The translations under genes and the position numbers were made by a program. Shown here piece after piece: positions 1 through 32,000 of a stretch of 32,000 nt of DNA. Source of the DNA: an archaeon (GTDB lineage: Archaea; Iainarchaeota; Iainarchaeia; Iainarchaeales; CSSED10-239). Under the pieces are notes generated by a model, which worked only from the letters and a program-made list of their open reading frames with translations, searched no databases and was not told where the DNA came from. Positions within the stretch are counted from its first letter, which is position 1, and the number at the start of each line of letters is the position of its first letter. The stretch is taken from positions 1-32,000 of the forward strand of contig JBAYPN010000004.1 in assembly GCA_041677685.1 (NCBI GenBank). Reading direction: 5' to 3'.

Positions 1-143
1 AAATTCTAAAAAATAATTGATATAAATTCTAAAAAATAATTGATATAAATTCTAAAAAATAATTGATATAAATTCTAAAAAATAATTGATATAAATTCTA
101 AAAAATAATTAACATAATTGATATAAAATAATTAACAATTATC
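1..143. repeat. 23-bp direct tandem repeat array. Four identical copies of aaattctaaaaaataattgatat lie at 1-92, a degenerate 5th at 93-115, then partial relics. The array is cut by the window edge.
   Basis: Read directly: period 23, with identical units starting at 1, 24, 47 and 70. There are no spacers between units. Confidence 0.9.
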
Positions 144-277
144 TAATTTCTATAAAACATTATTTTTATAAAATTACAAAAATTAAATTCTTTCTAAAAT
201 TTAAATTTAAAGAAAGTCATTTAAATCTTTTTACATACAATAATTTTGTTAAGAATTAATAAAAGGGGTAATTTAAA

Positions 278-1633
278 ATGACTGTTTATGATGTAATTAT
301 TGTTGGAGCTGGACCTGCAGGGATCTTTTCAGCACTAGAGCTTTCAAAAAATAAAAACAATTTAAAAATACTTTTAGTAGATAAAGGTAATCTTGTAGAG
401 AACAGAAAAAAAACAGAAATCATGACTGGTTTTGGAGGAGCAGGCACCTTCTCTGACGGGAAGTTACATTTCACACCTGTTTTGTCTCATGAAAAAATGT
501 TTCACTTATTTTCTGTTCAAGAATATCAAGTTTATCTAGATTATGTTGAGAGTATATTTTTAAATTATGGAGTTAAAAAAGAATACTACCCAAAAAATTT
601 AGAACAAGCAAAAGATCTAGTTGAGAATGCAGAAAGAAATAATATTAAACTCTTTATAAGAAAAACACTACATGTAGGCACAGATAAACTTCCAGAAGTT
701 ATTAAAAGAATGCAAGATGATTTAAAGAAAAGAAATATTGAATTATTGCCTAACATAGAAATTGAGGATATACTCTTAAAAGACAACAAAATAAAAGGTG
801 TAAAAACAAAAGATAATAAAGAAATATTTTGTAATCATCTAGTCCTAGCACCAGGAAGGTATAATGCTTCTTGGGTAGAAAAAATAACTGAAAAATATAA
901 TATTTCTAAAGTTCATGATAAAGTTGAAGTTGGAGTTAGAGTAGAATTTCCTAAATCAATTAACAATAAACATTCAGAATTAATGTATGAAACAATCTAT
1001 TCCATGTACACCCCAACTTATGATGATGTTGTTAGAACTTTTTGTCCATGCCCTAAAGGCTTTGTTGCAATTGAAGAGTATGAAGATTTTGTATGTGTAA
1101 ATGGTTATTCCAATTCAGACAATAATGGTACCAATTCCAATTTTGCATTAGTTGTAGAAGTTAATTTAACTAAGCCCCTAGAATCTACAAGAAAGTATGC
1201 AGAATTTATTGCAAGAGGTATTAGTTTACTTGGTTCAGGAAAACCAATTATTCAAAGATATAAAGATCTAAAATTAGGAATCAGGTCAACTGAAAATAGA
1301 CTTAAAAGAGCATATATTACTCCTTCTCTAAAAACTGCAGTGCCTGGAGATATTGGAATGGCTATGCCTTACCGTATTACAAAAGATTTAATTGAAGGAA
1401 TTGAGATGTTGTCTAAGATTCTTCCTGGTTTAAATGGGGATTCAACATTTCTGTATGCTCCAGAGGTAAAATTTAGATCAAATAAAGTTGAAACAACTAA
1501 ATTTTTAGAAGTTAAAAACATTAGTAACCTTTATATGGCAGGAGATGGTGCAGGGGTTAGTGGTAATATTATTGGGGCTGCAATTTCAGGCGTTGTGTGT
1601 GCAGAAGGTATTTTGGAGAGATTAGAAACATAA
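278..1633 (+). CDS. FAD-dependent dehydrogenase (COG2509-like NAD(FAD)-utilizing dehydrogenase)
   Basis: N-terminal Rossmann motif DVIIVGAGPAGIF. C-terminal LYMAGDGAGVSGNIIGAAISG is typical of this family. AAGGGG RBS-like element about 10 nt upstream. Confidence 0.7.
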   Translation: MTVYDVIIVGAGPAGIFSALELSKNKNNLKILLVDKGNLVENRKKTEIMTGFGGAGTFSDGKLHFTPVLSHEKMFHLFSVQEYQVYLDYVESIFLNYGVKKEYYPKNLEQAKDLVENAERNNIKLFIRKTLHVGTDKLPEVIKRMQDDLKKRNIELLPNIEIEDILLKDNKIKGVKTKDNKEIFCNHLVLAPGRYNASWVEKITEKYNISKVHDKVEVGVRVEFPKSINNKHSELMYETIYSMYTPTYDDVVRTFCPCPKGFVAIEEYEDFVCVNGYSNSDNNGTNSNFALVVEVNLTKPLESTRKYAEFIARGISLLGSGKPIIQRYKDLKLGIRSTENRLKRAYITPSLKTAVPGDIGMAMPYRITKDLIEGIEMLSKILPGLNGDSTFLYAPEVKFRSNKVETTKFLEVKNISNLYMAGDGAGVSGNIIGAAISGVVCAEGILERLET

Positions 1634-1690
1634 AGGTAAAAACCTAACATATTATTTTAGTTTATAAACATATAGGACATTAAAATTATT

Positions 1691-2281
1691 ATGGAAGAAA
1701 AGATATTAATTGATAGAAAGACCTTAAAGGCAATTTCTTCAGACACAAGATTTGATATTCTAAAGTTACTTAAAAAAAGGCAACATACTCTTTCAGAAAT
1801 TTCAGAGAAACTTAATCTTTCTTCTCCAACAATAAAGGAACACTTAGATAACTTAATCTCTGCAGATCTAGTTTTAAAAAAAGAAACTGATAGAAAATGG
1901 AAATATTATTCATTAACAGATAAAGGTAAAAAGCTATTAGAACCTAAAGCAATAACAGTGTTAATAGCCTTTGTGGTTAGTCTAGTTTTCACATTAGGTT
2001 CTTTTGGAGTATATTTAGGTAATCTTTTTTCAAACAGTCCTGTTAGTAATTATAAATCAATGGATTATGTAGTTACTGAGGCAACAGTAGATGTTACAAC
2101 AAGGACAATGGATGTTGCAGTTCAAAATGTAGCTCCCCAATCTAATTTAATTTTGCCATCAGTTAATAATACCCAATTGTTTTTAATAATTTTAAGTATA
2201 ATATTTTTTATTATCACTATTATATTCTTAGTGATGTTAATTAAGCAAAAAAGAAGTGAACAAAAAATTAAAATAATTTAA
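1691..2281 (+). CDS. ArsR-family winged-helix transcription regulator fused to C-terminal membrane segments
   Basis: HTH region ISSDTRFDILKLLKKRQHTLSEISEKLNLSSPTIKEHLDNL...YYSLTDKGKKLL. Two hydrophobic stretches follow (ITVLIAFVVSLVF..., LFLIILSIIFFIITIIFLVML). Confidence 0.65.
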   Translation: MEEKILIDRKTLKAISSDTRFDILKLLKKRQHTLSEISEKLNLSSPTIKEHLDNLISADLVLKKETDRKWKYYSLTDKGKKLLEPKAITVLIAFVVSLVFTLGSFGVYLGNLFSNSPVSNYKSMDYVVTEATVDVTTRTMDVAVQNVAPQSNLILPSVNNTQLFLIILSIIFFIITIIFLVMLIKQKRSEQKIKII

Positions 2282-2490
2282 AAATTAAAAACAACCCAAA
2301 GCAAAGATTATTTTTTTAAGTAACACAAAGAATTATCTAAAAAAGGTAATTTTCTTTTTTTACTTTTTCTTTTTTTAAAAATGAATTTAAGTTTCTAAAT
2401 ATCAAGATTTGTTCAATCATAAAAAAGCATCCCTTTATATTTATTTTTATAAACCAATTAAATATTAAAAAATAATAAAGGTCCATTAAA

Positions 2491-3846
2491 ATGTTAAGAA
2501 AATCAGTTAATAATAATTCTAAAAAGCCAAAAGACAATGTTGAACTAATAACTATCAAATCATTTAAACACAAAACTAAACAACTAAAATCACTTCTTAA
2601 AAATAAACTTTGGTTACAGGTAATTATTGCTTTAATCTTTGGAATTGCCTTTGGTATTATCTTAGGTCCAACAATAGGCATATTTAGTGCTCAAACAGCA
2701 AATACAATTTCTGATTGGGTAGCTATTCCTGGAAACATTTTTTTAAGTGTAATTCAGATGGTAGTAATCCCATTAATCTTTGCATCAATAATCTTAGGAA
2801 TTGCTTCTTCTAAGAATATTAAACAACTTAAAAAAATTGGTGTAACTATTACAATTTATTTTATAATAACAACCACAATTGCAATCATCATAGGTATCTT
2901 TATAACAAATCTAATTAATCCAGGACAATACATAAACAAAGATGTGTTAGTCATTTCTGATCAAGGAAGTTCTCAAGATGTTAGTGTAGATCTAGTTGAC
3001 AACTCTAAAAACACAGTTCCTAATCTAATAACAAACATCTTTCCAACAAATGTTTTTAGTTCTATAATTAAAGGTGAGATGTTACCAATTGTTATTTTTA
3101 CAATCATTTTTGGAATTGCCTTAATCAACATTAAACCAAAACAATCAGAACCTCTTTTAGAAGTCTTAAGTTCATTACAAGATGTGTGTATAACAATTGT
3201 AAAATGGGCTATGGTATTAGCACCAATTGCAGTTTTTGGATTAATCACAAAGGTTACAAGTCAATTCGGAATTGATACTTTGTCTGGTTTAGGTGCATAT
3301 ATGTTAACAGTTATCTTAGGTTTATTGATATTAGTCATAGTTTATTTGTTGATTGTTTATTTTATTGTTAAAGAAAATCCATTTAGATTTTTAAGTAATA
3401 TTAGAGATGTACAATTATTAGCTTTTTCAACATCCAGTTCTGCAGTAGTTATGCCTATTTCTATAAAGACTGCTGAGGAAAAGTTAAAGGTAAGACCTTC
3501 AATTGCTCAATTTATAATCCCTCTAGGAACAACCATAAACATGGATGGGACTGCACTATATCAGGCTGTTGCTACAATTTTTTTAGCTCAAGTTTATGGG
3601 GTGAATATAGGATTGACTGCTTTGTTATTTTTAATTGTCACAATAGTAGGGGCATCTATTGGTACTCCAGGAACTCCAGGGGTGGGTATTGTAATTCTTG
3701 CAGTCATATTAACTTCTGTGGGCATCCCCTTATTAGGTATTGCCTTAATCATAGGGGTAGATAGGATATTAGACATGTGTAGGACTGCAGTAAATGTTAC
3801 TGGGGACTTGACTGCTAGTTTGTTTATAAATAAAGTTATTAAATAA
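2491..3846 (+). CDS. Dicarboxylate/amino acid:cation symporter (DAACS, GltP/GltPh family)
   Basis: Polytopic protein carrying the family hallmark PLGTTINMDGTALYQAV and the GTPGTPG hairpin region. The exact start codon is uncertain. Confidence 0.8.
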   Translation: MLRKSVNNNSKKPKDNVELITIKSFKHKTKQLKSLLKNKLWLQVIIALIFGIAFGIILGPTIGIFSAQTANTISDWVAIPGNIFLSVIQMVVIPLIFASIILGIASSKNIKQLKKIGVTITIYFIITTTIAIIIGIFITNLINPGQYINKDVLVISDQGSSQDVSVDLVDNSKNTVPNLITNIFPTNVFSSIIKGEMLPIVIFTIIFGIALINIKPKQSEPLLEVLSSLQDVCITIVKWAMVLAPIAVFGLITKVTSQFGIDTLSGLGAYMLTVILGLLILVIVYLLIVYFIVKENPFRFLSNIRDVQLLAFSTSSSAVVMPISIKTAEEKLKVRPSIAQFIIPLGTTINMDGTALYQAVATIFLAQVYGVNIGLTALLFLIVTIVGASIGTPGTPGVGIVILAVILTSVGIPLLGIALIIGVDRILDMCRTAVNVTGDLTASLFINKVIK

Positions 3847-3873
3847 ATTTTAATTTAAGGAACTAAAGAGAAC

Positions 3874-4431
3874 ATGTATAAGATACTTTTTGTTGGTATT
3901 TATGTAATTGTTGAATATTTCTTAACATTTAATATTACAAAAAAATATATAGACAATACCAAAGAGACAATAAACATGTTCAAGTCTGATTTTTGGACTT
4001 CTCAATATTTTGTAATTTTTTTTACAGTTATTTTAATTTCTTTAGTTTATTATTTTTTTTATACAGACTATATGTTGTTTGAGAGTTTAGATCTACTTTG
4101 GTGCTTATTGATTATATTTTCAGGAGTTATAGAATATAAGGCAATTAAGGAACTAAAAGAAAATTACTATCCACAAGTAGGACCTGAAAAAAGAATAGTA
4201 ACAACAGGAATTTATAAACATATAAGGCATCCAATCTATCTTTCAGCAATGATTTTAGGTTCATCTTTAATTTTGTTATTTTCTTTTAAGTTAGTAATTT
4301 ATTTGTTACCAATTTTATTAATTTCAATTATTTTAAAAATAGAGACTGAAGATAAATATCTTTTAAATAACCATAAAGAATACAGACAATATTCAAAGAC
4401 ATCAAAAAAAATAATTCCATTTGTTTACTAA
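3874..4431 (+). CDS. Isoprenylcysteine carboxyl / phospholipid methyltransferase family membrane protein
   Basis: Motif RIVTTGIYKHIRHPIYLSAMILG inside a multi-TM protein. Confidence 0.6.
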   Translation: MYKILFVGIYVIVEYFLTFNITKKYIDNTKETINMFKSDFWTSQYFVIFFTVILISLVYYFFYTDYMLFESLDLLWCLLIIFSGVIEYKAIKELKENYYPQVGPEKRIVTTGIYKHIRHPIYLSAMILGSSLILLFSFKLVIYLLPILLISIILKIETEDKYLLNNHKEYRQYSKTSKKIIPFVY

Positions 4432-4946
4432 ACTTTTCCAAGAACAGATTTAGATTTAGTAAATGCAAATTTTGAGTGTCCAAAATATCTATAAACATTC
4501 ATTATAAGATCAGACATCAATTTAGCTAATATAAATTCAATATTACAAATTTCTACAAAAAAGATCATAAGCCCAAAGACAATAACAACACTTGTAATAT
4601 TTATAGAGTAATATTTTATAAAAGAAATAATGTTTTGTTTACTAAATGTTTTTGTATTTATCTTAAAAGCATATTTCTTATGAACATTATAATTAGTAAA
4701 TCCTCTTGCAATATCTGAAAAGACTGCTGAAACAATATAATTAATTTGTAAAATGTGTACTAAAACAAATATAAGAATGACATCAACTGCAGTCCCAATC
4801 AATCCAATGGTTGCATATTTTATAAATCTTCTATATTTGTAAGCAATTCTGTAACTGATAATTGAATAATATACTCTATGAAATATAGTGTTCTTTTTAA
4901 TATCCAAAAGTGATTTTTTAAAAGTGTGTTTTTTAGATAAACTCAT
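4428..4946 (-). CDS. GtrA-family membrane protein
   Basis: KYATIGLIGTAVDVILIFVLVH plus 4 TM segments. I prefer the ATG at 4946 (MSLSKK...) because the 5045 start would overlap the upstream gene by 74 nt. Confidence 0.6.
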   Translation of the reverse strand: MSLSKKHTFKKSLLDIKKNTIFHRVYYSIISYRIAYKYRRFIKYATIGLIGTAVDVILIFVLVHILQINYIVSAVFSDIARGFTNYNVHKKYAFKINTKTFSKQNIISFIKYYSINITSVVIVFGLMIFFVEICNIEFILAKLMSDLIMNVYRYFGHSKFAFTKSKSVLGKV

Positions 4947-4971
4947 ATTAAAAAAATAAAATAATTTTTTA

Positions 4972-5817
4972 TTATTTTCTACCTCTTCTAATCTTAAAAG
5001 AGTTGTGTAATTTATTTTTAGGAACTTTACTTTTTTTAGGTTCAATTCTTTGTTTATATTTTGTAATAATTTTTCTTGCTTCTAAAGAATTTGGTTTAGT
5101 TTGCAATATTTCATTATGTTTTTTTAAAGTAACATATTGTGTCATCATTTCATCCAATTGTTTTTTTGGAAAAGCATTTTTCTTTTTAAGCAATTCCTCT
5201 AATCTGTTTATTTTTAATGCAATTTTGATTTTTAATTTTTGTTCAAAGTTTAAGTTTTTAGAATTAACTTCTAAAATTTTTTTATATAATAATTTGCTGC
5301 TAGGAGGCATATTGTGCCAAACTATTTCTAAATGATTTATTAATTCTTGATTTAATTTACTTCTATTTTTTTTACTTAAAATAAGAGATTCAAAAAATTT
5401 TTTTTGTAAAAATTTATATTTAAAATCTTTTTCAGACATTTTTTCTAAGATTTCAAATAATTGCTTATTATTAGCTTTAGAAATATTTGGAATTTCTTTT
5501 ATAAAAGATTTTTTTAATAAATTAGAATTATTAGTTACAAAAACGCTTTTTAATCCTAAACTTTCAGTAATAAATTTAAAAAATTCAATTGTTTTTTTAA
5601 TATTTAAATTCTCAAATTTATCTAGATCTAAAATTATAACTGAGTTATTTATTTTTTCACTTATATATTTGTCAATTAAATTATCAGTAGTATTATTTAG
5701 GTCTAATTTATAATCTAAGTTTTCAAATTTTACATTTTTTGGTTTATGTAAAGTTTCAATTTTCTTTAGTTCTTCAGCATCATACCCATAAAATAGATAA
5801 TTTCTAGTAGCACCCAT
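4972..5817 (-). CDS. Hypothetical Lys-rich protein, 281 aa
   Basis: Long ORF with coding-like composition. I recognise no motif. Confidence 0.5.
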   Translation of the reverse strand: MGATRNYLFYGYDAEELKKIETLHKPKNVKFENLDYKLDLNNTTDNLIDKYISEKINNSVIILDLDKFENLNIKKTIEFFKFITESLGLKSVFVTNNSNLLKKSFIKEIPNISKANNKQLFEILEKMSEKDFKYKFLQKKFFESLILSKKNRSKLNQELINHLEIVWHNMPPSSKLLYKKILEVNSKNLNFEQKLKIKIALKINRLEELLKKKNAFPKKQLDEMMTQYVTLKKHNEILQTKPNSLEARKIITKYKQRIEPKKSKVPKNKLHNSFKIRRGRK

Positions 5818-5971
5818 ATCTTGTCATATCCAAATAATAAAACCTTTTTTTTAAATTTAATTTAAACAAATAGGTTTAAGTAAAAATATCTATAAATAGA
5901 AAAATATATAAAATCAATCTATTATAATAAATATTATAATTTACAAACATTATACTAAAGGATTTTAAAAA

Positions 5972-7000
5972 ATGGCAGAACTAGAGAAATCAAAAATTGA
6001 AATTAAATTTAATAAATATATAACAATTAGTATAATCATAGCTTTATTTGTTTTCATCCTATATTATCTTTGGCCATACAGAAATGGAGTTTTTGGAGCA
6101 TTCATTTTATTTGTTTTATTTTTACCAATATATAAATTTTTTAAAGATAAATTAAAAATTAATAAAAAGGTTTCAGGCATACTAATCATAATCTTAGTTA
6201 TCATAATTGTAATTATCCCAAGTTATTTTATAGTTACTAATGCATATAACCAAATATCGAACATCACAATAGATAAGTCAGCAATAATAGATGCTATTGA
6301 CAAAATTGATCAAAAGATACCTGCATTAAATTTAGTAGAAAATGTAAATAAACAAATTTCTAATTTTGTAAACTGGACAGGTGACCTTCTAATAAAAGGT
6401 GTTACTAGTGCAATTACTACAGCCATTACTTTAATTATATTATTTTTTATACTTTATTATCTTCTAGTATACAGTAAAGAAGTTAAAAATGAACTAAAGG
6501 AATTTCTACCATTCAATAACAAAAATTCAAATATACTATATACAGAATTTAAAAAAATTACTTATGCTACAGTTGTTGCAACAGGTCTTGTAGCAATTGT
6601 GCAAGGACTATTGTTAGGTTTAAGTTTTTGGATTTTTGGAATTAAAGGTGCAGTTCTGTGGGGGCTGTTAGCTGCAATTTTTTCTTTCTTACCTATTGTT
6701 GGAGTTCCTCTTATTTGGGTGCCTTATGCTATATATTTTATAGTTCAACAAAATTATCTTGTAGGGATTGGATTGATAGTGTCAGGATTAATTATTAATT
6801 ATATAGAGTATTTTATACGTCCGCCACTTCAAAAGAAAATGGGCAATTTGCATCCATTAACATCAATCTTAGGTATATTTATTGGTCTTGCGGCTTTTGG
6901 AATTGTTGGTATTGTTATTGGTCCATTATTAATTTCTTATTTCTTAATTATCTTTAAGATGTATAAAGACGAGTATATTGTTAAAAAAAATAAATTTTAA
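5972..7000 (+). CDS. AI-2E family transporter (PerM/UPF0118)
   Basis: Polytopic protein. The block GLLLGLSFWIFGIKGAVLWGLLAAIFSFLPIVGVPLIWVP is typical of the family. Confidence 0.7.
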   Translation: MAELEKSKIEIKFNKYITISIIIALFVFILYYLWPYRNGVFGAFILFVLFLPIYKFFKDKLKINKKVSGILIIILVIIIVIIPSYFIVTNAYNQISNITIDKSAIIDAIDKIDQKIPALNLVENVNKQISNFVNWTGDLLIKGVTSAITTAITLIILFFILYYLLVYSKEVKNELKEFLPFNNKNSNILYTEFKKITYATVVATGLVAIVQGLLLGLSFWIFGIKGAVLWGLLAAIFSFLPIVGVPLIWVPYAIYFIVQQNYLVGIGLIVSGLIINYIEYFIRPPLQKKMGNLHPLTSILGIFIGLAAFGIVGIVIGPLLISYFLIIFKMYKDEYIVKKNKF

Positions 7001-7103
7001 TAAATATAGATACTTTTTATATCTTTTGATGTAAATATATTTTATAGTATCTAATAGATGATTATTGTAAGTTTTAAAATTAATAATTAAAAAGGAATAG
7101 AGT

Positions 7104-8042
7104 ATGATTCAATTTTATAAACCAAATCAAAAAGAATTAATTATTCTTAAAACACCAGAACTTAATTGTTGGATTAATGTTTACAACCCAAACACTGAGG
7201 AATTAGAATATTTATCAAATCTTTTAAAAATAAAAAAAACAGAGAAAAAACAATTTATTGAGGACTTACTTTCCTTACAAGACCAAGAAGAAATTCCAAT
7301 GTTAGAAAAGTTAAGTAATAGACTTTTTATAATTACAAGGACTGTTCAAAAAAAAGAGGGGCATCCAAATTCATATTATACAACTCCTTTAGGGATATTA
7401 CTTACAAAAGATTATGCAGTAACAATTGGCTTTATAAAAAACACCATTATTAAATCGATTAAAGAAAAGAATATGAAGTTTAGTCCAGCTTATTTTATTT
7501 TAAGACTATTGCTTTTATCCTCAAGAACTTATCTTACTTACCTTAAAGAAATTGATAAACAAATTAATTCAATTGAACAAAAATTAGAGAGTTCTCCAAA
7601 AAATATTGATATTAAAAAATTATTATATTTAGAAAAGTCATTAGTCTTTATTAACACTTCTTTAAAAGGTAATCAAATATTATTTGAAAGAATGTATAAA
7701 AATAAACAATTTAATTCAATTGAAAAGAATAGAGATGTCTTAGATGATGTTATTGATGAAAATAAGCAAGGTATAGAGATGGCTCAAATTTACACAAACA
7801 TTATTAAAAATAACTTAGATGTAAATTCTTCAGTAATCTCCAATAACTTAAATAAGGTTGTAAAAATCTTAACCTCAATTACAATAATAATTGCAATTCC
7901 AACTTTAGTTGCAAGTATTTATGGAATGAATGTTAATCTTCCTTTCCAACAATCAAGTTATGCTTTTGGAATCACAATGTTAATTTCTTTATTTTTTACA
8001 TTTTTAGTATTGTGGTTTTTATGGAAAAATAAGTGGTTATAA
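7104..8042 (+). CDS. corA: CorA-family magnesium/cobalt transporter
   Basis: Soluble N-terminal domain, two C-terminal TM segments and the signature YGMNV (ASIYGMNVNLPF). Confidence 0.8.
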   Translation: MIQFYKPNQKELIILKTPELNCWINVYNPNTEELEYLSNLLKIKKTEKKQFIEDLLSLQDQEEIPMLEKLSNRLFIITRTVQKKEGHPNSYYTTPLGILLTKDYAVTIGFIKNTIIKSIKEKNMKFSPAYFILRLLLLSSRTYLTYLKEIDKQINSIEQKLESSPKNIDIKKLLYLEKSLVFINTSLKGNQILFERMYKNKQFNSIEKNRDVLDDVIDENKQGIEMAQIYTNIIKNNLDVNSSVISNNLNKVVKILTSITIIIAIPTLVASIYGMNVNLPFQQSSYAFGITMLISLFFTFLVLWFLWKNKWL

Positions 8043-8045
8043 ATT

Positions 8046-9275
8046 ATGATTTTAAAAAAACCAAAACTGTTAAGTCCTGTAGGGTCTTTTGAGATGTTAG
8101 TTGCTGCAATCAAAGCTGGTGCAGATGCTGTATACCTAGGTATCAAAGGGCTAAATATGAGAGAGAGGGCTTCCAACTTTGAAATTAAAGAATTAAAAAA
8201 AGTAGTTGATTTTGCTCACAAAAACAATGTTGAAGTCTATCTAACAGTAAACACAATCTACTATGATAATGAATTAACCAAAATTAAAAAAATTATAAAA
8301 AAAGCAAAAGAATACAAGGTAGATGCAATTATAGCTTGGGACTTGTCTGTTATTGGCTATTGTAAAGAGATTAAGATGCCAGTTCATCTAAGTACACAGG
8401 CTTCAGTTGCAAACATAGATGCTATTAAGCAATATTACAGACTAGGGGTTAATAGATTTGTTTTAGCAAGAGAACTATCTTTAGATCAAATTAAAAATAT
8501 AATAAAAGAATCTAAAAAGATTTCTAAAAAAATAGAAATTGAAACATTTGTTCATGGAGCAATGTGTGTTTCTGTCAGTGGTAGATGTTTTATGTCTCAA
8601 TTTCTTTATGGGGACAAAACTTCTGCAAATAGAGGTAAATGTATTCAACCATGTAGAAGAAAATATATAATCAAAGATCCAGAAACACAAAAGGAATTAG
8701 AAGTTCACAACAACTATATTTTAAGTCCAAAAGACATGTGCACAATTCCTTTTATAGACATTTTAATAAAGAGTGGTATTGCTGTTTTTAAAATTGAAGG
8801 TAGAGCAAGAAGCCCTGAATATGTAAAAAAAGTAACTGAGAGTTATAGAGAAGCAATTGATTCTTACTTTAATAAAAAATTAGATATTAAATTAAAAAAG
8901 AAATTATTAGAAAAGGTTAAAACTGTGTATAATAGAGGCTTCTCGGATGGTTTTTATTTAGGTAAACCAATTAATGAATGGACTGACTCTTATGGAAGTA
9001 AAGCAACAAAGAAAAAGACATACATAGGAAAAATAAATAAGCTATATAAAAAAATTAATGTTGCAGAAATTAAAATCGAAGCAAACAAACTAAAAGTAAA
9101 TCAAAATATTTTAATAATTGGTCCAGCTACAGGTGTAATTGAACAAACAGTCGACAGCATGCAAATAGATGTAGGAAAACCAGTAACTGTTGCAAAGAAA
9201 GGAGCCTTTGTTGCTATTAAAATAAAAGATAAAAAACTTCCTAAAATTTCAGATAAAGTTTACATTTTTGAATAA
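8046..9275 (+). CDS. Peptidase U32 family protein (collagenase-like / RNA hydroxylase family)
   Basis: N-terminus KPKLLSPVGSFEMLVAAIKAGADAVYLG and the U32 signature ETFVHGAMCVSVSGRC. Confidence 0.8.
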   Translation: MILKKPKLLSPVGSFEMLVAAIKAGADAVYLGIKGLNMRERASNFEIKELKKVVDFAHKNNVEVYLTVNTIYYDNELTKIKKIIKKAKEYKVDAIIAWDLSVIGYCKEIKMPVHLSTQASVANIDAIKQYYRLGVNRFVLARELSLDQIKNIIKESKKISKKIEIETFVHGAMCVSVSGRCFMSQFLYGDKTSANRGKCIQPCRRKYIIKDPETQKELEVHNNYILSPKDMCTIPFIDILIKSGIAVFKIEGRARSPEYVKKVTESYREAIDSYFNKKLDIKLKKKLLEKVKTVYNRGFSDGFYLGKPINEWTDSYGSKATKKKTYIGKINKLYKKINVAEIKIEANKLKVNQNILIIGPATGVIEQTVDSMQIDVGKPVTVAKKGAFVAIKIKDKKLPKISDKVYIFE

Positions 9276-9289
9276 TTATTTTTAAAAGA

Positions 9290-10069
9290 ATGAGCCTTAT
9301 GAAAAAAATTTATTTAGACAAAATTGTTAATTTCCTATTTCCAAGCGAACATAACTATAGTACAGATATTAAATTAAATGATTTTATTTTAGATAATTTT
9401 AAACATAAAGAAGATTCTAAAGAACTACTTGTTTTATGCCCTCCTTGGCACATAGGTCTAACAGCAACAAGAATTTTAAGAAGTAAATTGAAAAAAGAAA
9501 ACATTTCTTATTTAGAGTTTAGTTTACACCAAGATATTATCTCTTGTGATTATAAGACAACTGGTAAGTTAGTAAAAAAATCAATCGAGATTATGATTAG
9601 TAGAATTGATTATTATAAAAAAAAATATAATTTTAAGAAAATACATATACTAGGGATAAGTTTGGGTTGTTTGTTTGCAATTAATGTTGTAAAGGAAATT
9701 GAGGAGGTAGACAAATTGATTCTATCAACTCCAGGTCACTCCTTCTCAAGAGTTTTTTGGTTTGGTCATGCTACAAGAAAGATGGTTGAGGTGTTACAAG
9801 CAAACAATGTATCACTAAAAACAATCCAAGAAGAATGGAAGGAAGTAGATGGTTTAGTTAACATTTCCAAATTGAAAAATAAAAATATTATTATATTGTT
9901 ATCAAAGTCAGATCTTATTATTAGATATGAGTTTGGTGAGAAGTTGATTGAAGAGTTAAACAATGCAAAAATTTATCCAAGAGTTTTTTTAAATAAGAAC
10001 TTAGGGCATTATGGGACTAGTCTTCTATTATTATTTAATCCTAAGAAATATATTTTCCCTAAATTTTAA
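9290..10069 (+). CDS. Alpha/beta hydrolase fold protein
   Basis: Nucleophile elbow GISLG, followed in order by a candidate Asp (SKSD) and His (LGHYG). Confidence 0.55.
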   Translation: MSLMKKIYLDKIVNFLFPSEHNYSTDIKLNDFILDNFKHKEDSKELLVLCPPWHIGLTATRILRSKLKKENISYLEFSLHQDIISCDYKTTGKLVKKSIEIMISRIDYYKKKYNFKKIHILGISLGCLFAINVVKEIEEVDKLILSTPGHSFSRVFWFGHATRKMVEVLQANNVSLKTIQEEWKEVDGLVNISKLKNKNIIILLSKSDLIIRYEFGEKLIEELNNAKIYPRVFLNKNLGHYGTSLLLLFNPKKYIFPKF

Positions 10070-10649
10070 TTTCATAATGTGGGAGTGTATCTTCAGGTAC
10101 TACTATTTTAGTTAATTTATTATTAATCTTAACATCTAATATTATAAAAGGATTACCAGAAATAGATGTAAAATTTAGACCTCTTATTTTCTGAATTTTA
10201 TTCCTTTTAATAAATTCTGCAAACTTTTGTTCATTATATGACTTAGAAATGTTAATGCTTTTTTTTATTTCTGGATGATTAAAAAAAATCCAAGTTGCAA
10301 ATTTTACCTTTGAAATTTTAGAATCAGTAACTAAATTATGATTTTTAATATTTTTCAAAGATAATTCTATCATTTCTTTAAAGCTTTTAAAATCAAACTT
10401 TGTTTTCTTTTTAGTTAATAAAAAATTTTCAATAACTGCAAATTTGTCAAAGTAAAGCACTTTACAATTATGTTTATTATACTCTATAGATTCAATTCTT
10501 TTAGGAACTCTTCCAAAAAGTAAAACTTGATATTTATGTTCATCAAGATTTTCAATTTTCTTTTTTAAAGTTGTTTTTGGTTTTTCTTTTTTAGGCTTTT
10601 TTACAACTTTCTTTTTTTTAAAATCTCCAAATTTTTTTATAATCCCCAT
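10059..10649 (-). CDS. Hypothetical protein with a Lys-rich N-terminal tail
   Basis: ORF directly downstream of the exonuclease gene. The track start at 10655 is TTG, so I prefer the ATG at 10649. No motif recognised. Confidence 0.5.
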   Translation of the reverse strand: MGIIKKFGDFKKKKVVKKPKKEKPKTTLKKKIENLDEHKYQVLLFGRVPKRIESIEYNKHNCKVLYFDKFAVIENFLLTKKKTKFDFKSFKEMIELSLKNIKNHNLVTDSKISKVKFATWIFFNHPEIKKSINISKSYNEQKFAEFIKRNKIQKIRGLNFTSISGNPFIILDVKINNKLTKIVVPEDTLPHYEIKI

Positions 10650-10655
10650 AACCAA

Positions 10656-11234
10656 TCAATATCTATTAACATTAATTACATTTGTTTCTACTGCTCTCTT
10701 ATACAAAGCATCTGTAATCTCTAAATCTTTCTCTAAGTATTTATTTAAAGTCAAATAGTCCTTCTCATAACAGAGCCTAGAGACATCAGAGCCATTTACT
10801 TCTAAAATTTCTTGTCCAATAATTTCTGCAAATTCTTTTAATTTTCCTCTTGTCTTTCCATATTTATAAGCATTTATCTTATCTCTCAAATCAATTATTT
10901 CTTTTAAAGAAAAACTTTCAATTCTAATATTTTGAATAAAAGATCTAGTAACAATAAAGGGCATATCAAAAGAAGTAATATTAAACCCAACTACTGGGAT
11001 TAAAGCTGACCCTAATTTAATTTCTTTCCATTTCTCCCAAAATTTAGAAAGTATTTCTTTTTCATCTTCTGATTGAAAAATATAATTAACATTTTCAAAT
11101 CTCAAACCAATTGCAACTATTCTAGAATCAATTGGATTTAGTAATTTTAATTTTTCTTCTTCATCTTTTTCAAAGTAATTTTCTAAACTAATAGGGCAAG
11201 TCTCTATGTCTAAAATTATATATTTTCTGTTCAT
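10656..11234 (-). CDS. DnaQ-fold 3'-5' exonuclease related to the PolB exonuclease domain (COG3298-like)
   Basis: Exo I-like YIILDIET and Exo II-like VGFNITSFDMPFI. An acidic residue near the C-terminus (DLEITDALY) fits Exo III. Confidence 0.65.
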   Translation of the reverse strand: MNRKYIILDIETCPISLENYFEKDEEEKLKLLNPIDSRIVAIGLRFENVNYIFQSEDEKEILSKFWEKWKEIKLGSALIPVVGFNITSFDMPFIVTRSFIQNIRIESFSLKEIIDLRDKINAYKYGKTRGKLKEFAEIIGQEILEVNGSDVSRLCYEKDYLTLNKYLEKDLEITDALYKRAVETNVINVNRY

Positions 11235-11338
11235 AAATAATTAATTTAAATTAGATATACCTTTTAAATATATTGTTTCAGAGATATAATAATATTTTAT
11301 AAGTTGAAAGAAAATTCACTATAGGTTAAAGAAAATAT

Positions 11339-12550
11339 ATGGTTATAAAAAAAGATCAAGAGCTTAATACTTTTAAAAAATCAATTCTTGGAATACAGAT
11401 GTTGTTTGTTGCTTTTGGGGCATTAGTCTTAGTTCCGCTACTTATAGGTATTGACCCTTCAGTTGCTTTATTTACAGCAGGTTGTGGAACTTTAATCTTC
11501 CATCTAATAACAAAAGGAAAGGTTCCTGTCTTTTTAGGAAGTTCTTTTGTCTTTATAGTCCCAATTATTGAAGGTGGTGTTCTTTTTGGTTTGCCTGGTG
11601 TCTTTGGTGGTTTAATAGTTTCAGGTTTAGTTTTTGTAATTGTGTCTTTGGTTATTAGACAAAAGGGGTTAGAATTTGTTCAAAGAATTTTTCCACCAAT
11701 CATTGTTGGTCCAGTGATTATGATCATAGGGTTGTCACTTGCATCTACAGGAATTGAGATGGCGTCTTCTAATTGGGTTCTAGCATTAATAACATTATTG
11801 ACTGCAATAATCATTGTAGTTTTTGGTAAAAAAAGTATAAAACTTTTACCAGTTATTGGAGGAATTACTGTTGCTTACATTATTGCAATTATTTTAAACA
11901 AAGTAGACTTTACTTTAATAAAGGAAGCTGCATGGTTTTCTGTTCCTCAATTTTTTCTACCATCTTTTAATTTAGGAGCAATTCTTTTCATGTTACCAAT
12001 TGCAATTGCACCAATGATTGAGCATATAGGAGATATGTATGCTATAAGCAGTGCAGTTAAGAAAAACTTTGTAAAGGATCCAGGAATACATAGAACCCTT
12101 TTAGGAGACGGAATTGCAACTATGTTTGCTGGTTTTTTAGGTGGTCCTCCAAACACCACCTACTCAGAAGTTACAGGTGCAATTATTCTTACAAAGTTGA
12201 AAGATCCTTCAATCTTAAGGATAGCAGCAGTAACAGCCATAGTCTTTTCATTTGTTGGAAAGATAAGTGGTTTTTTACAAACAATTCCTTCAAGTATTCT
12301 TGGAGGTATTATGATCCTACTATTTGGAATGATTACTGTTGTTGGAATTAAATCTTTGTCTGAAAATAAAATAAATTTAGATAAAACAAAAAATATGATA
12401 ATAGTTTCTGTTATGTTAATTTTTGGAGTGGGGGGAGCAGTAATTTCCTTTGGAACCTTTTCCTTAATTGGAGTAGGTTTAGCCTCTGTTGTTGGAATTG
12501 TTCTTAATTTAATTTTACCTAACAAAGAAATTAATTTAAAAGATTTATAA
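11339..12550 (+). CDS. NCS2-family nucleobase (uracil/xanthine) permease
   Basis: About 12 TM segments, with GGPPNTTYSEVTGAIILTK resembling the NCS2 signature region. Confidence 0.7.
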   Translation: MVIKKDQELNTFKKSILGIQMLFVAFGALVLVPLLIGIDPSVALFTAGCGTLIFHLITKGKVPVFLGSSFVFIVPIIEGGVLFGLPGVFGGLIVSGLVFVIVSLVIRQKGLEFVQRIFPPIIVGPVIMIIGLSLASTGIEMASSNWVLALITLLTAIIIVVFGKKSIKLLPVIGGITVAYIIAIILNKVDFTLIKEAAWFSVPQFFLPSFNLGAILFMLPIAIAPMIEHIGDMYAISSAVKKNFVKDPGIHRTLLGDGIATMFAGFLGGPPNTTYSEVTGAIILTKLKDPSILRIAAVTAIVFSFVGKISGFLQTIPSSILGGIMILLFGMITVVGIKSLSENKINLDKTKNMIIVSVMLIFGVGGAVISFGTFSLIGVGLASVVGIVLNLILPNKEINLKDL

Positions 12551-12569
12551 AAATTAAAAGAGTTGTTTT

Positions 12570-12932
12570 ATGTCAAAAATTATAACTGAATCTAATAACT
12601 TATTTGATGGGCTATCAGAACTAGTTGGTAAAGCTATAGTTGGGTTATTAATTTCTTTCTTTTTACCAATTACTACTAGATTTATAGAGTATACTTTAAA
12701 CATTACTTGGGTTGATAACTATTATTTTACAATATCAATAACTATTATAATTAATGTTCTTTATATCTTTAAAAACTATAGACAATCTAATTTATTTTAC
12801 ATTGCTGGGTGGGTAATTGGAATTAGTGTTTTATTGATGCTAAACATAATTGATGGCTTTAAAGCCTTTGTGTATATCTTGATTCCAATAATTATAATTC
12901 TTATAAAAAATATTTTTAATAGAAAAAACTAA
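12570..12932 (+). CDS. Hypothetical small membrane protein
   Basis: 120 aa, with 3-4 hydrophobic segments. Confidence 0.45.
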   Translation: MSKIITESNNLFDGLSELVGKAIVGLLISFFLPITTRFIEYTLNITWVDNYYFTISITIIINVLYIFKNYRQSNLFYIAGWVIGISVLLMLNIIDGFKAFVYILIPIIIILIKNIFNRKN

Positions 12933-13654
12933 GGAAGTCTTTCAATTTTGAAAATATAGGTTGGAAGTTTATGATTATTATTTGAAGGTGCAAACTTAAA
13001 GTCTAATCTAAATCCATTCTTAATCATTGTTCTTTTAATATTGTTTATATGTTCTTCAACAGTTATATTTTTCAAAGGTTTTAATCTATTTGTTCCAAAT
13101 AAAAAGACTCCATTTCTGCTTAAAGAATGTGAGAATTTTAAAATTAGATTCTTATCTAATTCAGAAATGTTATAAAAGACCCCACCAAAAACAGAAGTTA
13201 TTAAATCATATTTTTTAAAGGGTTTAAAATTTTGTGACTTTTGTTTAACTAAGATGTCTACTTTCGAATTTTTAAGGTCAACTCCAGGGGTCAAGGTTAT
13301 TGCTGTTGTTTCTGAATTTATGTTTCTCTTTTCAAGTAGACTTTTAAATTCTGTTAGAAATCTTGTTAATCCAGCACCTTCATCCATAATTGTTAATTTA
13401 GATTTTTTTGAATTTTTAAATCTTTTCAAAACAAATTCTAAGAGAGGTTTACCCTCTAACAATTGAAGGAAAGCATAATTATATTCTTTGTAACCCCTGT
13501 TTTTAGGATAAAGTTCGTGCTTGTTAGTGTAAAGGTTAGAGAGATGTTTTAGTTTCTCTCTAATCACTGGATCTTTTAGTTTTTTATTAATAACATTTTG
13601 TTGATCTTTGATTCTTGGATCAACAATTGTTTTTTTCTTAAATCTTGGTTTCAA
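12929..13654 (-). CDS. Class I SAM-dependent methyltransferase (putative)
   Basis: Motif I IMDEGAGLT, motif II YDLITSVFG, motif III LSRNGVFLFG. The TTG start overlaps the upstream stop (TTGA). Confidence 0.55.
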   Translation of the reverse strand: MKPRFKKKTIVDPRIKDQQNVINKKLKDPVIREKLKHLSNLYTNKHELYPKNRGYKEYNYAFLQLLEGKPLLEFVLKRFKNSKKSKLTIMDEGAGLTRFLTEFKSLLEKRNINSETTAITLTPGVDLKNSKVDILVKQKSQNFKPFKKYDLITSVFGGVFYNISELDKNLILKFSHSLSRNGVFLFGTNRLKPLKNITVEEHINNIKRTMIKNGFRLDFKFAPSNNNHKLPTYIFKIERLP

Positions 13655-14844
13655 AAAAATCCTCTCACAACAACAATTGGTGTGTTGGCATCAGCTGAAC
13701 CAGATACCAAGTCAGCTAAAGAACAAACCAAATTTTCAATTTTTCTAGGAGTTGTTCCTTCTGCAGAAAATGAATCTTTCTTTTGTGTTTTTAGAAATTT
13801 CTGTTTTTCAATTTCAATTAATTTTAGAATTTCTTTTTTACTTTTTCCTTCATTATATAATTTCTGCATTAAAAATTTTGTTTTAACTCCAATTCTGTTT
13901 CTATTTTTAATTCCAGGTGTTACTCCAAAGCAAGAAACTGGATCTGCTAGTTCATAGATCCCTGATTCTGGATCCTTATATGCCCCATCCCCATAGATTA
14001 AGACTTCAACGTCTTTTTTAAATTCCTTTTTAATCATTTTTTGTATATTTTTACAAAACACATCTCCATTTTTTGGAGCAAGCTTTATTGTCTCATTAAC
14101 AGGATCTAATATGTTTGAGCCTAACAACCCATATTCAGAATATACTTTTTTAGAAGGGTCATTAAAAACATGTTGTAAGCTAATTGTTTTTTTATATTTT
14201 CTTGCCTTTAAAGCATTTAAAGTATCTTCTCTATGATGCACATTACAAACAATAATTGCATCTGGTTTGTTTTCAACCATATACTTTGTGGAGTTTGCTA
14301 AATAGACTTCTGCTTTTGCACCTTCTTTGTTAATAATGTCTTTATATAAAGAAATATAATCAACAGAAGTTTCAGGATGTATATATCTATTTTTCCCTAT
14401 TTCTTTTTCACTTATTTTATCTTCAAAGCTTTTTTTAAGTTTTTTAGAATAAAATTCTTTGTTAATTATTTGATTTCCTTGTTCATCATCAGGGAACAAC
14501 AATTGAATAATTACTTTACCTTTTGGAACTGTTCTTGCAATTGCTTTTAACAGCATTGAAAATCTGTTTCTTGAAAGTATTGGATAAAGTAAGCCAACAG
14601 TTGAGTCTTCTTTTAGTTTCAATTTTGATTTAATTTGAGTTACTACACTATCAAGTGTTACAAAATTATGTTGTGTAATTCCAACAATTGCTTCAGTTAT
14701 ACAGACAATGTCTCCTGTCTGAATCATTGATTTATTTTTAAGAAAATATTTCTTAATAACATCAGAAATATTATCATCAAAAGTTATTATCCCTGTCTTA
14801 ATTCCAAAAGAAACAACTCCAACATCTTTACTATTAATTTTCAT
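13651..14844 (-). CDS. CofE-like (F420-0:gamma-glutamyl ligase family, COG1478) protein, about 150 aa longer than canonical CofE
   Basis: GDIVCITEAIVGITQ near the N-terminus, VLIYGDGAYKD in the middle, and the C-terminus LADLVSGSADANTPIVVVRGF. All three parallel CofE blocks as I remember them. Confidence 0.5.
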   Translation of the reverse strand: MKINSKDVGVVSFGIKTGIITFDDNISDVIKKYFLKNKSMIQTGDIVCITEAIVGITQHNFVTLDSVVTQIKSKLKLKEDSTVGLLYPILSRNRFSMLLKAIARTVPKGKVIIQLLFPDDEQGNQIINKEFYSKKLKKSFEDKISEKEIGKNRYIHPETSVDYISLYKDIINKEGAKAEVYLANSTKYMVENKPDAIIVCNVHHREDTLNALKARKYKKTISLQHVFNDPSKKVYSEYGLLGSNILDPVNETIKLAPKNGDVFCKNIQKMIKKEFKKDVEVLIYGDGAYKDPESGIYELADPVSCFGVTPGIKNRNRIGVKTKFLMQKLYNEGKSKKEILKLIEIEKQKFLKTQKKDSFSAEGTTPRKIENLVCSLADLVSGSADANTPIVVVRGFF

Positions 14845-15018
14845 AAATATTTCTCCTTATTTTTATCTTTTAATATTTTTTTCTTTTATAAAAATTTTTT
14901 AGTCAAAATTTAAATTCTTAGACTATATTATGATTATTAGACTATACATTTATAAATATTTTGAACTATATTTTAATGCTTTTTTAAAAAATTAAGAAAT
15001 TAGGTGGGGTTAGTAAAT

Positions 15019-15420
15019 ATGTTATACAATTATTGTCCAAATTGCTATTCTCTAAATGTAGGTTATAAGCCTGAGACTAGACAACATAAATGTAATTCTT
15101 GTGGGTTTCTTGGAACTTGTAGACAAGATAGTATAGATAAGATTAATGAACTTAGAAAAGGTAAAACTTTAACAAGTCAAACATCTGCAAAAACAAAAGA
15201 AAGAGAAGAATTTAATTTAAATTTAGATGATGACAACTTTGGTTTAGATTCAATTGAAGATTATGATGATGAAAAAAAACCAACTACAAGTAATATTCCT
15301 AGATATTCAAGTAAAGAGAGGCCAAGTCAAAAGTCAGCAAATGCAGACATTGGTGCTGATCAAAGAGTTAAAAAGAAATTTGGGGACAAGTCTGTAAATA
15401 GTGATTGGGAATTATTATAA
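15019..15420 (+). CDS. Zinc-ribbon protein with a disordered, charged C-terminal region
   Basis: CPNC...CNSC pairs. GGTGGGG RBS-like element 10 nt upstream of the ATG at 15019; the track start at 15004 is GTG. Confidence 0.55.
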   Translation: MLYNYCPNCYSLNVGYKPETRQHKCNSCGFLGTCRQDSIDKINELRKGKTLTSQTSAKTKEREEFNLNLDDDNFGLDSIEDYDDEKKPTTSNIPRYSSKERPSQKSANADIGADQRVKKKFGDKSVNSDWELL

Positions 15421-15487
15421 TTTATTTTTTTATATTTTTGTTTTTAGTTTCCTTTCTTAAAATCTAAAATTATTTTTTTATTTGAAA

Positions 15488-16339
15488 TTATAATTTTTCA
15501 TAAGTCTTTTTTAGAAGTAAAGCATCTCCAATTATGTTAGGAGATTCACAAATAACTGTTCCTTTTGCTTTATTATCTTTTAATTTCTCTAAGATTCTTT
15601 TATATGGGAAATCTGCATCCTTAAAGATAAGATGATTTTTCTCTCCTTTTTCTGAATAGTTGATTCCTGACATATGTATGTGGATGTCATTAAATATTTT
15701 TGGATGAGTGTTTAGTTCTTCGAAGAAAGAATCAATGTTTTTAGGATTATTAAAATACCCATTCTCTCTTGCATGTTGGTGTGCAAAATCAATTACAGGA
15801 TGTACAAATTTTGGAAACTTGTCAAGAAAATAAAAGATTTCAGACAAAGATCCTACTTGTGTTTTTTTACCAGTAAGTTCAATTCCTAATTTTACATCTC
15901 CCTCATATTTATCTTGAATAATTTCAATTTGTCTTGAAATGTTTTCTAAAACTTTTTTAGGCTCTTGTTTTAAAAAATAACCAATATGACAAACAATTAC
16001 TCTTGCACCAATTTTCTGTCCAACATTTAATGAGTCTAAAATATACCTCTGAGAATTATTTATTTTATGTTTCTCTACAGCATTAAGGTTTATAAAATAA
16101 GGAGCGTGGACACTAAGATTAACTTTTGATTTATCAGAATTATTTTTAATTTCTTCTAATCTCTCAGGAATTGATTTTTTAAGATACACTCCTCTAACAA
16201 ATTCAATTTCAAGTGCAGACAACCCTAACTTAGATATTTCTAAAATAGCATCTGCTGTTGGATTTTTGCTATTATTTAGTATATTTAAGTTACCTGCCCC
16301 AAAACCAGCAGGCCCAAAGTGTAATTTTTCAAAACTCAT
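15488..16339 (-). CDS. nfo: Endonuclease IV family AP endonuclease (xylose isomerase-like TIM barrel)
   Basis: The blocks VHAPYFINL, VCHIGY, GIELTG, IDFAHQHA, IHMSG and VICESPN are colinear with the metal-binding blocks of Nfo. Confidence 0.7.
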   Translation of the reverse strand: MSFEKLHFGPAGFGAGNLNILNNSKNPTADAILEISKLGLSALEIEFVRGVYLKKSIPERLEEIKNNSDKSKVNLSVHAPYFINLNAVEKHKINNSQRYILDSLNVGQKIGARVIVCHIGYFLKQEPKKVLENISRQIEIIQDKYEGDVKLGIELTGKKTQVGSLSEIFYFLDKFPKFVHPVIDFAHQHARENGYFNNPKNIDSFFEELNTHPKIFNDIHIHMSGINYSEKGEKNHLIFKDADFPYKRILEKLKDNKAKGTVICESPNIIGDALLLKKTYEKL

Positions 16340-16441
16340 TTTCTAGCACCAATCTTTTAAAATTTAAATTAATTGTACATTTAATTTTATTTTAAATGTT
16401 ACATTTTGTTTAAAATTACTACAATTAAATAATTTTATTTT

Positions 16442-16627
16442 CTACTCTTCAATTGTAATACACGCAACTGGACAAACATCTGCAGCCTGTCTATTACAAC
16501 CAACCTCTTTTACTTCTGTCTTGATTGGCTTTGGCTTAGCTCCAACAAACTTCCAATTTTCAGGGCAAACTGAAACACAAGCTCCGCAACCAATGCATGC
16601 CTCATTATCTTGTTTAATCTTTACCAT
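16442..16627 (-). CDS. Small 4Fe-4S ferredoxin
   Basis: 61 aa with CIGCGACVSVCP and a distal CPVAC. Confidence 0.8.
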   Translation of the reverse strand: MVKIKQDNEACIGCGACVSVCPENWKFVGAKPKPIKTEVKEVGCNRQAADVCPVACITIEE

Positions 16628-16836
16628 CCTTAAAACACTTCCTTTCTTGTTTTTGTTTTTTCACAATTTTTTTTTAATTTAAATATTCTTCAACTTAATT
16701 TTCATATCAACTATCAGATTAATATTTTCTAATAGCCTCTATCCTATAGATAGAAAATAAACAAATATATAAATGTTTCTTTTTACTTATTAAATAATAG
16801 TCTTACAATATAAAATATAATTACAAAAGTTTAATT

Positions 16837-19068
16837 ATGATAGAAAAGATAAAACCACCAAGAGGAACACCTGGTGAAATATACAAGTCAATCTCTGTTG
16901 ATTCAAGAGACTTCTCTATAGATGAAAATAAACTTTTTAAAAAAAAAGAAAATGGTTATATTCTTTTTTGTAAAAGTATTTATAAAAAATTTCCTGGACT
17001 TGGAAAAAATGGAAAGTACAATTCTGAATATAAGTCTGCAGTTGATTTTCTAAGGTGGGACCTAAAAGCAGAAGAGTATACAGCAGGTACAAAGTTTGTA
17101 TTTTTATTTGGAATACTTGCAGCAATAATTATTTCTTTTTTAATATACATGTATGGCTTAGAGTCTTTAAAATCATTGTTTGGAAACATATACATCCCCA
17201 TAATGATTACCTTTGGTCTACCAATCATAATTTTTATATACATCTTTACTACCTTTCAAAAGTACCCATTAACCCAAGTTGGTTATGAGAAAGTAAGAGC
17301 ATTGACTTTTGTTCCTGAAATTTTAGGGTATATGATAATGTCAATGAAGCTTGTACCAAACTTAGAAAAAGCAATTGAATTTGCATCCAACCATGGTCAC
17401 GGAAAAGTAGCAGATGACCTTAAAAATCTATTATGGGAAGTTAAGGTAGGAATTAAGGGAAGTGTTTCAGAAGCCCTTGATGGTTTGGCATACAAATGGG
17501 GAGAAGTCTCTGAAGAACTAAAAAAAGCTTTAATGAAAATAAGGTCTTCAGTTATTGAAATTTCAGAAGCAAAAAGATACCAAATCCTAGATCAGACAAT
17601 GGATGACACTCTAACCTCAATTAAAGGCAAGTTAGAAGATTATGCAAGAAGTCTATCTCAACCAAGCATGGTTATCTTTTACATAGGAGTTTTACTTCCT
17701 TTACTTTTAATTATTATTCTACCAATTGGTTCTGCATTTTCAGGCTCAGCTCTAGCAAGACCAATCTACCTAATCTTAATTTACAATTTTGCAATCCCCA
17801 TTGGGTGTTTAGTTTATGCAAGAAGCATAATTAGAAATAGACCAGCCACATATGTTCCTGCTGTGATTCCTAATAAACATCCTGACCTTCCTAAAAGAAA
17901 CACAATTAAAATTGGAAAATCTTCAATTAATGTTTTTTTAATAATAATTTTAGTTGTTGGAACACTTGTTATTGGTAGTCTTTTTTTACAATCTAATTTT
18001 GGAAAAACAAAATATAATGTGTTATTAAATGCAGGGTATATAAAAGAAGGAGAATCAATAACTGCTGCAGAATTTAATTGTTCAAAAGAAGAACTTGCCC
18101 TAAAAGCAGAAAATCCAAAAATATTATGTCAAGCTGAAACTGAATTTTGGCAAGACCCTGATAATGATGTAACTCCTTATTTTTTAATCTATGGTCTACT
18201 GATTGCCTTTAGTTTAGGTTTCTCATTATTACTTTATTCTCAAAGTATTTACAAAAGAAAAATTCAACTTGAGTCTGAAAGGATGGAATATGAGTTTAAA
18301 GATGCACTTTACATAATTGCAAGTAGGCTTGGAGAAAATAAACCAATTGAGGATGCCTTAGCACACACTAGGGATTTTTTATCAAAATCATTAATTTCTA
18401 AAAGTATTTTTGCAAAAGCAATTGACAATATTAGGATTCTTGGTTTTAATTTAAATTCTGCATTGTTTGATGAAAATTATGGAGCTCTTAAAAATAATCC
18501 TTCAACAATTATTAACAGTGCAATGAGGTTGATGGTTGATTCTGTACAGTTGGGGGTTTCAGTTGCTGCAAAGACTTTGATGTCTTACTCTATGCAATTA
18601 AGAAACACTGATGAAGTTACAAAGACTTTAAAAGATTTGATTAGTGGAATTACTGGAACCTTAAACAGTATGGCTAAATTTATTGCTCCGATTGTTTTAG
18701 GAATAACTACTGGTCTTCAAAAAATAGTAATCTCAACTCTAACCTCTATTTCAAATAGTGGAGCTTTACAAGAAGTAAGTTCAGCAATTGAAGGTGTAGG
18801 AACTGCAATTGGAGGCACAGTAAACACAGCAAGTATTGAGGGCATGGCAACAATTGATCCAGCAACAATAGCACAACTTGCAAGCTCTACAACTTTTTTG
18901 ATAATTGTTGCAATTTATGTAATTGAGATTGTTATTATTATAACTTACTTTACAACAATGATAGAGGAAGACAACCTTGTTCTTGCTAAACTAAAGATTG
19001 CAAAAACATTACCAGTTGCAGTTATTTTGTTTATCTTAACAACTATCTTTACAAATATGTTATTTTGA
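16837..19068 (+). CDS. FlaJ/TadC/PilC-like type IV pilus platform membrane protein with two T2SS-F-like domains
   Basis: Two soluble helical modules (VPEILGYMIMSMKLVPNLEKAIEFASNHGHGKVADDLKNLLWEVKVGIKGSVSEAL, and YEFKDALYIIASRLGENKPIEDALAHTRDFL...NIRILGFNLNSAL). Each is followed by TM bundles. The gene sits directly upstream of the pilin genes. Confidence 0.6.
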   Translation: MIEKIKPPRGTPGEIYKSISVDSRDFSIDENKLFKKKENGYILFCKSIYKKFPGLGKNGKYNSEYKSAVDFLRWDLKAEEYTAGTKFVFLFGILAAIIISFLIYMYGLESLKSLFGNIYIPIMITFGLPIIIFIYIFTTFQKYPLTQVGYEKVRALTFVPEILGYMIMSMKLVPNLEKAIEFASNHGHGKVADDLKNLLWEVKVGIKGSVSEALDGLAYKWGEVSEELKKALMKIRSSVIEISEAKRYQILDQTMDDTLTSIKGKLEDYARSLSQPSMVIFYIGVLLPLLLIIILPIGSAFSGSALARPIYLILIYNFAIPIGCLVYARSIIRNRPATYVPAVIPNKHPDLPKRNTIKIGKSSINVFLIIILVVGTLVIGSLFLQSNFGKTKYNVLLNAGYIKEGESITAAEFNCSKEELALKAENPKILCQAETEFWQDPDNDVTPYFLIYGLLIAFSLGFSLLLYSQSIYKRKIQLESERMEYEFKDALYIIASRLGENKPIEDALAHTRDFLSKSLISKSIFAKAIDNIRILGFNLNSALFDENYGALKNNPSTIINSAMRLMVDSVQLGVSVAAKTLMSYSMQLRNTDEVTKTLKDLISGITGTLNSMAKFIAPIVLGITTGLQKIVISTLTSISNSGALQEVSSAIEGVGTAIGGTVNTASIEGMATIDPATIAQLASSTTFLIIVAIYVIEIVIIITYFTTMIEEDNLVLAKLKIAKTLPVAVILFILTTIFTNMLF

Positions 19069-19199
19069 AAATATATATTTGAAATTTAAATTATAAGGTT
19101 AGGTTTAGGTTATAAAAAATAAAAAATTAATAATTGAAAAAGAAAGATAAAAAGAATTATTCAAAATAATTGAAAAAAAATTATAAAAAGAAAGAGAAT

Positions 19200-19703
19200 A
19201 TGAAACTTGTAAAACATACAGAGAGAGGACAAGCCTTTGAAGTTTATAGACTATTGATTGCATTTATCATAGCTGTAGCTGTTATGTCAATCATTATTGT
19301 TATGGTTCAAAAAACAAATAAAGAATCAATTCTTTTAAGTTATCAAAATTTAGAACAAGGTTTTATCTCTGCAACTAAAAGTCCTGGGACAAGTAGTAAA
19401 ATGCCTTTTGTTATTGAGGATCTAAAATTGAAAGGAATGATAACTAAAAAAAAACTTTCAACAATTAGTGGACTTAAAGAAGAATGTATTATCTTTGATG
19501 CAGGACCAGGAATTGAAAAAACAGATATTGGTGTTGAGATTAATAAGATTTTAAAATTTGATACAACAGTTTATTGTAATTTTGGAAATGTTGATATTTT
19601 AGAAACTCCAATTATTCAGTTGTTAGAAAATAATACCCTTGAGAATTGCCCAGTATATTGTATAGTCTTTATGAACAAAAATCCAAAAGATATTTATCCA
19701 TAA
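19200..19703 (+). CDS. Archaeal type IV pilin-like protein (class III signal peptide)
   Basis: MKLVKHTERG|QAFEVYRLLIAFIIAVAVMSIIIVMV. Four Cys in the C-terminal domain. The track start at 19170 is TTG, so I chose the ATG at 19200. Confidence 0.65.
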   Translation: MKLVKHTERGQAFEVYRLLIAFIIAVAVMSIIIVMVQKTNKESILLSYQNLEQGFISATKSPGTSSKMPFVIEDLKLKGMITKKKLSTISGLKEECIIFDAGPGIEKTDIGVEINKILKFDTTVYCNFGNVDILETPIIQLLENNTLENCPVYCIVFMNKNPKDIYP

Positions 19704-19773
19704 AATTTAAAATAAGAATTAAAAACTATAATTATAAAAATAGAATCTAAAAAAAATAAAATTGAAGAAATTT

Positions 19774-20277
19774 ATGTTAAAAAAGAAAAACATTTTTAGT
19801 AAATTAAAATATCTAATAATTGCAATTATAATTTTAGTTCTTGGTTATTTTTTTGGGATTATTATTCTGTCAGTAATTGCAATAATAATTGTTTTAATTT
19901 CTATATTTTTTATAATCAGTTTGTTTTTTAGTAAAAGTCTATTAGCTTTAACAAACAGAAAGGTAAGATTGTTTATTGCTATGATCTTTTCAGGAGCTTT
20001 AAGTTATCTAATAATATATTTGTTAAGAAATCAGATTTTTAAAATTTCTTCTCAAGTTACACAAATAATTTTAATTTGGGTAATTGCTACACTGATGTTT
20101 GGAACATTATGGAATATTCTTGTAATTAGTAAAAGGAGAGTGTATTTAAAGGATAATGTTATAGATTATAATAAGATTGGAGAAAATAGAAATTTAAAAT
20201 TTAGAGATTTTGTTTTTATTTTAGTAATTCCAACAATAATCACTTTAATTTTTAATGTTCTTTATGTTGTTATTTAA
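19774..20277 (+). CDS. Hypothetical polytopic membrane protein embedded in the pilin cluster
   Basis: About 5 hydrophobic segments. The ATG at 19774 is preferred over the TTG at 19762. Confidence 0.45.
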   Translation: MLKKKNIFSKLKYLIIAIIILVLGYFFGIIILSVIAIIIVLISIFFIISLFFSKSLLALTNRKVRLFIAMIFSGALSYLIIYLLRNQIFKISSQVTQIILIWVIATLMFGTLWNILVISKRRVYLKDNVIDYNKIGENRNLKFRDFVFILVIPTIITLIFNVLYVVI

Positions 20278-20282
20278 ACAAG

Positions 20283-20322
20283 ATACATTTAAATATGTTT
20301 TGTCTTAAATTTTAAATATAAT
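20283..20322 (+). promoter_or_regulatory. 40-bp block with two tttaaata TATA-like boxes; putative promoter of pilin copy A
   Basis: Identical 40-mer atacatttaaatatgttttgtcttaaattttaaatataat is repeated at 21280-21319, in both cases upstream of a pilin start. Confidence 0.5.
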
Positions 20323-20378
20323 ATTAAATTTTAAAATCTAAAAGTTAATGTTTATATAATAAAAATAATATTTATTCT

Positions 20379-20384
20379 AGGAGG
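20379..20384 (+). promoter_or_regulatory. Shine-Dalgarno-like AGGAGG
   Basis: aggagg lies 8 nt upstream of the ATG at 20393. Confidence 0.6.
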
Positions 20385-20392
20385 AAAATAAT

Positions 20393-20950
20393 ATGTCAAA
20401 TTTAATTAATCAAAAAGGTCAAGCTTTTTCAACCTTTCAATTATTAATTGCAGCTGTAGTTGCTTTAGCTTTACTTGGTGTTCTAATGCCAATTATCATG
20501 GGTAACTTTTCAATAGGTAAAAGTCCAAGTGATTCTGCACAACAATATGCAAAAACACAAATTAATAATGCTGGTAGTTTAAATTACACAGACACATTAA
20601 AATTTAAAAAAGATGATTCAATCTCAGCAACAGGTGTGGCTGATGGAATTGATGTAGACAGAGACCAAGTTTATGTAGTAGTTCCAACGGATCTAATTGG
20701 TAACACATTTAGTGATCCTAGTACTTCAAGTTATAAACAAACAAAATATTTAAAGAGTACAAAAGCAGATTACAAAATTGGTGTTATTTGTGATTATAAA
20801 GAAAGTATAGAAGTAAGTTTAGGATATAATGGTCTTACTGGTGGACCAAATAATGAAGATGATTTTTTCTCAATAATTAAAGATTTAGATGATTTTAAAG
20901 ATCTTGACAATAGCATAAAAGTTTGTATCCTATTTCCAAAGAGAGGATAG
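20393..20950 (+). CDS. Archaeal type IV pilin, candidate major pilin (copy A)
   Basis: MSNLINQKG|QAFSTFQLLIAAVVALALLGVLMPII. It has its own promoter-like block and the strongest RBS in the cluster. Confidence 0.7.
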   Translation: MSNLINQKGQAFSTFQLLIAAVVALALLGVLMPIIMGNFSIGKSPSDSAQQYAKTQINNAGSLNYTDTLKFKKDDSISATGVADGIDVDRDQVYVVVPTDLIGNTFSDPSTSSYKQTKYLKSTKADYKIGVICDYKESIEVSLGYNGLTGGPNNEDDFFSIIKDLDDFKDLDNSIKVCILFPKRG

Positions 20951-20990
20951 TAACTTATAAAAAATATAATTTAGAAAGAAGAGAAATATT

Positions 20991-21197
20991 ATGAATAAAA
21001 TAAAATTAAAGTTTAAAAGTATCTTAGAGGATAACAAAGCTCAAGCAGAGTCAAACAGTATCTTCTTTCTAATTATAATTGCTATTGTTGCAGTTGTCCT
21101 AATTGCAATTGTAAAACCAATGTTTAACAAATCAGTTAAAGCCTCAGCAAAACAAGCAAACCTCCCAAATCAAGGTGTTACCCAACCTTTAAAATAA
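20991..21197 (+). CDS. Mini pilin-like protein, 68 aa
   Basis: EDNKA|QAESNSIFFLIIIAIVAVVLIAIV followed by only about 27 residues. Confidence 0.45.
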   Translation: MNKIKLKFKSILEDNKAQAESNSIFFLIIIAIVAVVLIAIVKPMFNKSVKASAKQANLPNQGVTQPLK

Positions 21198-21213
21198 GCA
21201 TAAATGTATAATA

Positions 21214-21245
21214 TCAATTACAATTTACTTTTATAAATTATTTTA
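21214..21245. repeat. 32-bp block tcaattacaatttacttttataaattatttta, repeated at 21910-21941
   Basis: Exact match read directly. It marks the 3' boundary of both duplicated units. Confidence 0.85.
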
Positions 21246-21279
21246 ATTTTTAATGTCTTATAAAAATTATACATCTAAA

Positions 21280-21319
21280 ATACATTTAAATATGTTTTGT
21301 CTTAAATTTTAAATATAAT
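21280..21319 (+). promoter_or_regulatory. Second copy of the 40-bp TATA-like promoter block
   Basis: 40/40 identical to 20283-20322. Confidence 0.5.
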
Positions 21320-21347
21320 TATATTAATATAAAAAAAGAGAATAAAT

Positions 21348-21904
21348 ATGTTAAATTTAATAAATCAAAAGAAAAGGGCCTTTCAAACTTCCAAATATTT
21401 ATATTACCTATAATGATTTTAATTTTACTTTCTTTTTTAATTGCAGTATTACCTGTAAGTCCTGACCCTAAGTTGAAAAATATAAATTTAGTTATAGAAC
21501 ATTCCATAAAAGCACAAATTAATACTACTGGTAGCTTAGGTTACACAGACACATTAAAATTTAAATATAAGGATTCTATTTCTGCAACAAGTTTGACTGA
21601 TGGACTTGATGTAGACAGAGATCAAGTTTACGTAGTAGTTCCAACGGATCTAATTGGTAACACATTTAGTGATCCTAGTACTTCAAGTTATAAACGAACA
21701 ATATATTTAAAGAGTACAAAAGAAGATTACAAAATTGGTGTTATTTGTGATTATAAAGAAAGTATAGAAGTAAGTTTAGGATATAATGGTCTTGCTGGTG
21801 GATCAAATGATGAAGATGATTTTTTCTCAATAATTAAAGATTTAGATGATTTTAAAGATCTTGACAATAGCATAAAAGTATGTATCCTATTTCCAAAAAG
21901 ATGA
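21348..21904 (+). pseudogene. Pilin paralog (copy B) interrupted by a frameshift
   Basis: The ATG at 21348 reads MLNLINQKKRAFQTSKYLYYL then stop. The frame of ORF 21413-21904, read upstream, gives ...KSKEKG|LSNFQIFILPIMILILLSFLIAVLPV. Removing one copy of the aaaag/aaaag duplication at 21367-21376 gives MLNLINQKG|LSNFQIF... in frame to 21904. Confidence 0.6.
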
Positions 21905-21909
21905 TTGTT

Positions 21910-21941
21910 TCAATTACAATTTACTTTTATAAATTATTTTA
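21910..21941. repeat. Second copy of the 32-bp boundary block
   Basis: 32/32 identical to 21214-21245. Confidence 0.85.
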
Positions 21942-22012
21942 TTTTCATAAAATATTTAAAAACACTAAAAATCAAAAAGCTTTTTAATTACTTCTTTTTA
22001 TATTTAAGTATT

Positions 22013-22618
22013 ATGCAAAAGATATTATCCACAATCAAAAAAGATAAAGCACAAGTAAGTGCTCCCTTTGAACTACTGGTTGCAATTATTGTTATGGCCT
22101 TTGTTATTCTTGCAGGAACCTATGCCCTAAACAACCTTTCAGAAAACACATGCCTTGGAAATAAAAGACAAAACTTTAGCGAACTTGTAACTGCCTTAAG
22201 AGATGTTACCTTAGGTTCAGATTTAACTTACAGAGATGTAGATTTTAGAACAAAGGCTTGCTTTAATGAAAAGTATGAGTTTGTGCAACTAAATACTTAT
22301 GAAGACTCAGGTAAATGTAGTGCCTACTGTGGAACAGGTTCTAATTGCCTATTACTTGAATATAAATATCAAAAAGATGATGATTATAAATACCCAATAG
22401 AACCAATCTGCACACATCTTCCCTCAACTGTTAACTTTGCAACTAAACTTTCAGAATGTGGGGACGAAGATATACTTGAAGAAGATTATATGATAATAAA
22501 TCCAAAAGGGCTAACAAAAGATAACCAAGGAAACATCCCCTTAGGTAGATATAAGATTTACAGAGCAAATCAAGAGAGTGCAAGCACGACTGTTATTTGC
22601 CTTCTTAAAAAAAAGTGA
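22013..22618 (+). CDS. Cys-rich pilin-like protein (class III signal peptide)
   Basis: MQKILSTIKKDKA|QVSAPFELLVAIIVMAFVILAG. About 9 Cys in the C-terminal domain. The TTG extension from 21905 was rejected. Confidence 0.6.
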   Translation: MQKILSTIKKDKAQVSAPFELLVAIIVMAFVILAGTYALNNLSENTCLGNKRQNFSELVTALRDVTLGSDLTYRDVDFRTKACFNEKYEFVQLNTYEDSGKCSAYCGTGSNCLLLEYKYQKDDDYKYPIEPICTHLPSTVNFATKLSECGDEDILEEDYMIINPKGLTKDNQGNIPLGRYKIYRANQESASTTVICLLKKK

Positions 22619-22626
22619 AATAAGAT

Positions 22627-23307
22627 ATGTTTGAATTTACCTTATCAAAATTAAATTTATTAATCTTTGTTACAGCAATAGCAGCAATTATGCTATTTTT
22701 TCTAAACACAGTAAATGCAAATTTAAAAACAAGACAAAGTTTTGAATTAACCTACAAGATTGGCAAAGAGCTAAAATCAGGGATTGATGGAAAAAGTTAC
22801 TGCTCCATAAAATATATAAAAATTCCAAAAACAATTAAAACTAATCAAGGCTCTTCAAACATATTTAATATAAATTATAAATTTAATATTGCACAATATG
22901 ATTATGAAAATCCCAACATCAATTCTTCACTTAACAAAAAACTAATAATTGCAATTACTGATCAAAAAAATAAAAAGATCTATGCAGCCTATGATATTGA
23001 CTTTGAAGGAAACTTTACTTTCTATGAATCAGAATATGATTTAGATACTGGAAAATATAACTTTCTAGAAAAAAAAGATGTAGGGATCTATGATCCTCTA
23101 AAAGTAAAAAGTATAGACACAACTCTTTTGTTTATTAAAAAAATAAATAATGGAAAATTAGATTACTACATTATACCTTGTGAGAAAAAAAATTCAATAT
23201 ATTCTTGTAAAGATTTTGTATGTAACAATGATGATGGATTATTTGATGATATTACCTGTAAGGATGTAGAGTTATGCATTACCGACGTAGGAGAAAATAC
23301 AACATGA
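22627..23307 (+). CDS. Pilin-like / N-terminally anchored protein
   Basis: MFEFTLSKLNLLIFVTAIAAIMLFF. The leader is very short and has no G/A-Q site. Several Cys near the C-terminus. Confidence 0.45.
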   Translation: MFEFTLSKLNLLIFVTAIAAIMLFFLNTVNANLKTRQSFELTYKIGKELKSGIDGKSYCSIKYIKIPKTIKTNQGSSNIFNINYKFNIAQYDYENPNINSSLNKKLIIAITDQKNKKIYAAYDIDFEGNFTFYESEYDLDTGKYNFLEKKDVGIYDPLKVKSIDTTLLFIKKINNGKLDYYIIPCEKKNSIYSCKDFVCNNDDGLFDDITCKDVELCITDVGENTT

Positions 23308-23837
23308 TATTTAAAAAAAGAGAAAAGGGTTTTATTGGGGCAATTGGTGATGACCTACCAAGCCTTATTCCAATTTTTATTGGTTTAATTATCTTTTTTT
23401 CTGTATTTTTAAGCACATACAATCTCTATAAAGATAAAACAAATCTCTATTCTTTAGAGCAAGAAGCAGTTATAATTTCTTTAACTCTAAAAGAAGAACC
23501 AATAATTTCAAGTTATGAGATCTTTCAACATCAATGTGATTTAGTAAACACTAACAAAAATTGGACAGCTTTTGTTACAGACTTAGATCTAAATTCAGAT
23601 AATCACAAACCCATAGACACCTCTGATATAGAAAATTCAATTGTTGCTTTTATAGATGAGGTTTCAAATGATAAAAACATTTTTATCTGCAACAATAAGT
23701 TTAAAGACAAAGTCTTAGACACACAAGATAATTTTTTTCAAACACAAAATAGAAAGATAGTATACATGTTTCCAATAACCTTACAAGAAGACAACTTTGC
23801 AAAGACTAAAAAATTATATGTAATTGTTTGGGAGTAA
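23304..23837 (+). CDS. Pilin-like protein (class III-like signal)
   Basis: MIFKKREKG|FIGAIGDDLPSLIPIFIGLIIFFSVFL. ATGA start/stop overlap with the upstream gene, and GGAG 11 nt upstream. Confidence 0.5.
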   Translation: MIFKKREKGFIGAIGDDLPSLIPIFIGLIIFFSVFLSTYNLYKDKTNLYSLEQEAVIISLTLKEEPIISSYEIFQHQCDLVNTNKNWTAFVTDLDLNSDNHKPIDTSDIENSIVAFIDEVSNDKNIFICNNKFKDKVLDTQDNFFQTQNRKIVYMFPITLQEDNFAKTKKLYVIVWE

Positions 23838-23844
23838 AATAGAT

Positions 23845-24609
23845 ATGATACCAATTATTAAAAATAAAAAAGCACAAGCAGCAATCACAGATGCTTTATT
23901 TTTCTTAACAATAATTGTGACCTTAGCAGTTATTCTCTTTAAGTTTTCTGCAACCTATGGAGACAGAGTTACTCTTGCAACAAACAATCTTTACTTTAAA
24001 GAATACTCCAATTCTGCACTAAAAACTATCTTCTATGCAGAAATTCCTCTTGACTTTTCAAAAGAAATTAGTTCTTCAAAAGAAACAGACTACCTAATGA
24101 CTGCAATTAAGGAAGATTATTTCTCAGATATGCAGATTGGAAGTTCAAAAGATATTAACACCATGATGATAATTAATAATTCAGATATCTCCAAATATAA
24201 TCTTTATAATCTCATTAAAGTTGTAATGAAGCCTTTACCAAATTATGACTATATGTTTTATCTATACAACACTAATGATTCTAAATTTGAATTTTTTACC
24301 TTAAAAGTTACAAACTTTGATTATGAGAAAGCAGTGTTTCCTCATCAACTAGACATTAATGCAACAGATTCAAATTATTATCTTTGTGATCCTCTAAGTT
24401 ATGCAACAATTAGGGATAGTTTTTCTGAGATCAGTGACATCTACTCTTCTTCAATTCCATTACAGTTTCCAGTTACTATTGGAGATAGAGACACAATCAA
24501 CATGACAGCAACATTTGCGATTTGGCCAGCATCAGTAACATTAACCAAAACAGATGAAGAGAATAACAACATAATTAGTAACTTTAAATGTAAAGCTTAC
24601 ACAGACTAA
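23845..24609 (+). CDS. Pilin-like protein (class III signal peptide)
   Basis: MIPIIKNKKA|QAAITDALFFLTIIVTLAVILF. GGGAG RBS upstream. The ATG at 23845 is preferred over the track start at 23824. Confidence 0.55.
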   Translation: MIPIIKNKKAQAAITDALFFLTIIVTLAVILFKFSATYGDRVTLATNNLYFKEYSNSALKTIFYAEIPLDFSKEISSSKETDYLMTAIKEDYFSDMQIGSSKDINTMMIINNSDISKYNLYNLIKVVMKPLPNYDYMFYLYNTNDSKFEFFTLKVTNFDYEKAVFPHQLDINATDSNYYLCDPLSYATIRDSFSEISDIYSSSIPLQFPVTIGDRDTINMTATFAIWPASVTLTKTDEENNNIISNFKCKAYTD

Positions 24610-25358
24610 AACTTTAAACCCAAGCCATCATCAGAATTATCAATTTCAAAATCATCTAATTCTTCGTCTTTTAAAAGATCTTTAATATCGTCTTCTTTCT
24701 TTCTAGTCTTTGATTCTTCTTTCTGTTTTACTTTTTTATTTTCAGAGTCTTTTTTAATTTCTTCTTTTTGCCTATCTCTTTTAGATCCTTTTTTAGAATC
24801 TTTTTTACTTTCTTTGTCTTCTTTACTTTTAATTTCTTCTTCTAGTTCTAGATTTTTTTCTTTAGAGACTTTATCTTTCTTCATCTGGTCTCTAATATCA
24901 TTTGATTCAACTTGAGAATAAACATCTTCAACTAAATTTCTTAGATCTTCTTTATTTTCATTAATATTTAAATTTTCTTTTGATCTATTTTCTGAAGCCC
25001 TATAATGTCTATTTGTCTTAATTGCACTTTCAATTTTATTTTTTTCAACATCTATATTTTTATTTTTTAATTGTGTGTAAATAGCCTCTGCAATTACATT
25101 AACATCTGGTTTTATCATTTCAGAAAGGTTAGTTAATATCTTATTAATAATTATTGCCTTTTCTTCATTGTTAACAACTTTAGTTTTTTTATCTTTTTTA
25201 AAGTCAAGATTTTCTAAAGTAATTTCACTATTATCAATACTATTATAGTTATCTTTTTTCTTAGAAGTTATATCAGGCTGAGAAGTATAGACTATCTCTC
25301 CATCCTTATATTTTCTATAATGTCTTCTTTCTCTTCTACTTAGCTTGTTATTATCCAT
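24606..25358 (-). CDS. Hypothetical highly charged (K/E/D-rich) protein with an acidic C-terminal tail
   Basis: 250-aa ORF of low complexity (KEDKESKKDSKKGSKRDRQKEE...), ending DDFEIDNSDDGLGLKF. Confidence 0.45.
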   Translation of the reverse strand: MDNNKLSRRERRHYRKYKDGEIVYTSQPDITSKKKDNYNSIDNSEITLENLDFKKDKKTKVVNNEEKAIIINKILTNLSEMIKPDVNVIAEAIYTQLKNKNIDVEKNKIESAIKTNRHYRASENRSKENLNINENKEDLRNLVEDVYSQVESNDIRDQMKKDKVSKEKNLELEEEIKSKEDKESKKDSKKGSKRDRQKEEIKKDSENKKVKQKEESKTRKKEDDIKDLLKDEELDDFEIDNSDDGLGLKF

Positions 25359-25399
25359 AATGTCTTCTTTCTCTTCTACTTAGCTTGTTATTATCCATA
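25317..25399. repeat. Perfect 40-bp tandem duplication (2.07 copies) spanning the start codon and first 13 codons of the 24606-25358 gene
   Basis: Positions i and i+40 are identical for i = 25317-25359, read directly. Confidence 0.9.
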
Positions 25400-25525
25400 T
25401 TTAAAATATTCCATTTATAAACATTTATATTATATACAATATATATTATATAATAATGCTTTTAAATGTTTCAATTTATATATATTATAGATTTTAATTA
25501 AAAATAAGATAAGAAGATCAAAACT

Positions 25526-26026
25526 ATGGAAAATAATATATTTCAAATAATACTAAATTATGTTTGGTTTATAATCAAATTGTTATTCTATGCTTTAATT
25601 TTAGCAATACCTCTTACATTAATAACTCTACCTTTAAGGAATTGGTTTTTAAAAATTAATAAAAAAATTGAAAATTTCTTATTTAGTTCTTCAATTATTA
25701 CTTATGTTATTAGCTATCTACTGTTGTTAGCATTCTACTTTATACCGATCATAAATTCAGGTTCTTTTCAAACAACAGATAAGTTATTGATTTTTATTTT
25801 AATCCACATAGTAAGGCTTGCAATTATTAATTTACTAATAACAGCAATAATTATTATCTTTATATTTATAATTTTATTTATTTATGAAAAGTTTAATAAA
25901 AATTCTAAACAATTTAATTTCTTTAATTTATGGAAAAGTACAGCTATAGGTTTAATTATTTTTTTCATAATTATAATCTTATTTCCAAAATTAATAGCTA
26001 TGTTAATATATTTAATATTTGTATAA
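25526..26026 (+). CDS. Hypothetical polytopic membrane protein
   Basis: 166 aa, 4-5 hydrophobic segments. It ends 18 nt upstream of the giant ORF. Confidence 0.45.
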   Translation: MENNIFQIILNYVWFIIKLLFYALILAIPLTLITLPLRNWFLKINKKIENFLFSSSIITYVISYLLLLAFYFIPIINSGSFQTTDKLLIFILIHIVRLAIINLLITAIIIIFIFIILFIYEKFNKNSKQFNFFNLWKSTAIGLIIFFIIIILFPKLIAMLIYLIFV

Positions 26027-26044
26027 ATAATAGGATGAGTTTAC

Positions 26045-29000
26045 ATGAAGTTTGAAAAGAATGTCTCAAAGATAATATCAATATTTTTTTTAATTCTATT
26101 TATAAATAGTATCTTTGCATATAATGTGGATTTTTCAAGATTTGACAACCCCACAGAAAGTGCAAACAATTTCTATTTACTAGATTCTGATATTAAAACT
26201 GACTTTGGAGGTGGTTGTTATACTGAAGAACTTCCTTCAGATGCAGTTGAAAGGATTTGGAATGAGTTGTTGGTTAAAGGTTTTAAAGTAGACATAGTTT
26301 CTTCAGACCAACCAGCAAAAACAGATAGAGACTCACTTGAAAAAAGTGATGTGATGCTAACAAACCAGGATAGTAAGGGTGGAGACATCATCATGAAAAA
26401 AGAAATGCCTTCCCAAGAAATGGATCCTTTAGAGATTCCAACTATTTTAGGTCAAAGCTGTTATGGTCCATTTTCATATGGTATTAATTTGACAGAAACA
26501 ATTAGGATTGGAAAATGTGAAAATGATACTAATTCTGCATGTTATCTAGAAAGTGATGGACTCTTTAGACAAAATGGAAATGAAGGCTTTTGGACAGAAA
26601 TGGAAGCTGTTGGTAAAGATGTTCTTGACATGGTTGGAGTAAATATTTTAAAACAGGAAGCAGGAGAAATAATTAACCCAGACTATGATTATAATACAGA
26701 TGTTGATCTAGGAATCTTTACTGAAATGTCCTATGAAGAGTTAGCTTTTTTTAAAAGTATACAACTAGATGATGCAAATAAAGACACAATCAATTTAGAA
26801 AGAACAAAAGCAATCATGGACAAAGCAATTCAAAATAGTGTAAAAACAGAAATTTTTAATTCAGGAATGGAGACAACCTGTAGTGGTGAAAATTGTTATA
26901 TTAATGTGTATTCTTTGTTTGATAAAATGTTTAATCAGTTTTTCTCAGCAGACCTTGTAGCAACTTCAGTCTCACCTTTACTATGGAAATTCTCTTCAAG
27001 AATTTTTTCAGGAATTGGAAATGTTGCAAAAAAGCAATTTGGAATTGAGTCTGCTGGTCAAAAGTTATTAAAGAATGGAACTATTAAGAAAGGTCACTTT
27101 TGGGATAATGTTCTAAACAATAATAATAGTCCTATGAAGGCTCTTAAAAAAACTATGGATATTAGAGTTGCAGAAAGAAATATTGGAAGATATGCAGATA
27201 ACCTTTCTTCAAGTTATTCATCTATTGAAAAACAACTAAACAGATATGATCTAAAACCACAATTTGAAAAATATCTAAAATCTTTAAAATCAAAAAAGAA
27301 TATTGAAGAGATCACAAATGAATTTTTTAAGTCTGCGGAGTTTACAAAATTAAACAAACCCCAACAAAGAATCTTCTTTGAAATTGCTCAAAAGTATCAA
27401 ACAAATTTAAAGATCACACAAATTTTCCAAGAACAATTAGGTAAAGATATTGATGATATTTTGAGTGCAACAACAACTGTTAGAGGTGCATCAATTCCAA
27501 GAAAAGATATTCTTTCAAACTCCAAATATACTTTAGATGATTTTTATAGATCTTTGACAAAAGAAGAATATGAGACTCTTCTTTCTAAACAGCAAAAAAT
27601 GAATCAACTAAACAAAAGTTGGGGAGATTACACTAACGGTCATGTTTCTTGGGATGATGGTGTAGAAAATTTAAATGTAGTTAAGAATAGAAGTTTTACA
27701 ATTCATAATCCAGCAACTGGAGAAGATGAACTAACACTTATTAACAAAGTTAAAAAATTAGATCAAACAATTCCTGGTAGCTTAGGAGAACTGCCAGCAG
27801 GAAGTAAAGCCTTAGTCCCAACAGACCCTACAAAATCTATAGGAACAGGTTTTGACAAAATGGCACAAACCAAAAAAGTAACAGTTACCTTCTCAGATGG
27901 ATCAACAGCAGAAATCACAAAATTGATTCCATATAAAGAATCTGAAATCTCAAGCATTGGACAACAATTCTTTGCAAGTGATTTACCAAAGTTCCAAAGT
28001 AGACCTGACATCTATATTGAATATTTATCAAAAAGTGGAGCTACAAAAAAAGTAAGAGCAACAAACCTTATAGTTGATGATATTGATCAAGTAGGCAGCT
28101 TAAAATGGTTTTCTGTAGATGATGTTGCGATGTTGACTGATGATGAAATTATAAAATATGGTTATGATCCTTTTGAACTTGCTTATGGTTACTCAACTAC
28201 AAAAGGAACAGGAATTATAAAAACTATGGATGCTGTTAATGACAAGGTTGTAAAGGTTATGGAAGACCAAGGTTGGGTAACAGGAAGGGGAGTTAACTGG
28301 ATTAACCAACAAATGAAAGCTCAAGACACGTCCTCTTACCAAAAGAAAGCATTTAACATGTTAACACGTAATGGACAAGCATATATAAAAAATTGGGTTT
28401 ATTGGGAAGTTCAGACAGCAGGAAATACTCTTCCATTTATTGGAGATACTTTCTCTAAATATAGTATGTATCAATTACCAGAAACTTACACTTCTGTAAA
28501 AATAGATCACCAACTTTCAGGAGAAATCTACAATGATTCATATATTGATTTCTTTGTAAACACAGGTTCTGATCAAGGGGACCTTTTTATGCAATACCTT
28601 AATTCCATGGTTTTCTGGTTAGTAAATATTGGAAAAGAAGTCTTAGACGAAACTGACTGGAAAGCAACTCAAGCAATAAGCGATTGGGGTAAGCAAATAA
28701 CAGAAGGGCAAATAAGAAGAAGCTCAGTAGATGATGTTGCAGTCTTTACAGATGGTGAGAACGGAGGTTGTGATAAGGCTTGCTCAATTAAAATAGGAAA
28801 TTCTCAACTCTTAGAAAAAACAACTCTTGAAAAATCCCTAAAAACAGACACCAATGTGGAAAATCAGACACCAATGCCTCAAAAGTTAGAAAAAGTAAAC
28901 ATCATTTACAGTACCCCAAGCGGAATTACAATTCCAAATTATATTCTTGAAAATACTGATCCAAAGAACATAGAAGAAGAAGGACAAACATTAATTTCTT

Positions 29001-31045
29001 TCTCACACCATACAGATTATTCAGGATCACTGGCTGGTAAAAACACAAAGGATGCAGACAAAGTTAATTTGATTACAGCAATTGAAAATGAAGAAACCTG
29101 TTCAGCTAAGATAAGAGACTTAGAAGTTTTAGGAGTACCAATTGGTTTTACAACAAGCTGGACTGGTAAAAATTATAGAGCAGGTCTTGTTGCAGCAACC
29201 TACACAACTCTTGCTTACACTGTTCTGTCAGCCCCACAACACAGAATTTTACTTGGAACAATTTTTGGTGTGCTTATCCCTCAAAGTCTAATAATCCCAC
29301 AAGTCCACAATTGTGTAGATGATGAAGAAGGTTATTACACCCACATCTTTGTTTCAAAAGAAGAATATGAAAGAATAGAAAAAGATCCAAAAAACAAAAT
29401 TGGAGACTTGATTTCAAAAGGTGCAGAAGGTATTGAACAAAAAATAGAAGGAGTAACCAAAGGCACACAACTAGAGGAATCTGTTAAAAAAACAACACAA
29501 GATGTTAAGCAATTTGCAGAAACAAAAATGAAAGACAACCCAATTGTTCAAGCAAGATTTGAAACAAAAGGAAATTCTTCAGCCTCAATTAATGGTAGAC
29601 TGTTCTTCTTAGAGCTTGGAAAGAATACCACTTGTAGGGCAAGTGCATATAATGACAAGGGTGTAGAGTACTTAAAGAATAATCAATTAAATGAAACATT
29701 AATTATAAATAAAGAAAATGGAACCTTAGATATTCTTGATTCAGATGGCACTCTTAAAAACATAATTGATAGTAAAAACAAAGACTGGGTCAGATTAATG
29801 GCTACAAATTTAGGAATTCCAGCAAAGGTTATTCCCCACAGCCTAAGTTACATCCCACTTCCTGATGACAACTCTCCTTTGTTTACAATGGATATTTATG
29901 GAAATCTTTCAATTGAAAATATGAGCTTTTTAGATTGCTTTAGAAAAAACTATGAGGCACAGACAGGTTTAGAGTTAAGAGGTAATCAATTAACAGACAT
30001 CTTAGGTAGTGTGAAGATGGCAACCACCACAAACCCACTTAACCCTTCTACTCAATATGACATGATACCAAAAGGTAAAGACAATGTTAATGAGATTCTG
30101 GCAGAAGGAGTCCCAAGAAAGTCAGCTCAAGGCAATTCTGCAAAGATGACAATCTTAGGAGACAGATACACAAAGTTATACCCAGTTAATAATAAAGAAG
30201 AGACTTTTGGTCAAAATATCTCAATTCAATTTGAAAGAGGTCAGTTGATCTATAATGGGGAAAAGAATAGTTACATCCTTTGGGTTGAACAAACCTACTC
30301 CATGCATCAATCTGAAATTGGAGGGCTAAACACTTCTGTTAAAAAATACACAAATCCAGAAACTGGTTGTGAAGAGTTTGCACTTGGCTTTAGTGTTAAC
30401 CCTGTAGAGAATAATGAAGATGCAAAAAATAAATCTAAAGAAATGAACAAAGCTTTAGAAAAGGTAGGTCCTTTCCAATTGTTTGAAACTGCAACAAAAA
30501 CCTTCATATTTTATACAACTCCTGCTCCTGAGTGTGAGAAGAGAATGAAGATTATTGATAAGCTTACAGGAAAGGTAATAACTGACCAAGCAATTACAGA
30601 CATTATTGAAACCCCAAATGGAATGATTGTTAAGACTGCTGATGGGGCTGAACATAACTTTGAGTTTAGTGCAGAAGATGGAGTCCCAAAATTAAAATAT
30701 AATGATGAACTTGAAACCTTACTTTCTGCTCAAGGTAAAAATGGATCCTTTTGGTATGACCCTGCAACTGGTAACTGGTATACAGAGAATGGACACCTTA
30801 TCCCTTTTGACCCACAATATAAGGATGGAATGATGTTTAAAACAGGAGAGGATGGTAAAGTTTATGGAACTCCTGCAGAAAACCCCATGAATATTAACAT
30901 AGGAAGTTCAGGTTCTGAGAAAAGTGGTTTTAATATACCATTGTCTCCAGAAAAAGTTATTCCACTATCTTTATATTTGTTCATAATCATAATGTCAATA
31001 ATGTATATAAACAACAGAAAAGGGAATATAAAAAAAGAGAAATAA
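26045..31045 (+). CDS. Giant (1666 aa) secreted, C-terminally membrane-anchored surface protein of unknown family
   Basis: Sec-type signal MKFEKNVSKIISIFFLILFINSIFA|YN. C-terminal TM VIPLSLYLFIIIMSIMYI followed by the basic tail NNRKGNIKKEK. At least 15 N-x-S/T sequons and locally paired Cys. Confidence 0.75.
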   Translation: MKFEKNVSKIISIFFLILFINSIFAYNVDFSRFDNPTESANNFYLLDSDIKTDFGGGCYTEELPSDAVERIWNELLVKGFKVDIVSSDQPAKTDRDSLEKSDVMLTNQDSKGGDIIMKKEMPSQEMDPLEIPTILGQSCYGPFSYGINLTETIRIGKCENDTNSACYLESDGLFRQNGNEGFWTEMEAVGKDVLDMVGVNILKQEAGEIINPDYDYNTDVDLGIFTEMSYEELAFFKSIQLDDANKDTINLERTKAIMDKAIQNSVKTEIFNSGMETTCSGENCYINVYSLFDKMFNQFFSADLVATSVSPLLWKFSSRIFSGIGNVAKKQFGIESAGQKLLKNGTIKKGHFWDNVLNNNNSPMKALKKTMDIRVAERNIGRYADNLSSSYSSIEKQLNRYDLKPQFEKYLKSLKSKKNIEEITNEFFKSAEFTKLNKPQQRIFFEIAQKYQTNLKITQIFQEQLGKDIDDILSATTTVRGASIPRKDILSNSKYTLDDFYRSLTKEEYETLLSKQQKMNQLNKSWGDYTNGHVSWDDGVENLNVVKNRSFTIHNPATGEDELTLINKVKKLDQTIPGSLGELPAGSKALVPTDPTKSIGTGFDKMAQTKKVTVTFSDGSTAEITKLIPYKESEISSIGQQFFASDLPKFQSRPDIYIEYLSKSGATKKVRATNLIVDDIDQVGSLKWFSVDDVAMLTDDEIIKYGYDPFELAYGYSTTKGTGIIKTMDAVNDKVVKVMEDQGWVTGRGVNWINQQMKAQDTSSYQKKAFNMLTRNGQAYIKNWVYWEVQTAGNTLPFIGDTFSKYSMYQLPETYTSVKIDHQLSGEIYNDSYIDFFVNTGSDQGDLFMQYLNSMVFWLVNIGKEVLDETDWKATQAISDWGKQITEGQIRRSSVDDVAVFTDGENGGCDKACSIKIGNSQLLEKTTLEKSLKTDTNVENQTPMPQKLEKVNIIYSTPSGITIPNYILENTDPKNIEEEGQTLISFSHHTDYSGSLAGKNTKDADKVNLITAIENEETCSAKIRDLEVLGVPIGFTTSWTGKNYRAGLVAATYTTLAYTVLSAPQHRILLGTIFGVLIPQSLIIPQVHNCVDDEEGYYTHIFVSKEEYERIEKDPKNKIGDLISKGAEGIEQKIEGVTKGTQLEESVKKTTQDVKQFAETKMKDNPIVQARFETKGNSSASINGRLFFLELGKNTTCRASAYNDKGVEYLKNNQLNETLIINKENGTLDILDSDGTLKNIIDSKNKDWVRLMATNLGIPAKVIPHSLSYIPLPDDNSPLFTMDIYGNLSIENMSFLDCFRKNYEAQTGLELRGNQLTDILGSVKMATTTNPLNPSTQYDMIPKGKDNVNEILAEGVPRKSAQGNSAKMTILGDRYTKLYPVNNKEETFGQNISIQFERGQLIYNGEKNSYILWVEQTYSMHQSEIGGLNTSVKKYTNPETGCEEFALGFSVNPVENNEDAKNKSKEMNKALEKVGPFQLFETATKTFIFYTTPAPECEKRMKIIDKLTGKVITDQAITDIIETPNGMIVKTADGAEHNFEFSAEDGVPKLKYNDELETLLSAQGKNGSFWYDPATGNWYTENGHLIPFDPQYKDGMMFKTGEDGKVYGTPAENPMNINIGSSGSEKSGFNIPLSPEKVIPLSLYLFIIIMSIMYINNRKGNIKKEK

Positions 31046-31078
31046 TAGAAAAAGAAAAATATTAGAAAATTTAGATTT

Positions 31079-31330
31079 TTACTCAATTCTTGTAAAAAAA
31101 TCTATTTTTTTTAAGTCTAGAGGTTTTTTAGGTTTCTCTTTTTTTTTTTCAATTTCTTTTCTTCTAGTCTCAATTTTTTGTCTTCTAATTTCAATTTCTT
31201 TTTTTAATTTTTCAGCATTTGTTTTTGAAGTATCTAAATTTGTTTTTGATTTTTTTACTGTGGGTTTTTTTACAGATGGTGTTTTTGGTTTAAAACAAAA
31301 TACTTTTCTTTTTAAAGGTCCCATACTCAA
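31079..31330 (-). CDS. Hypothetical small Lys-rich protein
   Basis: 83-aa ORF, very basic and low in complexity. The coding status is uncertain. Confidence 0.3.
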   Translation of the reverse strand: MSMGPLKRKVFCFKPKTPSVKKPTVKKSKTNLDTSKTNAEKLKKEIEIRRQKIETRRKEIEKKKEKPKKPLDLKKIDFFTRIE

Positions 31331-31406
31331 TCACATTTATGATGCTTTAATTTCTTAAAATCACATCTACTAATATAGTAAATCATAAGGTTAATAAAAG
31401 TAACAG

Positions 31407-31452
31407 ATTGTTTCTATGTGTTTTTACTAATTGTTTCTATGTGTTTTTATTA
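31407..31452. repeat. 23-bp direct repeat x2 (attgtttctatgtgtttttacta / ...atta)
   Basis: Read directly. One mismatch between the copies. It lies in the lysS upstream region. Confidence 0.85.
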
Positions 31453-31539
31453 ATTTTATAATTATCTAAGAATATATAGGTTTAAAAGAATTTATACACA
31501 TATATTATATATAAATAAAAACAATTTGAGGAATTAACA

Positions 31540-32000
31540 ATGGGCAGAATAGAAGAACAAGAACAAAGTAGACTTAATAATTTTAATTATTTAAAAGAAA
31601 ATAATATTAATCCATATCCTTATACCTTTAACAAGACTCATAATTCTAAAGACATTATTGACAAACATAGTAACCTAGAAAAAGATACTTATTCTTCAGA
31701 AACAGCAAGCATCTCTGGAAGACTTTTATTAATTAGAAACTTAAAAAAAATTATATTTTTAGATTTACATGACATGACAGGAAAGATCCAATTGGTTGCA
31801 AAGGAGTCAGAAATTTCTAAAGAACAATTAGAATTAATTAATAAACTAGATGTTGGGGACATTGTTGGAGTTACAGGCAAAATATTTAAAACAAAGAGAG
31901 GAGAAGTCTCAATTGATGTTCAAGAAATTACTTTTCTTTCAAAATCATTTTTACCATTACCTGACAAATGGCATGGCTTGCAAGATCCTGAAATTAAGTA
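31540..32000 (+). CDS. lysS: Lysyl-tRNA synthetase, class II (5' part; continues beyond the window)
   Basis: My own translation: MGRIEEQEQSRLNNFNYLKENNINPYPYTF...ISGRLLLIRNLKKIIFLDLHDMTGKIQLV...DVGDIVGVTGKIFKTKRGEVSIDV...LPLPDKWHGLQDPEIK. This is the N-terminal OB anticodon-binding domain and linker typical of class II LysRS. GAGG RBS at 31528. Confidence 0.85.
   Translation, partial: MGRIEEQEQSRLNNFNYLKENNINPYPYTFNKTHNSKDIIDKHSNLEKDTYSSETASISGRLLLIRNLKKIIFLDLHDMTGKIQLVAKESEISKEQLELINKLDVGDIVGVTGKIFKTKRGEVSIDVQEITFLSKSFLPLPDKWHGLQDPEIK

Follow-up and report, generated by a model that had tools for sequence, protein, structure and literature searches.

A probable type IV pilus-like locus with a linked giant protein in Iainarchaeota

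DPANN archaea are mostly uncultured. To our knowledge, little is known of how they make contact with hosts or surfaces, and the papers on metagenome-assembled genomes (MAGs) that we are aware of usually state merely that 'type IV pili are present'. Which parts might such an apparatus consist of? The question is raised by a 14-kb block of genes at positions 16837-31045 of a 32-kb stretch of low-GC (27%) DNA from the Iainarchaeota/Diapherotrites (DPANN), hereafter called the window. The original prediction for this block was a cell-surface attachment island.

The block is best explained as one half of a type IV pilus-like system that is conserved in Iainarchaeota, namely the half with the pilins, the platform and the accessory proteins. 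A probability of about 0.6 is given to this explanation, as a joint figure that includes its mechanism and the pilus-linked role of a giant protein encoded at the end of the block. The locus offers a concrete parts list conserved in Iainarchaeota. On it are an ATPase, a platform encoded by one gene and a pilin set made up of two PilA-like pilins, a mini-pilin and four minor-pilin-like proteins. Three accessory proteins, an unnamed giant family (about 200 clusters at 50% identity) and an archaeosortase that is linked to the system and comes with a candidate for a new sorting signal complete the list. The locus also supplies annotation rules for several families now labelled 'hypothetical', and testable targets for cryo-ET, C-terminal processing and co-expression.

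Gene content of the block

All of the described open reading frames (ORFs) are present, and 95% of the block is coding. The block is predicted to encode a PilC/FlaJ-like platform, a giant protein and seven intact pilin-like proteins, with a further pilin copy that is frameshifted; the remaining products are two small polytopic membrane proteins and a Lys/Glu-rich protein that is cytoplasmic. They are listed here by coordinates and strand, with a slash at the predicted cleavage site.

16837..19068, plus strand: platform of 743 aa, PilC/TadC/FlaJ-like, single-gene type (hydrophobicity, hhalign, orthologues)
19170..19703, plus strand: PilA-like pilin, paralogue 1; RG/QAFE, ..TERG/QAFEVYRLLIAF; single N-terminal transmembrane (TM) segment
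19762..20277, plus strand: small polytopic membrane protein of 171 aa; 4-5 hydrophobic segments; clade-specific
20393..20950, plus strand: PilA-like pilin, candidate major pilin; KG/QAFS, ..NQKG/QAFSTFQLLIAAVVALA; class III motif
20991..21197, plus strand: mini-pilin of 68 aa; KA/QAES, ..DNKA/QAESNSIFFLIIIAIVAVVL
21348..21904, plus strand: frameshifted tandem duplicate of the 20393 pilin (blastn); ORF part 21413-21904
22013..22618, plus strand: minor-pilin-like protein 1, conserved; KA/QVSAPFE, ..KDKA/QVSAPFELLVAIIVMAF; the listed ORF starts at TTG 21905
22627..23307, plus strand: pilin-like protein 2, no leader peptide; MFEFTLSKLNLLIFVTAIAA...; hydrophobic helix from residue 1
23274..23837, plus strand: minor-pilin-like protein 3, conserved; KG/FIGAIGDD, ..REKG/FIGAIGDDLPSLIPIF; likely start ATG 23304
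23824..24609, plus strand: minor-pilin-like protein 4, conserved; KA/QAAITD, ..NKKA/QAAITDALFFLTIIV
24606..25358, minus strand: cytoplasmic Lys/Glu-rich protein; no TM segment; N-terminal motif RRERRHYR
25526..26026, plus strand: small polytopic membrane protein of 166 aa; about 4 TM segments; immediately upstream of the giant gene
26045..31045, plus strand: giant secreted protein of 1666 aa; Sec signal ..NSIFA/YN; C-terminal TM segment and basic tail

When all ORFs in the block were scanned against Pfam and NCBIfam, no known family scored above threshold. The platform has about 9-10 hydrophobic segments, and its match to the Pfam family T2SSF is under the cutoff (E 1.5e-3), as are the matches of three of five orthologues. 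In profile-profile comparison with hhalign, residues 137-292 align with bona fide T2SSF proteins at a probability of 88-92% (E 6e-7 to 3e-6). A second T2SSF repeat at residues ~478-629 is marginal (35%, E 4e-4), and the platform profile has no significant match among PDB sequences. By the hhalign comparison the block encodes a polytopic platform with a T2SSF domain, which is one of the criteria for a type IV filament system.

A pilin-like N-terminus is taken here to be a K/R-G/A cleavage motif followed by a hydrophobic helix. Six genes carry the class III motif, and a seventh has the pilin-like helix without a leader; all are conserved in orthologues. Since these N-termini are kept in orthologues from six other loci, they are not due to chance. 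The candidate major pilin at 20393 is detected in most related loci, straight after the platform gene. The 19170 pilin, whose true start is likely the ATG at 19200, has homology to the 20393 family, with two invariant Cys common to both; its own orthologues are found in L001, L002 and L006. A gene for a mini-pilin of 57-79 aa occupies the same position in all loci compared. Among the minor-pilin-like proteins, the first occurs in distant loci and keeps its N-terminus in six orthologues, and the gene for the fourth closes the plus-strand run of pilin genes in all loci. The 22627 protein is colinear in distant loci, and its helix begins at residue 1 in all orthologues. No pilin matched a Pfam model when the block ORFs and 50 pilin-like orthologues were scanned (Pfam/NCBIfam), and the best PDB sequence for the 20393 pilin, archaellin 5o4u, is not significant (E 0.14).

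The tandem copy of this pilin is 93% identical to it in nucleotides over the 401 nt of the globular domain (blastn) and 85% identical in amino acids. Its N-terminal part is 70% identical with a 1-nt gap, and this 1-nt frameshift separates the start MLNLINQK (ATG 21348) from the class III-like segment EKG/LSNFQIFIL. The copy is either a pseudogene or a homopolymer assembly error.

Three accessory genes accompany the pilins. Orthologues of the 19762-20277 protein are found only in the window-type loci L001, L002 and L006. The Lys/Glu-rich protein, which has no Pfam match, has RRERRHYR-type counterparts at the same position and on the opposite strand in ten loci (L001, L002, L005-L007, L020, L022, L024, L033 and L035), and in distant loci the motif reads PRRxRRFYR. 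Orthologues of the 25526-26026 protein lie directly upstream of the giant in L001, L002, L005, L006, L007 and many ATPase-anchored loci. An archaeosortase identity for this protein was ruled out: it has no Cys and no similarity to archaeosortase-like genes.

Much of the original prediction agrees with this inventory. The FlaJ/TadC-like platform is recovered by the T2SSF comparison, the seven or eight pilin-like N-termini are seven intact ones and a frameshifted one, and neither of the two polytopic membrane proteins said to lack a recognisable motif matches a family (Pfam, NCBIfam). The description of the block as almost entirely envelope proteins applies to most genes but not to 24606-25358, whose predicted product is cytoplasmic.

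Synteny and the missing ATPase

More than 40 related loci show the same complete gene order, and related loci also occur in MAGs labelled Micrarchaeota. A lack of synteny between the giant gene and the pilin cluster in all relatives had been named as an outcome that would speak against the prediction. Instead, the two are syntenic in close relatives (L001, L002/L003, L006 and L084) and in nine distant loci with different flanks (L004, L005, L007, L011-L013, L016, L025 and L040). The order platform, pilins, minus-strand gene, small membrane protein and giant is kept even though the giants are 27-60% identical. Synteny in close relatives takes in the flanking housekeeping genes as well, so only the distant loci carry weight here. 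Because they keep the order beside other flanking genes, the giant is linked to the pilus machinery itself, and the predicted combination of pilus machine, pilin battery and giant stands.

In two loci the giant's slot holds a large signal-peptide protein that differs more strongly. The one in L043 is barely recognisable as a giant, by a weak N-terminal match only. In the Micrarchaeota locus L052 the slot holds a large signal-peptide protein of unrelated sequence, for which no homology to the giant was found.

The term 'island' had to be given up. The GC content of the block equals that of its surroundings, and the block is syntenic in relatives together with its flanks; in the window's clade a ferredoxin gene flanks the platform-to-giant half on one side and a gene for a class II tRNA synthetase on the other. 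Thus, the block is a vertically inherited core locus and not an acquired island.

The platform had also been called an orphan. Locally this is correct. No T2SSE/VirB11-family ATPase is encoded in the 32-kb window, which covers 16.8 kb upstream of the platform, or in flanks of up to 10 kb on either side in L001, L002, L003, L006 and L084. In related lineages, however, the ATPase is the immediate upstream neighbour. Distant relatives with other flanking genes have a T2SSE ATPase of ~760 aa immediately upstream of the platform, with a small exosortase/archaeosortase-family gene divergently upstream of the ATPase. The ATPase directly adjoins the orthologous platform in L004, L005, L007 and L008, and it is beside the platform also in about 40 genome loci.

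Eleven loci have an ATPase and no platform (L027-L030, L032, L039, L081, L088, L089, L091 and L095), most of them with the archaeosortase gene. Such archaeosortase-ATPase pairs lie at separate loci in related low-GC genomes, and L039 has a GC content of 27%, like the window. In the window's low-GC clade the operon appears to be split, with the ATPase presumably elsewhere in the same genome. Protein searches with the L005 and L081 ATPases gave no contig or assembly shared by an ATPase and a window-type locus, and the P0005 and P0118 look-ups gave none linking them. A scan of genome contigs and one of metagenome contigs with the low-GC L039 ATPase gave no shared contig either. Because no search placed the two together, the split operon is a model that we infer.

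The absence of an ATPase from the window and the frameshift in one pilin copy could also be signs of a decaying remnant, in which the ATPase neighbour was lost and the orphan platform and pilins are non-functional. This is highly improbable. Besides the frameshifted copy, the 12 genes of the block are intact, with full-length alignments at 33-69% amino acid identity over six window-type loci (the window and the close relatives named above). The platform, whose orthologues are 43-69% identical, keeps about 200 invariant residues among five sequences with identity down to 43%. The platform-less archaeosortase-ATPase loci in related low-GC genomes fit a split but functional system.

Neither a prepilin peptidase (Peptidase_A24: PibD, FlaK, EppA) nor an archaeosortase gene is found among the window ORFs. 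An A24 peptidase is seen in L004, beside a second system.

The giant protein and its C-terminal tail

The giant begins with a Sec-type signal and ends with an anchor, as originally predicted. The anchor is a TM segment with a basic tail, and it is kept in homologues, as is the signal. After the signal come a Cys-rich N-domain, a variable helical/beta region and a conserved middle region with the motifs FSHHTDY and CVDDEEGYYTH. The C-terminal end consists of a beta-rich, possibly propeller-like domain, a Gly/Ser linker, and FNIPLSPE followed by the TM segment and a Lys/Arg tail. The family is unnamed. It comprises 28 close homologues and about 206 representative clusters at 50% identity, ranges from 1,400 to 1,770 residues and occurs in most of the related genomes examined. 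Each of the giant's 14 Cys is kept in 26 or more of the 28 sequences, and these Cys and the Sec signal point to a place outside the cell.

The original prediction recognised no known family in the pilin C-terminal domains or the giant, and the searches support this. When the 28 homologues of the giant were scanned, no match was found in Pfam, NCBIfam or PDB sequences, S-layer and PilY1 families included, and no adhesin, lectin, Ig or vWA domain was found with Pfam/NCBIfam. A Pfam match to the PorZ beta-propeller is confined to one of the 28 members and is for this reason taken as chance.

Structure prediction adds some detail. In an AF2 model of residues 780-1640, residues ~1260-1580 form an all-beta domain (pLDDT 85-93). 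Its best Foldseek matches are propellers, but these are weak (E 1e-4 to 1e-2, TM-scores of at most 0.15), and self-hhalign finds no internal repeats in the domain. Tentatively, the model suggests a beta-propeller-like fold. A hydrophobic segment at ~1047-1088 was considered as an internal TM hairpin and rejected, since it is polar in many homologues. The model of residues 26-790 has no match in the PDB (the best is the HRPV-2 VP5 spike, E 0.07, probability 0.14, Foldseek) or in a viral library. Because of this, a reading of the giant as a fusogen or viral spike was dropped.

The middle region contains invariant clusters of His, Asp, Glu and Cys. These might belong to an anchored cargo protein or enzyme, with FSHHTDY and CVDDEEGYYTH as a metal-dependent catalytic site, if the locus encoded a pseudopilus, or a competence-like apparatus, that takes up DNA or a substrate or serves secretion in the manner of Com pili, the type II secretion system or the Sulfolobus bindosome. 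The layout of ATPase, platform, PilA-like pilin and four to five minor pilins resembles the ComG and Gsp operons. DPANN genomes are metabolically reduced and their building blocks are imported, and several transporters are encoded in the window. However, scans of the region with Pfam and NCBIfam detected no nuclease, ComEC-like, hydrolase or binding-protein domain, and nothing in the window ties the locus to DNA uptake. The middle region has no structural match (Foldseek), and AF2 confidence is low for both regions with invariant His, Asp and Cys motifs. An uptake or secretion device is considered quite unlikely.

Archaeal S-layer glycoproteins, such as the Haloferax SLG processed by ArtA, typically have a Sec signal, a large size, an acidic pI and a C-terminal TM/archaeosortase tail. 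All of these are present in the giant (pI 4.97). Could it be the lineage's S-layer-like or main envelope protein, or a collar with which the pilus crosses the envelope, rather than an adhesin? Its gene would then lie beside pilus genes since both serve envelope biogenesis, and the occurrence of the family in most related genomes would fit. In Thermoproteales, a large C-terminally anchored protein of type IV pilus loci (clade 4G) was read as S-layer-like (Makarova et al. 2016, PMC4858521), and a preprint suggests that such proteins may prime the wall for the filament (bioRxiv 10.64898/2026.04.22.720090).

The giant thus has the signal peptide, large ectodomain and C-terminal anchor of an S-layer protein but no known S-layer homology or fold. 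It matches no S-layer model in Pfam or NCBIfam, no PDB sequence and no solved S-layer structure, and the same searches reveal no other housekeeping envelope family, in line with the original prediction. N-glycosylation sequons are not enriched (19 observed, about 18 expected). AF2 predicts a helical part and a compact beta domain instead of a string of Ig-like domains. S-layer genes are not usually tied so closely to pilus genes across lineages with differing flanks. An S-layer or collar role is rather unlikely.

The tail of the giant may provide a further link to the ATPase loci. The motif [FL]N[IL]P[LS]xP[EQ], followed by ~20 hydrophobic residues and a K/R tail, is present in 27 of 28 homologues. 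A scan of all ORFs of at least 100 aa in all collected loci found this tripartite C-terminus only on giants and on one partial Micrarchaeota ORF (L062). None of the curated CTERM models (PGF, PEF, VPXXXP, PEFG, Heimdall and others) matches the tail; the best scores are for PEFG-CTERM (E 0.013; 15 bits, where the cutoff is 25) and Heimdall-CTERM (E 0.15), with alignments mainly over the hydrophobic part. In 41 loci the exosortase/archaeosortase-family gene is found upstream of the ATPase in divergent orientation. It encodes a short protein (160-235 aa) in which Cys, Arg and His residues are invariant; the five copies that were tested all pass the generic NCBIfam signature TIGR04178, with no named subtype. 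Judged from these sequences, FNIPL(T/S)PE with its TM segment and Lys/Arg tail looks like an undescribed archaeosortase sorting signal, and the archaeosortase appears to have a single substrate in the locus.

Proposed mechanism and related systems

By homology to characterised type IV pilus systems, the platform would dock a hexameric T2SSE ATPase, which in the low-GC clade would be encoded elsewhere, beside the small archaeosortase gene. A prepilin peptidase encoded outside the window would cut the K/R-G/A leaders of the pilins, and the two PilA-like pilins would form the fibre. The 68-aa mini-pilin and the four minor-pilin-like proteins may, like GspH-K, FimU-PilVWX and ComGD-GG, assemble into a complex that primes the fibre or forms its tip. 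The later steps are suggested by the anatomy and context of the giant. It would be exported by Sec and fold outside the cell with about seven disulfides. It would become anchored to the surface, by a lipid or by its TM segment, because the archaeosortase would recognise the FNIPL(S/T)PE-TM-basic tail. There it would work with the pilus, most likely as an adhesin or receptor-binding module dedicated to the system, or else as a collar for the filament in the envelope. The outcome would be attachment to surfaces or other cells.

The giant is probably an anchored adhesin or envelope partner of the pilus system. The adhesin role is one that we infer, and attachment of an episymbiont to its host is speculation. 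If the giant is a contact module, it could serve as a marker to predict interaction specificity in these lineages.

The mechanism can also be drawn more boldly, as a composite surface machine. Here a type IV filament would be coupled, genetically and functionally, to a mini-archaeosortase whose single substrate is the Cys-rich giant with a new 'IPLxPE-CTERM' signal. The lipid-anchored giant would be a host-contact module, possibly membrane-active, brought to the partner cell by the pilus. Such a machine would provide a molecular handle on DPANN interactions with other cells, but it is an unlikely one.

Several known systems resemble the pilus-like locus described here. The concept itself has precedents: large proteins in archaeal type IV pilus loci, adhesin-like or S-layer-like, have already been described (PMC4858521; bioRxiv 10.64898/2026.04.22.720090). 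According to the preprint, loci of the archaeal type IV filament 'system 2' combine long ATPases with one platform gene, with several pilins, of which some have class III motifs and others do not, and with membrane proteins and large adhesin-like/PilY-like proteins. The present locus is similar to these and to the clade-2-type of Makarova, such as the pilB3C3 adhesion pili of Haloferax volcanii, in the ~760-aa ATPase of its orthologous loci, the single-gene platform, the pilins with class III signals and pilin-like proteins without them, the small membrane accessories and the large adhesin-like protein; the assignment to system 2 is made from the published description only. It differs in that the pilins lack a Pfam pilin match and the lineage is DPANN rather than euryarchaeal. 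In addition, the ATPase has a linked archaeosortase gene, and the operon appears to be split in the window's clade.

PilY1/PilC tip adhesins of bacterial type IV pili and archaeal 'PilY-like' DUF2341 proteins are likewise large, Sec-exported and encoded right after a minor-pilin block. The beta-rich C-terminal domain of the giant may, like that of PilY1, be a propeller; propellers are its best structural matches, though the assignment is weak. Unlike PilY1, the giant has no vWA or DUF2341 domain, and no sequence similarity to PilY1 was found in its 28 members (Pfam/NCBIfam/PDB). The giant also carries a conserved C-terminal TM/sorting signal and basic tail, absent from PilY1. Because of this signal a location at the tip is unlikely, and an anchor in the membrane or on a lipid speaks against a classical adhesin of the pilus tip.

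The substrates of ArtA-type enzymes (PGF-CTERM, PEF-CTERM, VPXXXP-CTERM) share with the giant a Pro-containing motif, a TM helix and a basic tail after a Gly/Ser-rich linker, and an exosortase/archaeosortase-family gene is genomically linked to the pilus system. FNIPL(T/S)PE, however, fits no curated CTERM model, and the enzyme matches only the generic TIGR04178.

The Thermoproteales clade 4G protein comes from another lineage, and, unlike it, the giant is not Ig-rich in its predicted fold. According to the published description, the two are alike in being large, in having conserved cysteines and a C-terminal TM segment, and in being encoded inside a multi-pilin locus.

Layout of the block

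The 32-kb window has 27% GC and dense coding. Its left half carries ordinary housekeeping and transport genes: an FAD oxidoreductase, an ArsR-type regulator, an SDF symporter, an AI-2E transporter, CorA, a xanthine/uracil permease, a U32 peptidase, a PolB-exonuclease-like protein, an F420-ligase-like protein, AP endonuclease 2 and a ferredoxin. The exonuclease-like gene (10656-11234, minus strand) encodes a stand-alone 192-aa protein whose sole domain is a PolB-type 3'-5' exonuclease/RNase H-like fold (PF10108, PF03104). In the 397-aa F420-0:gamma-glutamyl ligase-family protein (13651-14844, minus strand), the 218-position Pfam model is stretched across residues 14-395, which would imply a large insertion or a duplicated architecture.

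The block at 16837-31045 comprises 13 genes and is 95% coding. Its order, with the genes that follow, is:

16837-19068 (+): 743-aa polytopic protein, PilC/TadC/FlaJ-like (the platform)
from 19170: small plus-strand genes, overlapping or separated by short gaps
24606-25358 (-): soluble, Lys/Glu-rich protein
next in order: 166-aa membrane protein
26045-31045 (+): 1666-aa ORF (the giant protein)
31079-31330 (-): 83-aa candidate ORF, extremely Lys-rich
from about 31540: class II (Lys/Asp-type) tRNA synthetase gene

The original prediction called this block an island. Its GC content (0.22-0.36) is not distinct from that of the remaining window, and close relatives keep the block together with its flanks, so the term does not apply. 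The predicted inventory of a pilus platform and a pilin battery is confirmed by hydrophobicity and motif scans read against orthologues. A K/R-G/A motif followed by a hydrophobic helix occurs in six genes, named here by start coordinate (19170, 20393, 20991, 21905/22013, 23274/23304 and 23824), and the 22627 product has a pilin-like helix from its very start. Pilin N-termini are nearly invariant among orthologues that are otherwise 23-50% identical, for example KGQAAITDALFFL and KG(F/Y)IGAIGDDLPSLIP.

The 19170 and 20393 products are paralogues that have two invariant cysteines in common. Another copy of 20393-20950 lies in tandem at 21348-21904. At the nucleotide level the globular domains (21413-21904 in the copy) are 93% identical, a figure that suggests gene conversion not long ago; over the N-terminal part identity has fallen to 70%. 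The ATG at 21348 (MLNLINQK) is out of frame with the class III-like segment (EKG|LSNFQIFIL) through a 1-nt indel in an A-run, the mark of either a pseudogene or a mistake in the assembly. The related locus L007 likewise holds a tandem pair of PilA-like paralogues (45% identity), so duplication of the 20393-type pilin recurs.

The proposal that the block encodes almost nothing except envelope proteins holds for all of it apart from the minus-strand gene 24606-25358, whose product is soluble. Its N-terminal motif, short and conserved, is RRERRHYR in the window and (I/V)PRR(L/M)RRFYR in distant loci (L020, L022, L024, L033 and L035). A second minus-strand membrane protein (215-626 aa, LRVGWPxIR motif) is present in distant loci and absent from the window.

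The giant protein and its C-terminal signal

The giant protein has a conserved Sec signal (ending ..NSIFA) and a conserved C-terminal transmembrane segment with a basic tail. Whether queried alone, by profile or member by member, it has no match in Pfam, NCBIfam or PDB sequences, in line with the earlier statement that it was not recognised as a known family. A word-index search found 28 homologues (27-60% identity), every one annotated "hypothetical". Their named sources are "Candidatus ainarchaeum sp.", "Diapherotrites archaeon" and "archaeon", which assigns the window to the phylum Iainarchaeota (kingdom Nanobdellati/DPANN). Exhaustive searching with a profile of residues 780-1640 gave 206 representative clusters at 50% identity, 109 of them with E <= 1e-30. 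Full-length matches are nearly all 1,200-1,730 aa long and align at the C-terminal end. The family is sizeable but unnamed.

Residues 1-310 and 780-1640 are highly conserved, the stretch 320-780 less so. Each of the 14 cysteines is retained in 26 or more of the 28 sequences, and invariant motifs include DxYxDFF..GSDQGDLF, FSHHTDY and CVDDEEGYYTH. The pI is 4.97, and N-glycosylation sequons occur at the expected frequency.

AF2 models were built with the 28-sequence alignment. Mean pLDDT is 63 over residues 780-1640, which include a confident all-beta domain at about 1260-1580 (pLDDT 85-93) with strands in fours. Foldseek matches this C-terminal part to beta-propellers in the PDB (tricorn, WDR91, Kelch) at E-values of 1e-4 to 1e-2. 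TM-scores are poor and internal sequence repeats were not found, so the description "propeller-like" is tentative. Residues 26-790 have a mean pLDDT of 60 and are confident only at about 360-745, which is helical with some beta structure; this model has no fold match in the PDB or a viral library.

The tails of the giants consist of a Gly/Ser-rich linker, the motif [FL]N[IL]P[LS]xP[EQ], a transmembrane helix and a Lys/Arg cluster. Across every ORF of 100 aa or more in all loci compared, only the giants and one partial Micrarchaeota ORF carry this tail; it matches no curated CTERM model. A membrane protein of 160-235 aa is encoded divergently upstream of the pilus ATPase in 41 ATPase-anchored loci. 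Its invariant motifs LCTG..E, FN..RI and HD.LFR correspond to the exosortase/archaeosortase Cys, Arg and His positions. The NCBIfam signature TIGR04178 recognises each of the five copies tested; no named subtype does. The window contains no archaeosortase gene. Judged from tail anatomy and gene linkage, the giant is likely a dedicated substrate of this ATPase-linked archaeosortase.

Synteny and the missing ATPase

The giant and the pilins remain together in relatives, a test of the original prediction that was set beforehand. In L001, L002/L003, L006 and L084 the whole arrangement is kept (AP endonuclease, ferredoxin, platform, pilins, minus-strand gene, small membrane protein, giant, tRNA synthetase), with giants 38-55% identical. 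Because their flanks are conserved too, these close relatives alone cannot demonstrate functional linkage. More distant loci (L004, L005 and L007) are flanked by other genes, and their giants show about 30-34% identity to that of the window (measured for L004 and L005). They retain the platform, PilA-like pilin, mini-pilin, four minor-pilin-like genes, minus-strand gene and giant; in L005 and L007 the small membrane protein is kept too. Preservation of this order despite different flanks favours a functional link. Strong sequence conservation contradicts the reading of the locus as a non-functional remnant, which is very improbable.

A T2SSE ATPase of 762-773 aa directly adjoins the platform in L004, L005 and L007. 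Scanning genome contigs with this ATPase gave 75 loci, in MAGs labelled Ca. Iainarchaeum (including Ca. I. andersonii SCGC AAA011-E11), Micrarchaeota, Forterrea and Aenigmatarchaeota. By tblastn, the platform is next to the ATPase in about 48 and the colinear set follows it in about 25. The giant was detected in six with a long enough flank (L011, L012, L013, L016, L025 and L040). In the more divergent L035, L043 and L052, the giant's place behind the minus-strand gene with the motif is taken by a large signal-peptide ORF. The product in L043 weakly resembles the giant N-terminus; the one from L052 (Micrarchaeota) has no similarity to the giant.

The platform scores below threshold against Pfam T2SSF. 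In profile-profile comparison, residues 137-292 match T2SSF-positive proteins from a second system in L004/L005 with 88-92% probability, and a second repeat is marginal. Together with ATPase adjacency in relatives, this identifies the 743-aa protein as a single-gene PilC/FlaJ-type platform. The platform had been called an orphan. Locally this stands: neither the window nor the examined flanks of the five other window-type loci yielded an ATPase. It does not extend to relatives whose ATPase adjoins the platform.

Conversely, in the downstream sequence examined (several kb in most loci), the ATPase lacks a platform in L027-L030, L032, L039 and L081 and in the metagenome loci L088, L089, L091 and L095. 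Unrelated genes come after it there. Most of these loci cluster together in a neighbour-joining tree of the ATPase, and L039 ("Ca. ainarchaeum sp.") has 27% GC, as in the window. The simplest reading is that the operon split within a low-GC sub-lineage. We infer this step, because ATPase protein searches and a metagenome contig scan did not find the two halves in one genome.

Three platform-less loci encode a 2955-2985-aa protein just past the archaeosortase gene (L029 74-8941, L032 241-9117 and L081 68-9010, all minus strand), with an N-terminal transmembrane anchor (MISEKLAGFYTKLEDKYFD...) and without the giant's C-terminal signal. The same area of L007 holds a 2695-aa protein with CarboxypepD_reg/SpaA-like matches. 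Near its platform-less ATPase, L081 also encodes a 1547-aa protein (16371-21014, minus strand) with a signal peptide, a C-terminal transmembrane segment and a KKKK tail; tblastn did not detect it as a giant homologue.

Proposed function and known systems

Homology to type IV filament systems that have been characterised suggests that the platform and ATPase would build a fibre from pilins processed by a peptidase. The mini-pilin and the four minor-pilin-like proteins make up a conserved set of five genes whose position matches that of the priming or tip complexes in type IV pilus, type II secretion and Com systems. An uptake or secretion pseudopilus with an enzymatic giant is an improbable alternative. 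The giant would leave the cell through Sec, acquire disulfide bonds and be anchored to the cell surface, with archaeosortase processing probably coming first. There it would most likely act together with the filament, either as an adhesin or receptor-binding module or as an envelope collar. The analysis shows the gene content, its linkage and conservation, and the signal motifs; that a filament forms and that processing, surface anchoring and adhesion take place is inferred. A tip location like that of PilY1 is disfavoured by the C-terminal anchor. The giant could instead be an S-layer-like or envelope protein, which is rather unlikely; a large C-terminally anchored "S-layer-like" protein is known from type IV pilus loci of Thermoproteales (PMC4858521). 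The original structural reading was largely right, and the attachment to a host that it proposed is unproven.

The system is of an already known kind, an archaeal type IV filament locus with a large protein. Surveys of archaeal type IV pili describe PilY-like DUF2341 proteins in clade 1. "System 2" loci combine long ATPases, a single platform gene, membrane proteins, large adhesin-like proteins and pilins with and without class III motifs (bioRxiv 10.64898/2026.04.22.720090). Papers on DPANN MAGs say no more than that type IV pili are present (PMC8561730). No description of the giant family, its C-terminal signal or the archaeosortase-pilus ATPase link was found in the literature searched, which is not proof of novelty. 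Worth pursuing are the family, its putative new sorting signal and the way a pilus ATPase is coupled to an archaeosortase.

Several orthologous pilus ATPases are about 1270-1290 aa long and have an intein, including a LAGLIDADG homing endonuclease (PF14890, PF14528), within the T2SSE domain (L008 839-4711; proteins P0076, P0098, P0118, P0160 and others). The second type IV filament system, different from the first and near it (L004 16679-19917 and 24103-24320; L005 19625-22131), combines a T2SSE ATPase that bears a 4Fe-4S (Fer4) domain at its N-terminus with two T2SSF platform genes that are separate, joined in L004 by an A24 prepilin peptidase.

What the first reader, a model, noticed from the sequence alone, without database searches (positions are those of the whole stretch)
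16837..24609. Type IV pilus-like locus with a platform protein and many pilins but no ATPase or prepilin peptidase nearby
In archaeal type IV filament loci (archaellum, Aap, Ups and similar), the platform gene usually sits beside its FlaI/PilB-type ATPase. Here the platform gene is preceded by a divergent ferredoxin gene and followed directly by pilins. No P-loop ATPase or A24-type peptidase lies anywhere in the 32 kb. Five pilin-like N-termini share a [KR]-[GA]|Q pattern and two more carry KG|F/L (23304 and copy B); 22627 lacks such a site.
Basis: partly seen in the sequence, partly recalled or inferred. Interest (0 to 1): 0.65.

Follow-up and report, generated by a model that had tools for sequence, protein, structure and literature searches.

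The report
Pilus gene cluster severed from its ATPase
This is half of a type IV pilus gene cluster shared across a phylum of tiny archaea (Iainarchaeota); in this lineage an old rearrangement removed the motor ATPase gene that normally sits next to it, so the missing ATPase most likely reflects gene order, although its present location could not be found.

Summary
Window 16837-24609 (+) encodes a 743-aa platform-like membrane protein. Behind it lie six genes with conserved class III signal-like N-termini, one pilin-like gene without the basic motif (22627), a clade-specific membrane protein and a frameshifted pilin duplicate. No P-loop ATPase or A24 peptidase lies in the 32 kb, nor in about 51 kb of a near-identical 65.6-kb contig.

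The locus is the right-hand part of a cluster conserved across Iainarchaeota (Diapherotrites, DPANN). In 68 of 80 species genomes a ~760-aa T2SSE/FlaI-type ATPase lies directly upstream of the orthologous platform gene, with the same pilin series and the same giant surface protein downstream. In the window's low-GC clade (platform at least 58% identical, context checked in four species) the platform instead follows a divergent ferredoxin gene.

The clade keeps 88% of the residues at columns invariant in ATPase-linked platforms, so the system looks functional with an unlinked ATPase. ATPase genes without a platform exist in at least ten other Iainarchaeota genomes and on JGI contigs. I could not place one in the same genome as a severed platform.

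Verdict: an ordinary kind of system, a new member with an unusual gene order. The location of the ATPase remains open.

The parts
16442..16627 (-). Small 2x[4Fe-4S]-type ferredoxin gene, transcribed divergently. It is the new upstream neighbour that replaces the ATPase.
   Evidence: Precomputed Pfam Fer4 families. The same gene (57-59% identical) lies directly upstream of the platform in L004, L099 and L138.
16628..16836 (.). AT-rich intergenic region of 209 bp. This is the junction where the ancestral ATPase-platform link was broken, and presumably holds the promoter of the pilus genes.
   Evidence: Sequence read; there is no room for an ATPase remnant. In the joined loci whose gene calls I saw, the platform starts from a 4-nt overlap to about 100 nt after the ATPase gene.
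16837..19068 (+). 743-aa polytopic platform protein (TadC/FlaJ/PilC-like).
   Evidence: Pfam T2SSF E=1.5e-3 on residues 166-296, and 25 of 32 family members match T2SSF. There are 312 homologues of 725-810 aa. AF2 model has pLDDT 78.7 and is all-helical. Local Foldseek match to the OutF (GspF) cytoplasmic domain 5nbg_B: probability 0.84, TM 0.56. The orthologue is next to the ATPase in 68 of 80 genomes.
19200..19703 (+). Pilin-like protein p1, MKLVKHTERG|QAFEVYRLLIAF...
   Evidence: The family is found in 20 loci with K/R at -2, G/A at -1 and Q at +1.
19774..20277 (+). 167-aa polytopic membrane protein specific to this clade. It is not a recognisable prepilin peptidase.
   Evidence: Homologues only in L085, L099 and L138. 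No Pfam hit. No GxGD/GxHD motif and only three Asp.
20393..20950 (+). Pilin p3, candidate major pilin, MSNLINQKG|QAFSTFQLLIAAVVALA...
   Evidence: It is the most widely detected pilin family (38 members in 36 loci), with invariant G-1, Q+1 and two invariant Cys. It is the only pilin duplicated here.
20991..21197 (+). Small (68 aa) pilin-like protein p4, ...EDNKA|QAESNSIFFLIIIAIV...
   Evidence: The family is found in 27 loci, 49-76 aa long.
21348..21904 (+). Partial tandem duplicate of p3 ('copy B') with a frameshifted leader. It is a likely pseudogene or a silent copy.
   Evidence: Bases 21508-21905 are 93% identical over 400 aligned positions to 20551-20948. The ATG at 21348 is followed by a 1-nt frameshift at the KG|Q codons, and the ORF restarts at 21413. 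It is present in all strain contigs and absent from the other species.
22013..22618 (+). Pilin-like protein p5, ...KKDKA|QVSAPFELLVAIIVMAF...
   Evidence: The family is found in 29 loci with consensus kG|QEsAPFELLvAvi.
22627..23307 (+). Pilin-like or anchor protein p6, MFE-FTLSKLNLLIFVTAIAAI...; it has no basic -2 residue.
   Evidence: The family N-terminus is MLG|F(T/I)LSKLNLLI in 28 of 43 loci. The -1 residue is E in all five members of this clade.
23304..23837 (+). Pilin-like protein p7, MIFKKREKG|FIGAIGDDLPSLIPIF...
   Evidence: The family is found in 29 loci with consensus kG|FiGPIGDDLPSLIP.
23845..24609 (+). Pilin-like protein p8, MIPIIKNKKA|QAAITDALFFLTIIV...
   Evidence: The family is found in 26 loci with consensus kG|QAA.TDALyFL.
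24606..25358 (-). 250-aa K/E/D-rich protein on the opposite strand. A minus-strand gene holds this position throughout; sequence similarity is detectable only within this clade.
   Evidence: Homologues at the same position in L004, L085, L099 and L138. A minus-strand gene holds this slot in the joined loci too. No Pfam hit.
25526..26026 (+). 166-aa polytopic membrane protein that always precedes the giant protein.
   Evidence: A 163-179-aa gene holds the same position in every locus whose gene calls I saw. Similarity is detectable in L085 and L138.
26045..31045 (+). 1666-aa surface protein with an N-terminal signal or anchor and a C-terminal transmembrane segment with a basic tail. It is a conserved companion of the pilus cluster.
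   Evidence: Homologues in 24 related loci, including ATPase-linked ones. No significant Pfam domain.

Best explanation
The locus encodes the membrane platform and the filament subunits of an archaeal type IV pilus-like machine: one likely major pilin and five to six minor or accessory pilin-like proteins.

Inferred mechanism, by analogy with characterised type IV filament systems. The prepilins insert into the membrane through their N-terminal hydrophobic helix. A prepilin peptidase encoded elsewhere cuts after [KR]-[GA]. The platform, driven by a hexameric FlaI/TadA-type ATPase, lifts the subunits out of the membrane into a filament.

Shown here. In the common ancestor of this low-GC Iainarchaeota clade a rearrangement cut the ancestral cluster between the ATPase and platform genes. 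That cluster ran: giant protein, archaeosortase, membrane protein, ATPase, platform, pilins, membrane protein, giant protein. The right arm was left behind a divergent ferredoxin gene.

Inferred, not shown. The ATPase still exists elsewhere in the genome and works in trans. Its location was not found.
For: 1. Orthology and collinearity with ATPase-linked loci. L002, L095, L097 and 68 of 80 GTDB loci carry a ~760-aa PF00437 ATPase directly upstream of a platform 42-50% identical over its full length. The same pilin families follow in the same order, then the 166-179-aa membrane protein and the giant protein.
2. The split is clade-wide and stable. The same F420-ligase / AP-endonuclease / ferredoxin genes lie upstream in the window species, L004 (63% identical platform), L099 (60%) and L138 (60%). 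These represent all major branches of the clade in my neighbour-joining tree. The nearest outgroup, P0044 (50%), is joined.
3. Purifying selection. 144 columns are invariant in 22 ATPase-linked platforms. The split-clade sequences keep 88% of the residues at these columns, and 113 columns are unchanged in all ten. They are concentrated in residues 141-335 and 471-645, and most changes are conservative. All pilin ORFs are intact apart from the extra duplicate, and the cleavage-type motifs are conserved.
4. Separation of ATPase and platform occurs elsewhere in the phylum. Ten GTDB genomes have the ATPase with no platform downstream, and three of them still have the archaeosortase upstream (L065, L083/L086 and, by position only, L082). 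One JGI lineage (L115-L117, GC 0.30-0.31) has a long-branch ATPase without a platform. Its nearest relative is L035, which is also the nearest neighbour of the split-clade platform in the tree.
5. Literature: archaeal ATPase/TadC modules are inferred to act on pilin sets encoded in trans (PMC4858521). DPANN pilus loci with FlaI, TadC and unannotated signal-peptide proteins have been noted (PMC6393860).
Against: No ATPase could be assigned to any genome of the split clade. Comparing protein accession numbers and contig prefixes between genomes with a lone ATPase and genomes with a severed platform gave no match.

The monophyletic group of lone ATPases has locus GC of 0.29-0.43, against 0.25-0.28 for the split-clade loci. 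In the platform tree the split clade is not sister to that group's joined relatives.

If the ATPase evolved at the usual rate, one at 65-88% identity to the outgroup ATPase should have appeared among the 80 best GTDB loci. None did.

T2SSF homology is weak. It falls below Pfam's cut-off for the window protein. The second repeat is undetectable by Pfam or by an hhalign comparison of the two halves. Profile searches of PDB sequences and a whole-model Foldseek search gave nothing significant. Neither cleavage of the pilins nor a filament has been observed.
Confidence: 0.7

Rival explanations
1. The cognate ATPase was lost in this clade. The platform and pilins are powered by a non-orthologous secretion ATPase from another type IV filament-like system in the same genome.
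For: No ATPase of the expected similarity turned up for the clade in either protein search or in the genome scan. AT-rich, ~690-745-aa relatives only 37-44% identical exist among the library representatives: P0342, P0343, P0349, P0351 and P0361. The literature proposes that ATPase/TadC modules and pilin sets can be mixed (PMC4858521).
Against: In characterised systems the platform and ATPase form a specific pair. The platform's conserved cytoplasmic regions are retained nearly unchanged, which argues for the same partner. The organisms and gene contexts of the AT-rich candidates are unknown. The result lists were truncated at 120 or 80 entries, so absence from them is weak evidence.
Confidence: 0.12
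2. The cluster is a relic. With the ATPase gone, the platform and pilin genes are no longer used for filament assembly and are decaying or have been put to another use.
For: No ATPase or peptidase in about 51 kb. One pilin copy is frameshifted. p6 has E at the -1 position in this clade, which would not fit a prepilin peptidase site.
Against: There are 43 sequence clusters (at 90% identity) of full-length platform genes spanning 58-95% identity. 88% of the family-invariant residues are retained. All eight other genes are intact and collinear in four species. The frameshifted gene is an extra, species-specific duplicate, and the original is intact.
Confidence: 0.05
3. The machine is not an adhesive pilus. 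It is a short pseudopilus-type device that helps to export or anchor the very large surface proteins flanking the cluster, in the manner of a type II secretion system.
For: A 1500-1770-aa surface protein always follows the cluster. In joined loci a 2450-2800-aa protein and an archaeosortase precede it. There are many minor pilin-like proteins, as in type II secretion pseudopili.
Against: There is no evidence for secretion substrates, and archaea have no outer membrane to cross. One pilin family (p3) is the most widespread and has the conserved Cys pair typical of a major filament subunit. This reading overlaps with the best explanation rather than excluding it.
Confidence: 0.1

Closest known systems
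The ATPase-linked version of the same cluster in other Iainarchaeota / Diapherotrites, for example archaeon GW2011_AR10 (CP010424.1, about 640-662 kb, locus L027), Candidatus Iainarchaeum andersonii (AQRS01000042.1, L034) and JGI contig Ga0209514_10000002 (L002)
   Same: The platform is orthologous (45-50% identical over its full length). Pilin families p1 and p3-p8 appear in the same order with the same cleavage-type motifs. The same small membrane protein and giant surface protein lie downstream.
   Different: Those loci have a ~760-aa T2SSE ATPase immediately upstream of the platform, sometimes carrying an intein. An archaeosortase and another giant protein lie further upstream. The window has a ferredoxin gene there instead, together with a clade-specific 167-aa membrane protein and a frameshifted pilin duplicate.
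Archaeal adhesion type IV pili as surveyed by Makarova, Koonin and Albers 2016 (PMC4858521), for example Haloferax PilB/PilC with PilA pilins, Sulfolobus Aap and Ups, and Methanococcus Epd pili (system names from my own knowledge)
   Same: A TadC/FlaJ-like platform, pilins with class III signal peptides cut after [KR]-[GA], several minor pilins, and associated surface proteins.
   Different: In those systems the ATPase and platform genes are normally kept together, and it is the pilin genes that may be unlinked. Here the platform stays with the pilins and the ATPase is the unlinked part. None of the pilins matches a Pfam or NCBIfam family or a solved structure by sequence.
DPANN type IV pilus loci noted by Makarova, Wolf and Koonin 2019 (PMC6393860, Figure 2A)
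   Same: A pilus-type ATPase (written 'FliI' in the paper) and TadC sit together with unannotated proteins that carry signal peptides and were read as divergent pilins, plus specific surface proteins.
   Different: That description concerns loci that contain the ATPase. I could not check which genomes were shown, because figures are not held in the library.
Bacterial Tad/Flp pilus (TadA ATPase with TadB and TadC platform proteins); own knowledge
   Same: The ATPase belongs to the same superfamily (PF00437, called VirB11/FlaI-type in JGI annotations) and the platform carries the T2SSF domain.
   Different: Tad has two separate half-size platform proteins and outer-membrane parts. Here a single 743-aa protein carries both halves, with an insert of about 135 residues between them.

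Membership tests
Type IV filament machinery (archaeal type IV pilus) | Polytopic platform protein with a T2SSF (PF00482) domain, first repeat | tested here: met
   The window protein scores E=1.5e-3, 18.9 bits, below the 25.2-bit cut-off, but the match covers the whole profile. 25 of 32 family members match, best E=2.7e-6. Several relatives carry a precomputed PF00482 hit or the NCBI name. Local Foldseek match to the OutF/GspF cytoplasmic domain: probability 0.84, TM 0.56. Weak by sequence; strong once synteny with the ATPase is added.
Type IV filament machinery (archaeal type IV pilus) | Second T2SSF repeat in the platform | tested here: inconclusive
   No Pfam hit for the C-terminal halves of six family members. 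hhalign of the two halves gave probability 0.7%. The AF2 model shows a similar run of helices in residues 448-640 and 143-333, and family-invariant residues cluster in both regions.
Type IV filament machinery (archaeal type IV pilus) | Secretion ATPase (T2SSE, PF00437) encoded next to the platform | tested here: not met
   None in the window, nor in about 51 kb of the near-identical contig, nor within 10 kb in L004, L099 and L138. Present in 68 of 80 related genomes.
Type IV filament machinery (archaeal type IV pilus) | A secretion ATPase somewhere in the same genome | not testable with these tools
   No tool gave access to a whole genome of the clade. Matching by accession number and contig prefix failed. 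Candidate lone ATPases exist (L065, L115-L117, L082, L083) but are not linked to this clade.
Type IV filament machinery (archaeal type IV pilus) | Subunits with class III signal peptides: a short basic leader, G/A at -1, then a hydrophobic helix | tested here: met
   Five ORFs pass a strict pattern and a sixth fails by one residue. There are none elsewhere in the six frames of the window. The sites are conserved in six families across 20-36 loci, with roughly eight-fold enrichment downstream of platforms. The pattern is my own approximation of FlaFind, not the program itself, and cleavage is untested.
Type IV filament machinery (archaeal type IV pilus) | Prepilin peptidase (A24 family: PibD/FlaK/EppA type) | not testable with these tools
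   None in the window or the 51-kb span by Pfam. The two small polytopic proteins lack GxGD/GxHD motifs. The rest of the genome could not be searched. In archaea this gene is often unlinked (own knowledge; PMC4858521 lists dedicated peptidases in only some loci).
Type IV filament machinery (archaeal type IV pilus) | Pilin fold: a long N-terminal helix plus a beta-rich globular domain | tested here: inconclusive
   The single-sequence AF2 model of p3 has pLDDT 40. Only the N-terminal helix (residues 5-38) is confident. The tool did not accept locus-derived homologues for the alignment. The profile search of PDB sequences found nothing.
Conserved Iainarchaeota ATPase-platform-pilin cluster | Orthologous platform, collinear pilin families p1 and p3-p8, and the downstream membrane protein and giant protein | tested here: met
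Conserved Iainarchaeota ATPase-platform-pilin cluster | Left arm: archaeosortase, ~330-aa membrane protein and ~760-aa ATPase upstream of the platform | tested here: not met
   It is replaced by the ferredoxin, AP-endonuclease and F420-ligase genes in the window and in three further species of the clade.

The most novel reading that the evidence does not exclude
A whole clade of Iainarchaeota has lost the dedicated secretion ATPase yet keeps the platform and seven pilin-like genes under strong selection. The filament would then be assembled with a non-cognate ATPase, possibly one supplied by a host cell, since DPANN archaea are often episymbionts. Alternatively the platform-pilin set has a function that needs no ATPase.
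Probability: 0.06. Interest if true: 0.75.

Novelty: new member of a known kind. Interest (0 to 1): 0.3.

Why it matters
DPANN archaea are thought to depend on contact with other cells, and surface filaments are prime candidates for making that contact.

This work shows that Iainarchaeota share one conserved pilus cluster with seven recognisable pilin-like families. None of these has a Pfam or NCBIfam family, and the candidate major pilin has no sequence relative among solved structures.

It also shows that the ATPase-platform pair can be split and stay split over long evolutionary times. That pair is usually treated as an inseparable core when genomes are scanned for such systems. Pipelines that require the two genes to be adjacent would miss the system in this clade. 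If the ATPase proved to be truly absent, the finding would become much more interesting.

Tried and rejected
Locating the ATPase
- Accession and contig matching. I compared NCBI protein accessions and contig prefixes of severed-platform genomes with those of lone-ATPase genomes. The platform side was GCA_015657915.1, GCA_028691725.1, GCA_029563815.1 and locus tags PHN22, PK685, PLK55, WCX82, V1824 and P5513. The ATPase side was JAQUZG01, CAZSDT01, CAZKBG01, JAVHOV01, JAPLVQ01, JBAXCL01, JBAZUY01, CAYLVV01, CABMEU01 and DYDN01. No genome was shared.
- AT-rich ATPase hits. I picked them by amino-acid composition and looked up their contigs. P0182 and P0263 turned out to be joined loci of other species.
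- Contig-length matching between the ATPase and platform hit lists works for joined clades but gave nothing for the split clade.
- AT-rich codon-restricted DNA pattern for the ATPase. Rejected, because even low-GC genomes use GAC and TAC in this gene, and the second ATPase clade lacks the motif.
- The 1.84-billion representative library gave divergent AT-rich ATPases (37-44% identical), but no organism or context could be attached to them.
- Shared neighbouring genes between lone-ATPase loci and split-clade loci: none.
- IMG/VR viral contigs: no relative of the platform.

Homology and structure
- Profile searches of PDB sequences with the platform, its first repeat and pilin p3: no meaningful hits.
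- Whole-model Foldseek of the platform against PDB: no hit with E below 0.1. Only local similarity to OutF and to a PilC model.
- Single-sequence AF2 model of pilin p3: unusable, pLDDT 40.

Ideas dropped
- Either small polytopic protein (19774, 25526), or the ~330-aa membrane protein upstream of the ATPase in joined loci, as a hidden prepilin peptidase. No A24 match was found for any of them, and the two window proteins lack GxGD/GxHD motifs.
- Gene conversion between the two p3 copies among strains. The strain contigs are identical there.

Full report
WHAT IS IN THE WINDOW

The window has about 27% G+C. Its proteins find their best matches in uncultured DPANN archaea labelled Diapherotrites, 'Candidatus Iainarchaeum' or 'ainarchaeum'.

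All the following genes lie on the + strand between 16837 and 24609.

| Coordinates | Gene | N-terminus or note |
|---|---|---|
| 16837-19068 | 743-aa polytopic protein (platform) | |
| 19200-19703 | p1 | ...TERG\|QAFEVYRLLIAF |
| 19774-20277 | 167-aa polytopic membrane protein | |
| 20393-20950 | p3 | ...NQKG\|QAFSTFQLLIAAVV |
| 20991-21197 | p4, 68 aa | ...DNKA\|QAESNSIFFLIII |
| 21348-21904 | truncated duplicate of p3 ('copy B') | frameshifted leader |
| 22013-22618 | p5 | ...KDKA\|QVSAPFELLVAII |
| 22627-23307 | p6 | MFEFTLSKLNLLIFV |
| 23304-23837 | p7 | ...REKG\|FIGAIGDDLPSLIP |
| 23845-24609 | p8 | ...NKKA\|QAAITDALFFLTII |

Downstream come a K/E-rich gene on the minus strand (24606-25358), a 166-aa membrane protein (25526-26026) and a 1666-aa surface protein (26045-31045). 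Upstream, transcribed divergently, is a 61-aa ferredoxin gene (16442-16627).

CHECKING THE OBSERVATION

Class III signal-like N-termini. I used a pattern of my own: [KRS][GA], then Q/F etc., then an uncharged hydrophobic stretch within 12 residues. It approximates FlaFind and is not that program. Run on every ORF of at least 45 aa in all six frames, it finds five hits, all in 19.2-23.8 kb on the + strand, and none elsewhere. p8 fails by a single lysine.

No ATPase or peptidase. Pfam on all ORFs of at least 80 aa shows transporters, an FAD-dependent protein, a U32 peptidase, an F420 ligase-like protein, a xylose-isomerase-fold (AP endonuclease 2) protein and others. It shows no T2SSE, AAA or A24 peptidase family. 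The only Walker-A-like string sits inside pilin p3 and is a chance match.

Wider span. An ENA contig, k141_2429808 (65.6 kb), is 99.98-99.99% identical to the window. Reading 10 kb beyond each end of the window on that contig adds no ATPase or A24 peptidase. The fetched span is positions 364-51131.

The absence is therefore real over about 51 kb. It is reproduced in independent ENA and Logan assemblies of the same population.

IS THE 743-AA PROTEIN A PLATFORM?

By sequence alone the case is weak. The evidence for it is as follows.
- Pfam T2SSF scores E=1.5e-3, below the curated cut-off, although residues 166-296 align to the whole profile.
- 25 of 32 diverse family members match T2SSF, best E=2.7e-6.
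- Some relatives carry the precomputed domain or the NCBI name 'type II secretion system F family protein'.

These tests gave nothing.
- The C-terminal half has no Pfam match in six members.
- hhalign does not relate the two halves.
- Profile searches of PDB sequences find nothing.

An AF2 model built on 32 homologues is confident (pLDDT 78.7) and all-helical, with two similar runs of helices. Foldseek gives only a local match to the cytoplasmic domain of OutF/GspF (5nbg_B, probability 0.84, TM 0.56) and a weaker one to a PilC model.

Gene context settles the matter; see the next section.

RELATED LOCI: THE ATPASE IS NORMALLY ADJACENT

The platform family has 312 detectable members of about 725-810 aa. 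On a 1.19-Mb JGI contig (L002; platform 45% identical) the gene directly upstream is a 764-aa PF00437 (T2SSE) ATPase. The genes downstream are the same pilin series, then a 179-aa membrane protein and a giant protein.

I scanned one genome per GTDB species with an alignment of this ATPase. The scan found 325 relatives and kept the best 80.

| Arrangement in the 80 loci | Number |
|---|---|
| Platform follows the ATPase on the same strand | 68 |
| ATPase with no platform downstream | 10 |
| Undetermined, because the contig ends | 2 |

The joined loci include the complete genome GW2011_AR10 and Ca. Iainarchaeum andersonii.

Further upstream, the joined loci whose gene calls I saw usually have a ~330-aa membrane protein, an archaeosortase (PF09721) and a 2450-2800-aa protein.

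Across 41 loci with enough sequence, the 7 kb after the platform holds a median of six class III-like ORFs. The background elsewhere is 0.77 per 7 kb. Each of six pilin families keeps K/R at -2, G/A at -1 and Q or F at +1 in 20-36 loci.

All five members of the window's clade have E instead of G at -1.

The giant protein has homologues in 24 loci.

THE SPLIT IS A SHARED TRAIT OF ONE CLADE

Platforms at least 58% identical to the window's form 43 sequence clusters at 90% identity. In my neighbour-joining tree they form one long branch.

I could see upstream context in four species.

| Species / locus | Platform identity |
|---|---|
| Window population | reference (100%) |
| L004 (GCA_015657915.1) | 63% |
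| L099 (JGI Ga0499518_000010, 286 kb) | 60% |
| L138 (GCA_029563815.1, basal branch) | 60% |

All four have F420 ligase, then AP-endonuclease-2, then the ferredoxin gene, and then the platform. None has an ATPase within 10 kb. The nearest outgroup (P0044, 50%, L097) is joined: an intein-containing ATPase overlaps the platform start by 4 nt.

All these loci have 25-28% G+C.

The cut therefore fell between the ATPase and platform genes in the clade's ancestor and has been stable since.

IS THE SEVERED HALF STILL IN USE?

- 144 alignment columns are invariant in 22 ATPase-linked platforms. The ten split-clade sequences keep 88% of the residues at these columns, and 113 columns are unchanged in all ten.
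- The invariant columns cluster in residues 141-335 and 471-645. Most changes are conservative, such as M to L, R to K and F to W.
- All pilin genes are intact and collinear in the four species.

This pattern argues for continued function, with a partner ATPase encoded elsewhere. That conclusion is an inference.

WHERE IS THE ATPASE?

I could not find it. The evidence divides as follows.

The phylum tolerates separation. Ten GTDB genomes carry the ATPase without a platform. Eight of them form one clade in the ATPase tree (L051, L058, L067, L068, L071, L072, L076, L082). L083 and L065 are separate cases. L065 and L083 keep the archaeosortase just upstream, so each is a left arm without a right arm.

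A candidate from metagenomes. A JGI scan seeded with the L065 ATPase found one more lineage without a platform: L115-L117, GC 0.30-0.31, on a very long branch and 58-59% identical to everything else. Its nearest relative is L035. L035 is also the nearest neighbour of the split-clade platform in the tree. This is my best candidate partner, but the link is weak.

Evidence against a simple pairing.
- No genome is shared between the lone-ATPase and severed-platform sets, by accession number or contig prefix.
- The eight-member ATPase clade has higher G+C (0.29-0.43).
- The outgroup's ATPase is 88% identical to P0165, yet nothing at 72-88% identity without a platform appeared.

The hit lists are cut at 80 or 120 entries, so a partner at about 58% identity would have been missed by design.

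MECHANISM

Shown here: the platform-like protein, the conserved class III-type N-termini, the orthology to ATPase-linked clusters, and the signs of purifying selection.

Inferred from established knowledge of type IV filament systems and from PMC4858521:
- The prepilins are cut after [KR]-[GA] by an unlinked A24 peptidase.
- The platform, coupled to a hexameric ATPase, polymerises p3 into a filament. I take p3 as the major pilin because it is the most widespread family, has an invariant Cys pair and is the only one duplicated.
- p1, p4, p5, p7 and p8 act as minor pilins.
- p6 may stay as an uncleaved membrane anchor in this clade.

The constant company of giant surface proteins and, ancestrally, an archaeosortase suggests a wider cell-surface module. 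A secretion or anchoring role cannot be excluded.

COMPARISON WITH WHAT IS KNOWN, AND NOVELTY

Archaeal type IV pili are well described. ATPase/TadC modules are normally kept together, while pilins may be encoded in trans (PMC4858521). DPANN loci with a pilus-type ATPase (written 'FliI' in the paper), TadC and unannotated signal-peptide proteins have been pointed out (PMC6393860).

This locus is a member of that kind. What is unusual is which link is broken: the platform stays with the pilins and the ATPase is elsewhere. I found no paper describing this Iainarchaeota cluster or its split.

I rate it a new member of a known kind, with modest interest. The interest would rise sharply only if whole genomes of the clade proved to lack the ATPase.

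LIMITS

- Trees are neighbour-joining on corrected identities, and their deep nodes are unreliable.
- The class III test is my own pattern, not FlaFind.
- The pilin fold could not be modelled.
- No whole genome of the clade could be searched.

Noticed in passing
window 21348-21904, compared with 20393-20950: Species-specific tandem duplicate of the candidate major pilin. The C-terminal 400 aligned positions are 93% identical, but the leader is knocked out of frame by a 1-nt change at the KG|Q codons. The arrangement (an intact expressed copy plus an N-terminally defective copy) recalls silent pilin cassettes, but the available strain contigs show no exchange between the copies.
   Followed up: partly
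window about 25317-25396: A 40-bp perfect tandem duplication covers the start codon and first codons of the minus-strand gene 24606-25358. It is present in the window and in L091 but is single-copy in strain contig L093 (ENA ERZ27247376).
   Followed up: partly
L097:6186-10004, L095:10001-13822, L100:148-3960 and many protein hits (P0150, P0151, P0172, P0178, P0182 and others): Many Iainarchaeota pilus ATPases carry an intein of about 510 aa (LAGLIDADG type). Where I mapped it (L097), it is inserted between '...IIVQED' and 'TLE(V/I)PV...'. Some library representatives are about 1770 aa long and may carry two inteins.
   Followed up: no
L002:7700-9994 and all ATPase relatives: The ATPase is unusually long, about 760 aa against roughly 500-550 for typical FlaI (own knowledge). 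It has a conserved N-terminal extension that starts 'GGK(R/K)xLxFDCxxCxYxxS(L/I)xDDxxC(R/M)xH', which looks like a possible metal-binding motif. Representatives only about 40% identical share it.
   Followed up: no
L002:5922-6470, L095:7574-8143, L097:4604-5104, L065:9471-9947, L086:1-665: An archaeosortase gene (PF09721) is a regular upstream neighbour of the pilus ATPase, next to a 2450-2800-aa protein with faint SpaA/CarboxypepD_reg-like matches. This suggests that surface-protein anchoring and pilus assembly are encoded as one module in this phylum.
   Followed up: partly
L051, L058, L067, L068, L071, L072, L076, L082 (ATPase at about 10001-12300 in the full-flank loci): A monophyletic group of eight species, including a 'Candidatus Forterrea' genome, has the ATPase with no platform gene downstream. 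This mirrors the window's arrangement and is probably an independent split. Where their platform genes are is unknown.
   Followed up: partly
L015, L017, L024 (record titles): Three contigs carrying this archaeal ATPase-platform cluster sit in genome bins labelled Chloroflexi/Chloroflexota or Falkowbacteria. These are probably binning contaminants.
   Followed up: no
window 22627-23307 and its orthologues: The p6 family has an ultra-short MLG|F start in most of the phylum. All five members of the ATPase-less clade have E at -1, and a few other lineages have D. This may mark a switch from a cleaved to an uncleaved N-terminus.
   Followed up: partly

Follow-up and report, generated by a model that had tools for sequence, protein, structure and literature searches.

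Archaeal type IV pilus loci encode large ancillary proteins, such as the PilY-like DUF2341 adhesins of Methanococci and, in Thermoproteales, a large 'S-layer-like' protein that has conserved cysteines and a transmembrane (TM) segment at its C-terminus (PMC4858521; Makarova, Koonin & Albers 2016). In DPANN archaea, specific surface proteins have been reported from 'dark matter' islands of type IV pilus genes (PMC6393860). The window analyzed here, a 32,000-nucleotide stretch of DNA from an archaeon of the Iainarchaeota, contains a gene for a giant 1666-aa surface protein (26045..31045, + strand), preceded by a small gene for a 166-aa membrane protein with four TM segments (25526..26026, + strand; hereafter the 4-TM protein). 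The Iainarchaeota/Diapherotrites have not been cultured; their genomes measure about 1 Mb, and the cells may live freely or as symbionts.

The giant protein shares with the ancillary proteins described in PMC4858521 its large size, secretion, C-terminal anchor and conserved cysteines, together with a type IV pilus locus that has numerous fast-evolving pilins besides an ATPase and a TadC/FlaJ platform, and in both cases function is inferred from context only. It differs from them in being much larger (1300–1770 aa across its family), in being paired with a small 4-TM protein and in being far better conserved than its neighboring pilins; its family is confined to Iainarchaeota/Diapherotrites.

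The giant gene and its 4-TM partner

The two genes are separated by 18 nt, and a Shine-Dalgarno-like element, AGGATGAG, lies 5' of the ATG of the giant gene. As judged from this layout they form a co-transcribed, bicistronic unit, whose presumed promoter region, identified by reading the sequence, is the AT-rich divergent intergenic region at 25359..25525; a promoter scan of this region was of bacterial type, which is uninformative for archaea. An initial annotation of this DNA had reported a 1666-aa ORF preceded by a small polytopic membrane protein, and both ORFs were found exactly as described. It had named a chimera or an assembly artefact as what would refute its reading; the large ORF is neither, since independent assemblies contain an identical protein of 1666 aa and over 20 full-length homologues that are collinear with it. 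GC3 of the giant gene is 0.224, inside the range of neighboring genes and slightly above the local mean, as it is for the pilin genes.

Hydropathy analysis revealed four strongly hydrophobic segments in the 166-aa protein, which matched no Pfam or NCBIfam model and in which no conserved catalytic-looking residues were seen. A homologue or positional equivalent of 161–191 aa is found directly 5' of the giant gene in most loci, distant ones included.

Termini, cysteines and repeats of the giant protein

The giant protein begins with a Sec-type signal peptide (aa 1–25; 26045..26119, + strand), recognized by hydropathy and by n-, h- and c-regions conserved in the alignment. Cleavage is predicted between NSIFA and the following Y. 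The signal is kept across homologues and is devoid of the [KR][GA]Q class III motif, so that, judged from its sequence, the protein is exported like any secretory protein and is not incorporated into the filament as a pilin. At the opposite end, hydropathy and alignment delimit a C-terminal TM helix with a Lys/Arg-rich cytoplasmic tail (30956..31042, + strand). Kyte-Doolittle (KD) values of at least 1.6 are reached at the N-terminus in 107 of 121 family members and at the C-terminus in 118; a Sec signal and a C-terminal TM with basic tail had been proposed for this protein.

The TM helix is preceded by a Gly/Ser-rich linker and a juxtamembrane motif, [FL]-N-[LI]-P-[SL]-x-P-E, both defined by alignment (30896..30955, + strand); P1632 is conserved in 116 and P1635 in 102 of the 121 members. 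The C-terminus has the tripartite layout of motif, TM helix and basic cluster. Six family C-termini searched against NCBIfam matched no curated CTERM sorting model, the one sub-threshold hit (PEFG-CTERM, 15.3 bits versus 25) lying over the TM part. No archaeosortase gene occurs in the window; in a related locus (L005) an Exosortase_EpsH-family gene touches the edge of the locus, adjoining the cluster described below.

Fourteen cysteines are present, and the local pairing suggested initially was recovered as close pairs 158/166, 279/284 and 909/913. Among the 24 closer homologues all 14 show little or no variation, and C58, C166, C1019, C1090 and C1298 are conserved in 94–100% of 121 full-length members. 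The N-glycosylation sequons, of which at least 15 had been counted, number 20, against a compositional expectation of 17.3, and no more than two or three keep their position across homologues, so their count equals chance and carries no signal.

The lack of recognizable domains, also claimed at the outset, held in wider searches: Pfam gave a single sub-threshold match for the family, to the propeller PorZ in one of 24 members; NCBIfam gave none; and sequence searches of the PDB, with the single protein and then with a profile, gave none. No characterized S-layer or adhesin family was thus matched above threshold in Pfam, NCBIfam or the PDB. Likewise, no tandem Ig, cadherin or beta-helix repeats were found by self-BLASTP, which detected no internal repeats at E ≤ 10, by Pfam or by profile self-alignment of the C-terminal domain, which showed no significant repeats and no blade repeats. 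The absence of tandem domain repeats in these searches speaks against a giant repeat adhesin made of Ig, cadherin or beta-helix arrays. Judged by its sequence features, the giant protein is an exported, membrane-anchored and probably disulfide-bonded cell-surface protein.

Regions and predicted structure of the giant protein

Conservation profiles and AlphaFold models divide the ectodomain into four regions. The N-terminal, membrane-distal region (aa ~55–330; 26207..27034, + strand) is Cys-rich, with six cysteines, and shows invariant Cys, Gly and aromatic residues; it is kept in distant homologues and modelled with low confidence. It is followed by a helical bundle into which a beta domain is inserted (aa ~370–745; 27152..28279, + strand), modelled with pLDDT 75–93. 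This is the most variable region, with the lowest column identity (0.34–0.43), and Foldseek gave no significant match for it in the PDB or BFVD (best FlgL, E = 0.067). The conserved central region (aa ~780–1110; 28382..29374, + strand), modelled with low confidence, contains the motifs DFFxNxGSDQGD, FSHHTDY and CVDDEEGYYTH, Cys909/913/1019/1090 and an invariant E969. The membrane-proximal C-terminal domain (aa ~1165–1600; 29537..30844, + strand) is all-beta and the most conserved part of the protein (column identity 0.6–0.8), with pLDDT 80–92 across aa ~1210–1590 and strands that fall into about nine groups of four. The model is of low confidence for about half of the protein (aa 26–370 and 761–1165), and an enzymatic or other domain could therefore have been missed there. 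Conservation across the whole family falls mainly on Cys, Gly, Pro and Trp, a pattern that reads as structural, and the HH motif is not universal.

When the C-terminal domain was compared with the PDB by Foldseek, nearly all top matches were beta-propellers (WD40, Kelch, tricorn and designed 6-blade propellers). These matches were weak and local, with E values of 2e-4 to 1e-2, probability ≤0.75, TM ≤0.15 and rmsd of ~20 Å, and the predicted domain resembles propeller blades only weakly and locally.

An internal hydrophobic stretch had been proposed as a membrane-inserting or fusion-like segment. The stretch exists (aa 1044–1087; 29174..29305, + strand; located by hydropathy) and is modelled as two low-confidence helices forming a hairpin, but it is not a conserved membrane segment: its median KD value is 1.32, a TM-like 1.6 is reached in only 23 of 121 members, and the alignment shows conserved Pro, Gln, His and usually Asp within it. 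Foldseek found no significant likeness to fusion proteins in the PDB (HRPV-2 VP5, E = 0.18, probability 0.12), and nothing significant in the viral library BFVD with the N-terminal half of the protein. With neither fold likeness in these searches nor a conserved hydrophobic fusion segment, the reading as a viral or cellular fusion protein (pleolipovirus VP5, fusexins) finds no support.

Linkage to a type IV pilus-like cluster

The small and giant genes are the invariable last unit of a type IV pilus-like cluster that starts 9 kb upstream of them, outside the segment covered by the initial annotation. The conserved cluster spans ~14 kb and consists of a platform gene, a run of pilin-like genes, a divergent Lys/Glu-rich gene, the 4-TM gene and the giant gene. 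The first gene (16837..19068, + strand) encodes a 743-aa polytopic membrane protein, assigned as a divergent FlaJ/TadC/PilC-like platform from a T2SSF match below the Pfam cut-off (18.9 versus 25.2 bits, E = 0.0015) and not from a curated model; sub-threshold T2SSF matches recur in three of six orthologues (best 3.2e-4), and a profile search of the PDB gave no match. Platform orthologues are 37–69% identical across loci. In three distant relatives (L004, L005 and L006) they directly adjoin a gene for a T2SSE ATPase of 761–773 aa, which tblastn found in two further loci (L043 and L060). Pfam detected neither this ATPase nor a prepilin peptidase (PibD/FlaK/EppA, Peptidase_A24) among the called ORFs of at least 80 aa in the window, and in the clade to which the window belongs the cluster lacks the ATPase. 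Prepilin peptidases are often encoded elsewhere in the genome; in L004, one lies ~10 kb downstream.

The run of nine small genes (19170..24609, + strand) includes six with class III, type IV pilin-like N-termini, i.e., [KR][GA]Q/F followed by a hydrophobic helix, as do most small genes in six other loci; these pilin assignments are motif-based, no pilin model of Pfam or NCBIfam being matched. The run contains a probable major pilin of 68 aa (20991–21197, + strand), a polytopic membrane protein (19762–20277, + strand) and a truncated pilin duplicate (21413–21904, + strand). A pilin of the size of Flp/EpdE (44–76 aa) is present in all seven loci compared, and in related loci orthologues of every gene of the run follow one another in the same order. 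Downstream, a divergent gene (24606..25358, − strand) encodes a Lys/Glu-rich, probably cytoplasmic protein of 250 aa whose orthologues occupy this position in the closer loci; distant loci have in its stead low-complexity proteins of 455–734 aa, two of them with a C-terminal zinc ribbon. Because this antisense gene lies between the pilin operon and the giant gene, the latter is taken to belong to a separate transcription unit.

The order platform, pilin-like genes, antisense gene, 4-TM gene, giant gene was observed in every one of loci L001–L007, each window gene having an orthologue. In a wider count over GTDB species representatives and the loci found earlier, at least two of four pilin-like markers lay upstream of the giant gene on the same strand in 33 of the 35 loci with at least 5 kb of upstream DNA, and the platform was upstream in 20 of the 22 with at least 9 kb. 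Simple vertical inheritance could account for some of the synteny that the closer genomes share. In distant relatives (25–34% identity) the cluster is intact and its flanks have changed, containing a V-ATPase operon, PAC2 and riboflavin genes, not AspRS and AP endonuclease.

The giant family comprises 176 clusters at 50% identity, and every named member is from Iainarchaeota/Diapherotrites and annotated "hypothetical". The protein is single-copy, occurs in essentially every member of the phylum and is 27–60% identical over its full length across it. The distribution across related genomes, to which the initial annotation had drawn attention, is hence that of a phylum-wide, pilus-linked family and, by this comparison, not of a fast-evolving strain-specific adhesin. 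With the SPEARE proteins of Nanohaloarchaeota it shares very large size, export, a reduced genome and suspected cell-cell contact. SPEARE proteins differ from strain to strain and have recognizable domains of the protease, adhesion and repeat types; by contrast, the giant family has no recognizable domains and is fixed in length, phylum-wide and fixed to the pilus locus.

Discussion

On balance, we favor the view that the giant protein is a phylum-specific type I membrane protein that serves an Epd/Tad-like archaeal type IV pilus system as its dedicated ancillary component at the cell surface. It is most likely the membrane-anchored surface partner of that system rather than a free-standing giant adhesin. 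After ordinary secretory export directed by its Sec-type, not class III, signal, the protein, as its sequence shows, is held in the membrane by the C-terminal helix and its short basic cytoplasmic tail, preceded by the Gly/Ser linker and the LPxxPE-type motif. The conserved cysteines would form extracellular disulfides. The conservation gradient and the gene linkage suggest that the proximal all-beta domain docks on the 4-TM protein and/or on base or minor pilins. The variable helical/beta middle and the Cys-rich N-terminal head would project outward, where they may serve as a contact (adhesin) or envelope (S-layer-like) element working with the pilus. Its predicted role is thus either that of an adhesin or that of an S-layer-like anchor.

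The alternative that survives best, possible though doubtful, makes the giant protein the main S-layer glycoprotein of Iainarchaeota, Sec-exported, covering the whole cell, anchored C-terminally and possibly processed and lipid-anchored at the juxtamembrane motif, with its adjacency to the pilus genes reflecting only co-organized envelope genes. A signal peptide and a long ectodomain, followed by a Gly/Ser linker, a short conserved motif, a TM helix and a basic tail, are indeed the layout of archaeal S-layer glycoproteins with C-terminal sorting signals, as in the Haloferax volcanii system of PGF-CTERM protein and archaeosortase ArtA, and a single-copy, phylum-wide protein with GC3 slightly above the local mean, like that of the pilin genes, would suit such a role. 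S-layer-like proteins also recur beside archaeal type IV pilus loci (PMC4858521). The giant motif, however, is [LI]P[SL]xPE and not PGF, PEF, VPXXXP or PIP, it matches no CTERM model, and no archaeosortase gene accompanies it in the window. Moreover, Pfam, NCBIfam and self-BLASTP gave no known S-layer domain and no Ig-like repeat architecture, Foldseek gave no fold match to S-layer proteins in the PDB, and the sequons are unenriched and mostly unconserved. The giant gene is the second of a bicistronic unit instead of a strongly expressed monocistronic gene, its identity across the phylum is high for an exposed lattice protein, and the pilus linkage outlasts rearrangement of both flanks.

We consider it unlikely that the giant protein is a functional analogue of the bacterial PilY1/PilC tip adhesins. 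On this reading its propeller-like C-terminal domain would bind a minor-pilin complex, and the protein, released from its anchor, would be carried at the tip with its N-terminal part binding substrate or host. PilY1 is not known to have a C-terminal TM anchor; the anchor of the giant protein does not fit a rider on the pilus tip unless it is cleaved, and there is no protease or sortase gene in the window, although the juxtamembrane motif could be a processing site. As in PilY1/PilC and the DUF2341 Epd proteins, a big non-pilin is encoded beside minor-pilin-like genes (33 of 35 loci), its N-terminal part is the more variable, and its all-beta C-terminal domain, with strands in about nine four-strand units and Foldseek matches almost all to beta-propellers, is perhaps propeller-like. 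That likeness is nevertheless weak and local (best E = 2e-4, TM ≤0.15), without blade repeats at the profile level and with PorZ as the only Pfam propeller match, in one of 24 members. Furthermore, PilC/PilY1, DUF2341 and vWA were unmatched by Pfam at E ≤ 0.1 in the window protein, 23 homologues and six distant members. In bacteria, PilY1 is reported to form a tip/priming complex with the minor pilins (PMC7541494), and PilY-like proteins have been proposed for Methanococcal loci (PMC4858521).

That the giant protein is an unrelated surface protein (for nutrient capture, an enzyme or a host-membrane fusion device) that lies beside the pilus genes without functional meaning seems very improbable, since the separate transcription unit, the acidic/His motifs (FSHHTDY, CVDDEEGYYTH, DGSDQGD) and invariant E969 that could mark a metal or active site, and the moderately hydrophobic helical hairpin are set against a linkage that persists as flanks change, family-wide conservation of mostly Cys, Gly, Pro and Trp without a universal HH, no significant likeness to fusion proteins or enzymes, and a stretch not conserved as hydrophobic.

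Returning to the pilus-associated ancillary component, a tentative and rather unlikely extension would have the 4-TM protein, the giant protein and the pilus form a phylum-wide organelle for host or surface contact. The giant protein would then be a tethered, non-homologous counterpart of PilY1, with a conserved proximal beta domain that couples to the base of the pilus and a variable distal part that recognizes the partner cell, and LPxxPE would be an undescribed C-terminal sorting or processing signal.

The best reading of the locus is that the giant protein is a pilus-locus ancillary protein of the kind that comparative genomics has already noted, here in a lineage-specific form with a predicted function. 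Its gene accounts for about 0.5% of a genome of ~1 Mb. Being near-universal, better conserved than the pilins and fixed to the pilus cluster, the protein is a strong candidate for a core surface-building or attachment element of these archaea, and its defined domain boundaries make it a concrete target for structure prediction, metaproteomics and labelling in cryo-ET. To the accessories of archaeal type IV pili it adds a family so far unannotated, of 176 clusters at 50% identity, together with its conserved 4-TM partner and what may be a new C-terminal sorting motif.

A two-gene unit encoding a large membrane-anchored surface protein

Within the AT-rich window (GC about 27%), ORF calling located a gene for a 166-aa protein with four strongly hydrophobic segments (hereafter the 4-TM protein) at 25526..26026 (+) and the gene for a 1666-aa protein (hereafter the giant) at 26045..31045 (+), in exact agreement with the small membrane protein and large protein of the initial annotation. 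The two genes are separated by 18 nt and a Shine-Dalgarno-like element, AGGATGAG, precedes the ATG of the second, indicating that they form a two-gene unit. A gene for AspRS starts downstream, at 31540. Scans for promoters and terminators, using bacterial models not applicable to archaea, gave background levels only, and no tRNA or Rfam elements were found in the window. Across most homologous loci of related genomes, distant ones included, a 4-TM protein of 161–191 aa is encoded directly upstream of the giant gene; comparison of these proteins revealed no conserved catalytic-looking residues.

Two other genes of the window were noted. A 397-aa F420-0:gamma-glutamyl ligase-family protein (13651-14844, -) matched a Pfam model of 218 positions stretched over residues 14–395, which implies a large insertion or duplication inside the domain. 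A stand-alone 192-aa protein (10656-11234, -) had as its sole match the 3'-5' exonuclease domain of family B DNA polymerases (PolB_exo2, RNase_H_2).

The giant begins with the basic, hydrophobic and ..NSIFA|Y regions of a signal, kept in its homologues and devoid of the [KR][GA]Q motif of class III (pilin) signals, and ends in a hydrophobic helix followed by Lys/Arg. The signal peptide and the C-terminal TM segment with basic tail that had been proposed were thus recovered, and TM-like scores were obtained for the N-terminus of 107 and the C-terminus of 118 of 121 family members. Judged from its sequence and these comparisons, the giant is exported, anchored at its C-terminus and has the topology of a type I membrane protein. 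Its 14 cysteines are all invariant or nearly so in closer homologues, and five are 94–100% conserved among 121 full-length members. Internal repeats, reported as absent, were indeed not detected by self-BLASTP, which gave no off-diagonal match, and profile self-alignment of the C-terminal domain yielded none that was significant. Two other proposals failed. The sequons invoked as a surface trait (20 N-x-S/T versus 17.3 expected from composition) are not enriched and are mostly unconserved, and the supposed membrane-inserting or fusion-like segment (aa 1044–1087) scores as TM-like in just 23 of the 121 members and usually carries Asp, Pro, Gln and His in the family alignment.

Sequence anatomy and predicted folds

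Conservation along the giant is high in a Cys-rich N-terminal region (aa ~55–330) and a central region (aa ~780–1110), highest at aa ~1165–1600 and lowest at aa ~330–750, which places the best-conserved domain close to the membrane and the most variable part away from it. Residues conserved family-wide are chiefly Cys, Gly, Pro and Trp, plus E969, a pattern of structural, not catalytic, character. AlphaFold2 models built on 28-sequence alignments predicted a helical bundle into which a beta domain is inserted at aa ~370–745 (pLDDT 75–93) and an all-beta domain of about nine four-strand groups at aa ~1210–1590 (pLDDT 80–92), with low confidence for aa 26–370 and 761–1165.

Searches of the N-terminal half with Foldseek returned nothing significant from BFVD or from the PDB, where the best matches were FlgL (E=0.067) and HRPV-2 VP5 (E=0.18). 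Since only insignificant matches to flagellar-junction proteins, flagellin, VP5 and phage proteins were found, the idea of a fusion protein was dropped. Top matches of the C-terminal half were nearly all beta-propellers (WD40, Kelch, tricorn and designed six-blade proteins). They were weak (E=2e-4 to 1e-2, probability ≤0.75, TM ≤0.15, rmsd ~20 A), too weak to place the domain among the propellers, and for this reason the term 'propeller-like' is used tentatively for it. A Pfam match to the PorZ beta-propeller was discounted as chance because it occurred in only 1 of 24 homologues, and a sub-threshold NCBIfam match to the MiiA motif (16 bits) was set aside. Sequence searches of Pfam, NCBIfam and the PDB with the whole giant, a 24-sequence profile and distant members assigned no family, in line with the lack of recognisable domains noted at the outset.

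The extreme C-terminus is tripartite, consisting of a Gly/Ser linker, an [FL]-N-[LI]-P-[SL]-x-P-E motif and the TM helix with its basic tail. This layout is that of sortase- and archaeosortase-type sorting signals. The juxtamembrane [LI]-P-[SL]-x-P-E element (30935-30955; aa 1631–1637) is present in the window and in homologues, with P1632 conserved in 116 of 121 members. None of the curated CTERM sorting models matches the motif and no archaeosortase gene was found in the window; the 281-aa ORF at 4972-5817, considered as a candidate, was rejected as a soluble Lys-rich protein. At L005, one of the distant homologous loci, an Exosortase_EpsH-family gene (1-57) touches the cluster described below.

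A family confined to one archaeal phylum

Besides an identical 1666-aa protein, 27 homologues of 1439–1772 aa were retrieved, most aligned over 99–100% of the query. All come from independent assemblies, none contains a Pfam domain and all are named 'hypothetical protein' at source. An exhaustive phmmer search of 50%-identity cluster representatives with aa 761–1666 gave 176 representatives at E≤1e-3, of which 91 reach E≤1e-30; in the listed full-length members the matching part forms the C-terminal end of proteins of ~1200–1730 aa, and the named members are all 'Candidatus Diapherotrites archaeon' or 'archaeon'. A query with just the N-terminal domain was uninformative on distribution, its sole match being a partial NCBI entry of identical sequence. 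A scan of GTDB species representatives yielded 55 loci, all labelled Candidatus Iainarchaeum, Diapherotrites, Candidatus Forterrea multitransposorum or 'archaeon' and including the original single-cell genome of Ca. Iainarchaeum andersonii. Apparent second copies in one MAG were mostly one gene broken over contig ends. The collinearity of the homologues, together with a GC3 (0.224) inside the range of neighbouring genes, rules out a chimera, an artefact or a recent or horizontal transfer.

Linkage to a type IV pilus-like gene cluster

Upstream of the two-gene unit lies a cluster that the initial annotation, which recorded the small membrane protein preceding the giant, had missed. It opens with a 743-aa polytopic membrane protein, a putative FlaJ/TadC-like assembly platform (hereafter the platform; 16837..19068), whose T2SSF match falls below threshold (E=0.0015) and recurs in three of six orthologues. 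There follow nine small genes (19170..24609), a divergently transcribed gene for a Lys/Glu-rich 250-aa protein (24606..25358, -), the 4-TM gene and the giant gene. Six of the small genes encode proteins that start with a short basic stretch, [KR][GA]Q or [KR]GF and a hydrophobic helix of ~20 residues, an arrangement that is characteristic of class III signal peptides in archaea and hence of type IV pilin-like proteins; one, of only 68 aa, has the size of Flp/EpdE-type major pilins.

Within the pilin run, a 171-aa polytopic protein (19762-20277, +), conserved in the closer loci L001 and L002, is the second small membrane protein of the cluster. The pilin-like gene 20393..20950, which is single in L001, the closest related locus, has been copied by a segmental duplication of ~0.65 kb (20280-20950 and 21277-21904), made up of an element of 43 nt ahead of the gene, 98% identical between copies, and a coding stretch of 300 nt, 92% identical. 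The second copy (21413..21904) may be a decaying pseudogene, since it lacks the class III N-terminus and the copy spacing shifts by 40 nt (997 versus 957). The antisense gene always encodes a low-complexity Lys/Glu/Pro-rich product of 225–734 aa (24606-25358 (-) in the window; L004 8151-9518, L006 7432-9636, L007 5405-7414 (-)); a four-Cys-pair zinc ribbon forms the C-terminus of two distant products, and TM-like segments stand at the start of some products. Across its start codon in the window runs a 40-nt tandem duplication (25309-25388, 95% identical), whose upstream copy would code for the same first 14 residues and then a stop.

In L001–L003, whose giant homologues are 55% and 39% identical, gene order is as in the window and each gene is orthologous to its counterpart. 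In L004–L007 (25–34% identity) the cluster is kept and the flanks have changed, to a V-ATPase operon, PAC2, riboflavin genes and a second T2SSE/T2SSF system. Of all the loci fetched, 35 have at least 5 kb of upstream sequence, and in 33 of these at least two of four pilin-like marker genes lie upstream on the same strand; in one exception the contig stops short, and the other has diverged beyond the reach of BLAST, though its called genes have pilin-like N-termini. Where the upstream sequence extends to 9 kb or more, the platform is present in 20 of 22 loci. This recurrent order identifies the giant gene as the fixed terminal member of the cluster.

A 761–773-aa T2SSE ATPase adjoins the platform in distant Iainarchaeota (L004, L005, L006, L043 and L060), directly so in L004–L006. 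The clade of the window has no ATPase there (16400-19068), ferredoxin and AP-endonuclease genes standing in its place, and its cluster ATPase was read as moved elsewhere. A second type IV filament-like module, absent from the window and formed by a T2SSE ATPase with two short T2SSF proteins, lies in distant Iainarchaeota a few kb downstream of the giant gene, beside PAC2 (L004 16679-19917, L005 19625-22131, L007 13105-16041); in L004 and L007 its ATPase has a 4Fe-4S ferredoxin domain at the N-terminus.

Proposed role of the giant

Combined, the topology, the conservation gradient and the invariant linkage to the pilus cluster and 4-TM partner fit an ancillary component at the cell surface that is dedicated to the pilus system. 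We infer that the conserved proximal domain would touch conserved machinery, be it the 4-TM protein, the pilus base or minor pilins, and that the distal part would face the environment, as an adhesin or an envelope element.

The S-layer or host-interaction role initially suggested is supported in part, but overlooked the defining pilus context. An S-layer protein proper is plausible, if rather unlikely: the C-terminal layout and single-copy presence throughout the phylum suit it, whereas the giant has neither S-layer domains or repeats nor an excess of sequons, its gene is bicistronic, and the pilus linkage outlasts changes in the flanks. Analogy makes a PilY1-like tip adhesin attractive, but this would be a doubtful assignment given that domain tests failed, the propeller fold is unproven and a membrane anchor, unless cleaved, speaks against a tip location. 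An unrelated surface enzyme or fusogen is the least supported reading and very improbable.

An ancillary pilus component has precedents. Makarova, Koonin and Albers (PMC4858521) described large proteins that accompany the pilus genes of archaeal type IV loci as ancillary components, among them the 'PilY-like' DUF2341 adhesins of Methanococci and a large Thermoproteales protein, termed 'S-layer-like', that has conserved cysteines and a C-terminal TM segment. Makarova et al. (2019, PMC6393860) observed that the type IV pilus islands of DPANN are filled with proteins lacking annotation and with 'specific surface proteins'. The general kind is therefore already known. The searchable literature holds no description of this family, its 4-TM partner or the juxtamembrane motif, and the giant would represent a non-homologous form of large pilus accessory protein, specific to its phylum and encoded in an archaeal type IV pilus locus. 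Its general category was foreseen by comparative genomics and its pilus role is a proposal drawn from sequence; the family offers a well-delimited, conserved and wholly uncharacterised target in an uncultured DPANN phylum.
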